Shown here: piece after piece, positions 1-64,000 of the stretch | Layout: the number at the start of each line of letters is the position of its first letter | Numbering within the stretch: position 1 is the stretch's first letter | Source of the DNA: Chrysomallon squamiferum | Lineage: Eukaryota > Animalia > Mollusca | DNA: 64,000 nucleotides | NCBI GenBank assembly: GCA_012295275.1 | Contig: CM022670.1 | Span: 37,138,001 to 37,202,000 of the forward strand | Reading direction: 5' to 3' | Made by a program: the position numbers and the translations under genes | The notes under the pieces: generated by a model | Database searches by the model: none | Told to the model about the DNA's origin: nothing | Seen by the model: only the letters and a program-made list of their open reading frames with translations

Positions 1-482
1 TAAGCTTTGTATTTGCTAAGTTTACAGAAGAAATTAATTTCATGCGCTGATGTCTAATTTGAACTTACTCATGTAAATGTTATTATTAGCCTATCTGGAA
101 TTATCTCCCTTATACTAAAACGAGAAATCTTTCTACTGAAATGAACAGATTAGTCTTTACTTCCTGTTTGAGCTCACTATACCGAAAATAATAATAGTTT
201 TCATCATAATAAAGTTCCTTGCTTTGCTTTAGAAGTTTTCATTTTCATAATCGTGGTCAATAATGAGGGTTTTATGTAATTGTATTTCAAAAAAGCCTTC
301 ATGTAAATATGTGCAACTGAAACGATATTATAGACGATATGTTTCCAAAATGTTCCAAAACTTTGGGAAAGTGCAACCTCCAGATACGACTTATTCATGT
401 AAAAGTCAGAAGGTATGATAAAATACTCCTTTATAAATAAATATATTCTGGAAATATTAGTTAAGTAATATAGCATATTAAA

Positions 483-517
483 GTAGTAGTAGTAGTAATA
501 ATTATTATTAATATTAA

Positions 518-610
<93 letters not shown>
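483..610. repeat. Compound (TAG)n/(TAT)n microsatellite
   Basis: Trinucleotide runs read directly; they account for the low-complexity ORF 204..665. Confidence 0.95.
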
Positions 611-801
611 AAATATAAAAACGAATCAGCAGATGTATAATGGACATAATATATGATGATAACATTTTAAAAAAGCAATGATCAGTATACCAGTTACCTT
701 ACATAGTAGTAAGACCCATAATAAAAATAATAGTATTCTGGCCAGTATTTTATAATTTATAGATAATATTTGTTTAGCTGAAAATCATTATATTTTTTCA
801 G

Positions 802-3800
802 CTGATGTTGTACAATGATGTCATCGAACCATGTCATACAGGAACATTTCATTTGCTTCCTTTTGGATACCGAGCATTTGAAAAACTGATAAAAATAATT
901 GATAGAGAAATGCAAGCAATTGGTGGACAGAAATTAGCTATGCCATCTTTAGCTCATGCTGATGTGTGGAAAACCTCAGGTAAAATATTTTTTATAGATT
1001 ATTTCCATTAAATACTTCATTTAGATTGCATGTGTGTGTGTATTTATATATATATATAATAACAAGTCCAGATTATTTTCCCATGATGATTAATGAATAT
1101 TCTTTTGATAAATAATCTGTACTATGGTTAAAGATTTATTGTTCCATGTAATTTTTGAAAACAACAGTATATCCTATATATCAGTTGATGGAGATTTAAA
1201 GAAAACACACGTGAATATATTTACAAATGTTAATGCTGTTATATTTTTTTATTATTTTTAAAAATGAATATAAGTTTGATCACTGATCACCAAAAAAATC
1301 CAATAACAGTGAGTTGATTGTATCTTGATTGTTAATTTTTTATTTTCAGTTTTTTAAAATAATACTTAAATAATTGCTATCCTTTCAGGAAGATGGGATT
1401 TGGTGGGTGCAGAACTTTTTAAGCTGAAGGACAGACATGAAAATGAATATTGCCTTGGACCAGTAAGTATTTCCATGTCAACTATTTGGCAACATATCTG
1501 TCTAAATTAGATAAAAGCATGTTGCCCTACAAATCTTTAATACTTATATTACACTAATATCATCTCTATGAACTGAGTTATATTGGATACATAGTGGATG
1601 ACATTTTACCCTGGTAAAACATACATTAAATACATACTAACATGAGACTTATCTTCATTTATTCATCTGAGGTTTAGTTCATGTTACAGAAATATTTAAT
1701 ATTTTTGGAAATCTCTGTCTTTATTTTTCATTAAAATAACAACATTTTATTACTAGCTAATATTTTTTTTTATGTCTCCTTTAATTTAGAGTTACTAATT
1801 CAAAATCCTTCTTTATAAACAATTTTAATTTTTCATTTGTTTGATCTGTTTGCATGTTTCTCTGTTAATAAATAATATTTAAACCTCACTCCTAATATTT
1901 GCTTATCCTGAACAATATTTGCTCTCTGTAACTTATTTTTAATTAATACTTCTTTTTATATATAAATAATTTTATTTAAAAAATATATTTATGTCAAAAT
2001 AATTGTTTATTTATTTTGATTTTTTAAAATTATGTTCAAAACATAAAACTGAATGATAACACTACTTTAAAGTTAAATTATACAAATATATATTTAAAGA
2101 AAATTTATCTCTGCTTTTAAGTTATATTATGGCATATATTATATGTAATATTTAATTATTTCAAACAGTTCAGATTCAATAAACAAAAGTTTATTTTAAA
2201 TGTATTCTTATTATGCAAAATAATAATATTATTTTATTTTAATTTTTATATGAAAACAACAAATAAAATTAACGAAATAGAATGGTATTATGATCAGTCT
2301 TTAGACAATGTCATTCTGTTTTCAGACTCATGAAGAACTTGTGACAAATATGTTTGCTTCCATATCACCCATATCTCACAAACGACTACCAATTATGCTG
2401 TATCAGGTAAAAAGAGACAAGGATCAGAAGAAATCATCAGCTAATTTTATCAAGTGTATTGGAACATACTAACATCGACATTTTGGTTTTGGTCTCATGA
2501 TAATGCATGCCAGATGTGATTTGAATTTGTGAAGGTGAAATATCCTGCAAAATCCATATTACACAAAGTGAGCAGTAATAGGGCCAAAACACATAGTGGA
2601 CGAATTTTTATTTTTATTTTTTAGGTAGAATCATATTTAGTCTAGCACTAGCTCATGTAGTTTTTATGTTTGTTATTTCATAAAAGGTGATGGCATCAGA
2701 CATGAATAGAAAATATATTTTTCTTAATTTTACCTTTCCAGATTACAAAAAAATTTAGAGATGAAATGAATCCAAAGTATGCTCTGTTGCGTTCAAGAGA
2801 ATTTGAGATGAAAGGTTTGTTGAACATATTCACAGAATATATCTCCTCAGTAAAAGAATGCTTTAATTAAAAACATTATAATGAAAAAACCCCACAAAAA
2901 TTCATAAATAAAATGGCTTACACAAAACTCTATTCATTTTTAAATCTTTTATTTTAAATGTAAATATTTACATTAATTACAAATAAGTTAATTGTTATTA
3001 CTGTACTTTTAAAATTTGTACATTTGCATTGTTTCAATATTTAAATAATAAACATACAAACACACACACACAAAATTAAAAAAATGAAAATGTTTGATAT
3101 TTCAGATATGTATACCTTTGATTCTACTGAAGAGAAAGCCTTGGACACCTATGACCAAGTATGTCAAGCATACAATCGAATTTTTGATGCACTCAAAGTG
3201 CCGTATGTGAAAGGTAAACCTGATGAGTAGTTGCTTCTGGTTTTCTTTTTGTCTTTTTCTTTTAAAATTGTTATTGATCTTATCCTTGAAATTTATGTAT
3301 TGAAGAGAATATTGTATAAATTATATATCAATAATGAGTTAGCATGAAATAATTAATGTTTTAGAGAATAAATGATACATTTCTTAACAGCTGAAAATAT
3401 GAAAGCAGATGAATTCCAAAAAGTATTTGTGACAGGATGACTGTGAAAATGAATACTAAGATATCATAATATTAATGCACTTAATGGTTTTTAAAAAATA
3501 TTTTTGATTATATTTTTAATGATTAATAATACTTATAATTATAGAAGTAGATTAAACTTGTAATTATGGCTATATATCTAATATTTCTAGTGATTATATT
3601 TGTATATAATTTGTATAAAATGTCACCCTTAGTTCTGGGAGATACTGGTAAAATTGGAGGAAATATGTCTCATGAATATCACTTCCCTGCATCTGTTGGA
3701 GAAGACACAATTTACACATGTAAAAAGTAAGCCTTATCTTAGAAAAAAACACAACAAATTGAAACATTAAAAATGAAACTATATTTAACATATATTAATA

Positions 3801-6800
3801 TATTTCTGAAGGAGGGTTTGTTTAATCTTTAATAATTTGCTTAAAATTCTGAAAATAACTGTTTACAGTATGCTTTTCACTAGCTTGTCCTTTTAGACAT
3901 GATAATAAATAAAAATGAAAGTAAACTGAAACAAATAATAACTTATTGTGAGAGGATCCTTGCATGCAGCAACATTCTCACATGAATTGGCATCTAAAAC
4001 AAATATGCAGTTTTAAAAAATAAACAATATCCAGTTTTCTGGATTTCTGAAAGCCAGATAAATGGTCCTTTACCTGTATTTGTTTTTAAATACACACATT
4101 GTTAGACATTACATCAGTAAATTATTCATTGTGATTAAACTGAACTTGAATGCACAAAGACTGATTAACAATAATACTTGCTCCATAAATATTTATGAAG
4201 TTTAACTGTTTCAAATTTCATGTTAGAATAATTAATGAGTGAATGTATAGTTTGTACTTTTTTAAAATATATATATATATATATTTTTTTTTCTTTTAGA
4301 TGTGGACATGGGATAAACAGTGAAATGACAAGTGAGTATGTTAAAAATAATTTAATCACAGTTACTGAAGCATAATGACCTCTAATATTAGTGTTGCAGA
4401 TTCCATAAAAGCAGAAATTAATTTTTCAGTACTCAAATTGTTCAGAACAGTCGAAATTTTTCCTTTCATGCAGAGTTACCTCTGTGTCTGTTATTTTGTT
4501 ATGTAATGTAAGAAAACTGTTTAAAATGAATAAGAAGAGAAATTCACTTTCACATAGTTAAACTGTTTAAAATGAATCAAAAGAGAAATTTCAAATAACT
4601 TTTGTGTAGCTGAACTGTTTAAAGGGAGGAATTTACCTTTAGTGTTGTGTTTTCTGACCCATTTTAACATCCATTTCTGGACTATCAAATAGTCCAAAGT
4701 TCTCTTGGAATCAAAAATGTTTGAACTATACTGAGTCTTCATTCAGAATATTTTAAATAATTAGTATTAATTCTGATTGTATGTTTAAAACTCTACAGTT
4801 ATTGCCTGTTAATAATATCAGGAACATGTATAAATAATGTTTACTGTCTAATTAGTCACCTTTTTTTAAATATTATCCTTTTTATTTAGTTTGTCATCAG
4901 TGTGTTCCTGTTTACATCTGCGGTCATTGGGCAGTGACAAAAATAATTCATTCTTGACTTGCCTCTGTATTACCAGAGTAAATAGACAAATGAGTAGAAA
5001 GTAACACAAATGTTGTGTGTTTGTCTTTTTTCACAGCTGAATCAGAACAGTACAAAACCCTGACAGATGCATGTCCTTCGAAAAGTGCTAGCTGTTGTTT
5101 AGAACGCACACCAGGAATTGAGGTTTGCTCTGCAGTTATCTTATGTAATTTGTATATTACGATAAACAGAAATCTGTTTTTCTAAGGCTAATTGTAATTA
5201 AATGCTCATTAATTTTTAAAATGACATTTTCTATAGAAAGATATTCCTGAAACAGTTCCTGAAATAGTTAATTTGTTTTTTTAACCTTTTATTTTTTTAT
5301 TTTTTTTTTTTTTTTTTTAATTTCAAGAAAAATTAGTATATATTAGTTGTTTGTTAACTATTTTTGTAATGAAAAATCTGAGGGTTACTGTTATCAGTTA
5401 ACAAACAATAATATTAACTATTCCTTGTGATGCACATCTCAATGCATTTGATATTTTACTCTGTGGTTCCGGCTGGAATGTGAAATCACCCAATGTGTTC
5501 CTGTGAGTTGTTTTCTATAAATTTCATGTTTTCCAGGTGGGACATGCATTTCTGTTAGGTACAAAATATTCTGAAGTGTTTAATGCTCAGTGTCAGAATT
5601 CTGAAGGTCAAGTTCAGTAAGTAGAACTTTATATACTAAATTATTTTAGTATATGCAATTTAGTATTTTTATGTTAATTTAATATATTTTTATCTTTTTA
5701 GCAGTTTATAAACCACCTTTATTAATAATAACCCACAGAAAAAAAGAGGCTATGAACAGAACTGTTCTCTGTAGATAACCTCTTGTGCCATACATCTTCT
5801 TCTGTATTTTTTTTTTTTTTTTTTTTTTTGTGTGTGTTCTTTTTAAGTCAATAGAATAAAAATTATTATAAAATAATTTAACCACAACAGTAACCAGTAA
5901 AATAAATATCTTTCTCGTCACAAATTTTTATTTTTATTTTTGTTTTTAAATGCTTTGTTTTCAGACTGACACACATGGGTTGTTTTGGTCTTGGGGTGAC
6001 AAGAATTTTACAAGGATGTATTGAAGTGCTGTCTTCAGAGAAACAAATACGGTGGCCTCAGATCATAGCTCCCTTTCAGATTTGTATTATTCCACAGAAA
6101 GTAAGCCATATTGCTGTTACTAAGTCTGAGTGCGTGCGTGCGTGCGTGTGTTGTTTATTTTGTTTTTGTTTTTTCTACTGAAGTATTTTCATAATTTATG
6201 TGTATTTGCTATGAACTTAATTTATATGCGTTATTCCACAGAAAATAAAACATATTGCTATTACACATATTAAATTTTTGTTTTTACTGGTATTGCTAAA
6301 CATGCTTTTGTCATTTATATTGATCTGTTATGGATATTTTCTGTTTCATTTTAATTCATTAATGATAGTAATAATTAAAAAAAAACCACAGTTGTTATAA
6401 CTCCCACTAACTACTGTTAGTAAACTGAATTACTTTGTTTCACTTAATCCATGAAACACTTAGTTTTACACTGAATTACATTGTTTTATACACCGAGTTG
6501 CACTGTTTAACATAAAGCAGGAAAAGATACACAAGTAAAATATGCTACTTGTTTATCGCATTTCAAAGAAGACTACAGTGGTCAAGAGTGTTACACTGTT
6601 TAACTTATATTCAAAAAGACTACAATGGTAAAATGTGCTACATAGTTTAACTTACTTCACTACACTACAAAGGTGAATTCAGTTTAATTGGGTTTCTTCA
6701 ACCGTTAATAATTTGAGTTTTACTGTTTTCCTCTTTTTAGGAAGGCTATTTGGCTAAGGAGTTCTTTGAGAAGGCTTTAAACCTCTGTGACTCTTTGTCT

Positions 6801-7498
6801 CAGTGTCCCAATGTTAAAGACGAAGTTGTTATTGATGACAGAATATGGATGACGGTCGGCAAACGACTCTATGAAGCTACACGAATGGGTTATCCCTACG
6901 TCATTGTAACAGGAAAACAGGTATACTGTCATGAATAAATTATTGTATTAGTTATGTTCTTACTTACAACTGTTTATGATATTAATGTTATTTTTTGTTT
7001 GTTGCTGTTTTTTTTTTTTTTTTTTTTTTAAAGAAGAACATAAATCTTTTTAATATGCATTTTTTATGTTTTTTTTTAATTAATTTTTTTATCTTAACCC
7101 CTCCAAAAAGAACAAAAAATAATAAATTTAACAATAAAACTACAAAGTTTTAACCTAAAGCCTAACTTTTGTACTATCATTTAAAAAAAACAAAACCCTT
7201 TTAACTAATATTATTTTATTTATTTTTTAAACGAATATAATGCCATTAGCTAATTTTATTTTTATTATTAAATTATTATTATTATTTTGTTTTTATTGTA
7301 TCTTTTATGTTTTTATAATTTTTGTTACTATAACAAATAACATTGCAACTGAAGTAAACATAAAATAAGATTTTTATTTTCTTTCAGGCTTTGGAAAAAC
7401 CAAGTTTGTATGAGGTTATAAACACAGCTAATGAAGAAACCCTCTTTCTCAGTGCTGAACAAATATATGACAAGATGTCTACAGTTGAAACTGTATAA
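802..7498 (+). CDS. PARS2: Mitochondrial prolyl-tRNA synthetase, multi-exon, 5'-incomplete. Exons 802-979, 1389-1462, 2326-2406, 2742-2814, 3106-3213, 3633-3726, 4300-4331, 5037-5122, 5537-5616, 5965-6100, 6741-6920, 7388-7498
   Basis: GT-AG exons join in frame and give class II ProRS motifs: KTSGRWD, YCLGPTHEE, motif 2 [57 protein letters not shown], motif 3 [12 protein letters not shown], and anticodon-binding region [13 protein letters not shown]...VVIDDR...VGKRL. TAA at 7496-7498; AATAAA at ~7551. Confidence 0.93.
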
Positions 7499-8364
7499 TG
7501 GATAATACAAGACTTTTTTAAAATACACCAGTTGTGATATGTACAGCCTAAATAAAAATACGGTATATGTCTAGATTATTTTGTTGCTTTCAACCATTTT
7601 TGGCTAAAAGTAAAATATAATTTAAAGAAAATATATTCTCCTTTTTTATATTTTTAATAACCTCAGAAATTATGAAACATTTCTGGCAGAATGAGCAAAT
7701 GGCGGTTTTTAAATGATTTATTCTGTGATTTAAAAAAAATATAATTTTTTTGTTTTGTTAAATCCACACTAAATGATGATTATGATAAAAGACAAAACAT
7801 CAGCTGCCATGAATCATCTTTAGCTTGTTTGTCTAACTGTTTTACTTTATGGTCAGCTAGAGAAGGTTTTATTATTATTATTATTATTAAATTATTATAT
7901 ATTTTTTGTATCATTACGTTTCTTATAAACAATATGACTATAATACCAAGGCTGTGAAAAAAAAAAAATATATATATATATATTTTTTTTTATTATTCTT
8001 TAATGCTGTTTTCCAAAAATGGCTGTGTTGTTGTTATCATTTCAAAGAACAATTTGTATATTCAAATGACCTGTGTGTTAATTTGTGACTGAAAACAGAC
8101 TCTTATTACTAAAATATAGTGGTTTTAATATTTTAATAATTCTTATTAAACTATACCAAGTATTTTATAAGAATATTATTTGTATAACTTGTCTAAATAA
8201 TTTTTTTTTTTGAAAAACTGTTAATAAAATAAAGTTTGTAATCATTTACCTGCTTAATTTGATTTAGAGGTCACTGTTGTTGTTTTTTTGATCGAAACCA
8301 GATAAATACTACTTTCTTTGATTTTTCTCTCTTTAATCGTGTCATAATTTCAAATCTAGAAATT

Positions 8365-8415
8365 ACTGAAACAGTATGAACACTGAAACAGTATGAACAC
8401 TGAAACAGCATGAAC
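8365..8415. repeat. 17-bp tandem repeat x3 (ACTGAAACAGTATGAAC)
   Basis: Three adjacent near-perfect units just left of the array boundary. Confidence 0.85.
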
Positions 8416-9616
8416 AGTGCAAATAAACGTTATTTAATTATGTTTTTGAAATAACCAAACTAGCGAAAATAATATTACTTGTGGGACATTTTGAACAAAT
8501 TGTCGGTCATTAGTGGGACTGCTTTCCTACGACTGTACTTTAGTAGACTTCTAATGAGTTAGAGTTACAAGCCTATCCAAATGTCTGAGCTGTTCTCTGC
8601 CAGCAGAAACTCGGGCTACGTATCCGTGCGATGTGCGTTTAGCCACTTCGTTCACATCGATGCTATCTGCACTTCTAATGTACATTTATTTATATTCACT
8701 GGTAGTTAAAAGCTCACGTGCTTGTCAAATCGATGATAAATACATCACTTACTGTGACCTAACTTACCAGTTTACGTAGAAGATTGATATATAACAGTCA
8801 GTGTCTTATCGCAACAAGAAAATGTGAACACGTAAGCATTCCCGGAGAAGATGTCACATGACTGATTTCTTTGAAAGCTAGTGATTTACATTACATAAAA
8901 AAAAAATGCACGGAAAAAACATTCGTAGGACACACACTTGGATCTCCAAGAACGGCCGATAAAGACATCTAAACAAAGAGAGATAGAGGGAGAGAGAGAA
9001 AAAAAAAGAAAAAGGGTTAGTCTTTTATTTTAAATTAGTTTATTAATTTCCACTTTTTAGACTTTCCATTTAACTGGATTTTATACAAATTACCTGGTAG
9101 TATATCTTATATATTTTTTTTTTTAGTAAAATAGAACAATACGGATTATATATATATATGTAAAAGGATATGTAATTTCTAATATAAATATGAATTTTAA
9201 AGATTATTCAGACATAATCACATCATGAACACCCTTTAGTTGAACCTTGTACCTTGAAAACAATTAACGTGCTAATCAGATGTATATAGATATATATATA
9301 TTTCTTTTTTTGTACGTCCACGACAGGCACGCTTTCTGACAGGTCAGCGGGCGTGTCTGTCGCATCTCTTTAGTTTCATACTTTAGTTTCATACTTCCCT
9401 TTTTTATAATGATATGAAACTTGAAAAATCCATCTTCATTCGGAACACATTGGGTCATTTGTTCGAATATATTAAATTTACTTCACTTTAATATTCTTAA
9501 ATTCAAAAGACGCTTAAATGGAAGTATTTAAAATATGTACATACCGAATAAGCGGAATAACTTTAATTTTTTAATTTTTAATTTTATTTTTTTCTAGATT
9601 GCGTATATTAAAAATA

Positions 9617-10866
9617 ATGTCAGACGAAGACTACATTATTTTCTCCACTGAAGAATTAGAGGAGGCCAAACAATATGTCCAGCAACACGGAGTTTTACGT
9701 TTACCTGATTTTCTGAAATATAAAACCGAACAGTGGAAATATGTCAGCGTTAATATTGGTATTGTAGGAGAATCGGCTGTGGGAAAATCCTCATTCATTA
9801 ACTGTATTCGGGGATTAACAGCAGATGATCCAGATGGCGCTCCTGTTGGAACTGGTGATACAACAAGTGAACCGACGAAGTACTGTCATCCTTACAATGA
9901 AGAGCTTGTTTTTTGGGACTTACCGGGAGTAGGAACACCAAAATACCCGAGAAATGAAGAGTATCTAAAGAACATTAACTTTGAAAATATGATTTTTTCC
10001 TTCTCCTTTCTGACAACAGGTTTTCATCCAACGATGTTTGGTTAGCAAGAGAAATTGAAAAGAGAGGAAAACATTTCTTCTTTGTCCGCACAAAAATTGA
10101 CGAAGCAATGGAAAATGAATTGGAATTATGTGGAAGCACTTTTTCAGCTGCTGTCGTTCTGGATAAAATAAATAAAAATTGTGAAGAAAACTTCAAAGCA
10201 GCTCAGCTGACTAATCGACGGGTGTTTTGCATTTCCAACTATCACAGAGAGATGTGGCAGTTTGAAGAACTTATGCAAGAACTTATTGTCGCATTGCCTG
10301 ACATGAAGAGAAATGCTCTGGTGCTGTCCATTGGTCCTGTGTCAAAACAAGTATTAAAGGAAAAAACCAAATTACTTAAAACACAGATTTCTAAGAAGGC
10401 CGCCCTTTCTGCTATTGGAGCAGCTGCAGGTTCTCTGGTCCCAATACCTTTAGTGGGTGGAGCTGTTGGTGTAGCAGTGGATATTGGTATACTGGTGGGC
10501 GAGATAAATTTTTATCTCAAACAGTATGGGCTTGATGACGAGTCACTAAAACGACTATCGGAACGTACCAACACGACCGTGGACTACTACGTAAAATCAC
10601 TTAAATTTGCTTCTGAGATCATTGTGAGTAGACAGAGTATTAAAGCTTTTGTTATCAACAGGATTAAAAAGGAAACTGTGAGCCAAGGACGGAAAAGAAT
10701 TGCTTCTGAATTTCTAAAACTGATTCCTTTGGTGGGGAGCATTGCGGCAGGCGCAATATCGTTTGGAACTTGCTACTACTTTCTAGACAAAACAATCGAC
10801 GAGTTTGAGACTGACGCGCTGGCTGTTGTTGATGCCGCCATTGGAAAAACACAATCTGAAATCTGA
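9617..10866 (+). pseudogene. IRG/IIGP-family GTPase copy 1, frameshifted (or a sequencing error)
   Basis: Near-identical to the intact copies but has 4 A instead of 5 at 9984-9987 (TTTGAAAATAT vs TTTGAAAAATAT), splitting it into ORFs 9599..10045 and 10108..10866. G1 GESAVGKS, G3 WDLPG. Splice acceptor at 9596-9597. Confidence 0.85.
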
Positions 10867-11083
10867 CTCACAGAAAGAGTTCTTGACAAAAACAGTCATC
10901 TCTAGATATATTGCCGAAACGAATACGCAGTTTTAATAATAATGGGGAAAAAAACAAACAAAAAAGCGGACACATAATAGAAAACTGTTAACAGTATATT
11001 GTATTGTCTATTAGAGTGGTCATACTGACATCAGATTACCAGATGTGTTAATTAATTCATAGAGAAAAAGTTCCACAAATAAT

Positions 11084-11122
<39 letters not shown>

Positions 11123-11169
11123 TTTACACAAGTGTGAACAAGTGAGACCTTTCATGATATATAATTATT

Positions 11170-11765
11170 TACATTTTCACGAATACCCCCAAACCCCCTT
11201 TATTGTTGGATAAAAACCTGACCGCAGCTGAAAAAACTAATAACCCAGGACCCTCTGGAGACATATGACTGCTCTTGTGGCTTGTCAGTGGCAACCCTGT
11301 GTACCTGGTTGGCTGCTTATACCACTCCTAGTCCTTTAATCAGAGAGTGGGCAAGAGCCAAAGTTCCCAAACTGTAATTGCCCTAATTATAACAGCCACT
11401 GGGAGTAATTCAAGTACATCTACATTACCTTACATGCCATCTCGGTTATTCGTAGGTTGGCTGAATAACTTCCCATCGGCACATGCCAGTGAATCCTTTG
11501 GTAATAACCTGTTCCCCTACAGGTCAGTACATGGACCGTAACCCTGGACCAGATGAACCTTACCTCTGTAGCTGTCTGTCGGGGATTCCTCCATCAGAGC
11601 AACAAATTAAATTACCTGACCCCTTGCACTACTTGTATTATAACAAAATTAAATATAATTTTTTCTTCAACCGGCTGTCCATGCTCACGGTGCTGAAGAC
11701 GATGGCATCTTATCGATCTGGCTCTTCATGCTGTGGTTCACTGGATTCTGTTGCTGTTAAAACCG

Positions 11766-11809
<44 letters not shown>

Positions 11810-12150
11810 AAATAAAAAAAAAATCCAGAGCAGTATAGTGAATACCACATTTATATTTTTGTGCTTGGTGGGTTGGAATTTTTTCCTGTCGTGGCTGAAA
11901 TGGAGCTCGAATGGAAAAGATCGATTTCTGCGCATATGACGCTTGTATTGCTTTGACCTGTCAACTAGGGTTAATTCCCTTTGGCCATTACCTCCCCTGC
12001 CACCATATACTACTAACCACCCAACTAGTTGTGTTTTTCCCTGGCATTAAATGAGTTTGTCAGGTATTACGAATAATCTGTATTACATTTGACATTTTTA
12101 AAAGATATATCCGAAAATTACCTGAGAAACAGACTATGAATATTAAGAAG
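11170..12150. repeat. Unidentified ~1 kb GC-richer repeated element, copy 1
   Basis: Recurs at ~27360-28375 and ~46410-47370, always 3' of IRG copies 1, 3 and 5. Confidence 0.8.
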
Positions 12151-12471
12151 AGAGAAATATTAAATGATAAACATTTCTTAATAAAAACGTTTCACAAAGG
12201 ACTTTTGGGGAGGAAATAATGCAATCGTTTATAGAAAGTGTTACTTTACCAATAACTTTTCTTGGAAACAGTGCCACAATTCCGCCATTAACTAAATCAC
12301 TTTTGTAAGTATCAGTTTTATTCCTTTGTATTTCCTCCTACTGACAATTTCAAAATAGGAATGTTACGATATGCATTGGCATAGGCAGAAACAATGGCAT
12401 AATTATAGCCATAAGTCGGTATCTATAAATACAAACTCATAATTTAATACTAAAACTGTCTTTTAGTATAC

Positions 12472-12509
12472 CTTTCGTTTTCGGCTGTTCGATGTGCAGT
12501 TTCAGCCAT
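12472..12509 (-). pseudogene. Orphan first coding exon of mini-IRG (MAETAHRTAENE-AG|GT); exons 2-3 absent
   Basis: 38-nt ATG exon with GT donor, homologous to exon 1 of the four mini-IRG copies. Intron-1-like sequence continues to ~12110 and then switches to the unidentified 1 kb element. Confidence 0.75.
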
Positions 12510-12664
12510 GATTTATTTTATTTATTTTTACAAATCGGGAATGTTAAACCTCATTATATAAAGTAGGTAAATATCTGCGAATGTGCTGAATTGATTATGT
12601 TATATAATCCTTTTTAAATCCACTTATCCTGAAAATCCGATTAATAATCATCGTGTTTGCTCTT

Positions 12665-12743
12665 GGAAATCCCATTACAAATTGGCGAGCATGGAAATCC
12701 CCATTATCATTGTGACTACGTGACGTATGTGACGGAATTCCCT
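12665..12743 (-). promoter_or_regulatory. Cluster of three NF-kB/Rel-like sites plus a CRE-like TGACGT
   Basis: GGAAATCCCA (12665-12674), GGAAATCCCC (12693-12702; reverse complement GGGGATTTCC matches the kB consensus GGGRNNYYCC), GGAATTCCCT (12734-12743) and TGACGTA at 12721. They lie ~160-230 bp upstream of the orphan exon ATG. Confidence 0.6.
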
Positions 12744-13137
12744 TAAAATAACTGTTTATAGCATGTTTCCAGAAATAACTGTTTATACCATGTTTATAAA
12801 ATTTTGCTGAGATTACATTATGTGAAAAAAACCTTATGAGCGGAACGAAGTACAGATGGAATGAGACAAATGTTTCAGAAAATATTATTATATTCGTGTA
12901 ACAGAAAAAGCAAAAATGAAACTATCTCGTCGATATGAAAACAGTTACGAATTTTTATCTGAAAAAAATTTGCCGGTATTTTTCTTTCAGAATCTGTGGA
13001 GAAACTGATTTATTTCAGTCATTTGGCAACATAAACACTGAATGTGTCATATAGTTTCAAACCAATATACAAGTGTTCTTTATCAAAATGAAGCTTTAGA
13101 GCTAAACAATATTTTTAAGCATTTTCCTAATATTCAG

Positions 13138-13138
<1 letters not shown>

Positions 13139-13205
<67 letters not shown>
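13139..13205. repeat. (ATT)n microsatellite
   Basis: Direct read. Confidence 0.95.
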
Positions 13206-13439
13206 GAATTTAATGAGTTAATCAGTAACATGAATTAGAGTTAATTTGCCTTATGATTTTTCATTATACCGATATCAAAAAATGTATAAACAATCAAACA
13301 TACCTAGAACTGTCTTTATAATCAACATCTCTCTCAGAAAGAAAATATTATTTAAAACTAGAATGTCATGCTACATAACTACTAAATCAAACAAAATAAA
13401 CGAAATAAAACTTTTCAGACATCGGCAGCAATGATATTC

Positions 13440-13749
13440 GCTAAAACGACCATCGCAACGTATCAATACGACCGTGACTAGTACATAAAATGACTTAAAT
13501 TTGCTTCGACCATCATTACGAAAAGACAGAGTATTTGTTATCAACGTGATTAAGCAGGAAGGAGAGAAACAAAGAGAGAAGAGAATTGATACGAAATTTG
13601 CGAAACCGAGTCCAGTGTTTAGAACAGGTGTGGCGAGTCTCATTTCATTTGTATCGTGCTATTACGTTCTGAATAAAATCATCCACGATTTACAGAATGA
13701 CGGACTCGCCGTTGCTGATGCTTCAGTAAAGAAGAATGCACTGTTCTAA
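13440..13749 (+). pseudogene. Decayed C-terminal fragment of a more diverged full-length-type IRG
   Basis: CTAAAACGACCATCGCAACGTATCAATACGACCGTG aligns to the LKRLSERTNTTV coding DNA; ISFVSCYYVLNKIIHDLQNDGLAVAD aligns to ISFGTCYYFLDKTIDEFETDALAVVD; contains indels. Confidence 0.8.
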
Positions 13750-15159
13750 GTGAACGGATGACATTTTTTTTTGCAAAACACACATGCATATACAAATACT
13801 CATGCAAAGACTCATTTAAATGATAGTTTGAAGAAACGTGGGTGTTGGAGAAAATAAAAAATTCAAATAACATACGTTAGAGAGGATAGATCATCAAGTG
13901 AGTTCATTCGTACTGATTAAACTATGTTGTATGTGTAATATACTTCTCTTCGTATGTTGTCATTAAGAACTAATGTAATATACTTCGTTAGAGAGAATAA
14001 GGCACAGCTCAAAGCTCAGAGAAACAGAGAATCTACAGACAAGTTTAGGTCGTGTGACTAAGATAAGTTTATTCCGGACTTTAAATCACGTACAAGCTAC
14101 AAATTATGCCTTTCTCTCATAGCCTCCCAAAATTTCATACAAATATATAGCAGCTACTTAATTTTGAGTAACAAAATGTTTGGTGTTTTCAGCAAATGCT
14201 GTCTGTGCCGATGTCTCAAAAGTTCGATGTTTCTTTTACATTGTTTTATTTAATAATTTTTTAGTATAATATTCCAGTTTTAAATAATATTTTTTGTTTC
14301 TCAAACCAGTCTAATATTATAATACAATGACTCGCCATGATTACATTGAAATGTGGGACTAAAAATATATTTCCGCAATGTCTCTGTGTTAACTCCTTAT
14401 TGCGGTATTATATATTTATTTATTTTTCTATTTTACCTTACTACAATGTACAAGATGGCCGATTGGTTCTTGGCACGAATAATGTGTCCTTTCAACCACT
14501 TTTAGACCTATCACCTCTATTTATCAGCAATCAAAGAGAATATAAAACTTGAATATTACATGTAGAACATATGAACCTATTTTTGGCACTTGTCGGTCAT
14601 TCATACGACTGTACTTTTAGTAAACTTCTGATGAGTTGGAGTTACAAGTCTATCCAAATGTCTGAGCCGTTCTCTGCCAGAAGACACTCGGGTGACGTCT
14701 CCGAGTTATATGCGTTTAGTCACTTCTTTGACATCGACGCGATCTGCATTTTTAATGTACATTTAACTATGTTCATTAGTTATTAAAAGTTCACGTGTTT
14801 GTCAAATTGAGGATAAATACAGGTCTATTCTTATCGTTCTATTGTCAAATTCCCAGCTACTATCACCTAACATGTCTGGTGACTTTTGAGATTAACATTT
14901 AGTGGATCAAGATTTCTTTATCGCAACAAGAAAATATGTACACATACATTCCCGAATGGGTACTTTCCTACTTGTGCATCTACTTAGCATAATGTTGTGA
15001 TTTGTTTACAATGTACCCCAAAAACATGTTCGGGTCATTAACATTGTGTTGCCTTTCAACATAACGTTAGCATCAGCCTTAGATGTTCTCGAAGGTACAG
15101 AAATAATAATAATACAACCACAGTGAATGAATAAATTGACTTGCAAAGATAAAATATAG

Positions 15160-15331
15160 GCTTACGTGACGAAGGAGCAGCCAATCGTACTCAGGTTAGA
15201 GGAAAGTGATATTTATTTACCTAATATTCCCAGAAAAAACGTCACATGGCTGCAATGATAAGATTAGATCAGTATAAATTATGGTTTCTCAGGACGGTAG
15301 ATAAAGACATTTGAAAAAGACAGGAAAAGGT
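15160..15331 (+). promoter_or_regulatory. Putative core promoter and non-coding exon 1 of IRG copy 2
   Basis: TTACGTGACG (~15162), AGCCAATC CCAAT box (15179), GAS-like TTCCCAGAA (15227-15235), TATAAA (15273) and donor AAG|GTTAGT (15330). Equivalent donors occur at 9016, 24997, 33640 and 44266; each copy has an acceptor ~19 nt before its ATG. Confidence 0.55.
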
Positions 15332-16027
15332 TAGTCATTTATTTTAAATTACGAATTGTATATATATTAAAGGATATGTAATTTCCAATATACATGTGTG
15401 AATTTGAATGAACATTATTCGGACATCATGACATCATTAAAAAACCCTTGAATTTCATACTTGCGTCTTTTATAATGGATATAAAACTAGAAGACTCCAT
15501 GTTCCTTCTGAACACTTTGCGTCATTAGTTTGAATATATTAAATTTACTTGACTTTAATATTCTTCTAAGTTCAAAAGAAAGTTAAATGGAAGTATTTGA
15601 AATATGTACGTACGATTGTGTTACATCAGAAAGGAGATACACCTGTATGCATATAACAACTACATTTAGCTAATGGTTGTTTCGAGAGAGCCAAGTCATG
15701 CACATTTTTTTTATATCATAAATATTTAATATACTGAAGTAGAATTGAAAAAGAAAGAGAGAAAAGAAAACAAAAAGGAAAAAATAATTATAATGATGAT
15801 AATAATAACACAGATATATAAAACATGCTTATTCACATATATATATATATATAATATACTTATTGTGTATACATAGGTAGATACAGACACACACACACAC
15901 AAAACACACTGAATAAGCGGTATAACTTGAATTCCTTTTCTTTTCATGATTATGTATTTATTAAAATTGTTTTTTTTTTTTTTTTTTTTTAATTGGTTTT
16001 TTTTGTAGACTGCGTATATTAAAAATA

Positions 16028-17278
16028 ATGTCAGACCAAGACTTCACTATTTTCTCCAATGAACAATTACAGGAGGCCAAACAACAAACCCAGGAACACG
16101 GAGTTTCAGGTTTAGTTGATTATCTAAAACAAAAATCCGATGAGTGGAAATATGTCAGCGTTAATATTGGTATAGTAGGAGAATCGGCTGTGGGAAAATC
16201 CTCATTCATTAACTGTATTCGGGGATTAACAGCAGATGATCCAGGTGGCGCTCCTGTTGGAACTGGTGATACAACAAGTGAACCGACGAAGTACTGTCAT
16301 CCTTACAATGAAGAGCTTGTTTTCTGGGACTTACCGGGAGTAGGAACACCAAAATACCCGAGAAATGAAGAGTATCTAAAGAACATTAACTTTGAAAAAT
16401 ATGATTTTTTCCTTCTCCTGTCTGACAACAGGTTTTCATCCAACGATGTTTGGTTAGCAAGAGAAATTGAAAAGAGAGGAAAATATTTCTTCTTTGTCCG
16501 CACAAAAATTGACGAAGCAATGGAAAATGAACGGGAATTATGTGGAAGCACTTTTTCAGCTGCTGTCGTTGTGGATAAAATAAATAAAAATTGTGAAGAA
16601 AACTTCAAAGCAGCTCAGCTGACTAATCGACGGGTGTTTTGCATTTCCAACTATCACAGAGAGATGTGGCAGTTTGAAGAACTTATGCAAGAACTTATTG
16701 TCGCATTGCCTGACATGAAGAGAAATGCTCTGGTGCTGTCCATTGGTCCTGTGTCAAAACAAGTATTAAAGGAAAAAACCAAATTACTTAAAACACAGAT
16801 TTCCTGGAAGGCCGCCCTTTCTGCTATTGGAGCAGCTGCAGGTTCTCTGGTCCCAATACCTTTAGTGGGTGGAGCTGTTGGTGTAGCAGTGGATATTGGT
16901 ATACTGGTGGGCGAGATAAATTTTTATCTCAAACAGTATGGGCTTGACGACGAGTCACTAAAACGACTATCGGAACGTACCAACACGACCGTGGACTACT
17001 ACGTAAAATCACTTAAATTTGCTTCTGGGATCATTATGAGTAGACAGAGTATTAAAACTTTTGTTATAGACATGATTAAAAAGGAAGCTGTGAAACAAAC
17101 AGAGAAAAGAACTGCTTCTGAATTTCTTAAATTGATTCCTTTGGTGGGGAGCATTGCGGCAGGCGCAATATCGTTTGGAACTTGCTACTACTTTCTAGAC
17201 AAAACAATCGACGAGTTTGAGACTGACGCGCTGGCTGTTGTTGATGCCGCCATCCGAAAAACACAATCTGAAATCTGA
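16028..17278 (+). CDS. Immunity-related GTPase (IRG/IIGP family, GKS type), copy 2, 416 aa, single coding exon
   Basis: G1 GESAVGKSSFIN, G2 region GTGDTT, G3 WDLPGVGTP, YDFFLLLS, G4 FFVRTKID, ISN, LPDMKR and the C-terminal LIPLVGSIAAGAISFGTCYYFL segment typical of IRGs. Confidence 0.92.
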   Translation: MSDQDFTIFSNEQLQEAKQQTQEHGVSGLVDYLKQKSDEWKYVSVNIGIVGESAVGKSSFINCIRGLTADDPGGAPVGTGDTTSEPTKYCHPYNEELVFWDLPGVGTPKYPRNEEYLKNINFEKYDFFLLLSDNRFSSNDVWLAREIEKRGKYFFFVRTKIDEAMENERELCGSTFSAAVVVDKINKNCEENFKAAQLTNRRVFCISNYHREMWQFEELMQELIVALPDMKRNALVLSIGPVSKQVLKEKTKLLKTQISWKAALSAIGAAAGSLVPIPLVGGAVGVAVDIGILVGEINFYLKQYGLDDESLKRLSERTNTTVDYYVKSLKFASGIIMSRQSIKTFVIDMIKKEAVKQTEKRTASEFLKLIPLVGSIAAGAISFGTCYYFLDKTIDEFETDALAVVDAAIRKTQSEI

Positions 17279-17960
17279 TTCCAGAAAGAGTTCTTCACAA
17301 AAACAGTCCGCTCAAGCATGTTTTAATAATAATGGGAAAAAAATAATCAAATACTAATAATATAAAACAATTAACAATATACAAATTAATCATGCTAATC
17401 TTATCTTATGAGATGTGTTGATTATATGTGATATTTTAAGTAAAAATTAGTAATACTCTAATAATAAAAAATATATTTGTGCTTTTATTGCATTGTCAGA
17501 CACACCCACAGACACAAACACACACACACACACACGCACACACACACACACACACACGTATATATATTTTTTCTATTACTTTATCTATATACTGAATTTG
17601 TTTATGTTATTCTTTTCAGGACATATGCACTTAGCTGTTTCTTAATAAAACATTTATTTCTCGAATAATCACGATATTTTTATCTTTTATAAAACACTAT
17701 TTTCAACAACAAGAAATAATCTGTTATGAATAGTACTATACAAAACGTGGAATTATTTTTCATTTTTTAAAGAGCCTGGCATAGTCAGAGTGTATGGTTC
17801 CTTGAAGCAGCCCTGGAGTTTGCGACCCGCGACCCGCCACACAAAACTACAACATATTCCACTGACTCCCTCTTACAATTTATAAAACTGGCACACATAT
17901 ATAATATGCAATAACAAACATACGTGTATATATTAACTAATTTAAGAAAGAAAGAAAATG

Positions 17961-18031
<71 letters not shown>

Positions 18032-18066
18032 CAGACGAAGAAGAAGAAGAAGAAGAAGAAGAAGAA
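17961..18066. repeat. Compound (AAT)n(AAG)n microsatellite
   Basis: Direct read. Confidence 0.95.
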
Positions 18067-18509
18067 TTTAAATAAATAAATAAAGTAACTAATCAGTAAG
18101 AAATAATAATAATAAAATTACACTTATTACATATCCTTGATGTTATATCTGTACCATTTGGAAGGATATGTGCCTATTAAATGCACTGAAAATGTACAAC
18201 TGTTCAGAAGCCTTACATGACTGTTTCATAACACATATGGATTATATATCAGTAGAAAAAAGCCCAAACTTTCCTCATACTGGTACTGCAATAACAAAAT
18301 AAAAAACATTCATACAAAATTTTATTTAAAATTTGTTTATTTATTTCTTTATTTACTGATCTAATTTTCATAGTAAAAAATATCTCCTGGATAAAACATA
18401 ATTTTTATACATAATAAATAAATAAATAAATGTAAAATATTACATACTGTACATAAAATTTCGGTATGTAAATCAGGAGAGAAACATAATTCGGTGTGTT
18501 AAGAATATT

Positions 18510-20359
18510 TTAATGTAGTCGCTTTTTATTTTCCGGACCTGAATAAATAATGCTTATATATAAACATATTTCACAATTTTTTCACAGAAAAGTACATTTT
18601 GTTGGATCATTATTCACAGCTGTGCTTTTAAATAAAATTTAGAAAAAATATATTAGACACTGCTTTAAAACAACTATAACAAAACGTTCACACACAAAAC
18701 TTTATTCACTTGGTAGCAATGTTTTAAGCCGCTGAATAATGAATTAAAAGACTAAATATAAAAAATATAATAAATCCCCCAGAAAACAACTCACACCTAC
18801 ATTATATTCACTTAATATTTTCAAGTTTATCAAAGCTGATTAAAACTAATAAATGTGTCAAAATAGTTAATTGGTTCTGTTTTAATTCCACAAAATCAGT
18901 AATTGACTTTAACAGCATCAACATTTTGACAATGAAATAAAATAAATGAATGTTTATGATTTATTTTAACTACTTCTAATTATATATAAATACATTGTTT
19001 AAAAAATTTTCATTCATATCAAAATAATTTTGTTTATTTTATTTATTATGTGGAAAAGAGTAAAATAAAGAAGAATTAACAGTGAAAAAAATTAGACACA
19101 CACACAAAAAAGAGAAAATGGTTGTTTTCTTTCCAACTGTTCAGCTTTCGCAATGACTTTTTAATGAAATTCCAGGTTTTTTTTCTACACAGTTCATTAT
19201 CACAGTGCATTTATTGAATATAAACTATTACATTAAAGATTGCTGTCATGATTGTCTCAAATTATTGATTTCAGCTTCTCTTCATTGCAAATAAAAAAGG
19301 AGAACTGCCATATTGTGCTAATTGTTTTTGACAGTAAGATGTTGCTATTTTCCCCTTAACTGTATGCAGAACTAATATTTAATTGATCTTCTCTTCACAG
19401 TATACTGCACGAGTCTCTACGTTATTGTCCTTCAGAAAAATACTCGCCTTGTCTCTGAACGTCTCTGTGTGAAGATAGTGAAAAACGAGCACCTTCTTTG
19501 ATAAGTGTCTGCAGATTTTGAAAGTCATACAAATCTGGTTTTAATGAATCAACAAAGTAAACTGGTGCATCAGGAAAACTATCTTTAATCTGTTTTGTAA
19601 TTTTTCCTTTACGCTTTCTTCACTGAATGTCCTTGGATGAGCCCTTCTCTCGTTCCTCAGTTCATTAAAAAACTTAGTCCTTACATAGAAATATTTCTTT
19701 CCCTGATTAGCTATTTTTGTGCGAAGCCGAAGCTCAAACTCATCTATCTTGCTGCAGGAAAGTAGAAGATAGAAATCATAATTCTTAAAATTAATTTTCT
19801 TTATGTAATCTTCGTCATCTCTAAACATCTGAGTGGCAAATCCAGGAACATCCCACAAAACGACGTCATTGCCAGGTACATTGTAGGGCTCTGGATCTTT
19901 AGTGCACTCAATAACATCAGTTTCGGCAGCATATTCATCTTTGTGTGGAAATCCATAGAAAGCATTTATAAAAGTTGATTTTCCAGAGCCACTTTTTCCT
20001 ATGACTCCAACATTATAGAGTCTGAAAGAAAGCAAGAATTGAATAATCTGTTACAATAATTTTAACATAGAACAATAAAAGATGGAGATGAAGAATATGA
20101 ATGAATGAATGAATTAAATAAACACAAAAAGAAACGAATTATATTTTTTATATTATATACTTTTCGTTTTCAGAATTAATCGTCATAACGTTTTTACCCA
20201 GTTTCATCAATTTCTAATAATATTATATCTATATTTCATAATAATGTGAAATACAGATGAATTATTATTGTATATATATCCGAAAATTAAATGAGAAAAA
20301 CACTAAGAATATAAAAAAAAAAAAATAGACAAAAATTAAATGGTAAACATATCTTAATG

Positions 20360-20421
<62 letters not shown>

Positions 20422-20826
20422 TTTTCACAATGGACTTTTGGGGAGGAAATAATGGAATTGTTTATAGAAAGTGTTTCTTCACAAATAACTTTTCTTGGAA
20501 ACACTTCCACAATTCCACCATTAACTGAATCAGTTAAAATTCATTTGAAACTTCATTTAATAATAAGTGAATAAAATATTAAATGGAGTTTCAGTTGAAC
20601 TATAAATAACTTTTGTAAGTGTAAGTGTTATTCCTTTTTACTTCCTCCTATACTACTGACAGTTTCGAAAAAGGAATATTAGGATATACACTGGCATAGG
20701 CAGAAACAATGGCATAATTATAGCTCCAAGTTATTTTCTTTACAAACAAAAACTCGTAATATAATACCAAAACTGTCTTCTAGTTTACCTTTCCTTTTCG
20801 AATGTTCGTCTTGCAGCTTCAGCCAT
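18510..20826 (-). pseudogene. Mini-IRG copy A, frameshifted. Exons 20826-20789, 20021-19493, 18538-18510
   Basis: Same exon set as intact copies B and D, but exon 2 is 529 nt instead of 530 (TTTTT vs TTTTGT at ~19601-19605). Motifs GKSGSGKS, WDVPG, RTKFF. Confidence 0.8.
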
Positions 20827-21052
20827 GATTGTTTTTATTTTTCAAGGGAAGTAACTTCGACACTGGCGAATGGACGAAGCCAGTATATTTATTTTTACGA
20901 ATCAGGAAGATTAAACCTAATTATATGAAGTAGGTAAATATCTGCGAATGTACCGAACGGATAATATTATAAAATCCTTTCTAAATCCTGAAAATCTCAT
21001 TACTAATCATCTTCGTTGCCGTTAGAAATTCGATTACAAATTTAGTGATTCT

Positions 21053-21062
21053 GGAAATCCCC
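21053..21062 (-). promoter_or_regulatory. NF-kB-like site (GGGGATTTCC) upstream of mini-IRG A, followed by TGACGTA
   Basis: Exact match to the kB consensus, positionally conserved with 12693 and 31311. Confidence 0.55.
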
Positions 21063-21238
21063 GTTATCATTGGGACTATGTGACGTATGTCACGTAGATC
21101 TCGTATCAGTGTTTATAGCAATTTTTCAGAAAGAAATCTGACATTATATCATGTGAAAATACCTTATGAGCGGAACGAAGTATAGATTGAATGTGACAAA
21201 ATTTTACAAAATATAATTTTCCTGTAACATATATCATC

Positions 21239-21276
<38 letters not shown>

Positions 21277-22129
21277 GGATTAAATGAAACTATAGCGTCG
21301 AAATGAAACCGGTTAGGAATTTTTATCTGAATAAAATTTGCTGGTATTTTTCCTTCAGAATCTGTGGAGAAACTGGTTTGTTCCGGTCATTTGACAACAA
21401 AAACATTAAATGTCTCATATAGTTTGAACCATGTATTACATATCAAAATGAAGCTTGATACAGTATTTTTAAGCGTTTAGCTAATATTCACTTTATTTTG
21501 TTATTATTATAATTATTGTTATTGTTATTATTATTAATTTAATCAGTTAAATAATAACATCAAATAGCGTTAATTTTCCTTATTAGTTTTCATTATAAAA
21601 AATTCATTAAAAATCTAACTTCCTAAAATCTAATTTTTATCAGAAAGAAAATATTATTTAAAACGTGAATGTTATACCACCTAACTGCTAAATCAAAGAA
21701 AATAAACGAAAGCTAGAACTTTTCAGACATCCGCAGCAATGATATTCGCTATAGTCGCGTCATTTGCTGAGAACACAATACATTTTGTTACCGAATATTT
21801 AAATACCTGCTACCTTAAATATTTGTATGAAATTTGATAGGCTATGAAAGAAAAGCATAATTTGTAGCTGGTATGTAAAGTCCAGAATAGTTTTTTTTTT
21901 AGTCTAACGATGATCATTTTGAAACAGTAAACTTGTAAGTTGATTCTCCCGTGTTTTCATATCAAATGAATTTCAGAGCAGTCTATCCATAGTTCTTTAG
22001 TAAAGCTTTCTATATGAACAGTTCCTTCACAAGTACAGGTTCAACTATAAGTATGTATAATAAGACACTTCTTACAAGAGTTAATTGACATTTTACAGTT
22101 TTAACACTTTCATGATGAAACTTCAAACT

Positions 22130-23120
22130 TGAAAACAATTAACGTGCTAATCAGAGCAAGCTGATGTGAAGGACGTCTACGACAGGCACGCTTTCTGACA
22201 GGTGAGCTGACGTGTCTGTCGGAACAAGAAACAAGGTTTCGGCGAGGCCCTTTGATGTTGTTTTCTGTTCCACTCAAATAGTACACGACGTGCCGGTTTT
22301 TTACGCTGTTTGACCAACCTCAACAAATGTTTATTTCCAGTACATTAGTGCTTGTCCACAATTTAAAATGTCTATAAACTTCCAGACGTTCAGATGGTAA
22401 GAGCCAAGGTTTGACTGGAAGCGACGATGCCACCCTTCCACGAAGTTGTTAGTCCTCGACAAATTCTTTTCCGACCGCTGGTGATTATTCCATATGCCAA
22501 CATTCTAACGTGGATCACGTCTTCGACGAGCTCTGCCATACTACCAGAACTTGGCGCCAGATGAAAGAAGCTTCCAGTCTCAGTACAGTTTAGCTTTACA
22601 GACGTGTTGTCTTGTTCCTTCAAACTGGTAAGAAATCACTCCATCACTAAGTACCTTCTGTCGGACATACACATAATTTTCGAAGGCAAGTTTTGGATGA
22701 CAACACTTTGACTCAGTGAACTCCATCTTGTAGAATGTAATATTTTTGCTACAAGGCATGACCGTATATACTATTTCGTTCGTCTCACTGATAGATAAGA
22801 TGCCAAATCAAAGGAATCTTGAACATTTAATTAGCCAAAATAAGTAATTGTCAGGTTATATTTTATCAGATGTTATTGCAGATCAAAGTAAACCAAATGA
22901 CTTTATTCAAGTTTAATTAGTAATTAGCTGACTCTGGTTAGCTTTGATGTTAGGTTATATTTTACAAGATGTTTTTAGCAGATCAAAGTAATCCAAATGT
23001 CTTTAATGAAGTTTAATTAGCAATTAGCTCACTCTAGTTAGCTTTGACTAATTTACTGAAATTAGTAATCCAAATTCCTTTAATCAAGTTTAATGTAACA
23101 CACTTTGACTAATTTATTGG
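22130..23120 (-). mobile_element. Internally deleted FLYWCH-MULE (Mutator-like) transposon remnant
   Basis: Minus strand from ATG 22726 reads MEFTESKCCHPKLAFENYVYVRQKVLSDGVISYQFEGTRQHVCKAKLY (FLYWCH-like). At ~22510-22330 it reads IWNNHQRSEKNLSRTNNFVEGWHRRFQSNLGSYHLNVWKFIDIL, the RTNNxxEGWH...HxNxWKF motif of MULE transposases. In-frame stops present; ~120-bp tandem repeats at 22850-23110. Boundaries approximate. Confidence 0.8.
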
Positions 23121-25837
23121 AATGTTGCTTAAACATCATTCTGAATGGTATATTTGAAGACAAATGCTGATCAGTTATCCGGGAGACAATTGAGTTGATA
23201 CTCTTCTCTTCGTATGTTTTCGTTAAGAACTAGTGTAAAATACTTCGTTACAGAAAATAAGTTAATCGGTAAGGTCGGGTTAGGCCAAGTCATCAAAGGC
23301 AAAATAAGTTTTGTTTTTAAAATTTCAGTTATATATTTATATATATGTAAAGCGTAAGGTGTCTCGTCCCAAATTGGTAATGAAAGGTTGCAAAGAAGAT
23401 AAACAAATTTATAATAAAAAACATCTTAATATAATATCGTAGAAGGACTATTCGGAAGTACAAGAATAAATTATGATCTCATTTTAATACAAAAACCAAT
23501 AATTTTAACGGTTTGGGGTACGTTTGTTAATCTCTCCTTCGTATTTAAGTATAAGAGAATGCATTCCAATACAATGCTTTATTATTAGAGAGGTTTTACA
23601 TAGAGGGAGTCCATTTGCGTATCGGATCACCTACGGGACCTGCGGTGCAGGTCATGTACGAACTCGTCTTCAGTTTAGCTTGCCACGTTCAGCACGAAGC
23701 TCATAACGAAAGAGAATCAACAGACAAGTTTACCCTGTCAAAATCTAGGTCCTGTTACTAAATAAAGTTTATTCCGGACTTTAAATCATGTACAAGCTAC
23801 AAATTATGTATTTCTCTCATAGCCTCCGAAATTGAATACAAATATTTAGCAGGTACTTAATTTTGAGTAACAAAGTGTTTGGTGTTATCAGCAAATGCTA
23901 TAGCGATTATCATTGCTGCCGATGTTGATTTTATTTCGTTTCATTTATTAATTATTTAGTAATATGTTTTGTTTCTCAAACCTGTCTAATATTGTAATAC
24001 AATGTCTAGCCATGATTACCTTTAAATATAAATATATTTCCGGAATGTTTCTATGTTAACTCCTTATTGCGGTGTTATATATTTATTTATTTATGTATTT
24101 TACTTTACTACAGTATACAAGATGGCCGATCGGTTGTCGGCAAAAATAATGTTCGTTTCAAATATTTTTAGACTTGTCACCTCTATTTATCAGCAATCAA
24201 AGAGAATAAAACAATTTAATATTATGTGTTGAATATTTTGAACAAATTGTCAGCACTTGTCGGTCATTAGTGGGACCGCTTTCCTACCACTGAACTTTTA
24301 GTAAACTTGTGATGAGTTAGAGTTACATGTCTATCCAAATGTCTGAGCCGTTCTCTGACAGAAGACTCTCGGGCGACGTCTCCGAGTGATATGCGTTTAG
24401 TCACTTCGTTGACATTGACCCGATCTGCATTTTTAATGTACATTTAACTACATTAACTCGTTATTGAATGTTAACGTGCTTGTCAAATCGAGAATAAATA
24501 CATGTCTGTTCTTATCGTTCTATTGTGAAATTCCCAGCTAGAGTGACCTAACGTGTGTGTTGACTTTTGAGATTAATATGTAGTGGATGAAGATTTCTTT
24601 ATCGCAACAAGAATATATGTAAACGTCCATTCGCGAATGGGTACTTTCCTACTTGTGCATCTACTTAGCATAACTAATATACCCAAAACACATGTTCGGG
24701 TGATTAACATTGTGTTGCCTTATAACATAACCATAGCGCCAGCCTTAGATGTTCTCGAAGATACAGAAATAATAAAAATTCAGCCACAGTGCATGAATAA
24801 ATTGACCTGCAAAGATAAAATATAGGCTTACGTGACGAAGGTGTAGCCAATCGTACTCAGGTTACTCGAAAGCGATATTTATTTACCTTACACTCCCGGG
24901 GAAAACGTCACGTGGCTGCGATGATAACATTAGATCAATATAAATTATGGTTTCTCAGGACGGTAGATAAAGACATTTGAAAAAGAAAGGTAAAAGGTTA
25001 GTCATTTATTTTACATTACGAATTCTATGTATATTAAAGGATATGTAATTTCCAATATACATGTGTGAATTTCAATGAAGGTTATTCGGACATCATGACA
25101 TCATTAAAAAGCTCTTGAATTTCATACTTGCGTCTTTTATAATGGATATAAAACTAGAAGACTCCATGTTCTCTCGGAACACTTTGCGTCATTAGTTTGA
25201 ATTTATTAAATTTGCTTGAGTTTAATATTCTTCGAAGTTCAAAAGAAAGTTAAATGGAAGTATTTGAAATACGTACGTACGATTGGGTCACATAAGACAC
25301 GATATATACCTCTGTGCATATAACAACTATATTTAGCTAATAAAATTTTACCCGCAGAAGATTTAAAGTATAAATGAGTTAAAAGCCGTTCAAGTTATTC
25401 ATGACCTATAAAATTGTTAGTATAATATTTCGCTGGCAACATTTTCCGGAAATTATATTTATCCACTTCTGTTTATGATTGATTGTCTGGTTGTTACGAG
25501 AAAGCTAAGTCAGGCACATTTTTTTTTTATAGACATAAGTATTTAATATACTGAAGTAGAATTGAAAAAGAAAGAGAGAAAAGAAAACAAAAAGGAAAAA
25601 ATAATTATGATGATGATGATGATAACACACACATATATATATAACATGCTTATTCAGTTTGTATGAGTTTGTGTACACATAGGTATATATATCCACACAC
25701 ACACACACACACACACACTGATAAAGCGGTATAACTTGTAATACTTTTTCTTTTCATGATTATGTATTTATTAAAATTGTTGTTGTTTTTTGGTTTTTTT
25801 ATTTGTGTTTTTTTGTAGACGGCGTATATTAAAAATA

Positions 25838-27076
25838 ATGTCAGACCAAGACTTCACTATTTTCTCCAATGAACAATTACAGGAGGCCAAACAACAAACC
25901 CAGAAACACGGAGTTTCAGGTTTAGTTGATTATCTAAAACAAAAATCCGATGAGTGGAAATATGTCAGCGTTAATATTGGTATAGTAGGAGAATCGGCTG
26001 TGGGAAAATCCTCATTCATTAACTGTATTCGGGGATTAACAGCAGATGATCCAGGTGGCGCTGCTGTTGGAACTGGTGATACAACAAGTGAACCGACGAA
26101 GTACTGTCATCCTTACAATGAAGAGCTTGCTTTTTGGGACTTACCGGGAGTAGGAACACCAAAATACCCGAGAAATGAAGAGTATCTAAAGAACATTAAC
26201 TTTGAAAAATATGATTTTTTCCTTCTCCTGTCTGACAACAGGTTTTCATCCAACGATGTTTGGTTAGCAAGAGAAATTGAAAAGAGAGGAAAATATTTCT
26301 TCTTTGTCCGCACAAAAATTGACGAAGCAATGGAAAATGAACGGGAATTATGTGGAAGCACTTTCTCAGAGGCTGTCGTTCTGGATAAAATAAATAAAAA
26401 TTGTGAAGAAAACTTCAAAGCAGCTCAACTGACTAATCGACGGGTGTTTTGCATTTCCAACTATCACAGAGAGATGTGGCAGTTTGAAGAACTTATGCAA
26501 GAACTTCTTGTCGCATTGCCTGACATGAAGAGAAATGCTCTGGTGCTGTCCATTGGTCCTGTGTCAAAACAAGTATTAAAGGAAAAAACCAAATTACTTA
26601 AAACACAGATTTCCTGGAAGGCCGCCCTTTCTGCTATTGGAGCAGCTGCAGGTTATCTGGTCCCAATACCTGCTGTTGGTGTAGCAGTGGATATTGGTAT
26701 ACTGGTGGGCGAGATAAATTTTTATCTCAAACAGTATGGGCTTGACGACGAGTCACTAAAACGACTATCGGAACGTACCAACACGACCGTGGACTACTAC
26801 GTAAAATCACTTAAATTTGCTTCTGGGATCATTATGAGTAGACAGAGTATTAAAACTTTTGTTATAGACATGATTAAAAAGGAAGCTGTGAAACAAGCAG
26901 AGAAAAGAGTTGCTTCTGAATTTCTTAAATTGATTCCTTTGGTGGGGAGCATTGCGTCAGGCTCAATATCGTTTGGAACTTGCTACTACTTTCTAGACAA
27001 AACAATCGACGAGTTTGAGACTGACGCGCTGGCTGTTGTTGATGCCGCCATCCGAAAAACACAATTTGAAATCTGA
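25838..27076 (+). CDS. IRG/IIGP-family GTPase copy 3, 412 aa (lacks LVGG)
   Basis: Intact ORF with all G motifs. The true start is MSDQD at 25838 after acceptor TTTGTAG; 12-nt in-frame deletion in the hydrophobic PIPLVGGAVGV segment. Confidence 0.92.
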   Translation: MSDQDFTIFSNEQLQEAKQQTQKHGVSGLVDYLKQKSDEWKYVSVNIGIVGESAVGKSSFINCIRGLTADDPGGAAVGTGDTTSEPTKYCHPYNEELAFWDLPGVGTPKYPRNEEYLKNINFEKYDFFLLLSDNRFSSNDVWLAREIEKRGKYFFFVRTKIDEAMENERELCGSTFSEAVVLDKINKNCEENFKAAQLTNRRVFCISNYHREMWQFEELMQELLVALPDMKRNALVLSIGPVSKQVLKEKTKLLKTQISWKAALSAIGAAAGYLVPIPAVGVAVDIGILVGEINFYLKQYGLDDESLKRLSERTNTTVDYYVKSLKFASGIIMSRQSIKTFVIDMIKKEAVKQAEKRVASEFLKLIPLVGSIASGSISFGTCYYFLDKTIDEFETDALAVVDAAIRKTQFEI

Positions 27077-27359
27077 TTCCAGAAAGTGTTTTTGACAAAA
27101 ACAGTCATCTCTAGTTATATTGCCGAAACGAATACACAGATTTTAATGATAATGGGGAAAAAACAAACAAAAAAGCGTACACATAATATAAAACTTTTAA
27201 TAGTATAATAGACTGGTCATACTAACATCAGAGTATCAAATGTGTTAATTAATGCCCAGATAAAAAGTTCCACAAATAATAACATATATATATATATATT
27301 TATTTTACACAAGTATGAACAAGTCAAACTTTTCATGATATACAATTATTTACATTTAC

Positions 27360-28375
27360 ACGAATACCCCCAAACACCTTTTATTGTTGGATAAAAACCT
27401 GACCGCAGCTGAATAAAACTAATAACCCAGGACCCTCTGAAGATTTATGACTGCTCTCAGAGTAGAGTACGTTGCTGTCTGTCTGTGTTAACCCGGTATA
27501 CGTGGTTGTCTGTTGATACCACTCCTGGTCTTTTAGTCAGAGAGTGGGCAAGACACAAGGTTCCCAATCTGTAATTGCCCTAATTCAAACAGCGACTTCT
27601 GTAAAATTCTTAGGTGGGCGTAACTCGTCTTCGGCCCCGAAGATTCAAGTATATCTAAATTACTTTACATGCCATCTCGGTTATTCGTAGGTTGGCTGAA
27701 TAACTTCCCTTCGGCACATGCCAGTGAATCCTTTGGTAATAACCTGTTCCCCTACAGGTCAGTACATGGACCCTAACCCTGGACCAGATGAACCTTACCT
27801 CTGTAGCTGTCTGTCGGGGATTCCTCCATCAGAGCAACAAATTAAATTACCCGACCCCTTGCACTACTTGTATTATAACAAAATTAAATATTATTTTTTC
27901 TTCAACCGGCTGTCCATGCTCACGATGCTGAAGACGATGACATCTTATCGATCTGGCTATTCATGCTGTGGTTCACTTGATTCTGTTGCTGTTAAAACCG
28001 GCAAAAAATAAAAATAAAAAATAAATAAATAAAAACAAATCCAGAGCAGTATTATCTATACTACATTTATATTTTTGTGCTGGCTGGGTGGGAATTTTTT
28101 CCTGTCGTGGCTGAAATGGAGCTCGAATGGAAAAGATCGATTTCTGCTCATGTGACGCTTGTACTGCTTTGACCTGTCAACTAGGGTTAATTCCCTTTGG
28201 CCATTATCTCCCGTGCCACTATCTACTACTAACCACCCAGCTAGTTGTGTTTTTTCCTGGCATTAAATGGGTTTGTAAGGTATTACGAATAATCTGTTTT
28301 ATATTTGACATTTTTAAAAGATGTATCCGAAAATTATCTGAGAAACAGACTATGAATATTAAGATGATAAACATT
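27360..28375. repeat. Unidentified ~1 kb element, copy 2 (variant internal segment at ~27450-27650)
   Basis: Homologous to 11170-12150. Confidence 0.8.
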
Positions 28376-28659
28376 TCTTAATATACACATTTCAGAGAGG
28401 TCTTTTAGGGAGATATAATTTTCTCACAATAATAATAATAATAATAATATAAATAAATAAATAAATAAATAGAAAAATAAAATATTACCATCTACAAGGA
28501 TATGTGTTTATTAAATCCACTGAAAATGCACAGCTGTTCACGACTGTTTCATAACACGTATAGATTATACGTTAGTAGAAAAAACCCAGAATTGCCTTAT
28601 ATTTGTACTGCAATAACAAAATAATAAAACATTCATACCAAATTTTATTTAAAATTTGT

Positions 28660-28698
<39 letters not shown>

Positions 28699-28798
28699 TT
28701 GTATACATAAAATTTGCATAGTATACATAAAATTTCCGTCATTAAATCAGCAGTGAAACATTATATACTCCACAAATATTTGGTGTCTTAAGAATATT

Positions 28799-30638
28799 TT
28801 AATGTAGTCGCTTTTTATTTTTCGGACCTGAATAAATAATGCTTATATATAAACATATTTCACAATTTTTTCACACAAAAGTACATTTTGTTGGATCATT
28901 ATTCACAGCTGTGCTTCTAAATGAAATTTAGAAAAAAATATATTACACACTGCTTTAAAACAATTATAACAAAACGTTCACACACAAAACTTTATTCACT
29001 TGGTAGCTATGTTTTAAGCCGCTGAATAATGAATTAAAAGACTAAATATAAAAAATATAAAAAATCGCCCAGAAAACAACAACTCAGACCTACATTATAT
29101 TCACTTAATATTTTCAAGTTCATCAAAGCTGATTAAAACTAATAAATATGTCAAAATAGTTAATTGGTTGTGTTTTAATTCCACAAAATCACTATTTACC
29201 TTTAACAGCTTCAACATTTTGACAATGAAATAAAATAAATGAATATTTATGATTTATTTTAACTACCTGTAATTATATATAAATACATTGTTTAAAAAAA
29301 TTTCATTCATATCCAAATAATTTTGTTTATTTTATTTATTATGTGGAAAAGAGTAAAATAAAGAAGAATTAACAGTGAAAAAAATTAGACACACACAAAA
29401 AAGAGAAAATGATTGTTTTCTTTCCAAATGTTCAGCTTTCGCAATGACATTTTAATGAAATTCCAGTTTTTTTTCTACACAGTTCATTATCACATTTATT
29501 GAATATAAACTATTACATTAAAGATTACTGTCATGATTGTCTCAAATTATTGATTTCAGCTTCTCTTCGTTGCAAATAAAAAAGGAGAACTGCCATATTG
29601 TGCTAATTGTTTTTGACAGTAAGATGTTGCTATTTTCCCCTGAACTGTATGCAGAAATAATATTTAACTGATCTTCTCTTCACTGTATACTGCACCAGTC
29701 TCTACGTTTTTGTCATTGAGAAAAATACTCGCCTTGTCTCTGAACGTCTCTGTGTGAAGATACTGAGAAACGAGCACCTTCTTTGGTAAGTATTGGCAGA
29801 TTTGGAAAGTCATACTTTTCTGCTTTTAATGAATCAACAAAGTAAACTGGTGCATCAGGAAAACTCTCTTGAATCTGTTTTGTAATTTTGTCCTTTACGC
29901 TTTTTTCACTGAATGTCCTCGGATGAGCCCTTTCCTCGTTCCTCAGTTCATTAAAAAACTTTGTCCTTACATAGAAATATCTCTTTCCCTGCTTAGCTAT
30001 TTCATTGTGAAGCAGAACCTCAAACTCATTTATCTTGCTGCAGGAAAGTAGAAGATAGAAATCATAATTCTTAAAATTAATTTTCTTTATGTAACCTTCG
30101 TCATCTCTAAACCTCTGAGTGGCAAATCCAGGAACATCCCACAAAACGACGTCAATGCCAGGTACACTGTAGGGCTCTGGATCTTTAGTGCACTCAATAA
30201 CATCAGTTTTGGCAGCATATTCATCTTTGTGTGGAAATCCAAAGAAAGCATTTATAAAAGTTGATTTTCCAGAGCCACTTTTTCCTATGACTCCAACATT
30301 ATAGAGTCTGAAAGAAAGCAAGAATTGAATAATCTGTTACAATAATTTTAACATACAGCAATAAAAGATGGAGATGAAGAATATGAATGAATGAATGAAT
30401 AAATAAACACACAAAGAAACGAATTATATTTTTTATATTCTATACTTTTCGTTTTCAGAATTAATCGTCATAACGTTTTTACCCAGTTTCATCAATTTCT
30501 AATAATATTATATCTATATTTCATAATAATGTGAAATACAGATCAATTATTACTGTATATATTATATCCGAAAATTAAATGAGAAAAACACTAAGAATAT
30601 AAAAAAAAAATAGACAAAAATTAAATGGTAAACATATC

Positions 30639-30679
<41 letters not shown>

Positions 30680-31084
30680 TTTTCAGAAGGGACTTTTGGG
30701 GAGGAAATAATGGAATTGTTTATAGAAAGTGTTACTTCACAAATAACTTTTCTTGGAAACACTTCCACAATTCCGCCATTAACTGAATCAGTTAAAATTC
30801 ATTTGAAACTTCATTTAATAATAAGTGAATAAAATATTAAATGGAGTTTCAGTTGAACTATATATAACTTTTGTAAGTGTAAGTGTTATTCCTTTTTACT
30901 TCCTCCTATACTACTGACAATTTCGAAAAATGAATGTTACGATATACACTGGCATAGGCAGAAACAATGGCATAATTATAGCTCCAAGTTATTTTCTTTA
31001 CAAACAAAAACTCGTAATATAATACCAAAACTGTCTTCTAGTTTACCTTTCCTTTTCGAATGTTCGTCTTGCAGCTTCAGCCAT
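28799..31084 (-). CDS. Mini-IRG copy B, intact, 198 aa G-domain-only IRG-like GTPase. Exons 31084-31047, 30307-29778, 28827-28799
   Basis: Exon lengths 38+530+29 = 597 nt, phases match: MAEAARRTFEKE|R-LYNVGVIGKSGSGKSTFINAF...VIECT...LWDVPG...YDFYLLLS...YFYVRTKFF...YDFPNLPILTKE|GPKNKKRLH*. The second donor (AG|GTGCTC) is weak. Confidence 0.78.
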
Positions 31085-31310
31085 GATTGTTTTTATTTTT
31101 CAAGGGAAGTAACTTCGACACTGGCGAATGGACGAAGCCAGTATATTTATTTTTACGAATCATGAAGATTAAACCTAATTATATGAAGTAGGTAAATATC
31201 TGCGAATGTACCGAACGGATAATATTATAAAATCCTTTCTAAATCCTGAACATCTCATTACTAATAATCTTCGTTGCCGTTAGAAATTCGATTACAAATT
31301 TAGTGATTCT

Positions 31311-31320
31311 GGAAATCCCC
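31311..31320 (-). promoter_or_regulatory. NF-kB-like site (GGGGATTTCC) upstream of mini-IRG B
   Basis: Exact consensus ~230 bp upstream of the ATG, with TGACGTA at ~31339. Confidence 0.55.
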
Positions 31321-31542
31321 GTTATTACTGGGACTATGTGACGTATGTCACGTACTTCTCGCATCAGTGTTTATAGCAATTTTTCAGAAAGAAATCTGAC
31401 ATTATATCATGTGAAAATACCTTATGAGCGGAACGAAGTACAGATTGAATATGAGAAAATTTTACAAAATATAATTTTCCTGTAACATATATCATCAAAA
31501 AAAAAAAAAAAAAAAAGTAAAAGAAAAATCCGGATTAAATGA

Positions 31543-31920
31543 TACACATAGTTTTCGAAGGCACATTTTGGATGACAACACTTTGACTCAATGAACTCCA
31601 TCTTGTAGAATGTAATATTTTTGCTACATGGCATGACCGTGTATATTATTTCATTCGTCTCACTGACAGACAACTTGCCAAATCAAAGGAACCTTTAACA
31701 TTTAATTAGCCTGAATAAATAATTAGCTGACTCTAGTTAGCTTTGATGTTAGGTCATATTTTATAAGATGTTTTAGCAGATCAAAGTAATAGAAATGTCT
31801 ATAATCAAGTTTAATTAGCAATTAGCTTTGACCAATTTACTGGAATTAGTAATCCAAATTCCCTTAATCAAGTTTGATGTAATACACTTTGACTAATTTA
31901 TTGGAATGTTGCTTAAACAT
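31543..31920 (-). mobile_element. Truncated duplicate of the FLYWCH-MULE remnant
   Basis: Reads MEFIESKCCHPKCAFENYVY and carries the same tandem repeats as 22667-23120; joined by a ~1.4 kb deletion to sequence equivalent to ~21286. Confidence 0.75.
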
Positions 31921-34371
31921 CATTCTGAATTGTATACTTGAAGAAAAATGCTGATCAGTTATCCGGGAGACAATTGAGTTGATACTCTTCTCTTCGTATG
32001 TTTTCGTTAAGAACTAGTGTAAAATACTTCGTTACAGAAAATAAGGTAATCGGTAAGGTCGGGTTAGGCCAAGTCATCAAAGGCAAAATAAGATTTCGTT
32101 TTAATTCATCAGTTATATATTTATATATATGTAAAGCGTCAGGTGTCTTGTCCCAAATTGGAAATGAAAAGTTTCAAAGATGATAAACAAACTTATAATC
32201 TCGTCCCACATTTAATTATAAGAGAATGCATTCAAATACAATGCTTTATTATTTGAGAGGCTTTGCAGAGATGGAGTCCATTTGCGTATCGGGTCACATA
32301 CGGGACATACGGTGCAGGTCATGTACGAACTCGTCTTCAGTTTAGCTTGCCACGTTCAGCACAAAGCTCGTAAGTAAAGAAAATCAACAGACAAGTTTAC
32401 CGTGTCAAAATATACGTCGTGTGACTAAGATAAGTTTATTCCGGACTTTAAATCATGTACAAGCTACAAATTATCTATTTTTCTCATAGCCTCCCAAATT
32501 TCATAGAAATATTTAGTAGGTACTTAATTTTGAGTAACAAAGTGTTTGGTGTTGTCAGCAAATGCTATAGCGATTATCATTGATACAGATGTTTATTTTA
32601 TTTCGTTTCATTTAGTAATTATTTAATAATATGTTTTGTTTCTCAAATCTGTCTAATATTGTAATTCAAAGTCTCGCCATGATTACATTCAAATGTGGGA
32701 CTAAAAATATATTTCCGCAATGTCTCTATGTTAACTCCCTATTGCGGCATTATATATTTATTTATTTATCGATTTTACTTTGCTACAATGTACAAGATGG
32801 TCGATCGGTCGTTTGCAGAAATAATTTGTCGTTTCAAACACTTTTAGAATGATCACCTCTATTTACCATTAATGAAAGAGAATACAAAATTTTTATATTA
32901 TTTGTCGAATATTTTGAACAAATTGTCAGCACTTGTCGGTTATTAGTGGGACCGCATTCCTACGGCTGTACTTTTAGTAGACTTCTGATGAGTTAGAGTT
33001 ACAAGTCGATCCAAATGTCTGAGCCGTTCTCTGCCAGAAGACTCCCGGGCGAAGTCTCCGGGTGATATGCGTTTAGTCACTTCGTTGAGATAGACGCGAA
33101 CTGCATTTTTCATGTACATTTAATTATATTCACCAGATATTGAATGTTCATGTTTATTGTCAAATCGAGAATAAATACAGGTCTCTTCTTATCGTTCTAT
33201 TTTGAAATTCCCAGCTACAGTCACCTAACGCGTGTGTTCACTTTTGAGATTAATGTATAGTGGATCAAGATTTCTTTATCGCAATAGGAAAATATGTACA
33301 CATACATTGGCGAATGGGTACTCTACTACTTGTGCATTTACTGAGCATATTGTTTTGATTTTCAACGAAACGATGGCGCCCGCCTTAGATGTTCTCGAAG
33401 GTACAGAAATAATAATAATACAGCCACAGTGCATGAATAAATTGACCTGCAAAGATAAAATATTGGCTTACGTGACGAAGGTGTAGCCAATCGTACATTT
33501 ATTTACATTACACTCCCGGAGAAATAGTCACGAGGCTGCAATGATATCAGTAGATGTATATAAATTTAGAACTTTCATAAGTCATACAGTTGGACCTCTG
33601 AGGACGCTAGAGAAAGACATCTGAAAAAGAAAGGAAAAGGTTAGTCTTTTATTTTAAATTACGAATTGTATATATATTAAAGGATATGTAATTTCCAATA
33701 TAAATGTGTGAATTTGAATGATGTTATTCGGACATCATGACATCATTAAAAAACCCTTTAATTTCATACTTCCGTCTTTTATAATGGATATGAAACTAGA
33801 AGACGCCATGTTGTCTGGGAACACTTTGCGTCATTAGTTTGAATTTATTAAATTTACTTGACTTTAATATTCTTCGAAGTTCAAAAGAAAGTTAAATGGA
33901 AGTATTTGAAATACGTACGTACGATTGTGTTACATAAGACAGGAGATATACCTCTGTGCATATAACAACTATATTTACCTAATAAAATTTTACCCGCAGA
34001 AGATTTAAAGTATGAATGAGTTAAAAGCCGTTGGAATTATTTATGACCTATAAAATTGTTAGTATAATATTTCGCTGGCAACATTTTCCGGACATTATCT
34101 TTATCCACTTCTGTTTAATGATTGATTGTCCAGTTGTTACGAGAAAACCAAGTCAGGCACATTTTTTTTATATCATAAATATTTAATATACTGAAGTAGA
34201 ATTGAAAAAGAAAGAGAGAAAAGAAAACAAAAAGGAAAAAATATTTATAATGATGATGATGATGATAATGATAACACACACACACAGACATATATATATC
34301 TATATATATATAAAACATGCTTATTCAGTTTGTATGAGTTTGTGTATATATAGGTAGATATATCCATACAT

Positions 34372-34409
<38 letters not shown>

Positions 34410-34512
34410 AATAAGCGGTATAACTTGTAATTCTTTAACTCTTTATGATTATTTATTTATTAAAATTATTTTTTATTTATTTATTTTTTGCAGACTTCGT
34501 ATATTAAAAATA

Positions 34513-35763
34513 ATGTCAGACCAAGACTACACTATTTTCTCCACTGAAGAATTAGAGGAGGCCAAACAATATGCCCAACAATACGGAGTTTATGGTTTAG
34601 CTGATTATCTAAAAAATAAAACCGAAGAGTGGAAACAAGTCAGCGTTAATATTGGTATTGTAGGAGAATCGGCTGTGGGAAAATCCTCATTCATTAACTG
34701 TATTCGGGGATTAACAGCAGATGATCCAGATGGCGCTGCTGTTGGAACTGGTGATACAACAAGTGAACCGACGAAGTACTGTCATCCTTACAATGAAGAG
34801 CTTGTTTTCTGGGACTTACCGGGAGTAGGAACACCAAAATACCCGAGAAATGAAGAGTATCTAAAGAACATTAACTTTGAAAAATATGATTTTTTCCTCC
34901 TCCTGTCTGACAACAGGTTTTCATCCAACGATGTTTGGTTAGCAAGAGAAATTGAAAAGAGAGGAAAACATTTCTTCTTTGTCCGCACAAAAATTGACGA
35001 AGCAATGGAAAATGAACGGGAATTATGTGGAAGCACTTTTTCAGCTGCTGTCGTTCTGGATAAAATAAATAAAAATTGTGAAGAAAACTTCAAAGCAGCT
35101 CAGCTGACTAATCGACGGGTGTTTTGCATTTCCAACTATCACAGAGAGATGTGGCAGTTTGAAGAACTTATGCAAGAACTTATTGTCGCATTGCCTGACA
35201 TGAAGAGAAATGCTCTGGTGCTGTCCATTGGTCCTGTGTCAAAACAAGTATTAAAGGAAAAAACCAAATTACTTAAAACACAGATTTCTAAGAAGGCCGC
35301 CCTTTCTGCTATTGGTGCAGCTGCAGGTTCTCTGGTCCCAATACCTTTAGTGGGTGGAGCAGTTGGTGTGGCAGTGGATATTTGTATACTGGTGCGCGAG
35401 ATAGATTCTTATCTCAAACAGTATGGGCTTGACGACGAGTCACTAAAACGACTATCGGAACGTACCAACACGACCGTGGACTACTACGTAAAATCACTTA
35501 AATTTGCTTCTGGGATCATTATGAGTAGACAGAGTATTAAAACTTTTGTTATCAACATGATTAAAAGGGAAGGTGTGAAACAAGTAGAGAAAAGAGTTGC
35601 TTCTGAATTTCTTAAATTGATTCCTTTGGTGGGGAGCATTGCGTCAGGCGCAATATCGTTTGGAACTTGCTACTACTTTCTAGACAAAACAATCAACAAG
35701 TTTGAGACTGACGCGCTGGCTGTTGTTGATGCCGTCATCCGAAAAACACAATCTGAAATCTGA
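34513..35763 (+). CDS. IRG/IIGP-family GTPase copy 4, 416 aa
   Basis: Intact ORF, all G motifs present, acceptor TTTGCAG upstream. Confidence 0.92.
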   Translation: MSDQDYTIFSTEELEEAKQYAQQYGVYGLADYLKNKTEEWKQVSVNIGIVGESAVGKSSFINCIRGLTADDPDGAAVGTGDTTSEPTKYCHPYNEELVFWDLPGVGTPKYPRNEEYLKNINFEKYDFFLLLSDNRFSSNDVWLAREIEKRGKHFFFVRTKIDEAMENERELCGSTFSAAVVLDKINKNCEENFKAAQLTNRRVFCISNYHREMWQFEELMQELIVALPDMKRNALVLSIGPVSKQVLKEKTKLLKTQISKKAALSAIGAAAGSLVPIPLVGGAVGVAVDICILVREIDSYLKQYGLDDESLKRLSERTNTTVDYYVKSLKFASGIIMSRQSIKTFVINMIKREGVKQVEKRVASEFLKLIPLVGSIASGAISFGTCYYFLDKTINKFETDALAVVDAVIRKTQSEI

Positions 35764-35999
35764 TTCCAGAAAGAGTTCTTCACAAAAACAGTCCGCTCAA
35801 GCATGTTTTAATAATAATGGGAAAAAAATAATCAAATACTAATAATATAAAACAATTAACAATATACAGATTAATCATGCTAATCTCAGCTTATGAGATG
35901 TGTTGATTATATGTGATATTTTAAGTAAAAATTAGTAATACTCTAATAATAAAAAATATATTTGTGCTTTTATTGCATTGTCAGACACACCCACAGACA

Positions 36000-36056
<57 letters not shown>

Positions 36057-36449
36057 TTTTTCTATTACTTTATCTATATACTGAATTTGTTTATGTTATT
36101 CTTTTCAGACCAAATGCACTTAGTTGTTTCTTAATAAAACATTTATTTGTCGAATAATCACGATATTTTTATCTTTCATAAAACACTATTTTCAACAACA
36201 AGAAATAATCTGTTATGAACAGTACTATACTAAACGTGGAATTATTTTTCATTTTTTAAAGAGCCTGGCATAGTCAGAGTGTATGGTTCCTTGAAGCAGC
36301 CCTGGAGTTTGCGACCCGCGCCCCGCCCCACAAAACTACAACATATTCCACTGACTCCCTCTTACAATTTATAAAACTGGCACACATATATAATATGCAA
36401 TAACAAACATACGTGTATATATTAACTAATTTAAGAAAGAAAGAAAATA

Positions 36450-36515
<66 letters not shown>

Positions 36516-36986
36516 TATAATAATATAAATCAATAAATAGATAAAGTAATTAATCAGTAAAAAAAAAAAAAAAAAAAAAAATTTTACTTATTACATTTGC
36601 TTGATGTTATATCTGTACCATTTGGAAGGATATGTGTTTATTAAATGCGCTGAAAATGCACAACTGTTCAGAAGCCTTACATGACTGTTTCATAACACAT
36701 ATGGATTATATATTAGTAGAAAAAACCTGAATTTCCTCATACTTGTACTGCAATAAGAAAATAATAAAACATTCATACAAAATTTTATTTAAAATTTGTT
36801 TATTTTTTATTTACTGATCAAATTTACATAGTAAGAAATATCTCCTGGACAAAAAATTATTTTTATACATAATAAATAAATAAATAAATAAGTGAAAAAT
36901 ATTGCATAGTATACCTGAAATTTACGTGATTAAATCAGCAGTGAAACATTCCATATTCGACAAATATTTGGTGTGTTAAGAATATT

Positions 36987-39892
36987 TTAATGTGGTCGCT
37001 TTTTATTTTCCGGACCTGAATAAATAATGATTATATATAAACATATTTCACAGTATTTTCACACAAAAGTACATTTTGTTGGATCATTATTCACAGCTGT
37101 GCTTTTAGATAAAATTTAGAAAAAATATATTACACACTGCTTTAACACAAATATAACAAAACGTTCACACAAAAAACTTTATTCACTTGGTAGCAATATT
37201 TTAAGCGGCTGAATAATGAATTAAATGACTGAATATAAAAAATATAAAATATCCCCCAGAAAACAACAACTAACACCTATATTATATTCACTTAATATTT
37301 TCGAGTTTATCAAAGCTGATTAAAACTAATAAATGTGTTAAAATAGTTAATTGGTTGTGTGTTAATTCCTCCAAATTACTATTTACATTTAACAGCTTCA
37401 ACATTTTGACAATGAAATAAAATAAATGAATATTTATGATTTATTTTAACTACTTTTAATTATATATAAATACACTGTTTAAAAAATTTCATTCATATCA
37501 AAATAATTTTGTTTATTTTATAAATTATGCGGAAAAAAGAAAAATAAAGAAGTATTCACATAGCGAAAAAAATATTACACACACAGAAAAAGAGAAAATG
37601 GTTATTTGCTTTCCACATTTTCAGCTTTCGCAAAGACATTTTAAACAAATTCCAATTTTGTTTTCTATACAATTAATTATCACAGTGCATTTACTGAATA
37701 TAAACTATTACGTTTAATAATACTTCATGATTGTCTCAAATTATTGTTTTCAGCTTCTCTTCATTGCAAATAAAAAAGTAAACCTGCCTTATTGTACTAA
37801 TTGTTTTTGACAGTAAGATGTTTTTTTTTTTTCGTTTTTTCTGAACTGTATGCAGAAATAATATTTAACTGATCTTCTCTTCACTGTATACTGCACGATT
37901 CTGTACGTTCTTCTCCTTCAGAAAAATACTCGCCTTGTCTCTGAACGTCTCTGTGTGAAGATAGTGAAAAAGGGGCGGGTTTTGAAAGTCATACAAATCT
38001 GGTTTTAATGAATCAACAAAGTAAATTGGTGCTTCAGGAAAACTATCTTTAATCTGTTTTGTAATTTTGTCCTTTACGCTTTCTTCACTGAATGTCCTTG
38101 GATGAGCCCTTCTCTCGTTCCTCAGTTCATTAAAAAACTTAGTCCTTACATAGAAATATCTCTTTCCCTGCTTAGCTATTTCATTGTGAAGCAGAACCAC
38201 AAACTGATCTATCTTGCTGCAGGAAAGTAGAAGATAGAAATCATAATTCTTAAAATTAATTTTCTTTATGTAATCTTCGTCATCTCTAAACGTCTCAGTG
38301 GCAAATCCAGGAACATCCCACAAAACGACGTCATTGCCAGGTACATTGTAGGGCTCTGGATCTTTAGTGCACTCAATAACATCAGTTTCGGCAGCATATT
38401 CATCTTTGTGTGGAAATCCAAAGAAAGCATTTATAAAAGTTGATTTCCAGAGCCACTTTTTCCTATGACTCCAACAGTATAGAGTCTGAAAGAAAGCAAG
38501 AATTGAATATTGTTAACATACAACAATAAAAGATGGAGATGAAGAATATGAATGAATGAATGAATGAAAGAAGAAACAAACAAACAAATGAATTATATTT
38601 TTATATTTATACTTTTTGTTTTCAGAATTAATTGTCATAACGTTTTTACCCAGTTTCAAATTTCTAATAATAGTTGATTATATTTCATTAAATGAAAACA
38701 GATGAAATGTTATAAAATATATATCCAAAATTAAATGAGAAACAGACTATGAATATAAAGAATAGACAAAAATTAAATGGTAAAGATATCTTAATAATAA
38801 TAATAATAATAATAATAATATAAAAACTGTTCACAAGGGACTTTGGGAGAGGAAATAATGGAATTGTTTCTTGGAAACACTTCCGCAATTCTGCCATTTA
38901 CTAAATCATATAAATTTCATTTGAAATTTCATTTAAAATTTCATTTAATAGTAAGTGAGTTAATTATTAAATAAAGTTTCAGTTGAACTATATAGAACTT
39001 TTATAAGTACAGTGGTATATCGAGTTACGAGTGGTCCAACTTACGAGATTTTACTTTGAGTTGCGAGCCAAAATCTCAGTTACAAGCGAGCTTCAGATAT
39101 GCCGCAACGAACAACACATCATCCGCCCAGCATCCCGCGTCTCATTCGTTTGCTTCAAGTGGTTACCTCGCCATGGAAGCATCTTTTTGTCTTGTGCTCA
39201 CGTTTTGTGCAGTATTTTGGCACATTTCTATGGATCCTAAGAAAGTGAGGGCAAAGGATGGTGCTAAGAAGAGGAAGCGGATGATGTTCATTGAATTAAA
39301 GCATGAAATCAAAGAAAAGCATGAGCGAGGTGTGCGTGTAGTGAACATGGCTAGGCAGTATCAATGTAGTACTTTTACGATATATGTTATACTGAAGCAG
39401 GAGGAATCGATAAAGACTGTAAGTCCAGCCAAAGGCGTTAAAATAAGATCTAACCTGCGGTGCTCTGTCCTTTAAAAGATGGAGAAACCCTAACCTTGTA
39501 CAGTTTACAAAACTAATTTATTTCTTTACATTCTTTCGTTCTTATACAATATTTGTCATTTATACATACATTTTACTTATTTAAAAATACGGTACAAAAT
39601 ATTGGGGTGGTTTTGGGGTCTAGAATGGATTAATGTTATTTCATTTAATTTTAGTTGGTAAAATCAATTTGATATACGACCATATTGAGTTACGAGCTCG
39701 GTCACGGAAGAGTTAAACTCGTAATTCAAGTTTTATTCCTTTTTATTTCCTCCTATACTTCTCACAGTTTCAAAATAGTAATGTTACGATATACAATGGC
39801 ATAATTAAAGCTATAAGCAAAAACTCATAATATTAAAACTGTCTTTTAGTTTACCTTTCCTTTTCAACTGTTCGCCGGGCAGCTGCAGCCAT
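36987..39892 (-). pseudogene. Mini-IRG copy C, disrupted. Exons 39892-39855, 38485-~37970, 37015-36987
   Basis: 1-nt deletion within the G1 GKS codons (GATTTCC vs GATTTTCC at ~38443) and a deletion/replacement at ~37970 that removes the exon 2 donor; Tigger insertion in intron 1. Confidence 0.8.
39008..39730 (+). mobile_element. Internally deleted Tigger/pogo (Tc1-mariner superfamily) element in mini-IRG C intron 1
   Basis: TA followed by CAGTGGTATATCGAGTTACGAG terminus, partial right terminus AAACTCGTAATTCAAG. Encodes a CENP-B-type HTH N-terminus (MDPKKVRAKDGAKKRKRMMFIELKHEIKEKHERGVRVVNMARQY...IKTVSPAKGVKI). Absent from the homologous site in copies A, B and the orphan. Confidence 0.85.
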
Positions 39893-40968
39893 GATTTTGT
39901 TTTTTCAAGGGAAGTAACTTCGACGAAGCCGGTATTTTGAGCATAATATTCACAACATTTTCAAAAATATTGTTTTCCTGTAACATAGGTAATTGAGGAT
40001 AAATCACTGCATTCAAAGTGGGTTCATGCATACAGACTACACTATGCTGTATGTATAATATATTTATCTTCGTATGTTTTGGTTATGAACTACTGTGAAA
40101 GAAAGTAGGTTATCGTAAGGTCGGGTTAGGTCAAGTCGATAAAGCTAAATCAGATTATGTTTTGATAGTGAGTCAGTAAATAATAATAACATATATATGT
40201 TAACGTGTACACTATACTTTAAGCACTTGCCACCTTTTGAAATTCCTATTTTTATGTGTGATTGGTTTGTCTTAAAATAATATATTTGAATATTTATTTA
40301 TAAATTGATTATTTATACTGACAACTATGAATTATTTTGTTTATAAGCTGGTGTTTTTCAAAAATATTTCGATTTTAAACTTTAGTGGAGAAATGGATAA
40401 AGCTCATTATACTGAAGACAAGTAAGGAAAAAGAAACCTAACAATTAACACAATTACATTTATTACAAAGTATCGCTGGCAACATTTTCGGGAAATAATA
40501 TTTGTCTACTTCCGATGAGAATAGTCCGGATGTCACGAGACAGCTATGTCGTACACAATGTCTTATTAAGCAATATACAAGTAAAACATTGAATGTGACA
40601 AAATTTTATAAAATATTATTTTGCTGTAACCTATACCATCAAAAAGAAAAAAAGAAAAAAAAAAAAAAAAAGCGGAATAAATGAAACTACAGCGTGGATA
40701 TACAAAAAGTTATGTTTTAATATGAATAAAATTTGCTGGTATTTTTCCTTCAAAGTTTGTGGAGAAACTGGTTCATTCAAGTCATTTGGCAACTAAAACA
40801 CTGAATGATTTATATCGTTTGAAACGTATATATATTTGTTATTTATCAAAATGAAGACTTAGCTGCGTTCTAGAGCTACACAGTATTTTAAAGCATTTTG
40901 GTAATATTCATTTTATTGTTTTATTATTATTTTAAACAATTTGCCTTATGATTTTTCATTAAACAGAT

Positions 40969-41011
<43 letters not shown>

Positions 41012-41445
41012 TCTTCCTGAGAATGGACTTCTCAATCAATATTTTTACCAGAAAGAAAATATTATTTAAAACTTGAATGTTATGCGACATAACTACTAAA
41101 TTAAAGAAAATGAACGAAAGCTAGAACTTTTTAGACGTCGTCAGCAGCGTCATTTGCTGAGAACACAGAACATTTTGTTACCGAGCATTTAAGTACCTCT
41201 ATCAAATATTTGTATGCAGTTTGGTAGGCTATGAAAGATATTCATAACTTGTAACTTGTATGTAAAGTCCAGAATAAGCTTTTCTAAGTCACACGACGAT
41301 CATTTTGAAAGGGTAAACTTGTCTGTTGATTCTCCTGTGTTTAGCAAAGTCCCAATGGTGATGAATCTGAATATCTATACCACGTTATAATATTTGTTGT
41401 TTTTGAAAATTTTAAAAATAAATTACGAAACAGAAAAGAGGCTGA

Positions 41446-41455
41446 GGGAAAACCC
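41446..41455. promoter_or_regulatory. Isolated Rel/Dorsal-type site GGGAAAACCC
   Basis: Matches GGGWWWWCCC and lies upstream of the decayed IRG fragment; single occurrence. Confidence 0.3.
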
Positions 41456-41692
41456 TTCAAGGAAAAGAGGAAAGCATCATAAAAATAGTGCTGCGTCGGC
41501 GAAACGGCTTTTGTCATATGTTTAAATACAGTCGTACATAAAGTCAATTAGAGACTTCGGCCTCAGGATGAATTATGTTAGATCAGACAGTTTAAATTAT
41601 TCAATTTTTACTTCACAGACATAATTATATTTCACATATCGTGTATTTTCCGAACTAGTCTGAATTAGTCATTATTTGGAGATAAACGCGCG

Positions 41693-41725
<33 letters not shown>

Positions 41726-42624
41726 TAACAAAACAAAAAGAAAAAAGACATAGGCACACACAGTCGCAGACACACTCACAGGTAATCGAATTTTTAGGAC
41801 AAGGTAAGTATTTCCTTGGGTTTAATCAGGAATGATAGGACAACTTCATTTTTACCAAGCTGTTTTAGAAGCAGTTGATGTTTTTTCTATTCATGGACTA
41901 GGCCTAATTGTCATTCGGGTTTGTATTCATATATATGCAAAGAAATTACCACTATGATAATTCAAATATTTATTCAAAAATAGTATTAATAACTCAAATG
42001 TCACCTTAACAGAACTAATACTATGTAAATAACCAACAAACTCTATTGTATAGAACTTGTAATCGAAGGATTATATTTTTCAGTTCAAAATCTAAAACTC
42101 TTTAATACATTTTCAGTTAAATTATTTCTTGAAATCGAAGGATTATATTTTGAGTTCAAGAAAATCTGGATATAAAATATCTGGATGTATCCATGTCAGT
42201 CATCTCTACACACAACAGGAAAGAAAAACAGATGAGATTGTGTTGAGATTGCATACGGGTAGATTTGTGAACATGAAGGTCTTGAATGTCTGTATATTTC
42301 AACATATTTGAAAAGAGTAGTTTTCTATTTATTTCATATAAATATTTTTGTGTATATCTTTCTTAAATAATTGATAATGTGTTATTGAATATTGGTTTTA
42401 ATTAGTAATGTTTAGCATCCCATAATTGTAAATTTCCCCATGACAACAGGTGACCTACATCTTTTTCGATTGCGTCTGCATTGTTATCAAATTATATTTG
42501 TAATAAATCATACTTTATGATGATTTTGTCATGACGAGAGCTGTTTTATTTTTCTTTTATAATTATTTTCTTAATTTCTTCAGTTTTACGAAACGAAAAC
42601 TCAGACAATGGTAAAGGATTTAAT

Positions 42625-43072
42625 GACTTGAAGAGAAATGCTTTGGTGCTGTCCATTGTTCCTCTGTCAAAAGAGGTTATCAAACAGAAAACCATATTAC
42701 AGTGGATGTTGGTATACTGATGAACGAGATAGATTTTTATTCCTAAACCGTGTTGGCTTGATGACGAGTCACTAACACGACTGTCGGAACGTATGAACAC
42801 GACCGTGGACTACTACGTAAAATCACTTAAATTTGCATCATTACGGAAAGTCAAGAGTATTTCTGATCAACAAGATTAAAAAGGGAAGAGATAACCAAAG
42901 AGAGAAGAGAGTTGATACCAAATTTGCGGAACCGACAGTGTTTGGAACAGATCTGGTGAATCTCGTCCCATTTGTATCGTGCTATTACGTTCTGAAAAAT
43001 ATCGTCCACGATTTAGAGAATGATGCATTCGCCATTGTGGATATTGCAGTAACGAAGAATGCAGTTTTCTAA
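42625..43072 (+). pseudogene. Decayed C-terminal half of a diverged IRG
   Basis: GACTTGAAGAGAAATGCTTTGGTGCTGTCCATT (DLKRNALVLSI), CTTGATGACGAGTCACTA and ACGACCGTGGACTACTACGTAAAATCACTTAAATTT match the intact copies; deletions and frameshifts; same subtype as 13440-13749. Confidence 0.85.
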
Positions 43073-44399
43073 CTGAACAAATGACAAATGTTTTGCAAAA
43101 CACAAATGCATATACAAATACTCATGCAAATACTCATTTAAATGATAGTTTGAAGAGAAGTGGGTGTTGGAGAAAATTAAAAATTCAAATAACATAGATT
43201 GGAAAGGATAAATCACTGCACTCAAAGAGAGTTCATTTGAACTGATTAAACTATGCTGCATATCTAATATACAGATACTTGTCTTCGTATGTTTTCGTTA
43301 ATATACGGTCTTCGGTAAGATCTGATTAAGGCCTTTTTATAGAAATATTATTTATTTATAGTGAATCAGTAAATAATAGTAACATAAAGCTTAAAGTGTC
43401 TTACCCCAAATGGGTAATGAAAAGTTACAAAAGGATAAACAAACTTGAAAGGAAAAATATCTGAATATAATATCGTAGAAACGCTATTTGGAAAGAGAAG
43501 GATAAATTATGACTCATCTTAATTTAAAATTAATAATTTTAACGGCTTGCGATAAGTTTGTTAACATCATTCCGCATTTAATCATAGAAAAATACATTGA
43601 AAGACAGTGCTTTATTATTACAGAGGATTTCCTCAGATGAAATCCATTTACGATTCAGTTTATCAGCAATGAAAGGAACTAAACAAATTTAATATTTTTT
43701 GTGGAACATTTTGAACAAATTGTCGGCACTTGTCTGTCATTAATGGGACCGCTTTCCTGCAACTGTACTTTTATTAGACTTCTCATGAGTTAGAGTTACA
43801 AGCCTATCCAAATGTCTGAGCTGTTCTCTACCAGCAGAAATTCGGGCTTCATATCCGTGCGATGTGCGTTTAGCCACTTCGTTCACATCGATGCTATCTC
43901 CATTTTTAAAGTACATTTATTTATATTCACTGGTAGTTAAAAGCTCACGTGCTTGTCAAATCTATGATAAATACATCAGTTACTGTGACCTAACTTATCA
44001 GTTCACGTAGAAGATAGATATATAACAGTCAGTGTCTTATTATCGCAACAAGAACATGTGAACACGTAAGCATTCCCGGAGAAGATGTCACATGACTGAT
44101 TTCTTTGAAAGCTAGTGATTTACATTACATAAAAAAAAATGCACGGAGAAAACATTCGTAGGACACACCCTTGGATCTCAAAGAACGGCCGATAAAGACA
44201 TCTAAACAAAGAGAGAGAGAGAGAGAAAAGAGAGAGAGAGAGAGAGAGGAGGGGAAAAAAAAAGGGTTAGTCTTTTATTTTAAATTAGTTTATTAATTTC
44301 CACTTTTTAGACATTCCATTTAACTGGATTTTATACAAATTACCTGGTAGTATATCTTATATATGAACCAGTACGGATTTTTAAACTATACTATTTCAG

Positions 44400-44431
<32 letters not shown>

Positions 44432-44589
44432 GGAAAATAGAACCATACGAATTATATATATATGTAAAAGGATATGTAATTTCTAATATAAGTCTATGAA
44501 TTTTAAAGAAGATTATTCAGACATAATCACATCATGAACACCCTTTAGTTGAACCTTGTACCTTGAAAACAATTAACGTGCTAGTCAGA

Positions 44590-44620
<31 letters not shown>

Positions 44621-44899
44621 TGTACGTCCACGACAGGCACGCTTTCTGACAGGTCAGCGGGCGTGTCTGTCGCATCCCTTTAGTTTCATACTTCCCTTTT
44701 TTATAATGATTTGAAACTTGAAGAATCCATCTTCATTCGGAACACATTGGATCATTTGTTCGAATATATTAAATTTAATTCACTTTAATATTCTTAAATT
44801 CAAAAGACGCTTAAATGGAAGTATTTAAAATACTGAATAAGCGGAATAACTTTATTTTTTTATTTTTTATTTTTTTCTAGATTGCGTATATCAAAAATA

Positions 44900-46135
44900 A
44901 TGTCAGACGAAGACTACATTATGTTTTCCACCGAAGAATTAGAGGAGGCCAAACAATATACCCAGGAACACGGAGTTTCAGGTATAGCTAAATATGTAAA
45001 ATATAAAACCGAACAGTGGAAATATGTCAGCGTTAATATTGGTATAGTAGGAGAATCGGCTGTGGGAAAATCCTCATTCATTAACTGTATTCGGGGATTA
45101 ACAGCAGATGATCCAGATGGAGCTCCTGTTGGAACTGGTGATACAACAAGTGAACCGACGAAGTACTGTCATCCTTACAATGAAAAGCTTGTTTTTGGGG
45201 ACTTACCGGGAGTAGGAACACCAAAATACCCGAGAAATGAAGAGTATCTAAAGAACATTAACTTTGACCAATATGATGTTTTCCTTCTCATGTCTGACAA
45301 TAGGTTTTCAACCAACGATGTTTGGTTAGGAAGAGAAATTGAAAAGAGAGGAAAACATTTCTTCTTTGTCCGCACAAAAATTGACGAAGCGATGGAAAAT
45401 GAATTGGAATTATGTGGTAGCACTTTTTCAGCTGCTGTCGTTCTGGATAAAATAAATAAAAATTGTGAAGAAAACTTCAACGCAGCTCAACTGACTAATC
45501 GACGGGTGTTTTGCATTTCCAACTATCACAGAGAGATGTGGCAGTTTGAAGAACTTATGCAAGAACTTATTGTCGCTTTGCCTGACATGAAGAGAAATGC
45601 TCTGGTGCTGTCCATTGGTCCTGTGTCAAAACAAGTATTAAAGGAAAAAACCAAATTACTTAAAAAGCAGATTTCCTGGAAGGCCGCCCTTTTTGCTGTT
45701 GGTGTAGCTGCAGGTTCTCTGGTCCCAATACCTTTAGTGGGTGGAGCAGTTGGTGTAGCGGTGGAAATTGGTATACTGGTGGCCGAGATAGATTTTTATC
45801 TCAAACAGTATGGGCTTGACGACGAGTCACTAAAACGACTATCGGAACCTACCAAAACGACCGTGGACTACTACGTAAAATCACTTAAATTTATGAGTTT
45901 ACATAGTATTAAAACTTTTGTTATTAACATGATTAAAACGGAAGGTGTGAAACAAGCACAGAAAAGAGTTGCTTCTGAATTTCTTAAATTGATTCCTTTG
46001 GTGGGGAGCATTGCGGCAGGCGCAATATCGTTTGGAACTTGCTACTACTTTCTAGACAAAACAATCGACGAGTTTGAGACTGATGCGCTGGCTGTTGTTG
46101 ATGCCGTCATCCGAAAAACACAATCTGAAATCTGA
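44900..46135 (+). CDS. IRG/IIGP-family GTPase copy 5, 411 aa, most divergent
   Basis: Intact ORF. VFGDLPG (W to G before G3), 5-aa deletion (ASGII) and several private substitutions. Confidence 0.9.
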   Translation: MSDEDYIMFSTEELEEAKQYTQEHGVSGIAKYVKYKTEQWKYVSVNIGIVGESAVGKSSFINCIRGLTADDPDGAPVGTGDTTSEPTKYCHPYNEKLVFGDLPGVGTPKYPRNEEYLKNINFDQYDVFLLMSDNRFSTNDVWLGREIEKRGKHFFFVRTKIDEAMENELELCGSTFSAAVVLDKINKNCEENFNAAQLTNRRVFCISNYHREMWQFEELMQELIVALPDMKRNALVLSIGPVSKQVLKEKTKLLKKQISWKAALFAVGVAAGSLVPIPLVGGAVGVAVEIGILVAEIDFYLKQYGLDDESLKRLSEPTKTTVDYYVKSLKFMSLHSIKTFVINMIKTEGVKQAQKRVASEFLKLIPLVGSIAAGAISFGTCYYFLDKTIDEFETDALAVVDAVIRKTQSEI

Positions 46136-46409
46136 TTCCAAACATAAAACAGTCATCTCTAGTTATATTGCGTAAACGAATACGCAGGTTTTAATAATAA
46201 TGGGTAAAACAAAACAACAAAAAGACGTACAGATACTATAAAACTATTAACAGTATAATAGACTGATGATACTAACCTCAGATTATCAAATGTGTTAATT
46301 AACACCAGATAAAAAACACCACAAATGACAATACATATATATAATTTATTTACACAAGTATGAACAAGTGAGACCTTTAATGATATACAATTATTTACAT
46401 TTACATTAA

Positions 46410-47370
46410 TACCCCCAAACCCCTTTTATTGTTGGATAAAAACCTGACCGCAGCTGAATAAAACTAATAACCCAGGACCCTCTGGAGACATATGACTGCT
46501 CTTGTGGCTTGTCAGTGGAAACCCTGTGTACCTGGTTGGCTGCTTATACCACTCCTAGTCTTTTAATCAGAGAGTGGTCAAGAGCCAAAGTTCCCAAACT
46601 GTAATTGCCCTAATTATAACAGCCACTGGGAGTAATTCAAGTACATCTACATTACTATACATGCCATCTCGGTTATTCGTAGGTTGGCTGAATAACTTCC
46701 CTTCGGCACAGGCCAGTGAATCCTTTGGTAATAACCTGTTCCCCTACAGGTCAGTACAGGGACCCTAACCCTGGACCAGATGAACCTTACCTCTGTAGCT
46801 GTCTGTCGGGGATTCCTCCATCAGAGCAACAAATTAAATTACCTGACCCCTTGCACTACTTGTATTATAACAAAATTAAATATTATTTTTTCTTCAACCG
46901 GCTGTCCATGCTCAGGGTGCTGAAGACGATGGCATCTTGTCGATCTCACTCTTCATCCTGTGGTTCACTGGATTCTGTTGCTGTTAAAACCGGCAAAAAA
47001 AAAAAATCAAAAAAATCAAAAAAAAAATAAAAAAAAATCCAGAGCAGTATTGTGTTTACTACATTTATATTTTTGTGCTTGGTGGGTTGGAACTTTTTTC
47101 TGTCGTGGCTGAAATGGAGATCGAATGGAAAAGATCGATTTCTGCGCATGTGACGCTTGTATTGCTTTGACCTGTCAACTAGGGTTAATTCCCTTTGGCC
47201 ATTATCTCCCCTGCCACTATCTACTACTAACCACCCAACTAGTTGTGTTTTTTCCTGGCATTAAATGAGTTTGTCAGGTATTACGAATAATCTGTTTTAT
47301 ATTTGACATTTTTAAAAGATATATTCGAAAATTATCTGAGAAACAGACTATGAATATTAAGATGATAAAC
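46410..47370. repeat. Unidentified ~1 kb element, copy 3
   Basis: Homologous to 11170-12150. Confidence 0.8.
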
Positions 47371-47423
47371 ATTTCTTAATATAACCATTTCACAAAGGTC
47401 TTTTAGGGAGATATAATTTTCTC

Positions 47424-47510
<87 letters not shown>

Positions 47511-47849
47511 TAAATAAATAAATAAAAAAAATAAAATATTAGATATGTCATATCTGTACCGTTTACAAGGATATGTGTTTATTAAATCCACTGAAAATGC
47601 ACAGCTGTTCACGACTGTTTCATAACACGTATAGATTATACGTTAGTAGAAAAAACCCAGAATTGCCTTATATTTGTACTGCAATAACAAAATAATAAAA
47701 CATTCATACAAAATTTTATTTAAAATTTGTTTATTTATTTGTTTATTTATTGTATACATAAAATTTGCATAGTATTAATAAAATTTCCGTCATTAAATCA
47801 GCAGTGAAACATTACATATTCCACAAATATTTGGTGTGTTAAGAATATT

Positions 47850-50766
47850 TTAATGTAGTCTCTTTTTATTTTTCGAACCTGAATAAATAATGCTTATATA
47901 TAAACATATTTCACAATTTTTCACACAAAAGTACATTTTGTTGGATCATTATTCACAGCTGTGCTTTTAAATAAAATTTAGAAAAAATATATTAGACACT
48001 GCTTTAACACAATTATAACAAAACGTTCACACACAAAACTTTATTCACTTGGTAGCAATATTTTAAGCCGCTGAATAATGAATTAAAAGACTGAATATAA
48101 AAAATATAAAAAATCCCCCAGAAAACAACAACTAACACCTACATTATATTCACTTAATATTTTCAAGTTTATCAAAGCTGATTAAAACTAATAAATGTGT
48201 CAAAATAGTTAATTGGTTGTGTGTTAATTCCTCAAAATCACTATTTAGCTTTAACAGCTTCAACATTTTGACAATGAAATAAAATAAATGAATGTTTATG
48301 ATTTATTTTAACTACTTCTAATTATATATAAATACATTGTTTAAAAAAATTTCATTCATATCAAAATAATTTTGTTTATTTTATTTATTATGTGGAAAAG
48401 AGTAAAATAAAGAAGAATTAACAGTGAAAAAAATTAGACACACACAAAAAAAGAAAATGGTTGTTTTCTTTCCAACTGTTCAGCTTTCGCAATGACATTT
48501 TAATGAAATTCCAGTTTTTTTTCTACACAGTTCATTATCACAGTGCATTTATTGAATATAAACTATTACATTAAAGATTACTGTCATGATTGTCTCAAAT
48601 TATTGATTTCAGCTTCTCTTCATTGCAAATAAAAAAGGAGAACTGCCATATTGTGCTAATTGTTTTTGACAGTAAGATGTTGCTATTTTCCCCTGAACTG
48701 TATGCAGAAATAACATTTAACTGATCTTCTCTTCACTGTATACTGCACGAGTCTCCACGTTTTTGTCCTTCAGAAAAATATTCGCCTTGTCTCTGAACGT
48801 CTCTGTGTGAAGATAGTGAAAAACGAGCACCTTCTTTGATAAGTATTGGCAGATTTTGAAAGTCATACAAATCTGGTTTTAATGAATCAACAAAGTAAAC
48901 TGGTGCATCAGGAAAACTCTCTTTAATCTGTTTTGTAATTTTGTCCTTTACGCTTTCTTCACTGAATGTCCTTGGATGAGCCCTTTTCTCGTTCCTCAGT
49001 TCATTAAAAAACTTAGTCCTTACATAGAAATATCTCTTTCCCTGCTTAGCTATTTCATTGTGAAGCAGAACCTCAAACTCATCTATCTTGCTGCAGGAAA
49101 GTAGAAGATAGAAATCATAATTCTTAAAATTAATTTTCTTTATGTAATCTTCGTCATCTCTAAACCTCTGAGTGGCAAATCCAGGAACATCCCACAAAAC
49201 GACGTCATTGCCAGGTACATTGTAGGGCTCTGGATCTTTAGTGCACTCAATAACATCAGTTTTGGCAGCATATTGATCTTTGTGTGGAAATCCAAAGAAA
49301 GAATTTATAAAAGTTGATTTTCCAGAGCCACTTTTTCCTATGACTCCAACATTATAGAGTCTGAAAGAAAGCAAGAATTGAATAATGTTAACATACAACA
49401 ATAAAAGATGGAGATGAAGAATATGAATGAATGAATGAATGAATGAATGAATGAATGAACAAACGAATGAATTATATTTTCTATATGTATACTTTTTGTT
49501 TTCAGAATTAATTGTCATAACGTTTTTACCCAGTTTCATCAATTTCTAATAATATTTGATCTATATTTCATAATAATATGAAATACAGATGAAATGTTAT
49601 TGTATATATATCCGAAAATTAAATGAGAAACAGACTATGAATATAAAGAATAGACAAAAATTAAATGGTAAACATATCTTAATAATAATAATAATAATAA
49701 TAATAATATAAAAACTGTTCACAAGGGACTTTGGGAGAGGAAATAATGGAATTGTTTCTTGGAAACACTTCCGCAATTCTGCCATTTACTAAATCATATA
49801 AATTTCATTTGAAATTTCATTTAATAGTAAGTGAGTTAATTATTAAATAAAGTTTCAGTTAAACTATATAGAACTTTTGTAAGTACAGAGGTATCTCGAG
49901 ATACGAGTGGTCCAACTTACGAGATTTTACTTTGAGTTGCGAGCCAAAATCTGAGTTACAAGCGAGCTTCAGATATGCCGCAACGAACAACACATCATCC
50001 GCCCAGCATCCCGCGTCTCATTCGTTTGCTTCAAGTGGTTACCTCGCCATGGAAGCATCTTTGTCTTGTGCTCACGTTTTGTGCAGTATTTTGGCACATT
50101 TCTATGGATCCTAAGAAAGTGAGGGCAAAGGATGGTGCTAAGAAGAGGAAGCGGATGATGTTCATTGAATTAAAGCATGAAATCAAAGAAAAGCATGAGC
50201 GAGGTGTGCGTGTAGTGAACATGGCTAGGCAGTATCAATGTAGTACTTTTACGATATATGTTATACTGAAGCAGGAGGAATCGATAAAGACTGTAAGTCC
50301 AGCCAAAGGCGTTAAAATAAGATCTAACCTGCGGTGCTCTGTCCTTTAAAAGATGGAGAAACCCTAACCGTGTACAGTTTACAAAACTAATTTATTTCTT
50401 TACATTCTTTCGTTCTTATACAATATTTGTCATTTATACATACATTTTACTTATTTAAAAATACGGTACAAAATATTGGGGTGGTTTTGGGGTCTAGAAC
50501 GGATTAATGTTATTTCAATTAATTTTAGCTGGTAAAATCAATTTGATATACGACCATATTGAGTTATGAGCTCGGTCACGGAAGAGTTAAACTCGTAATT
50601 CAAGTTTTATTCCTTTTTATTTCCTCCTATACTTCTAACAGTTTCAAAATAGTAATGTTACGATATACAATGGCATAATTATAGCTATAAGCAAAAATTC
50701 ATAATATTAAAACTGTCTTTTAGTTTACCTTTCCTTTTCAACTGTTCGCCGGGCAGCTGCAGCCAT
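47850..50766 (-). CDS. Mini-IRG copy D, intact, 198 aa. Exons 50766-50729, 49360-48831, 47878-47850
   Basis: 38+530+29 nt in frame: MAAAARRTVEKE|R-LYNVGVIGKSGSGKS...WDVPG...RTKFF...YDFQNLPILIKE|GSKNKKRLH*. Confidence 0.78.
49884..50604 (+). mobile_element. Tigger/pogo remnant in mini-IRG D intron 1 (duplicate of 39008-39730)
   Basis: TA-CAGAGGTATCTCGAGATACGAG terminus, same HTH fragment and same insertion site. Confidence 0.85.
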
Positions 50767-51819
50767 GATTTTGTTTTTTCAAGGGAAGTAACTTCGACGA
50801 AGCCAGTATTATGAGCATAATATTTACAAAATTTTCAAAAATATTGTTTTCCTTAACATAGGTTATTGAGGATAAATCACTGCATTCAAAGTGGGTTCAT
50901 GCATACAGACTACACTATGCTGTATGTATAATATATTTATCTTCGTATGTTATGCTCATAATACTGGCTTCGTCGACAAAAAAAGTAGGTTATCGTAAGG
51001 TCGGGTTAGGTCAAGTCGATAAAGGGAAAATCAGATTATGTTTTGATAGTGAGTCAGTAAATAATAATAACATATATATGTTAAAGTGTACACTATACTT
51101 TATGCTCTTGCCACCTTTTGAAATTCCTATTTTTATGTGTGATTGGTTTGTCTTAAAATAATATATTTGAATATTTATTTATAAATTTACTTATTTATAC
51201 TGACAACTATGAATTATTTTGTTTATAAGCTGGTGTTTTTCATAAAAGTTCCCACTTTAAAAATTAGTGGAGAAAATGGGCAATGCTTATTATACTGAAG
51301 ACATGTAAGCAAAAACAAACAAACAAACAAAAATCCTATTCATAAATAGTTGCCTCTTCCGGAAATAATAATTAAAAAAAAAAAAAAAAAAATGTGTCCG
51401 AATTTTAATCTTGATTAGTGATGATTCTATCGAAAATTCCACTACGATTTGTGTTCCTAATCCAAACCGTAATAATCCTACAAAAGTATCTAAGCTCATT
51501 TGCTTGTTAAAATCAACCAGTTTTTCATTACATTTCTAAATAGTGTCTGTTATATTATTTTCTTATATAATAATAATAATAATAACAACAGTAACGACAA
51601 CAACATAGTTACAATATTAAAATATTTACAGCAATAAAACTTGAGCAAAATAATGACCAGAAATTAGTGCATAAAAACAAAATTGATCTGAATAAAAAAA
51701 GTATACCTTCTTCCCCAGAATAAAAACACACATTTTCATACACACTATAGTTTACACGAACACTAATGATAAGAACAAAAAAAAACGGCTTGACTTATCT
51801 AATGATTAACGAGAACAGA

Positions 51820-52396
51820 TCAGCATGGAACACCGGGTTCTTCACCAGTTGCCTTTCTGCTGATGTTTCTGGCATGAGATTCTAGCATACTTTTAATCAT
51901 CTTCTGTTCCTCTGTCAGTTCAGGTGTCTTTTTCTTATGCTTCTTCCTGTATGATTCTACCCAGTTGTTTGGAGGATTACTAACATTTCGAAGGAACGAT
52001 TTTAACTCGTTTTCCACAAACTTCTGCGACACTTTTTGGTCGAGTGATAGATGAGAACTGTGAATGTCCACCGAAGCCGTTGCAAGTGTCACACCTGCCT
52101 CCGCCAGAAACATTCCAGTCAGTGGAAAGTGCAGAGATTCTATTGGCATTCGGAAAAGTTTTGCTGTCGTTTCTATGCCGGTAATAATGGCCTAGAATAA
52201 AATAAAATAAAAAAGATAAATCGTATTGAAACGATTAAAGAACACCAAATAATATTCTGTCACGACATTAGTAAATGAAAAGTTTGGAAATATATCCTTT
52301 CCGTTTTCTAAAGAATCATAACACTAACAAAACAAAATAATGAAAAGAAAACAACAAAAATAAAGCAAACCCTACAACAACAACAACAACAACAAC

Positions 52397-52434
<38 letters not shown>

Positions 52435-55400
52435 TAATAATAAATAATAATAATAATAATAAACAGATAAAAAGAAAGAAAAACCGAAATATTTACAAAA
52501 TCTGATATAATTTTTTTTTTTTTAAATACAATGGAAAAAACATATAAAATATATAAAAAGAACCGATATTAAACAATTTTGAATGAATAAAAACTTCTGT
52601 TGGACAATATTAAGTACTTACACTAACGGTCTCTCGAAGGTCTTCAGGCACTGGGATTTCATTATGAAAACAGTTCAAAACTTTCGGGCCGAGCCACAGT
52701 GATGCTGCGGAGAGAACAAGTTTGATGTTAACTTGTGCCATAGACTCCGTAATACTGAACAGTGTTTGCCATCTGAAATAAGAAAGAAAGAAATGAAATA
52801 AAATTTTAAAAAAATGAAATAAATTAAATTAAATTAAAAAAAAATAAAAATAAACAAATAACGGAATATCTTTCCGCATTAGTTATAAAAATACTCGACA
52901 TATTCAAAGAACAGTCAGATAAAATAAATACCTTGAGATTTTCGCTTCTGCAGCCTTGACATCGGCAGTAGAACGCGTGGTCTCGTTAGCCATCTGACTC
53001 ATAATATTTTGATCATCATGTTCTCCAGATGACTGCATCTTCAAAAGCTTAGAAACAAGCAGCAGAGCATCATAACAGTGTTTTCTTGATGTCCAGTTTT
53101 TAGCGAAATCCAGACTGTAAAAGCCTTCATCGATTCTGGAGAATGTCTCCAGGGAGTCTGGCATGGTGGATGTGACTGAAATAACATGTTCCAGCAATAA
53201 TTCTACAAGCTCTGGCTTTTGTGACAGATCCTCTTCTTTCCATCCGGTCATTTCTTTTGCAGATGCATAAAAAGCGAATCCTGCTATTGCAATCGGCCAA
53301 AGACAGGCAAGAAACTTTCCAGTTTTGTGATTTGTTATGTATTCTTTACTCCACCGACTTAGACCATCGCTGATTCGTTGCCAAAAACTTCCTTTTGTTT
53401 CTTTCCAGATATTAACAATCTGTGACAGGACAAGCTCAGCTTCCACCATGAATAATTTCAGTGTGATGTCTGGTCGCTTCTCAGATGTCACACCTAATTC
53501 ATCCATACTCTCAGTCAATAAGGGTTTCAAACGTTCAATCAGAATCTGACCGAGAAACCCTTTGTTGTTAATGATTTGTGACGTCAAGCATTTCACAGAA
53601 TAACAGACAAACGAGTACATACTTTTTCTGTCTGCTTCTGATCCTGTGTAAAAGTCACTCATCAAATAGATCTGCCTGGCTATGAGATTTCTGCAGAAGT
53701 CGACAGCGTAGTTACTGCCGGGGTCGAGTATTTCGAACAGCATTACACTTTTCTGTAGAACAGACATACTTGAAGACATCGACATGGAGAGTGCGAGAGG
53801 TTGAATACTGTTTAATGCAATAAAGTAATCAAACAGAAGCTTGGCCCAGTCTTTGGCGTTGGTTTTGTTAACGTATTTCTGAAGCTGTGGAGAAAGACTG
53901 GTAAAAGCACGGATAGAACTAGCGTATGTCAGCATTGAGAAATCTTTTAACTGTGACAGGCTTTCTTTTGCATTACCATTCCAAAAGTACAGCAGCTTAT
54001 TTCTGCTTTCCTCGTCCAATATTTTGTTTCCAAGATCTTTGTTCCAGAGTATATGTAAGCCGATAAAAGCAGTACCAAATACATGTTCTAGGAAATAGTG
54101 CTTCTGATCGTCTTCAACTTTTTGGTCTGCATTAATTCCAAATATCTGCTCTCTCCATTCAGCTGAGACGGAAGCCATCATTGCTTCTTTGGTGAACTCG
54201 AAACTGCGAGTCAGCAACACTTCTGATGCTGGGACGATCACCATCGACAAATCCTGTAAACTAACGTAATTAGACGATACTGAATCTGCAAACTGAAGCA
54301 ATTTACTAGGCACTGATCTTTTACTTATGGCCAAAGCTGATCTTGACAAAAGAGGGTGAGATTTGACATTAGCTAAGGCGTATTCACGTACTTTGTTTAC
54401 TTTCGTGTTATAATCTTCGCTTCTTTTCGCAATTCCCATAAATAAAAGCGCTTCTCCTTTATTACCAGGTTTAGTTGCATCAAAGGGTATAACTTCGCCT
54501 TCGAATGACCGGTAATTACATGTCAGTGTTCCAGATATTCGCGTGTATCCGACAATCGGTTGATATTCTGCCGGAAAAAGCACATGGAAATTCAGCTGAT
54601 TTTTATGATCAATTTCAAACACCACATTGCCAAGCAGATCTGCTGAAGAAAATGTATGTTCTGGTGTGTGCAGTGAAAAAATTACTTTATTTTTTTCGTC
54701 ATCTGTTTCCTCTCTACCGAGTTCAATTGTTCCAAAATTCTGTATGGACTGGCCTATTTGTTTAATAGTATCATCGATATGGAGTTCTTTTAACGTAACA
54801 GTTGTTTTCTGACAGACAAATTCCATTGGCTGATTAATAAAAGTAAAACATTCAGATGAAATTTCAGTAGTGGTTGTGTCTTCTGCAGACATCTCTTTTC
54901 TTTGACATATTATTTTCCCATAGCCAGACAGTCGATCGGGATCAAAACAGAGTGTACCAAGTTCTGTAATCCCATCAGAAAATTCTTCCGTCCACACCAT
55001 CTGGTCATGGGAAATTCTCTTGGTTGACGTAATATGACTGTCATTAAGAAAAATATTTCCACGGACAATGCTCAGTTTTTGGTATTTGTTTTTTTTACTG
55101 AGGATATTCCCAGTGTGAATGATCCTGGCGTTGAGAACAGTAACTTCTTCTAGTGGAACGCAGCCGTCTGGATAAGCTGACAGCGGTTTGGGAACATTAG
55201 ATATTTTGCCTGACGAAAGATTAGTAGGGAATTCGTCTTCATTGAACAGGTTTTCTTGCTTCAGCAATGGCTCCATTAGTCTTTTAAAAGTAGATTTAGA
55301 TTCTTTGCGAAAGTGACTTGGCAGATTGGCAAGTCGACTATTGGTTATTTCAGGGTAGTTCAGATGAACGAGATAACCGTTAGCGTGACAAGATCTTGGA

Positions 55401-57022
55401 CCTTCTCTGATATGAATTCCGTAAACCTTGGTACCTGGTTCTATTACGGCTTTGGAAAACGAGTTAATTTCCACCCATTCGTATTCCACTTTTCTGGTTT
55501 CGATGTTGTGTGCGACGACCTTACAGACGCGATCGTATTCTGATAACTGTCCAACTTTCAGCCAGTTATTTTCTTCTTTTGCAGTGACAGGGTCAATGGC
55601 TCTCCATCCGTCCTGTGTCCAAAACGGATGATCAGCTGTGAAAAACGCAGCTCCATCATTAATTCCGTATACGAAAGTTTGACTTTCTACAGCGTACACA
55701 AGTTTCTCGTGAGAAATGAGTCCCGGTTCCCCGGCATCTCCCAGGATAACGTCATTTTCTTGCAGATTTTCCACAGCTAAACTGTCCCCTAATTCCATCA
55801 GTATCGAGGTATTGCCCAAAAGGCAGCCGCCAGTGTGAAGTTTGGGCACATACTCCATCAGACCTACGGATCTGACACGATATGCTGATGGACCGTCTTT
55901 TCTGTTAAGCCACCCTAAAAAAGAACTGACGTGACCGACAATTCTAGGCCCTGCTTTGCTGCTCTTCGTCGCTTTGCTGGCTGATTCTAACAGGAATCCA
56001 GTTTTCAAAATACCACAGGCTGGAAGAAGGAAATTTTTCTTTTCAACGAATTCACTAATTGTGTTTAAATTAACTTGGCCATCACATTTTTCCTTGATTT
56101 TTCCGATTGTGCAATGATATGTATCGATATTCAACACAAAAAGAATAAGGAACTTTAATAACATTTTCTCATTAAAAGATGATGAGTTAGACAGATAATT
56201 AGATATTTCGGAGGCCCATTCCTCTTTGTTATTGCTCAGAAACAATTTGAGTTTGGATTTCTCCGTTAACCAATATCTGAAAATGGCTCTAGATATTTGA
56301 TATCCTTTTTCTCCTGCAATAATAGAAGTCCATGACTCTTCAGCTTTTTTAATATTCACAGCATTTTGCAATTCTGAAATCTGAAAACATGAAAAAAATA
56401 TGAACAATCTATAAATATAAGCAAGTGCATTTATATTTTGACTAGTTCAGTGTCGTTTGTTCTGAGAAATAACACGTTAAAGTTTTCAATATGTAAATTT
56501 TTTTTAGAGATTAAGATATTTTCCATGTTTTAGAGATAAAAAAAGACATACACAGAAGACAATCTAACGATTAGAATTGTTTTAGTTTTGATTTATTAGC
56601 GACAATAAACGCCAACACTTTTTTCTTCTGAATTTATATATATATAATAAAAAGAAATTAAAAAGAAAGAAAGAAAACTATTATATATAAAATTAAAATG
56701 AAGTTTGTGCATAATTATTGTTAATTGTTTCTTGGTGGGACTATTGTAGAATTATATTAAAACTGTCTTATGTATAAATAGCTATATTTACCTGTCCCAG
56801 ATTCCAAGCCATCAATGGAACAGCAATATCGGACACTGTTTTAATTTCGTCTTCATCCAACAACTTGGAAGAGTCAAAGAATGCTAAATTGTGAAAAAAA
56901 ACTTTCGATATATCAGCGACTGCAGCTGATTTTACAATGTTAATGAATATATCGACAATTTCTGTTTCTGGAAACTCCAAGTCATCCAGCAACCCAATAA
57001 ATATCTCAGCATCTATTGTCAT
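51820..57022 (-). CDS. Large (~1400 aa) uncharacterised protein with an internal Hint (intein-like) autoprocessing domain. Exons 57022-56792, 56380-52932, 52772-52622, 52191-51820
   Basis: Exons of 231+3449+151+372 = 4203 nt join in frame at canonical GT-AG sites (phases 0, 2, 0) with no stops. Contains Hint motifs and C-terminal hydrophobic segments. The start exon is less certain (a donor-like CAG|GTAAAA lies ~19 nt upstream of the ATG). Confidence 0.85.
55358..55825 (-). other. Hint domain coding segment (156 aa; residues ~263-418)
   Basis: Block A GG|CLLGNTSILMELG...VENLQENDVIL, block B FFTADHPFWTQDGW (TxxH), block F KVYGIHI...HANGYLV, terminal HLN|Y. Confidence 0.85.
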
Positions 57023-58326
57023 TTTTTATTTATTTTTTTACCTGTGCTGTTCTGATCTGTAAAATGCTCACAAATAAGATAGCGATTTGTTTGAAAATGA
57101 TGGAGCTAACACGAAGAACTGTCGAAACAAAGTGGCCAGTTCCAGTCGTGCGGGCGGTTTTTAAAAAGAAATCGTAACCATCTGTGACTTGACACTGACA
57201 TTTACTCTGAAGTGATTCATGTAGTTAATTAGACTCTTTCGTTAATTAAAGTGATAAATTGTGGTTAACTGTAATGTGGTACTTTTTATAATTAAATGTG
57301 CGTTGTGCACGACATCGGTAAATTTCAGGTCTGAATGATAATCAACACCTGTTAGCCTATAAATTTGTGTCAAAAATGATGATTAGTTTCATGTAATTAA
57401 AGCAGAAAATTATATTTTCCCATCTGTCTGAAACTATGCGTGTAAACGTACAATTAAACGAAATTCACAAACAAAAAAAACAAAAAAAAAAATAAATAAA
57501 AGAAGAAAAATATAGACGTTCAGAAATAAACATAATAACAACAGCTACAAAAACAACAATATTAAAATATTATAAAGATGTACGGTAAAAGTTGTGGATT
57601 TTCTCTCTCATTATCATTATGGTTATAGATAGAGAAATACATATATAGATGTGTGTGTGTGTGTGTGTGTGTTGTGTGTGTGTTGAAATGTTAACCAAAT
57701 ATTTATTATTTTTAATTTTTTAAATTTATTATCTTAATTTTCCCACAAATACAAAAGAACACTTTGCATTTGACAAATCAGTCCTTGAATACTGGCTGTA
57801 AAGGTTAAATTGTCAAGTAATATAAATCTATAAATCACAACACAAGTACAATATTCCACTCATTTTTTATTATATAAACATTCAGATTATAAACTCTGTC
57901 TAAAAGTGTCAGTACAGCAAACATTCATTCTCTATATTATAAACACACATGATTTAATTTTAAAATATATTTCAAGTATACATGAGAAGATTATATACAC
58001 ACACATATCTTCTACATTCTTGAAAAAAAATGTGTGTGAGGGGTGTATGCACATGTAGCACTAAAATAATTTTCTATATATGATACACAAACTTGCTCAT
58101 CTACATGTTACAAAATATTGTTTGGTTACTTATTAAAAGATATGACTGTAATTCAATAACAGACCATACCTAATTTAAAAAAAATATTTTTTTAAAAAAT
58201 AAAAATTTAAAATTTAAAAATTTATATTTAAATTATAAGATTTGAACTTGCCAATGACATTCCATATTGTACATTTTTCTGATAGAGGTAAATAATGTTT
58301 TAACATTCATATAAAAATTAGTAATA

Positions 58327-58385
<59 letters not shown>

Positions 58386-59834
58386 TAACAATAATAATAA
58401 TAAAATAAGCAAGTATGCAAATAAATAAATAAAACTAAAATTAAAATCTTAAAATAATAATAATAATAATAATAATTACATTTTTGCTCAGCAAATATTG
58501 CATTTATGTACCATTAAAAAATTATAACTACATCCACTCTGCTAACTATGAAATAAATGAGCTGACACTATTTTTTTTTTATATTAAACAAAATATTTAC
58601 AGAACTAGAAATTTATTAAATTATTAAAACTCCAGATTTTGATCACATTATTTTATTGCACCTTTTCTACATGATCTTCAACAAAATTAGTGACATCATT
58701 TTCAAATATATTAAAAAATAAAATTTAAAAAAAAACACCCCAAAAATATGAGTAAAAGCAATCTTAAATGCCCAAACGACTTACTGCAAATAATTTCATT
58801 CCGATTTCTAAAAACAATTTTTAAATACATTGTTTTTACATAGGAATTCTCTAAGATGGATGATGTCTGTCTGTTTGTGTGTGTCTGTATGTTAAAGAGA
58901 TGTAATACTATGGAGAAATCTCATCAGTTATTTGTGCTTTTTTTTTTTCTTACCTATCACGGACTTTGGTATTATAACCACCAAAACAACCTAAGAATAA
59001 CAATGCAGTGATTGGAATGCAAAACATGAAATATTTTACAGATGAAATTAAGCTGAAGCTTCTCCTCTAGTAATCTTTTTTTTTAAATTTTATTTACATA
59101 ATTACACATTTTACTTCTAATAACAATTCTACAGAAGAAATCTCAACAAAACAATAAAACACTTAACCCTACCTCAGCTTTAACACTAAAGAGGATAATG
59201 ACTTAGTGTAAATGAGGCCAAGTTTAAACTGCACTTACAATGGCTGTCTGGACCAGCCAAGCCTACAATTCACCAACTATAAATGACAAATGAACTCTAG
59301 AAAAATATAAATTCATTGTGCCTATAACTGTTATTGCATTTTTAGAAAGCAAAATGTACAGCAGCAACAATATATTATAATGTTGATTCAAAAATATTTA
59401 CTTGTTCAGAACTGTTTGGGAAGTATTTCAGAAAGTGACTTAGAATACATGGAAGACAAGGTCTTCATTTTCAGTCAGTTGAACTAGATTTCTTCTCATA
59501 AAAAAAAAAATAATAATAGAAAAAATATAAATAAATAAATAAATAAATAAACAAATAAATAAATAATTAAAATTGTAAAACTTCAGTTATTAATACTTTG
59601 AAATAATCTTTCCAGGAATTTAACTGTATGTGAGAAAGGTTTCCTCTTTGGAATATCAAACTGTGTAGCTTTTTTAAAAAAAAAAAAAACAGATTTCATA
59701 AATTATACTGTATGAAAGTTATGCATTATGCAGCATCAGAACTAGGTAAAAATAAAATTTAAAAATATAAAAATGTGTTAGGCTGTATAACAATCTCCAC
59801 CTACAGTGAGTTAGTACAATATAAACATTCTAGA

Positions 59835-59990
59835 TTATGTTATCATGTTTATATTATGCAAAAACTGTTTATATACACATTCTAGATTATATATGCATAG
59901 ATATATATATTATGCAAAAAAAATTTATATACACATTCTAGATTATATATGCATATATATATATATATTATGCAAAAAATGTTGATATAC
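59835..59990. repeat. ~55-bp minisatellite x3 (ACATTCTAGATTAT...TATTATGCAAAAA...TATAC)
   Basis: Three imperfect tandem units downstream of the OXCT1 stop. Confidence 0.75.
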
Positions 59991-60332
59991 ATAAAATTTT
60001 ATTTGTGGATTGTTTTCTGTTTTTCTCAAAATTATGACTCAAGATATTTTGAAACATTTTATCTATTGAAATCAGTTTTTTTTTTTTTTTTATCTAAAAA
60101 TAAAATTATGCATTGATTGTGTGTGTGTGCGTCATAACAATTCCAAAAAAAAAATATATATACAAACTATGTGCTTTACACACACACAAGTAATTTCTCA
60201 TTTGTCTGTGATTAGAAAATTATTCCCTGAATTTGGTTGACAAATGTGTATTATTTGTCATTAACTGGTAACACACTTGGGCTGTTGTGTTCAACTGATG
60301 AGCAGAAATGGAGGCCAAGAAGAAATTTCTTT

Positions 60333-63300
60333 TCACATCTGTACCTCCTGCATTGGTTTCAAATCTGGTGACACCTGCAGCAAAAAGCAACATTTTGTCA
60401 TTCTGGAAAATCATTAACATTATTTTAAATTATTCTAATTTTTAACTTAGTCCGTAATGCAGTATCACAAATTTAAAATTATTAATTTCATTTTAATTAG
60501 CATGTTACACTCTACATTATTACTGCTAACTTGAGTGGTATTGTTTTAAAAAAGGTACTGATGTCACATATTACTGACAACTTACTTTTATATTACCATA
60601 CATTGTTTCTTTTGGGTATTAATGAGGTCATAATTATTATTTTAAATAGGGTTTTGTAATGATTTATTGTAAATTTTAAAACAAAACTTGACTGACTGGT
60701 GTTTTGCTGTCAATATAATTATTACAATTTTTTTTTAATCATTTAGTGAGTGATTAAATAATAATAACAATAAAGAAATAAAAAAATAAAAAAACAGGTA
60801 GATAAAAAAGTAAAAAAACATAAATAAATAAATGAATAAATAAATAATAAGGAGAGATTACTTCAAATGAACAGCCTGTAACTTCAACAATATCTTCAAC
60901 TGTGATTCCATCTGCAATTTCTATCAAAGTCAGTCCTTTCTCATGATCACATTCAAAAACACCCTGAAAGATTTTTCAAAACGAGTGAAAATAAAGAAAT
61001 ATGTTTATATGAATAAAATTCAATAAGAGAAGCAACACTTTGTAAAATACTACCAAATATCCTTACAAGTTACACCATGAAGAAAAGATGAGGGGAAAAA
61101 AAAAGAAAAAAAGTTTCCTGGGTTAATTTTTGCATTCATTGTACTGAAAATAAAATTCAACAAGTTCAAGCGAAGATTTCAGTCAGTACTTCAACTTGAA
61201 ATTCAAAATCATCGAACAATTTAAATATTTGATGAATATTTAATTCATTATAGTAAATAGGTTTATAATGAAAGTACAAACATCTTATGACTGTGTGTTA
61301 ATACCTTTTCTGTGATTATCATATCCACGCAGTGGCATCCAGTCAAAGGGAGAGTACAACTGGGAAGAATCTTGTGTTTGCCTCCCTGAGAAAAGACAAC
61401 AACACATCATCAATGATACACCAGTTCTGCTTTAGTTTCAATCCACTGGTTTTTATTTTTATTTTATTTTTTTTTGTTCAGTAAATTCGTAACCTACATT
61501 GATCTTTAATGGGATAATTACATGACATTTCATTCATCTCCTCTGTCTCTTTTAAACAATCACAAATCAGTCTGATAAAAACAAAAGAAATTGTAAATTA
61601 TTATTATTTTAATAAAACAGAAGATCTCGGCAAACAGTTACAAAACAAACTACAAATGTCATGAAAACCAAATACTGGTTAAGGACTTAAAAGATTACTA
61701 AATGTAATCACATGTAAACTATATCACAAACTGAGTATACGATTTCTTATTAGAAGATGTGGCCCATTTCCCGAGTTCCCACATTTGTGATGCCATTTTT
61801 ATTCAGTTCACCTTTGCTGCATGTTCCATTGTGATGATCACCTTCGTCTTGTAACTAGACACAAGATCCATAGCTCCACCCATTCCCTTCACCATCTTAC
61901 CCTGTTAGAAAAAAATATACAAAGATAGAAAAACAAACCAAACAATAACATTTACCGACATTTCCTTTTTTAAAAATCATTATTAGATATCAAACACACA
62001 GTTTAATGTAAGCGAAATACCTAAAAATCTGTTGTTAGGACTTTTGTTGTAGTTTAGCAGAAAGAAATTTTTGATAAGCACCTTCTCACACATGGAACAC
62101 CTGAAGAACTTTTAACAATAAATAAAACAAGCCCGAGATCCTTAATTCATTTTTCATATCAGACAACTAACCATTAAACATTTGTTTATTATAAATAATT
62201 ACTGTATTTTGTATGTAAATAAATTACATCAGTTGAAAGTTATAAAACACAAAAATGAAAAAAATGTTATTAACACTGTTAGTTTGCTCACTGGAATCAT
62301 GTAGTTAGCAAGATCTCCATACTGGGAAACCTGCATTGCACCGAGAATAGACAGATGCATGTGGCCTCTGAAATATAACACAAATACAGCAATTAATATC
62401 AATTATTATATTATTTTTTGAGCATAAAACAATATCAAAAGAAAGTCTTTTCAAAAATATACTGTGTTTTGAACCCAACAGCTTGTGTGCACACATTAAC
62501 ATTAAGATTTTCAACATTCTCTAAAAAAAAAAAAAAAAAAAAAAAATTAAATAAATAAATAAAACTACAAAAAATAAATAATAATTAAAAAAAACATTTA
62601 AAAAATTAAATTAATAATAATAAATAAATAAAACTACAAAACTAAATAATAATAAAAATTTTTTTTTTAAATTAATAAATAAAATATAAAAATATATATA
62701 TATATTAAAATTTAAATTCAACTTCTGCAAAAAATCATTGCTACTGACAATTTCTTAACATTTTTAAATTTATCTTTGGATTATTATTAAATTACGTTTT
62801 TAATATTCATAAACTGAATCTTTCAACATTCTTAACAGATCTAAGCATATTGATATCTGATTTTAAAACTGCTACTTTGTTAAAATGACTCTACTGTTAA
62901 CAGAGGGACCTGGCTATTAACAACTCACCCTCTTATCATTCCAAAAGATTCATCACTAGAAAAGAAAGAGCTTCCAGGAACACTTGTAACTGTCTGTTTA
63001 CCTGCATTTATCAAATCTGCATCTTCCTCTCCTGGCCATGGAAATGGACCCTGATTAATAAAGAAATAAAGAAATAAGAAAGAAATAAAAAAAGAAATAA
63101 TTAAATAAAAATAGATGTAAGTGGAAGATCAACTTTGATATATTTTACATATAGAATTAAAAATAAAATAAATTAAAATAATAAATTTATAAAATTTTAA
63201 ATAAAACAAAGCAAAACAAATATTTAAATAAAATAAAATAAATACTTAGTTAATAAATATGATTCAGTTTATTTATTTTCACTGGATTCCATGTCTTTTA

Positions 63301-63650
63301 TCTTATTCCTTTTGTTAAGAAATATGTTGTATCTATTACTCTGTTATTCATATCTGTATTTTAGGTCATATTATATGTTCCATAAATAAGATAACAAAAC
63401 AAATTTATACAACCTGATAAGAAAATTCATATTTATTGAAGACACTTGAGCATGTATTACTTTGAAGGAGCCAAAACAAATCATTGACAAAAATGTGAAT
63501 GACACAAATCAAAATTATTAATTAGATATATATATATATATAAATGAATACTTACCAGCCCAAGAATTCCGTTTTCACTCTGAAGAGTTACATTAACATC
63601 TGGAGGGATGTAGTTACTGGCCAACATGGGCATCCCAATGCCAAGATTTA
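60333..63650 (-). CDS. OXCT1: Succinyl-CoA:3-ketoacid CoA transferase (SCOT), 3' part. Exons 63650-63556, 63050-62929, 62367-62292, 61901-61812, 61385-61305, 60963-60862, 60374-60333
   Basis: Spliced product [15 protein letters not shown]...[14 protein letters not shown]...[13 protein letters not shown]...[13 protein letters not shown]...[34 protein letters not shown]...TMEH...CTLPLTG...IITEKGVF...[13 protein letters not shown]; includes the catalytic SENG motif. Confidence 0.96.
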
Positions 63651-64000
63651 CTGTTCACAATGTAAGGATTTTCAAGAACAGAACAGATTTAAATAAAATT
63701 AATAAATATATATCTTACCTAACAATAAAACAGTATGCTTCAGTACCACATTAACATTGTAATTGTGAAGTCACAGAATAATTTCTGATAAACTTGATAC
63801 AAGTATGAAGAAAGCTTGCGAAACGTGAGATACAATCAAGAATTTGTGAAGGGAGATAATCCTCTAAGCATTCACAAAATGTATTACAAATTCTTGATTA
63901 TGGTTTACTGAAAACATATCTTGCATTATGAATATAATATATAGGTTTATTTTTATTTTATGTTTTTTTTAAATTTTTAAAATGGTAATTAGTTTTTAGT

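Follow-up and report, generated by a model that had tools for sequence, protein, structure and literature searches.

The interval between a PARS2-like and an OXCT1-like gene in Chrysomallon squamiferum was found to contain five copies of a unit of about 9-10 kb and one Hint gene. The favoured explanation, to which we give a probability of about 0.6, is that these are two likely independent things: an array of paired IRGs and mini-IRGs, in which the mini-IRG would be a likely prenylated, membrane-anchored partner, and a single-copy gene for a predicted self-cleaving Hint protein, from a family with predicted membrane insertion. If this is true, an IRG reduced to its G domain, encoded by a gene of its own and ending in a CaaX tail, would offer a second way for IRG effectors to tell host from pathogen membranes in animals without GMS genes. 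The Hint family looks like a self-processing cytosolic effector of membrane damage or cell death. The pairing and the Hint family are two leads that survive without the three-part immune module that an earlier note on this DNA had proposed.

An IRG/mini-IRG array and one Hint gene between two flanking genes

The repeat unit consists of a full-length GKS IRG and a convergent G-domain-only mini-IRG. It stops at about 51320, and the Hint gene lies outside every copy (Table 1). In the left flank, exons on the plus strand matched the class II tRNA-synthetase core and the anticodon-binding domain, and we take this gene to be PARS2 from the domain matches and from characteristic motifs; the right-flank gene is, on the same kind of grounds, presumably OXCT1. 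No further gene was seen in the window (the whole stretch of 64,000 nucleotides that was analysed) when the 95 other frames of at least 60 aa were inspected by eye. The inventory comprised five long IRGs, four mini-IRG second exons, five mini-IRG first exons, two decayed IRG remnants and the Hint gene. The domain matches and this inspection bear out the earlier statement that only IRGs, mini-IRGs and one Hint gene lie between the flanks, and the signs of gene birth and death noted there were also confirmed, by the gap in IRG1, the frameshifts in mini1 and mini3, the nonsense codon in mini2 and the absence of exon 2 from mini0. The single-base gaps in array genes are possible assembly errors.

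Table 1. Features of the window, with positions counted from its first letter
Feature	Position	Strand	Remarks
PARS2-like (mitochondrial prolyl-tRNA synthetase-like) gene, 3' exons, left flank	800..7498	+	tRNA-synt_2b E 0.001, HGTP_anticodon E 0.0001
IRG1, full-length GKS IRG	9617..10866	+	1-base gap in A run (pseudogene or assembly error)
mini0, orphan first exon of mini-IRG	12472..12509	-	second exon missing
kB-like site and adjacent CRE-like site, upstream of mini0	12693..12702	-	
Decayed remnant of older long-IRG C-terminal half	13438..13734	+	42% identity, stops
IRG2, GKS IRG	16028..17278	+	intact, 416 aa, single coding exon downstream of splice acceptor
mini1	19395..20826	-	exon 1 20789-20826, exon 2 19395-20021; frameshift and nonsense, CaaX-like CSIL kept downstream
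kB-like site upstream of mini1	21053..21062	-	
IRG3	25838..27076	+	intact, in-frame deletion of 4 codons
mini2	29680..31084	-	exon 1 31047-31084; full G domain, nonsense codon shortly upstream of CaaX box
kB-like site upstream of mini2	31311..31320	-	
IRG4	34513..35763	+	intact
mini3	37881..39892	-	exon 1 39855-39892; 1-base gap in G1, 22-base deletion
Second decayed long-IRG remnant	42625..43057	+	
IRG5	44900..46135	+	open frame, 5-codon deletion, Trp-to-Gly just before G3 DxxG motif
mini4, sole intact mini-IRG	48733..50766	-	exon 1 50729-50766, exon 2 48733-49360; 221 aa, GKS, G4 TKFF, CaaX-like CSIQ end
Hint-family gene	51820..57022	-	predicted exons 57022-56792, 56380-52932, 52772-52622, 52191-51820; 1,400 aa, GT-AG introns, no internal stop
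Two predicted tandem beta-barrels	54410..55159	-	
Hint domain	55358..55825	-	Cys1, block-B His, terminal Asn then Tyr-Pro
OXCT1-like (CoA transferase) 3' exons, right flank	60220..63654	-	CoA-transferase matches on four exons

The long IRGs are full-length GKS IRGs and putative effectors

All five long IRGs carry GxxxxGKS, and they have an IIGP G domain with the G3 DxxG and G4 TKxD motifs as well as N- and C-terminal helical domains, encoded in a single coding exon of about 410 aa with a splice acceptor directly before the ATG in each. The Pfam IIGP match extended over profile positions 1-315 of 375 (E 3e-67), and coverage against mollusc IRGs was 99-100%. Orthologues in Gigantopelta and Haliotis were 70% and 51-54% identical, respectively, which places the host snail close to Gigantopelta. 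Synonymous and nonsynonymous changes numbered 12 and 15 in the G domain versus 5 and 32 in the N-terminus (Fisher p 0.009), from which we infer that the G domain is conserved and that the N-terminal helical region changes fast. IRGs are characteristically inducible by pathogens or interferon and load onto pathogen membranes, and a clam IIGP5-like gene is upregulated after poly(I:C), according to the available text of PMC7430831.

The mini-IRGs form an old separate lineage with a CaaX-like tail

The assembly contains one intact mini-IRG among four, and all four have GKS rather than GMS codons. This feature, the CaaX-like tail and the place of the Hint gene outside the repeat unit were not remarked on in the earlier note. 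The mini-IRG product matched the IIGP G domain (E 3e-38) and Irgb10 (E 7e-31); the match to the IRG profile stops with the G domain, after which comes the CaaX-like tail, and there are no helical domains. Identity to the local long IRG was 37%, and a single clade of mini-IRGs plus local long IRG was rejected (p-AU 0.004), and by sequence the mini-IRGs are thus placed as an old lineage of their own. The switch I Glu and Thr of mouse Irgb10 are kept in the mini-IRG and changed to Asp in the long IRG here. When mini4 was checked for quasi-IRG features, G1 and G3 were intact and G4 read TKFF. Loss of the G4 Asp was rejected as proof of a pseudo-GTPase, since this residue is also absent from several full-length invertebrate IRGs.

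CSIQ or CSIL was kept before the old stop in all four mini-IRGs. Ends of this kind occurred in 23 of the 3,945 frames of the window (0.6%) and in none of 120 IRG homologues. An alternative tail frame is open in all four copies, and the CaaX frame carries two independent stops. On the sequence evidence, the CaaX box is quite probably the real ancestral tail of the mini-IRG, and prenylation through it is likely. In the array as we picture it, the long IRG would be the effector, and a farnesyl group would hold the mini-IRG G domain on host membranes, where the mini-IRG would contact the long IRG by way of the G-domain interface and restrain or recruit it, in much the way that GMS proteins hold back GKS proteins in the mouse. 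We put somewhat less than even odds on regulation of the long IRG by the mini-IRG.

Promoter motifs

Perfect matches to GGGRNNYYCC numbered seven against 2.0 expected. These are two independent sites that were duplicated (three promoter copies and four copies within mini-IRG exon 2), and once duplicates were collapsed the kB motifs noted earlier were not confirmed as more than chance. A looser kB pattern (33 matches, 20.5 expected) is also inflated by copies. ISRE-like matches were discarded, being A-rich and partly within coding copies. A cluster of kB and CRE sites is kept in three mini-IRG promoters; there is no kB site upstream of mini4, and no match to kB, ISRE, GAS or CRE was found in the 1.5 kb that precede the Hint gene.

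The Hint gene encodes a predicted self-cleaving protein of an apparently undescribed family

The Hint domain of the snail protein went undetected by Pfam and by phmmer against the PDB, so its assignment comes from the fold search (Foldseek E 1.6e-6; Z 17.3, rmsd 2.3 and 142 aligned residues to Tetrahymena BIL2). In the structural model the Hint fold is confirmed, with the catalytic Cys, His and Asn present, and the protein is very probably self-cleaving. It was homologous over its full length to jellyfish members, the closest relatives being 27-29% identical over most of the snail protein. No GTPase domain was found in it, and no close homologue was found in Gigantopelta or Haliotis, though both have IRG orthologues. 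The protein would be made as a precursor in the cytosol, with Cys1 responsible for cleavage on the N-terminal side and the terminal Asn for cleavage on the C-terminal side; splicing is not expected because the +1 residue is Tyr. Cleavage would release a module of the two beta-barrels, which likely sense ligands or membranes, and a bundle of helices with three hydrophobic ones at its end.

The family shares the layout helical domain, Hint, two beta-barrels and hydrophobic helices, and ranges over bacteria, fungi, Volvox, jellyfish and molluscs including a clam, with local expansions in jellyfish and in the clam Tegillarca. With a cut-off of E 1e-30 the search yielded 205 clusters, and with 1e-3 it yielded 1,644, many of them Hint-only. 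Among 42 family rows, Cys was conserved in 39, His in 41 and Asn in 42, and the residue following the terminal Asn was Tyr in 40 rather than the Cys, Ser or Thr of inteins. Of the 57 long members, 54 had a C-terminal segment with a hydropathy of at least 2.0, and none had a signal-like N-terminus. Pfam and NCBIfam have no family for the barrel-plus-helix module, and the family is apparently undescribed; the supplementary domain tables of PMC3482391 and PMC12419801 could list it. For the helical module (proxy L001), no sequence match was found and no known fold stood out, pore-formers and gasdermin included (best Z 8.6, 64 residues); the Atlas leads, an RTX haemolysin N-terminal domain and VasX, scored 0.85-0.87, below the confidence level of 0.9. 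The barrel match to CBASS Cap15 (Z 9.4, rmsd 3.9, 108 aligned) was likewise below the confidence level, generic barrels reaching 8.4.

In bacteria the family is also found as two separate genes, one for the N-module and the Hint domain, the other for the barrels and helices (L003, L008, L048), and because of this split the N-modules look exchangeable. No neighbour was shared among ten bacterial loci (81 of 93 ORFs scanned). One locus (L047) adjoins a TIR protein and two kinases, and another (L045) a helicase and a restriction methylase.

Pore formation or membrane damage has about an even chance of being the family function. Much of the hydrophobicity typical of the family is gone from the snail copy: its hydropathy peaks at 1.75, and its last hydrophobic helix has a score of 1.06, whereas all 17 relatives compared lie between 2.09 and 3.08. 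It is doubtful that the snail copy would retain such a function.

Weighing the alternatives

The proposed module would unite the long IRG, the mini-IRG and the Hint protein under common regulation, with GTPase activation at a pathogen-containing membrane triggering or localising Hint cleavage and so releasing a membrane-active module. That nothing but these three gene types occupies the space between two housekeeping genes speaks for it, as do the short distance of 1,054 bases between the Hint-gene stop and the start of mini4 and the exchangeable look of the bacterial N-modules. One relative (P0326) is an AIG1 immunity GTPase fused to the same Hint subtype, and AIG1/GIMAP-Hint fusions are known in a fungus, coral and amphioxus (available text of PMC2362128, PMC3723955, PMC12373286), so that a GTPase-Hint link is not far-fetched. 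However, the Hint gene was never co-duplicated with the IRG units and shares no promoter motif with the array, its close homologues were not found in the snails with orthologous IRGs, and its last hydrophobic helix is weakened. Of the loci with a Hint-family match, none of 50 from metagenomes or genomes (489,537 bases) and none of 17 from viruses carried an IRG domain, a test that is weak for animals because no named animal locus is among the 67 and many span only 2-5 kb; nor did any of 207 Hint-family proteins (best E 0.047). No literature joining a Hint domain with an interferon-inducible GTPase was found in a search of mainly open-access papers. The part of the earlier claim that pairs IRG and mini-IRG has some support, with five co-duplications, a separate lineage, a likely prenylation tail and G-domain fusions in other invertebrates; the Hint part has little, and the three-part module is not supported. 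The P0326 fusion keeps the idea alive, yet we regard the module as very improbable. The same low standing applies to a three-part killing system in which a farnesylated mini-IRG would mark or guard membranes as a GMS substitute and a long IRG on pathogen membranes would trigger Hint-gated release of a pore module, with P0326 as the single-chain version.

The mini-IRGs might instead be decaying truncated pseudogenes, carried by segmental duplication in an ordinary IRG birth-and-death array, with a chance CaaX box and an unrelated Hint neighbour. Three of the four are broken and mini0 is down to one exon, their nonsynonymous divergence (3-6%) is similar to that of the non-coding flanks (3-9%), the alternative tail frame is open in every copy, and IIGP expansions are already known from Nautilus and clams (available text of PMC8257504 and PMC7251785). 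But the identity and tree results show that they are not truncated copies of their neighbours, G1 and G3 are unchanged at the protein level except for one gap, the null rate of CaaX-like ends is low and the kB and CRE cluster is kept in three promoters. Moreover, 34 nonsynonymous versus 4 synonymous changes are if anything an excess (P 0.02-0.08, borderline). We consider decay improbable, though the likeliest of the alternatives. Less probable again is that the mini-IRG acts on its own, as a prenylated effector or decoy that pathogens keep under selection, and does not regulate the long IRG. The retained switch I residues and a pairwise dN/dS above 1 in six of six comparisons are consistent with this, whereas the lack of helical membrane-attack domains, the borderline selection signal and the strict co-duplication with the long IRG speak against it.

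Comparison with known systems

Strongly hydrophobic helices, as expected of alpha-helical pore formers, are present in most long relatives of the Hint protein and weakened in the snail. Like BIL and Vint Hint domains and HINT-released polymorphic toxins (available text of PMC3482391), the Hint family has a Cys1/His/Asn Hint fold ahead of a candidate effector module; unlike them, the snail Asn is followed by Tyr-Pro, and there is no secretion signal, RHS repeat or recognised immunity gene. The AIG1/GIMAP-Hint fusions (GmGIN1, coral, amphioxus CARD-AIG1-HINT) likewise place an immunity-type GTPase and a Hint domain in one functional context. Their Hint domain is C-terminal and fused to AIG1, whereas the snail Hint domain occupies the middle of a protein encoded apart from the GTPase, which here is of the IRG type.

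In tandem and quasi-IRGs (Irgb2-b1, zebrafish irgg-irgq1), a full IRG is accompanied by a G domain that is truncated or altered, for which a regulatory role has been proposed (available text of PMC1297648). In other invertebrates, G-domain-only modules are fused ahead of full IRGs (Liolophura P0096, Mercenaria P0104), whereas the two are separate convergent genes here. The tree does not support the mini-IRGs as split halves of invertebrate tandem IRGs and does not group them with the N-terminal G domains of the latter. With the mouse system (Irga6, Irgb6, Irgb10; GMS/IRGM) the array shares the IIGP G domain, clustered birth and death, the single coding exon and a plausible split into effector and regulator (available text of PMC4837601). 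N-myristoylation was the sole lipid motif found in mouse IRGs, as far as the available text of PMC1297648 goes. The difference is that there is no GMS gene here: GMS/IRGM proteins, which bind GKS effectors and block their nucleotide exchange, anchor through their C-terminal helical domain, whereas the mini-IRGs are GKS, have neither helical domain and end in a CaaX-like tail instead.

Organization of the locus

The results showed that the AT-rich window holds an array of long IRG GTPases (IRG1 to IRG5) and G-domain-only mini-IRGs (mini0 to mini4) beside a Hint-domain gene that is likely independent of them, a reading to which we give a probability of about 0.6. In a domain-model search, exons of the left flank matched tRNA-synthetase class II and anticodon-binding models and those of the right flank matched CoA transferase; from their motifs we take these genes to be PARS2 and OXCT1. 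Self-comparison of the window revealed a repeated unit of about 9–10 kb (80–93% identity), each copy carrying one long IRG on the plus strand and one convergent mini-IRG on the minus strand. The Hint gene is single-copy and lies beyond the repeat-unit limits. No further gene was seen among 95 other frames of at least 60 aa in the window. A GC-richer repeat with a poly(A) tract follows IRG1, IRG3 and IRG5, is missing after IRG2 and IRG4, and has no Pfam match. The introns of mini3 and mini4 hold a duplicated ORF fragment, with no Pfam match at E 0.01, that presumably resembles a Tigger/CENP-B transposase N-terminus.

Positions of features in the window
Feature	Position	Strand	Remark
Repeat array	8470–51320
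IRG1	9617 (start)	+
IRG2	16028–17278	+
IRG3	25838 (start)	+
IRG4	34513 (start)	+
IRG5	44900 (start)	+
Older long-IRG remnants	13438; 42625
GC-richer repeat	11330–12050; 27700–28260; 46560–47260		3′ of IRG1, IRG3, IRG5
Intronic ORF fragment	38996–39475; 49936–50349	+	in mini3, mini4
Replaced upstream region	39700–40437; 50600–51320		mini3, mini4
Hint gene	57022 to 51820		predicted in four exons; encodes 1,400 aa without stops

All five long copies carried GKS, in agreement with their earlier identification as GKS IRGs. Four of the five frames are open, and IRG1 is interrupted by a one-base gap in an A run. They share 70% identity with a Gigantopelta aegis protein and 51–54% with Haliotis proteins, which places the host among the snails related to these. 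Conservation of their G domain (12 synonymous, 15 nonsynonymous changes) contrasts with rapid change in the N-terminal 43 codons (5 and 32; Fisher p = 0.009). Switch I has Asp or Asn in the long IRGs of the window, Gigantopelta and Haliotis, as against Glu in the minis and in mouse Irgb10, a difference that may alter catalysis. IIGP expansions are reported from molluscs (PMC8257504, PMC7251785), as is the response of a clam IIGP5-like gene to poly(I:C) (PMC7430831).

The seven perfect kB matches in the window (2.0 expected) collapse to two independent sites. A promoter kB site with an adjacent CRE-like site was found upstream of mini0, mini1 and mini2, and this cluster is not present upstream of mini3 or mini4, where the upstream region has been swapped for different sequence. 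The 1.5 kb preceding the Hint gene contained none of five motif types sought, and kB matches were absent to a distance of 2 kb from each long IRG start. The observation in the earlier note is partly confirmed: its anatomy holds, but the sequence gives no support to the co-regulation of IRGs, minis and Hint gene that it suggested.

The Hint protein and the proposed module

In an AlphaFold model of exon 2 (pLDDT 70), a helical N-domain precedes the Hint domain, which a linker joins to two beta-barrels and then a large helical domain. The Hint domain matched Tetrahymena BIL2 (Foldseek E 1.6e-6; Z 17.3, rmsd 2.3, 142 aligned), and the predicted barrels matched Cap15 at Z 9.4, just one unit over generic barrels. 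Cys1, block-B His and terminal Asn are present in the snail protein and in 39, 41 and 42 of 42 family rows, respectively, and Tyr occupies +1 in 40 of the 42, suggesting that self-cleavage is likely and splicing is not. Release of toxin modules by HINT has been described (PMC3482391).

The earlier note had tentatively combined the Hint protein, the long IRGs and the minis into one three-part module, which now appears improbable. An IRG profile found no match at 50 Hint-family loci (best E 0.16) or at 17 viral ones; L001–L015 and L045–L048 match past the Hint domain and the remainder in the Hint domain only, many of the loci are short and none is a named animal locus. None of 207 Hint-family proteins contained a fused IRG domain. 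A word-indexed search that covered Gigantopelta and Haliotis proteins returned no relative of the Hint protein above 29% over most of its length, which annotation gaps may explain. The point in favour of the module is a protein, P0326, in which an AIG1 GTPase (E 3e-12) and a coiled coil are joined to the same Asn-Tyr-Pro Hint subtype, the one such fusion among 14 + 26 proteins in two scans. AIG1-Hint fusions are also published from a fungus, a coral and amphioxus (PMC2362128, PMC3723955, PMC12373286), so Hint domains do occur together with immunity GTPases, although no IRG case was found. The interpretation in the earlier note is partly supported: partnership of IRG and mini is plausible, and no IRG link of the Hint protein was found in the loci and proteins covered.

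Distribution of the Hint family

The best by-product of the analysis is a Hint family that is apparently undescribed. Main-text literature, incompletely covered, yielded no description of this family or of an IRG, mini-IRG and Hint combination, and no mention of the family was found in PMC12419801. Homologues with the complete architecture come from two jellyfish, Sanderia and Rhopilema, from the clam Tegillarca, where three locus tags are close together, from fungi and Volvox, and from three bacterial genomes (L045–L047). A modestly supported branch (86/72; 91 in a second tree) has the named animal members on one side, the snail protein being on a long branch of its own; no donor or transfer is proposed.

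At several loci from bacteria or metagenomes, the architecture is divided between two genes, one for the N-module plus Hint and one for barrels plus helices, in either order (L003, 5838–10192; L008, 3831–8487; L048, 5530–10720; L012; L014). A small ORF separates the halves in L012, L014 and L048, and the C-modules of L012 and L014 match Baseplate_J weakly. The Hint of P0326 comes with its following helices, a layout resembling the split N-module-plus-Hint genes. In L047 (1–13432), the full-length bacterial member adjoins genes for a TIR-domain protein and for two eukaryote-like kinases that carry Sel1 or ankyrin repeats, surroundings that look defence- or host-interaction-like. Three proteins (P0240, P0244, P0321) carry four to five tandem Asn-Tyr-Pro Hint domains; one, from Mucilaginibacter, has 4,119 aa and laminin G domains.

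A strongly hydrophobic C-terminal segment was found in 54 of 57 long members and a signal-like N-terminus in none. A fold search with the helical module of a proxy, L001, gave no clear match; Atlas suggestions of RTX and VasX pore domains (0.85–0.87) are leads only. Hydrophobicity of the snail last helix was 1.06 versus 2.09–3.08 in 17 of 17 relatives, and that of the penultimate helix 0.52 versus 1.0–1.9, scores that rest on predicted exons 3 and 4, both aligning in register with relatives. Membrane activity is therefore least secure for the snail copy itself.

Mini-IRGs and known IRG systems

The first coding exon of the minis has 38 bases in five copies, and the second exon is found in four. 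Of these copies, mini4 alone is intact; frameshifts interrupt mini1 and mini3, and mini2 has a stop shortly upstream of the ancestral end. The minis share 37% identity with the long IRGs and form a long separate branch in the IRG tree; a clade of minis and local long IRGs was rejected (p-AU 0.004), for a group chosen after the first tree and with long branches that may bias the test. Between their G domains, 34 nonsynonymous changes stand against 4 synonymous ones (P 0.02–0.08), and since this divergence is not above that of non-coding flanks, selection and decay are indistinguishable.

CSIQ or CSIL precedes the ancestral stop in all four minis, and CaaX-like ends occur in 23 of 3,945 window frames and 0 of 120 IRG homologues. 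A second tail frame is open in 4/4 copies, whereas two independent stops interrupt the CaaX frame; we still favour the latter as the probable true tail, since minis lacking an upstream gap read from the G domain straight into it. The literature covered, again main text and incomplete, gave no description of a CaaX mini-IRG.

G4 is TKFF in the minis and TKID in Irgb10, and the G4 Asp is also missing from several full-length invertebrate IRGs. P0096 (Liolophura), P0104 (Mercenaria), P0094 and P0097 are tandem IRGs that begin with a G domain, whose P-loop is degenerate in some of them. A G-domain-only module is fused ahead of a full IRG in chiton, clam and other records and, as reported, in fish and mouse (PMC1297648), which by analogy makes the mini a plausible partner of the long IRG. 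In the GKS/GMS logic of the IRG system (PMC4837601), the regulators are GMS proteins; the minis are GKS instead and are therefore not GMS regulators.

Follow-up and report, generated by a model that had tools for sequence, protein, structure and literature searches.

A likely exchange of the specificity aspartate between G4 and G5 in a short, CaaX-ending IRG-type G-domain protein of Chrysomallon squamiferum

The aspartate of the G4 motif is the textbook determinant of guanine specificity in GTPases, and its loss is often read as the sign of a dead or ATP-using enzyme. Among IRG proteins, the best solved relatives of the short protein described here are the mouse GKS-type members Irga6/IIGP1, Irgb10 and Tgtp2 (PF05049; E 6e-31 to 4e-28 over the G domain). 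The G4 aspartate of Irga6, Asp186, sets guanine specificity (PMC3042988). Hydrolysis by Irga6 needs Glu106, Thr102 and Thr108 (PMC3042988), and the residues of its catalytic interface have been described (PMC3042988; PMC5084822). GMS-type proteins are defined by Met in place of Lys in G1 (PMC1297648).

The window, which is the whole 64,000-nucleotide stretch of C. squamiferum DNA analysed here, is AT-rich and holds IRG genes in a tandem array. The five on the plus strand are long, the four on the minus strand are short, and in four units a short and a long gene converge as a pair. The genes of the array are listed below by position in the window.

9617..10866, plus strand: long IRG copy 1, its frame interrupted where one base is deleted from an A run
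16028..17278, plus strand: long IRG copy 2, 416 aa, with RTKID in G4 and SNY in G5; convergent with short copy A
19395..20021, minus strand: short copy A, exon 2, with a 1-base deletion near 19604 that shifts the frame between G4 and G5; 172 aa
20789..20826, minus strand: short copy A, exon 1, present upstream as in all four copies
25838..27076, plus strand: long IRG copy 3, 412 aa; convergent with short copy B
29713..30307, minus strand: short copy B, exon 2, which holds the site of the earlier note; G domain in frame
31047..31084, minus strand: short copy B, exon 1, present upstream as in all four copies
34513..35763, plus strand: long IRG copy 4, 416 aa; convergent with short copy C
37881..38485, minus strand: short copy C, exon 2, with a 1-base deletion in G1 near 38446 and a 22-base deletion near 37973
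39855..39892, minus strand: short copy C, exon 1, present upstream as in all four copies
44900..46135, plus strand: long IRG copy 5, 411 aa; convergent with short copy D
48733..49360, minus strand: short copy D, exon 2, encoding an IRG-type G domain, one further helix, a short tail, the CaaX box and the stop
50729..50766, minus strand: short copy D, exon 1, 12 codons plus 2 bases, with a GT donor

Several further features of the window were recorded. At 45197, the Trp that precedes G3 is changed to Gly in long copy 5; the Trp base is seen in contigs from all four runs, and these contigs may derive from other long IRG copies. A 1086-aa open frame on the minus strand (52904-56164) has no Pfam match at E 0.01 and gives weak Hint-domain leads in the Atlas search (0.75-0.77); it may include a 109-aa frame located on that strand at 51820-52149. 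Pairing of short and long genes is also seen in the rotifer Adineta vaga, where a 250-aa IRG (P0048) and a 432-aa IRG (P0161) have adjoining locus tags (I4U23_030084/030085), and there are hints of linkage between short and long IRG relatives in Haliotis asinina and Liolophura sinensis.

The earlier note, made from the letters of this stretch, had claimed that RTKFF stands in place of RTKID in the G4 motif of every short copy. Inspection of the minus strand confirms this, with YFYVRTKFFNEL found at the site concerned, the change present in 4/4 short copies (in copy B, RTK starts at 29967, minus strand) and RTKID retained in 5/5 long copies. HMMER aligns RTKFF to the RTKVD of Irga6 without gaps, and Phe131 of copy D is thus the equivalent of Irga6 Asp186. 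Other parts of that account stood less completely. The D-to-F change is indeed shared by copies A-D, but these are 96.2-97.1% identical in pairwise comparison (aligned bases of exon 2), so that the loss of Asp represents one event, not four. The use of the four copies as independent evidence for this loss was rejected, as they are recent duplicates. The long IRG, used as comparator, does carry RTKID; it is, however, a distant paralogue (34% identity), and the fair comparison is therefore with the short relatives in other molluscs. G1 and G3 had been described as canonical, which holds for G3 (DVPG, in frame in 4/4) but not for G1 of copy C, broken by its 1-base deletion; GxxxxGKS in G1 and DxxG in G3 occur together in copies A, B and D. 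A second change, absent from the earlier note, is an Asp at the first G5 position of the short proteins. The codons concerned, and the end of copy D, lie as follows, where the Irga6 number Ser231 was counted back from Phe240 in the alignment.

19669-19667, minus strand: copy A, Phe codon TTT at the G4 Asp position
29833..29835, minus strand: copy B, Asp codon at the first G5 position
29953..29955, minus strand: copy B, Phe codon TTT at the G4 Asp position, the site of the earlier note
38134-38132, minus strand: copy C, Phe codon TTT at the G4 Asp position
48733..48747, minus strand: copy D, CaaX box (CSIQ) and stop codon, a predicted prenylation site
48886..48888, minus strand: copy D, codon of Asp171 at the first G5 position (Irga6 Ser231), the proposed replacement of the G4 Asp
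49006..49008, minus strand: copy D, Phe131, codon TTT at the G4 Asp position (Irga6 Asp186)

The feature formed by RTKFF and the G5 Asp is real, conserved and expressed. With respect to expression, RNA matching the stretch came from two runs of one study among the 11 runs listed. One contig, of run X8, stops at the acceptor, and its nine loose letters are those of the end of exon 1 and not of the intron; splicing of copy D is thus seen in RNA. Three RNA contigs differ from copy D by 2, 3 and 7 letters, whereas the other copies differ from D by 10 to 55, which makes the transcript D-like over the 40 of 317 rows listed, with the G4 codons lying outside these rows. The summed contig depth over exon D is ~3-4x that of a nearby unique stretch, where a depth sum is not to be equated with a copy number.

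Each short copy has a 38-base exon 1 placed ~0.7 to 1.4 kb upstream of exon 2. Copy D is the sole whole short copy, with a spliced product of 221 aa that ends in CSIQ. In copy B, a premature stop (29715-29713) falls 11 residues short of the end, leaving 210 aa and no CaaX box. The spliced product of copy C is 30 aa long as a result of the frameshift in G1, and this copy is likely a pseudogene. Assembly errors may account for the lesions seen in copies A, B and C and in long copy 1, or these may be real; among the 12 listed of 49 gap rows of the read contigs, none corresponds to the lesions of copy C. A repeat of high copy number that contains a short open frame sits in the introns of copies C and D (39173-39475 and 49975-50349, plus strand); its contig depth far exceeds the rest in both DNA runs, and it is likely a transposon remnant.

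In the first 138 exon 2 codons, most differences between short copies change amino acids, as in the comparison of A with D (13.5 amino-acid-changing versus 0.5 silent differences). Values of pN/pS range from 1.0 to 6.8 in five of the six pairs, and the sixth pair has no silent change. No purifying selection was seen among the four local copies in these six pN/pS comparisons. The pattern suggests relaxed or diversifying selection on copies A-D; counts are small, with 0 to 2.5 silent changes per pair.

Comparison with other molluscs places the feature beyond this array. Among named relatives of the short protein, one from the gastropod Gigantopelta aegis comes closest (69% identity), ahead of abalone and chiton proteins, and the short build defines a subfamily of 222-230 aa proteins that includes Gigantopelta, abalone and chiton members and forms a 15-row clade with support 97. 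The earlier note had proposed a check of TKFF conservation in relatives, in which a private decay mutation would be absent from them. The G4 motif reads TKFY in Gigantopelta P0001 and TKFF in P0002, so the change is not a private decay; abalone and chiton proteins have TKID, TKLD or AKID. The G5 motif is YFVDSL in the three lineages without a G4 Asp and FLVSC, FLVNC or FLVNAK in the others. Two further members of the short clade have a G5 Asp: P0248, which holds both Asps and ends in the CaaX box CSLM, and P0263, with Ala at G4. These possibly represent a second origin of the G5 Asp within the short subfamily.

Most of the short relatives end in a CaaX box (CIIQ, CVIQ, CVLQ, CSMM, CSIL, CSLQ) and two in a basic tail. 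A Cys at position -4 is present in 9/29 proteins of up to 260 aa versus 7/173 longer proteins. Given the CSIQ terminus, copy D would be prenylated and attached to membrane.

To address whether the two changes belong together across the family, three sets of domains were assembled. The first comprised 91 matches, 79 of them kept after removal of 12 fragments or non-IRG rows, with a G5 Asp in 7/8 domains lacking the G4 Asp versus 1/71 domains having it. With the addition of a second set (the best 120 of 873 matches, from a query seeded with 6/14 rows having a G5 Asp), 214 domains comprise 140 canonical ones, 63 that carry both changes, 9 that hold both Asps and 2 in which the G4 loss stands alone. 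The third set consisted of 50%-identity representatives (the best 150 of 3259 matches; both columns present in 197/200 domains) and contains 21 domains with both changes, 7 with G4 loss only, 18 with both Asps and 151 canonical; G5 Asp accompanies 21/28 domains without the G4 Asp versus 18/169 with it. In the pooled set (both columns in 389/395 domains), G4 is Asp in 276/285 domains without a G5 Asp, the remainder being N (4), E (3), H (1) and Y (1). That is to say, loss of the G4 Asp without a G5 Asp is uncommon among the database domains (9/285). Where the G5 Asp is present, G4 is Asp in 26/104 domains and otherwise G (38), H (10), Q (7), E (7), A (5), N (3), F (3), R (2), Y (2) or S (1), with one clade of ~56 rows being the source of most Gly cases. 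A G4 residue other than D, E or N coincides with a G5 Asp in 68/70 cases. Aromatic residues occupy G4 in six database domains, five of which have a G5 Asp, including tardigrade and clam proteins on other branches.

By mutual information, the G4/G5 pair of columns ranks 2 of 15,062 at 80% and 62% weighting and 9 of 14,721 at 50% weighting. A tree was built from 377/401 rows with the motif columns removed, leaving out 18 rows with a degenerate P-loop and 6 gapped rows. On this tree, 18/23 inferred G4 Asp losses fall on G5-Asp branches that make up 15.7% of the length at risk, the remaining five are conservative (D to E in three, D to N in two), and 8/10 origins of the G5 Asp contain a G4 loss; the tree is weak, with 154/373 inner branches under 80, and the branch-loss test treats losses as independent. 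Independent-pairs tests did not reach significance on any of three trees; one of these tests gave 4.7 pairs the same way, 0 opposite and 5.3 without difference (median p 0.0625) and, in the other direction, 4.0 the same way, 0 opposite and 9.9 without difference (median p 0.125). Covariation of this kind is a sign of mutual dependence between the G4 and G5 sites, as read from the alignments, and does not identify the bound base. An acid two places after G4 (Glu133 in copy D) is D or E in 59/65 domains with both changes, and Glu133 is another candidate for a base-reading acid.

The remainder of the G domain retains the features of a working enzyme. Copy D matches Pfam PF05049 (IIGP) at 126.8 bits (cut-off 24, E 1.5e-36) over profile positions 41-209 of 375, and its AlphaFold model has a confident G domain (pLDDT 88.5). 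In a fold search with this model, every top match was a P-loop GTPase fold (best Z 17.5, rmsd 2.4, 155 aligned), with no IRG structure listed among the best 50 rows; the Atlas search gave generic IIGP clusters only. Equivalents of Irga6 Gly79, Thr102, Glu106, Thr108 and Asn191 are retained in copy D, where the switch I residues Thr102/Glu106/Thr108 correspond to Thr47/Glu51/Thr53. Across the family, motif retention in domains with both changes (GK[ST] 65/65, DxxG 64/65, Glu106 equivalent 57/65) is no worse than in canonical domains (141/144, 135/144 and 108/144, respectively).

On its motifs and build, the protein is placed with the IRG-type G-domain proteins, in a short CaaX subfamily, and not with the p47 effectors, IRGM or IRGQ. 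GKS-type p47 effectors have [T/S]KxD in G4 and a ~410 aa build with N- and C-terminal helical domains, against TKFF in 4/4 copies and 221 aa in copy D. The Met of the GMS type is replaced by the Lys of GKS, and only G4 and G5 are changed here, where IRGQ has nucleotide-binding motifs radically modified or missing. The C-terminal CaaX box is present in copy D as CSIQ.

In Ras, the G5 Ser normally adjoins the G4 Asp. A G5-to-G4 hydrogen bond has been described in FeoB, where G4 and G5 act jointly on the base (PMC11406355), and 61 of 298 guanine complexes surveyed, not all of them of G-domain proteins, use an Asp or Glu outside NKxD (PMC11594714). We favour the explanation that the G5 Asp reads guanine in place of the G4 Asp, which would make the short IRG an active, predicted prenylated GTPase, and that RTKFF is probably one instance of a recurrent exchange of the specificity Asp from G4 to G5 in active IRG-type GTPases. 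The G5 Asp may have been gained first, beside an existing G4 Asp, and its carboxylate could make the same contact to the base, with a bond to N1/N2 of guanine. G4 would thereby have been released and, in this mollusc lineage, have drifted to Tyr or Phe, while specificity for GTP would be retained through Asp171. The CaaX box may provide a membrane anchor that replaces the absent helical domains, and head-to-head dimers may form, either between two molecules of the protein or between it and the long IRG encoded next to it.

Inspection of the long IRGs reveals Ala at the position of Irga6 Gly79 and Asp at that of Glu106 (GESAVGKS, GTGDTT), a state common to P0121 and abalone P0197; among 389 domains, Gly occupies the first position in 360 and Glu the second in 311. 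The E106D exchange did not activate hydrolysis in Irga6 (PMC3042988), and the long IRG may be a catalytically muted partner, as its residues suggest. A heterodimer of the short and long G domains, predicted with GTP and Mg included, scored 0.88 versus 0.54 for the best control, against a mark reached by 51/78 solved pairs and 2/108 mismatched pairs. Contacts agree by at least 98% between runs, partner pLDDT is at least 89, and the predicted interface takes in switch I, the P-loop and the helix that follows G4. The interaction of short and long IRGs proposed in the earlier note gains from a predicted dimer that surpasses its controls; IRG G-domain dimers have, however, already been solved and close cousins pass the dimer test in 10/12 cases, so that a pass conveys likeness and not actual binding.

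Loss of the G4 Asp could instead mean that the F131/D171 pair loosens or changes base specificity, leaving the enzyme active as an NTPase on ATP, alone or alongside GTP. A hydrogen bond from the adenine amino group could likewise be accepted by an Asp near the base, and the intact catalytic residues of the short IRG fit any active NTPase. The dependence of Irga6 on its G4 Asp for guanine specificity (PMC3042988) points the same way, as do the EHD proteins of the dynamin superfamily, which use ATP after G4 changes (PMC5084822), and Vibrio FeoB, in which ATP use becomes possible when a residue of G5 draws the G4 Asp aside (PMC11406355). Were specificity simply dropped, however, drift of G4 without a fixed new residue would be expected, whereas radical changes at G4 occur almost exclusively with Asp at one G5 position and both Asps coexist in 26 domains; we regard a loosened or changed base specificity as rather unlikely, but as the main alternative. 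Decay of the array is a different matter. Three of the four short copies are broken or truncated and their differences mostly change amino acids, as neutral decay in a dying tandem array would have it. The same pair of changes nevertheless occurs in two relatives of only 63-69% identity, and the pair thus predates the array, while copy D is whole, spliced and matched by RNA contigs within a few letters. This reading is largely refuted, and we consider it very improbable.

One of the two readings offered in the earlier note makes the protein a pseudo-GTPase or decoy, which would bind the long IRG and keep it from oligomerising. The convergent pairing of short and long genes in four units and the predicted heterodimer would suit such a role, regulatory IRGM and quasi-GTPase IRGQ proteins are known (PMC1297648), and at the Irga6 interface positions Glu77 and Gly103 the short IRG has Lys and Asp. 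The departures at two catalytic positions nonetheless belong to the long IRG, with G1, G3 and the Glu106 equivalent intact in the short one; the dimer conveys likeness, and binding of short to long IRG would also fit an active GTPase. Because GKS, DxxG and the Thr102/Glu106/Thr108 equivalents are kept and the loss of Asp is paired with a new G5 Asp, a pseudo-GTPase is unlikely, and we hold this reading to be an improbable one. Returning to the exchange of Asp between loops, a broader version can be put forward as a tentative and rather speculative proposal: in invertebrate IRGs the guanine-reading Asp may have changed loops, from G4 to G5, on some ten occasions by way of a both-Asp state, and the present gene may be a case within a mollusc subfamily so far undescribed, whose prenylated, G-domain-only IRGs would act as membrane-anchored, catalytically complete partners of a neighbouring, catalytically altered long IRG.

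Approximately one fifth of the sampled IRG domains (78/389, in a partly enriched sample) lack the G4 Asp and have the G5 Asp, which cautions against calling pseudo-GTPases from G4 alone. The natural variants, including the intermediates with both Asps, form a ready set for testing how a specificity residue moves between loops. A search of mostly open-access literature for mollusc or invertebrate IRGs with these G4 or CaaX features found no description of the short subfamily or of a short CaaX-bearing build, and IRG function in such animals is unstudied within the literature searched; related cases could stand in supplementary alignments, such as those of PMC1297648. A search of the same literature for a G5-acid precedent in IFT22 or Toc33/34 found no paper stating one, and the accessible excerpt of PMC8640212 held nothing on a G5 acid.

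Like the mouse GKS-type IRGs, the short protein has G1, the switch I Thr/Glu/Thr, G3 and the Asn after G4. Unlike them, it lacks N- and C-terminal helical domains and ends in a CaaX box, and it differs from Irga6 in having Phe for Asp186, Asp for Ser231, Lys for Glu77 and Asp for Gly103. Human IRGM is likewise a G domain cut at both ends (PMC1297648), but the short protein has GKS and not GMS in G1, its change lies in G4 and G5, and it possesses a CaaX box and relatives of the same build across molluscs. With IRGQ proteins, which have been proposed as regulators (PMC1297648), it shares the status of an IRG relative with modified nucleotide-binding motifs; human IRGQ is without conserved GTP-binding motifs, whereas G1, switch I and G3 of the short protein are canonical. 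The Toc33 chain 2j3e is a structural neighbour of copy D (Z 14.8, rmsd 3.0, 172 aligned), as are many GTPases. Toc33/Toc34 and IFT22 would be direct precedents: they are not known to have a G4 Asp and would read guanine through an acidic residue of the G5 loop, a state that would be fixed in them. These belong to other families, and in IRGs the state appears to have arisen repeatedly, with both-Asp intermediates. EHD ATPases and NTP-promiscuous FeoB are GTPase folds in which base specificity is altered via G4 and G5 (PMC5084822; PMC11406355). In contrast to EHD and FeoB, which keep and divert the G4 Asp, the short IRG loses it and gains an Asp in G5.
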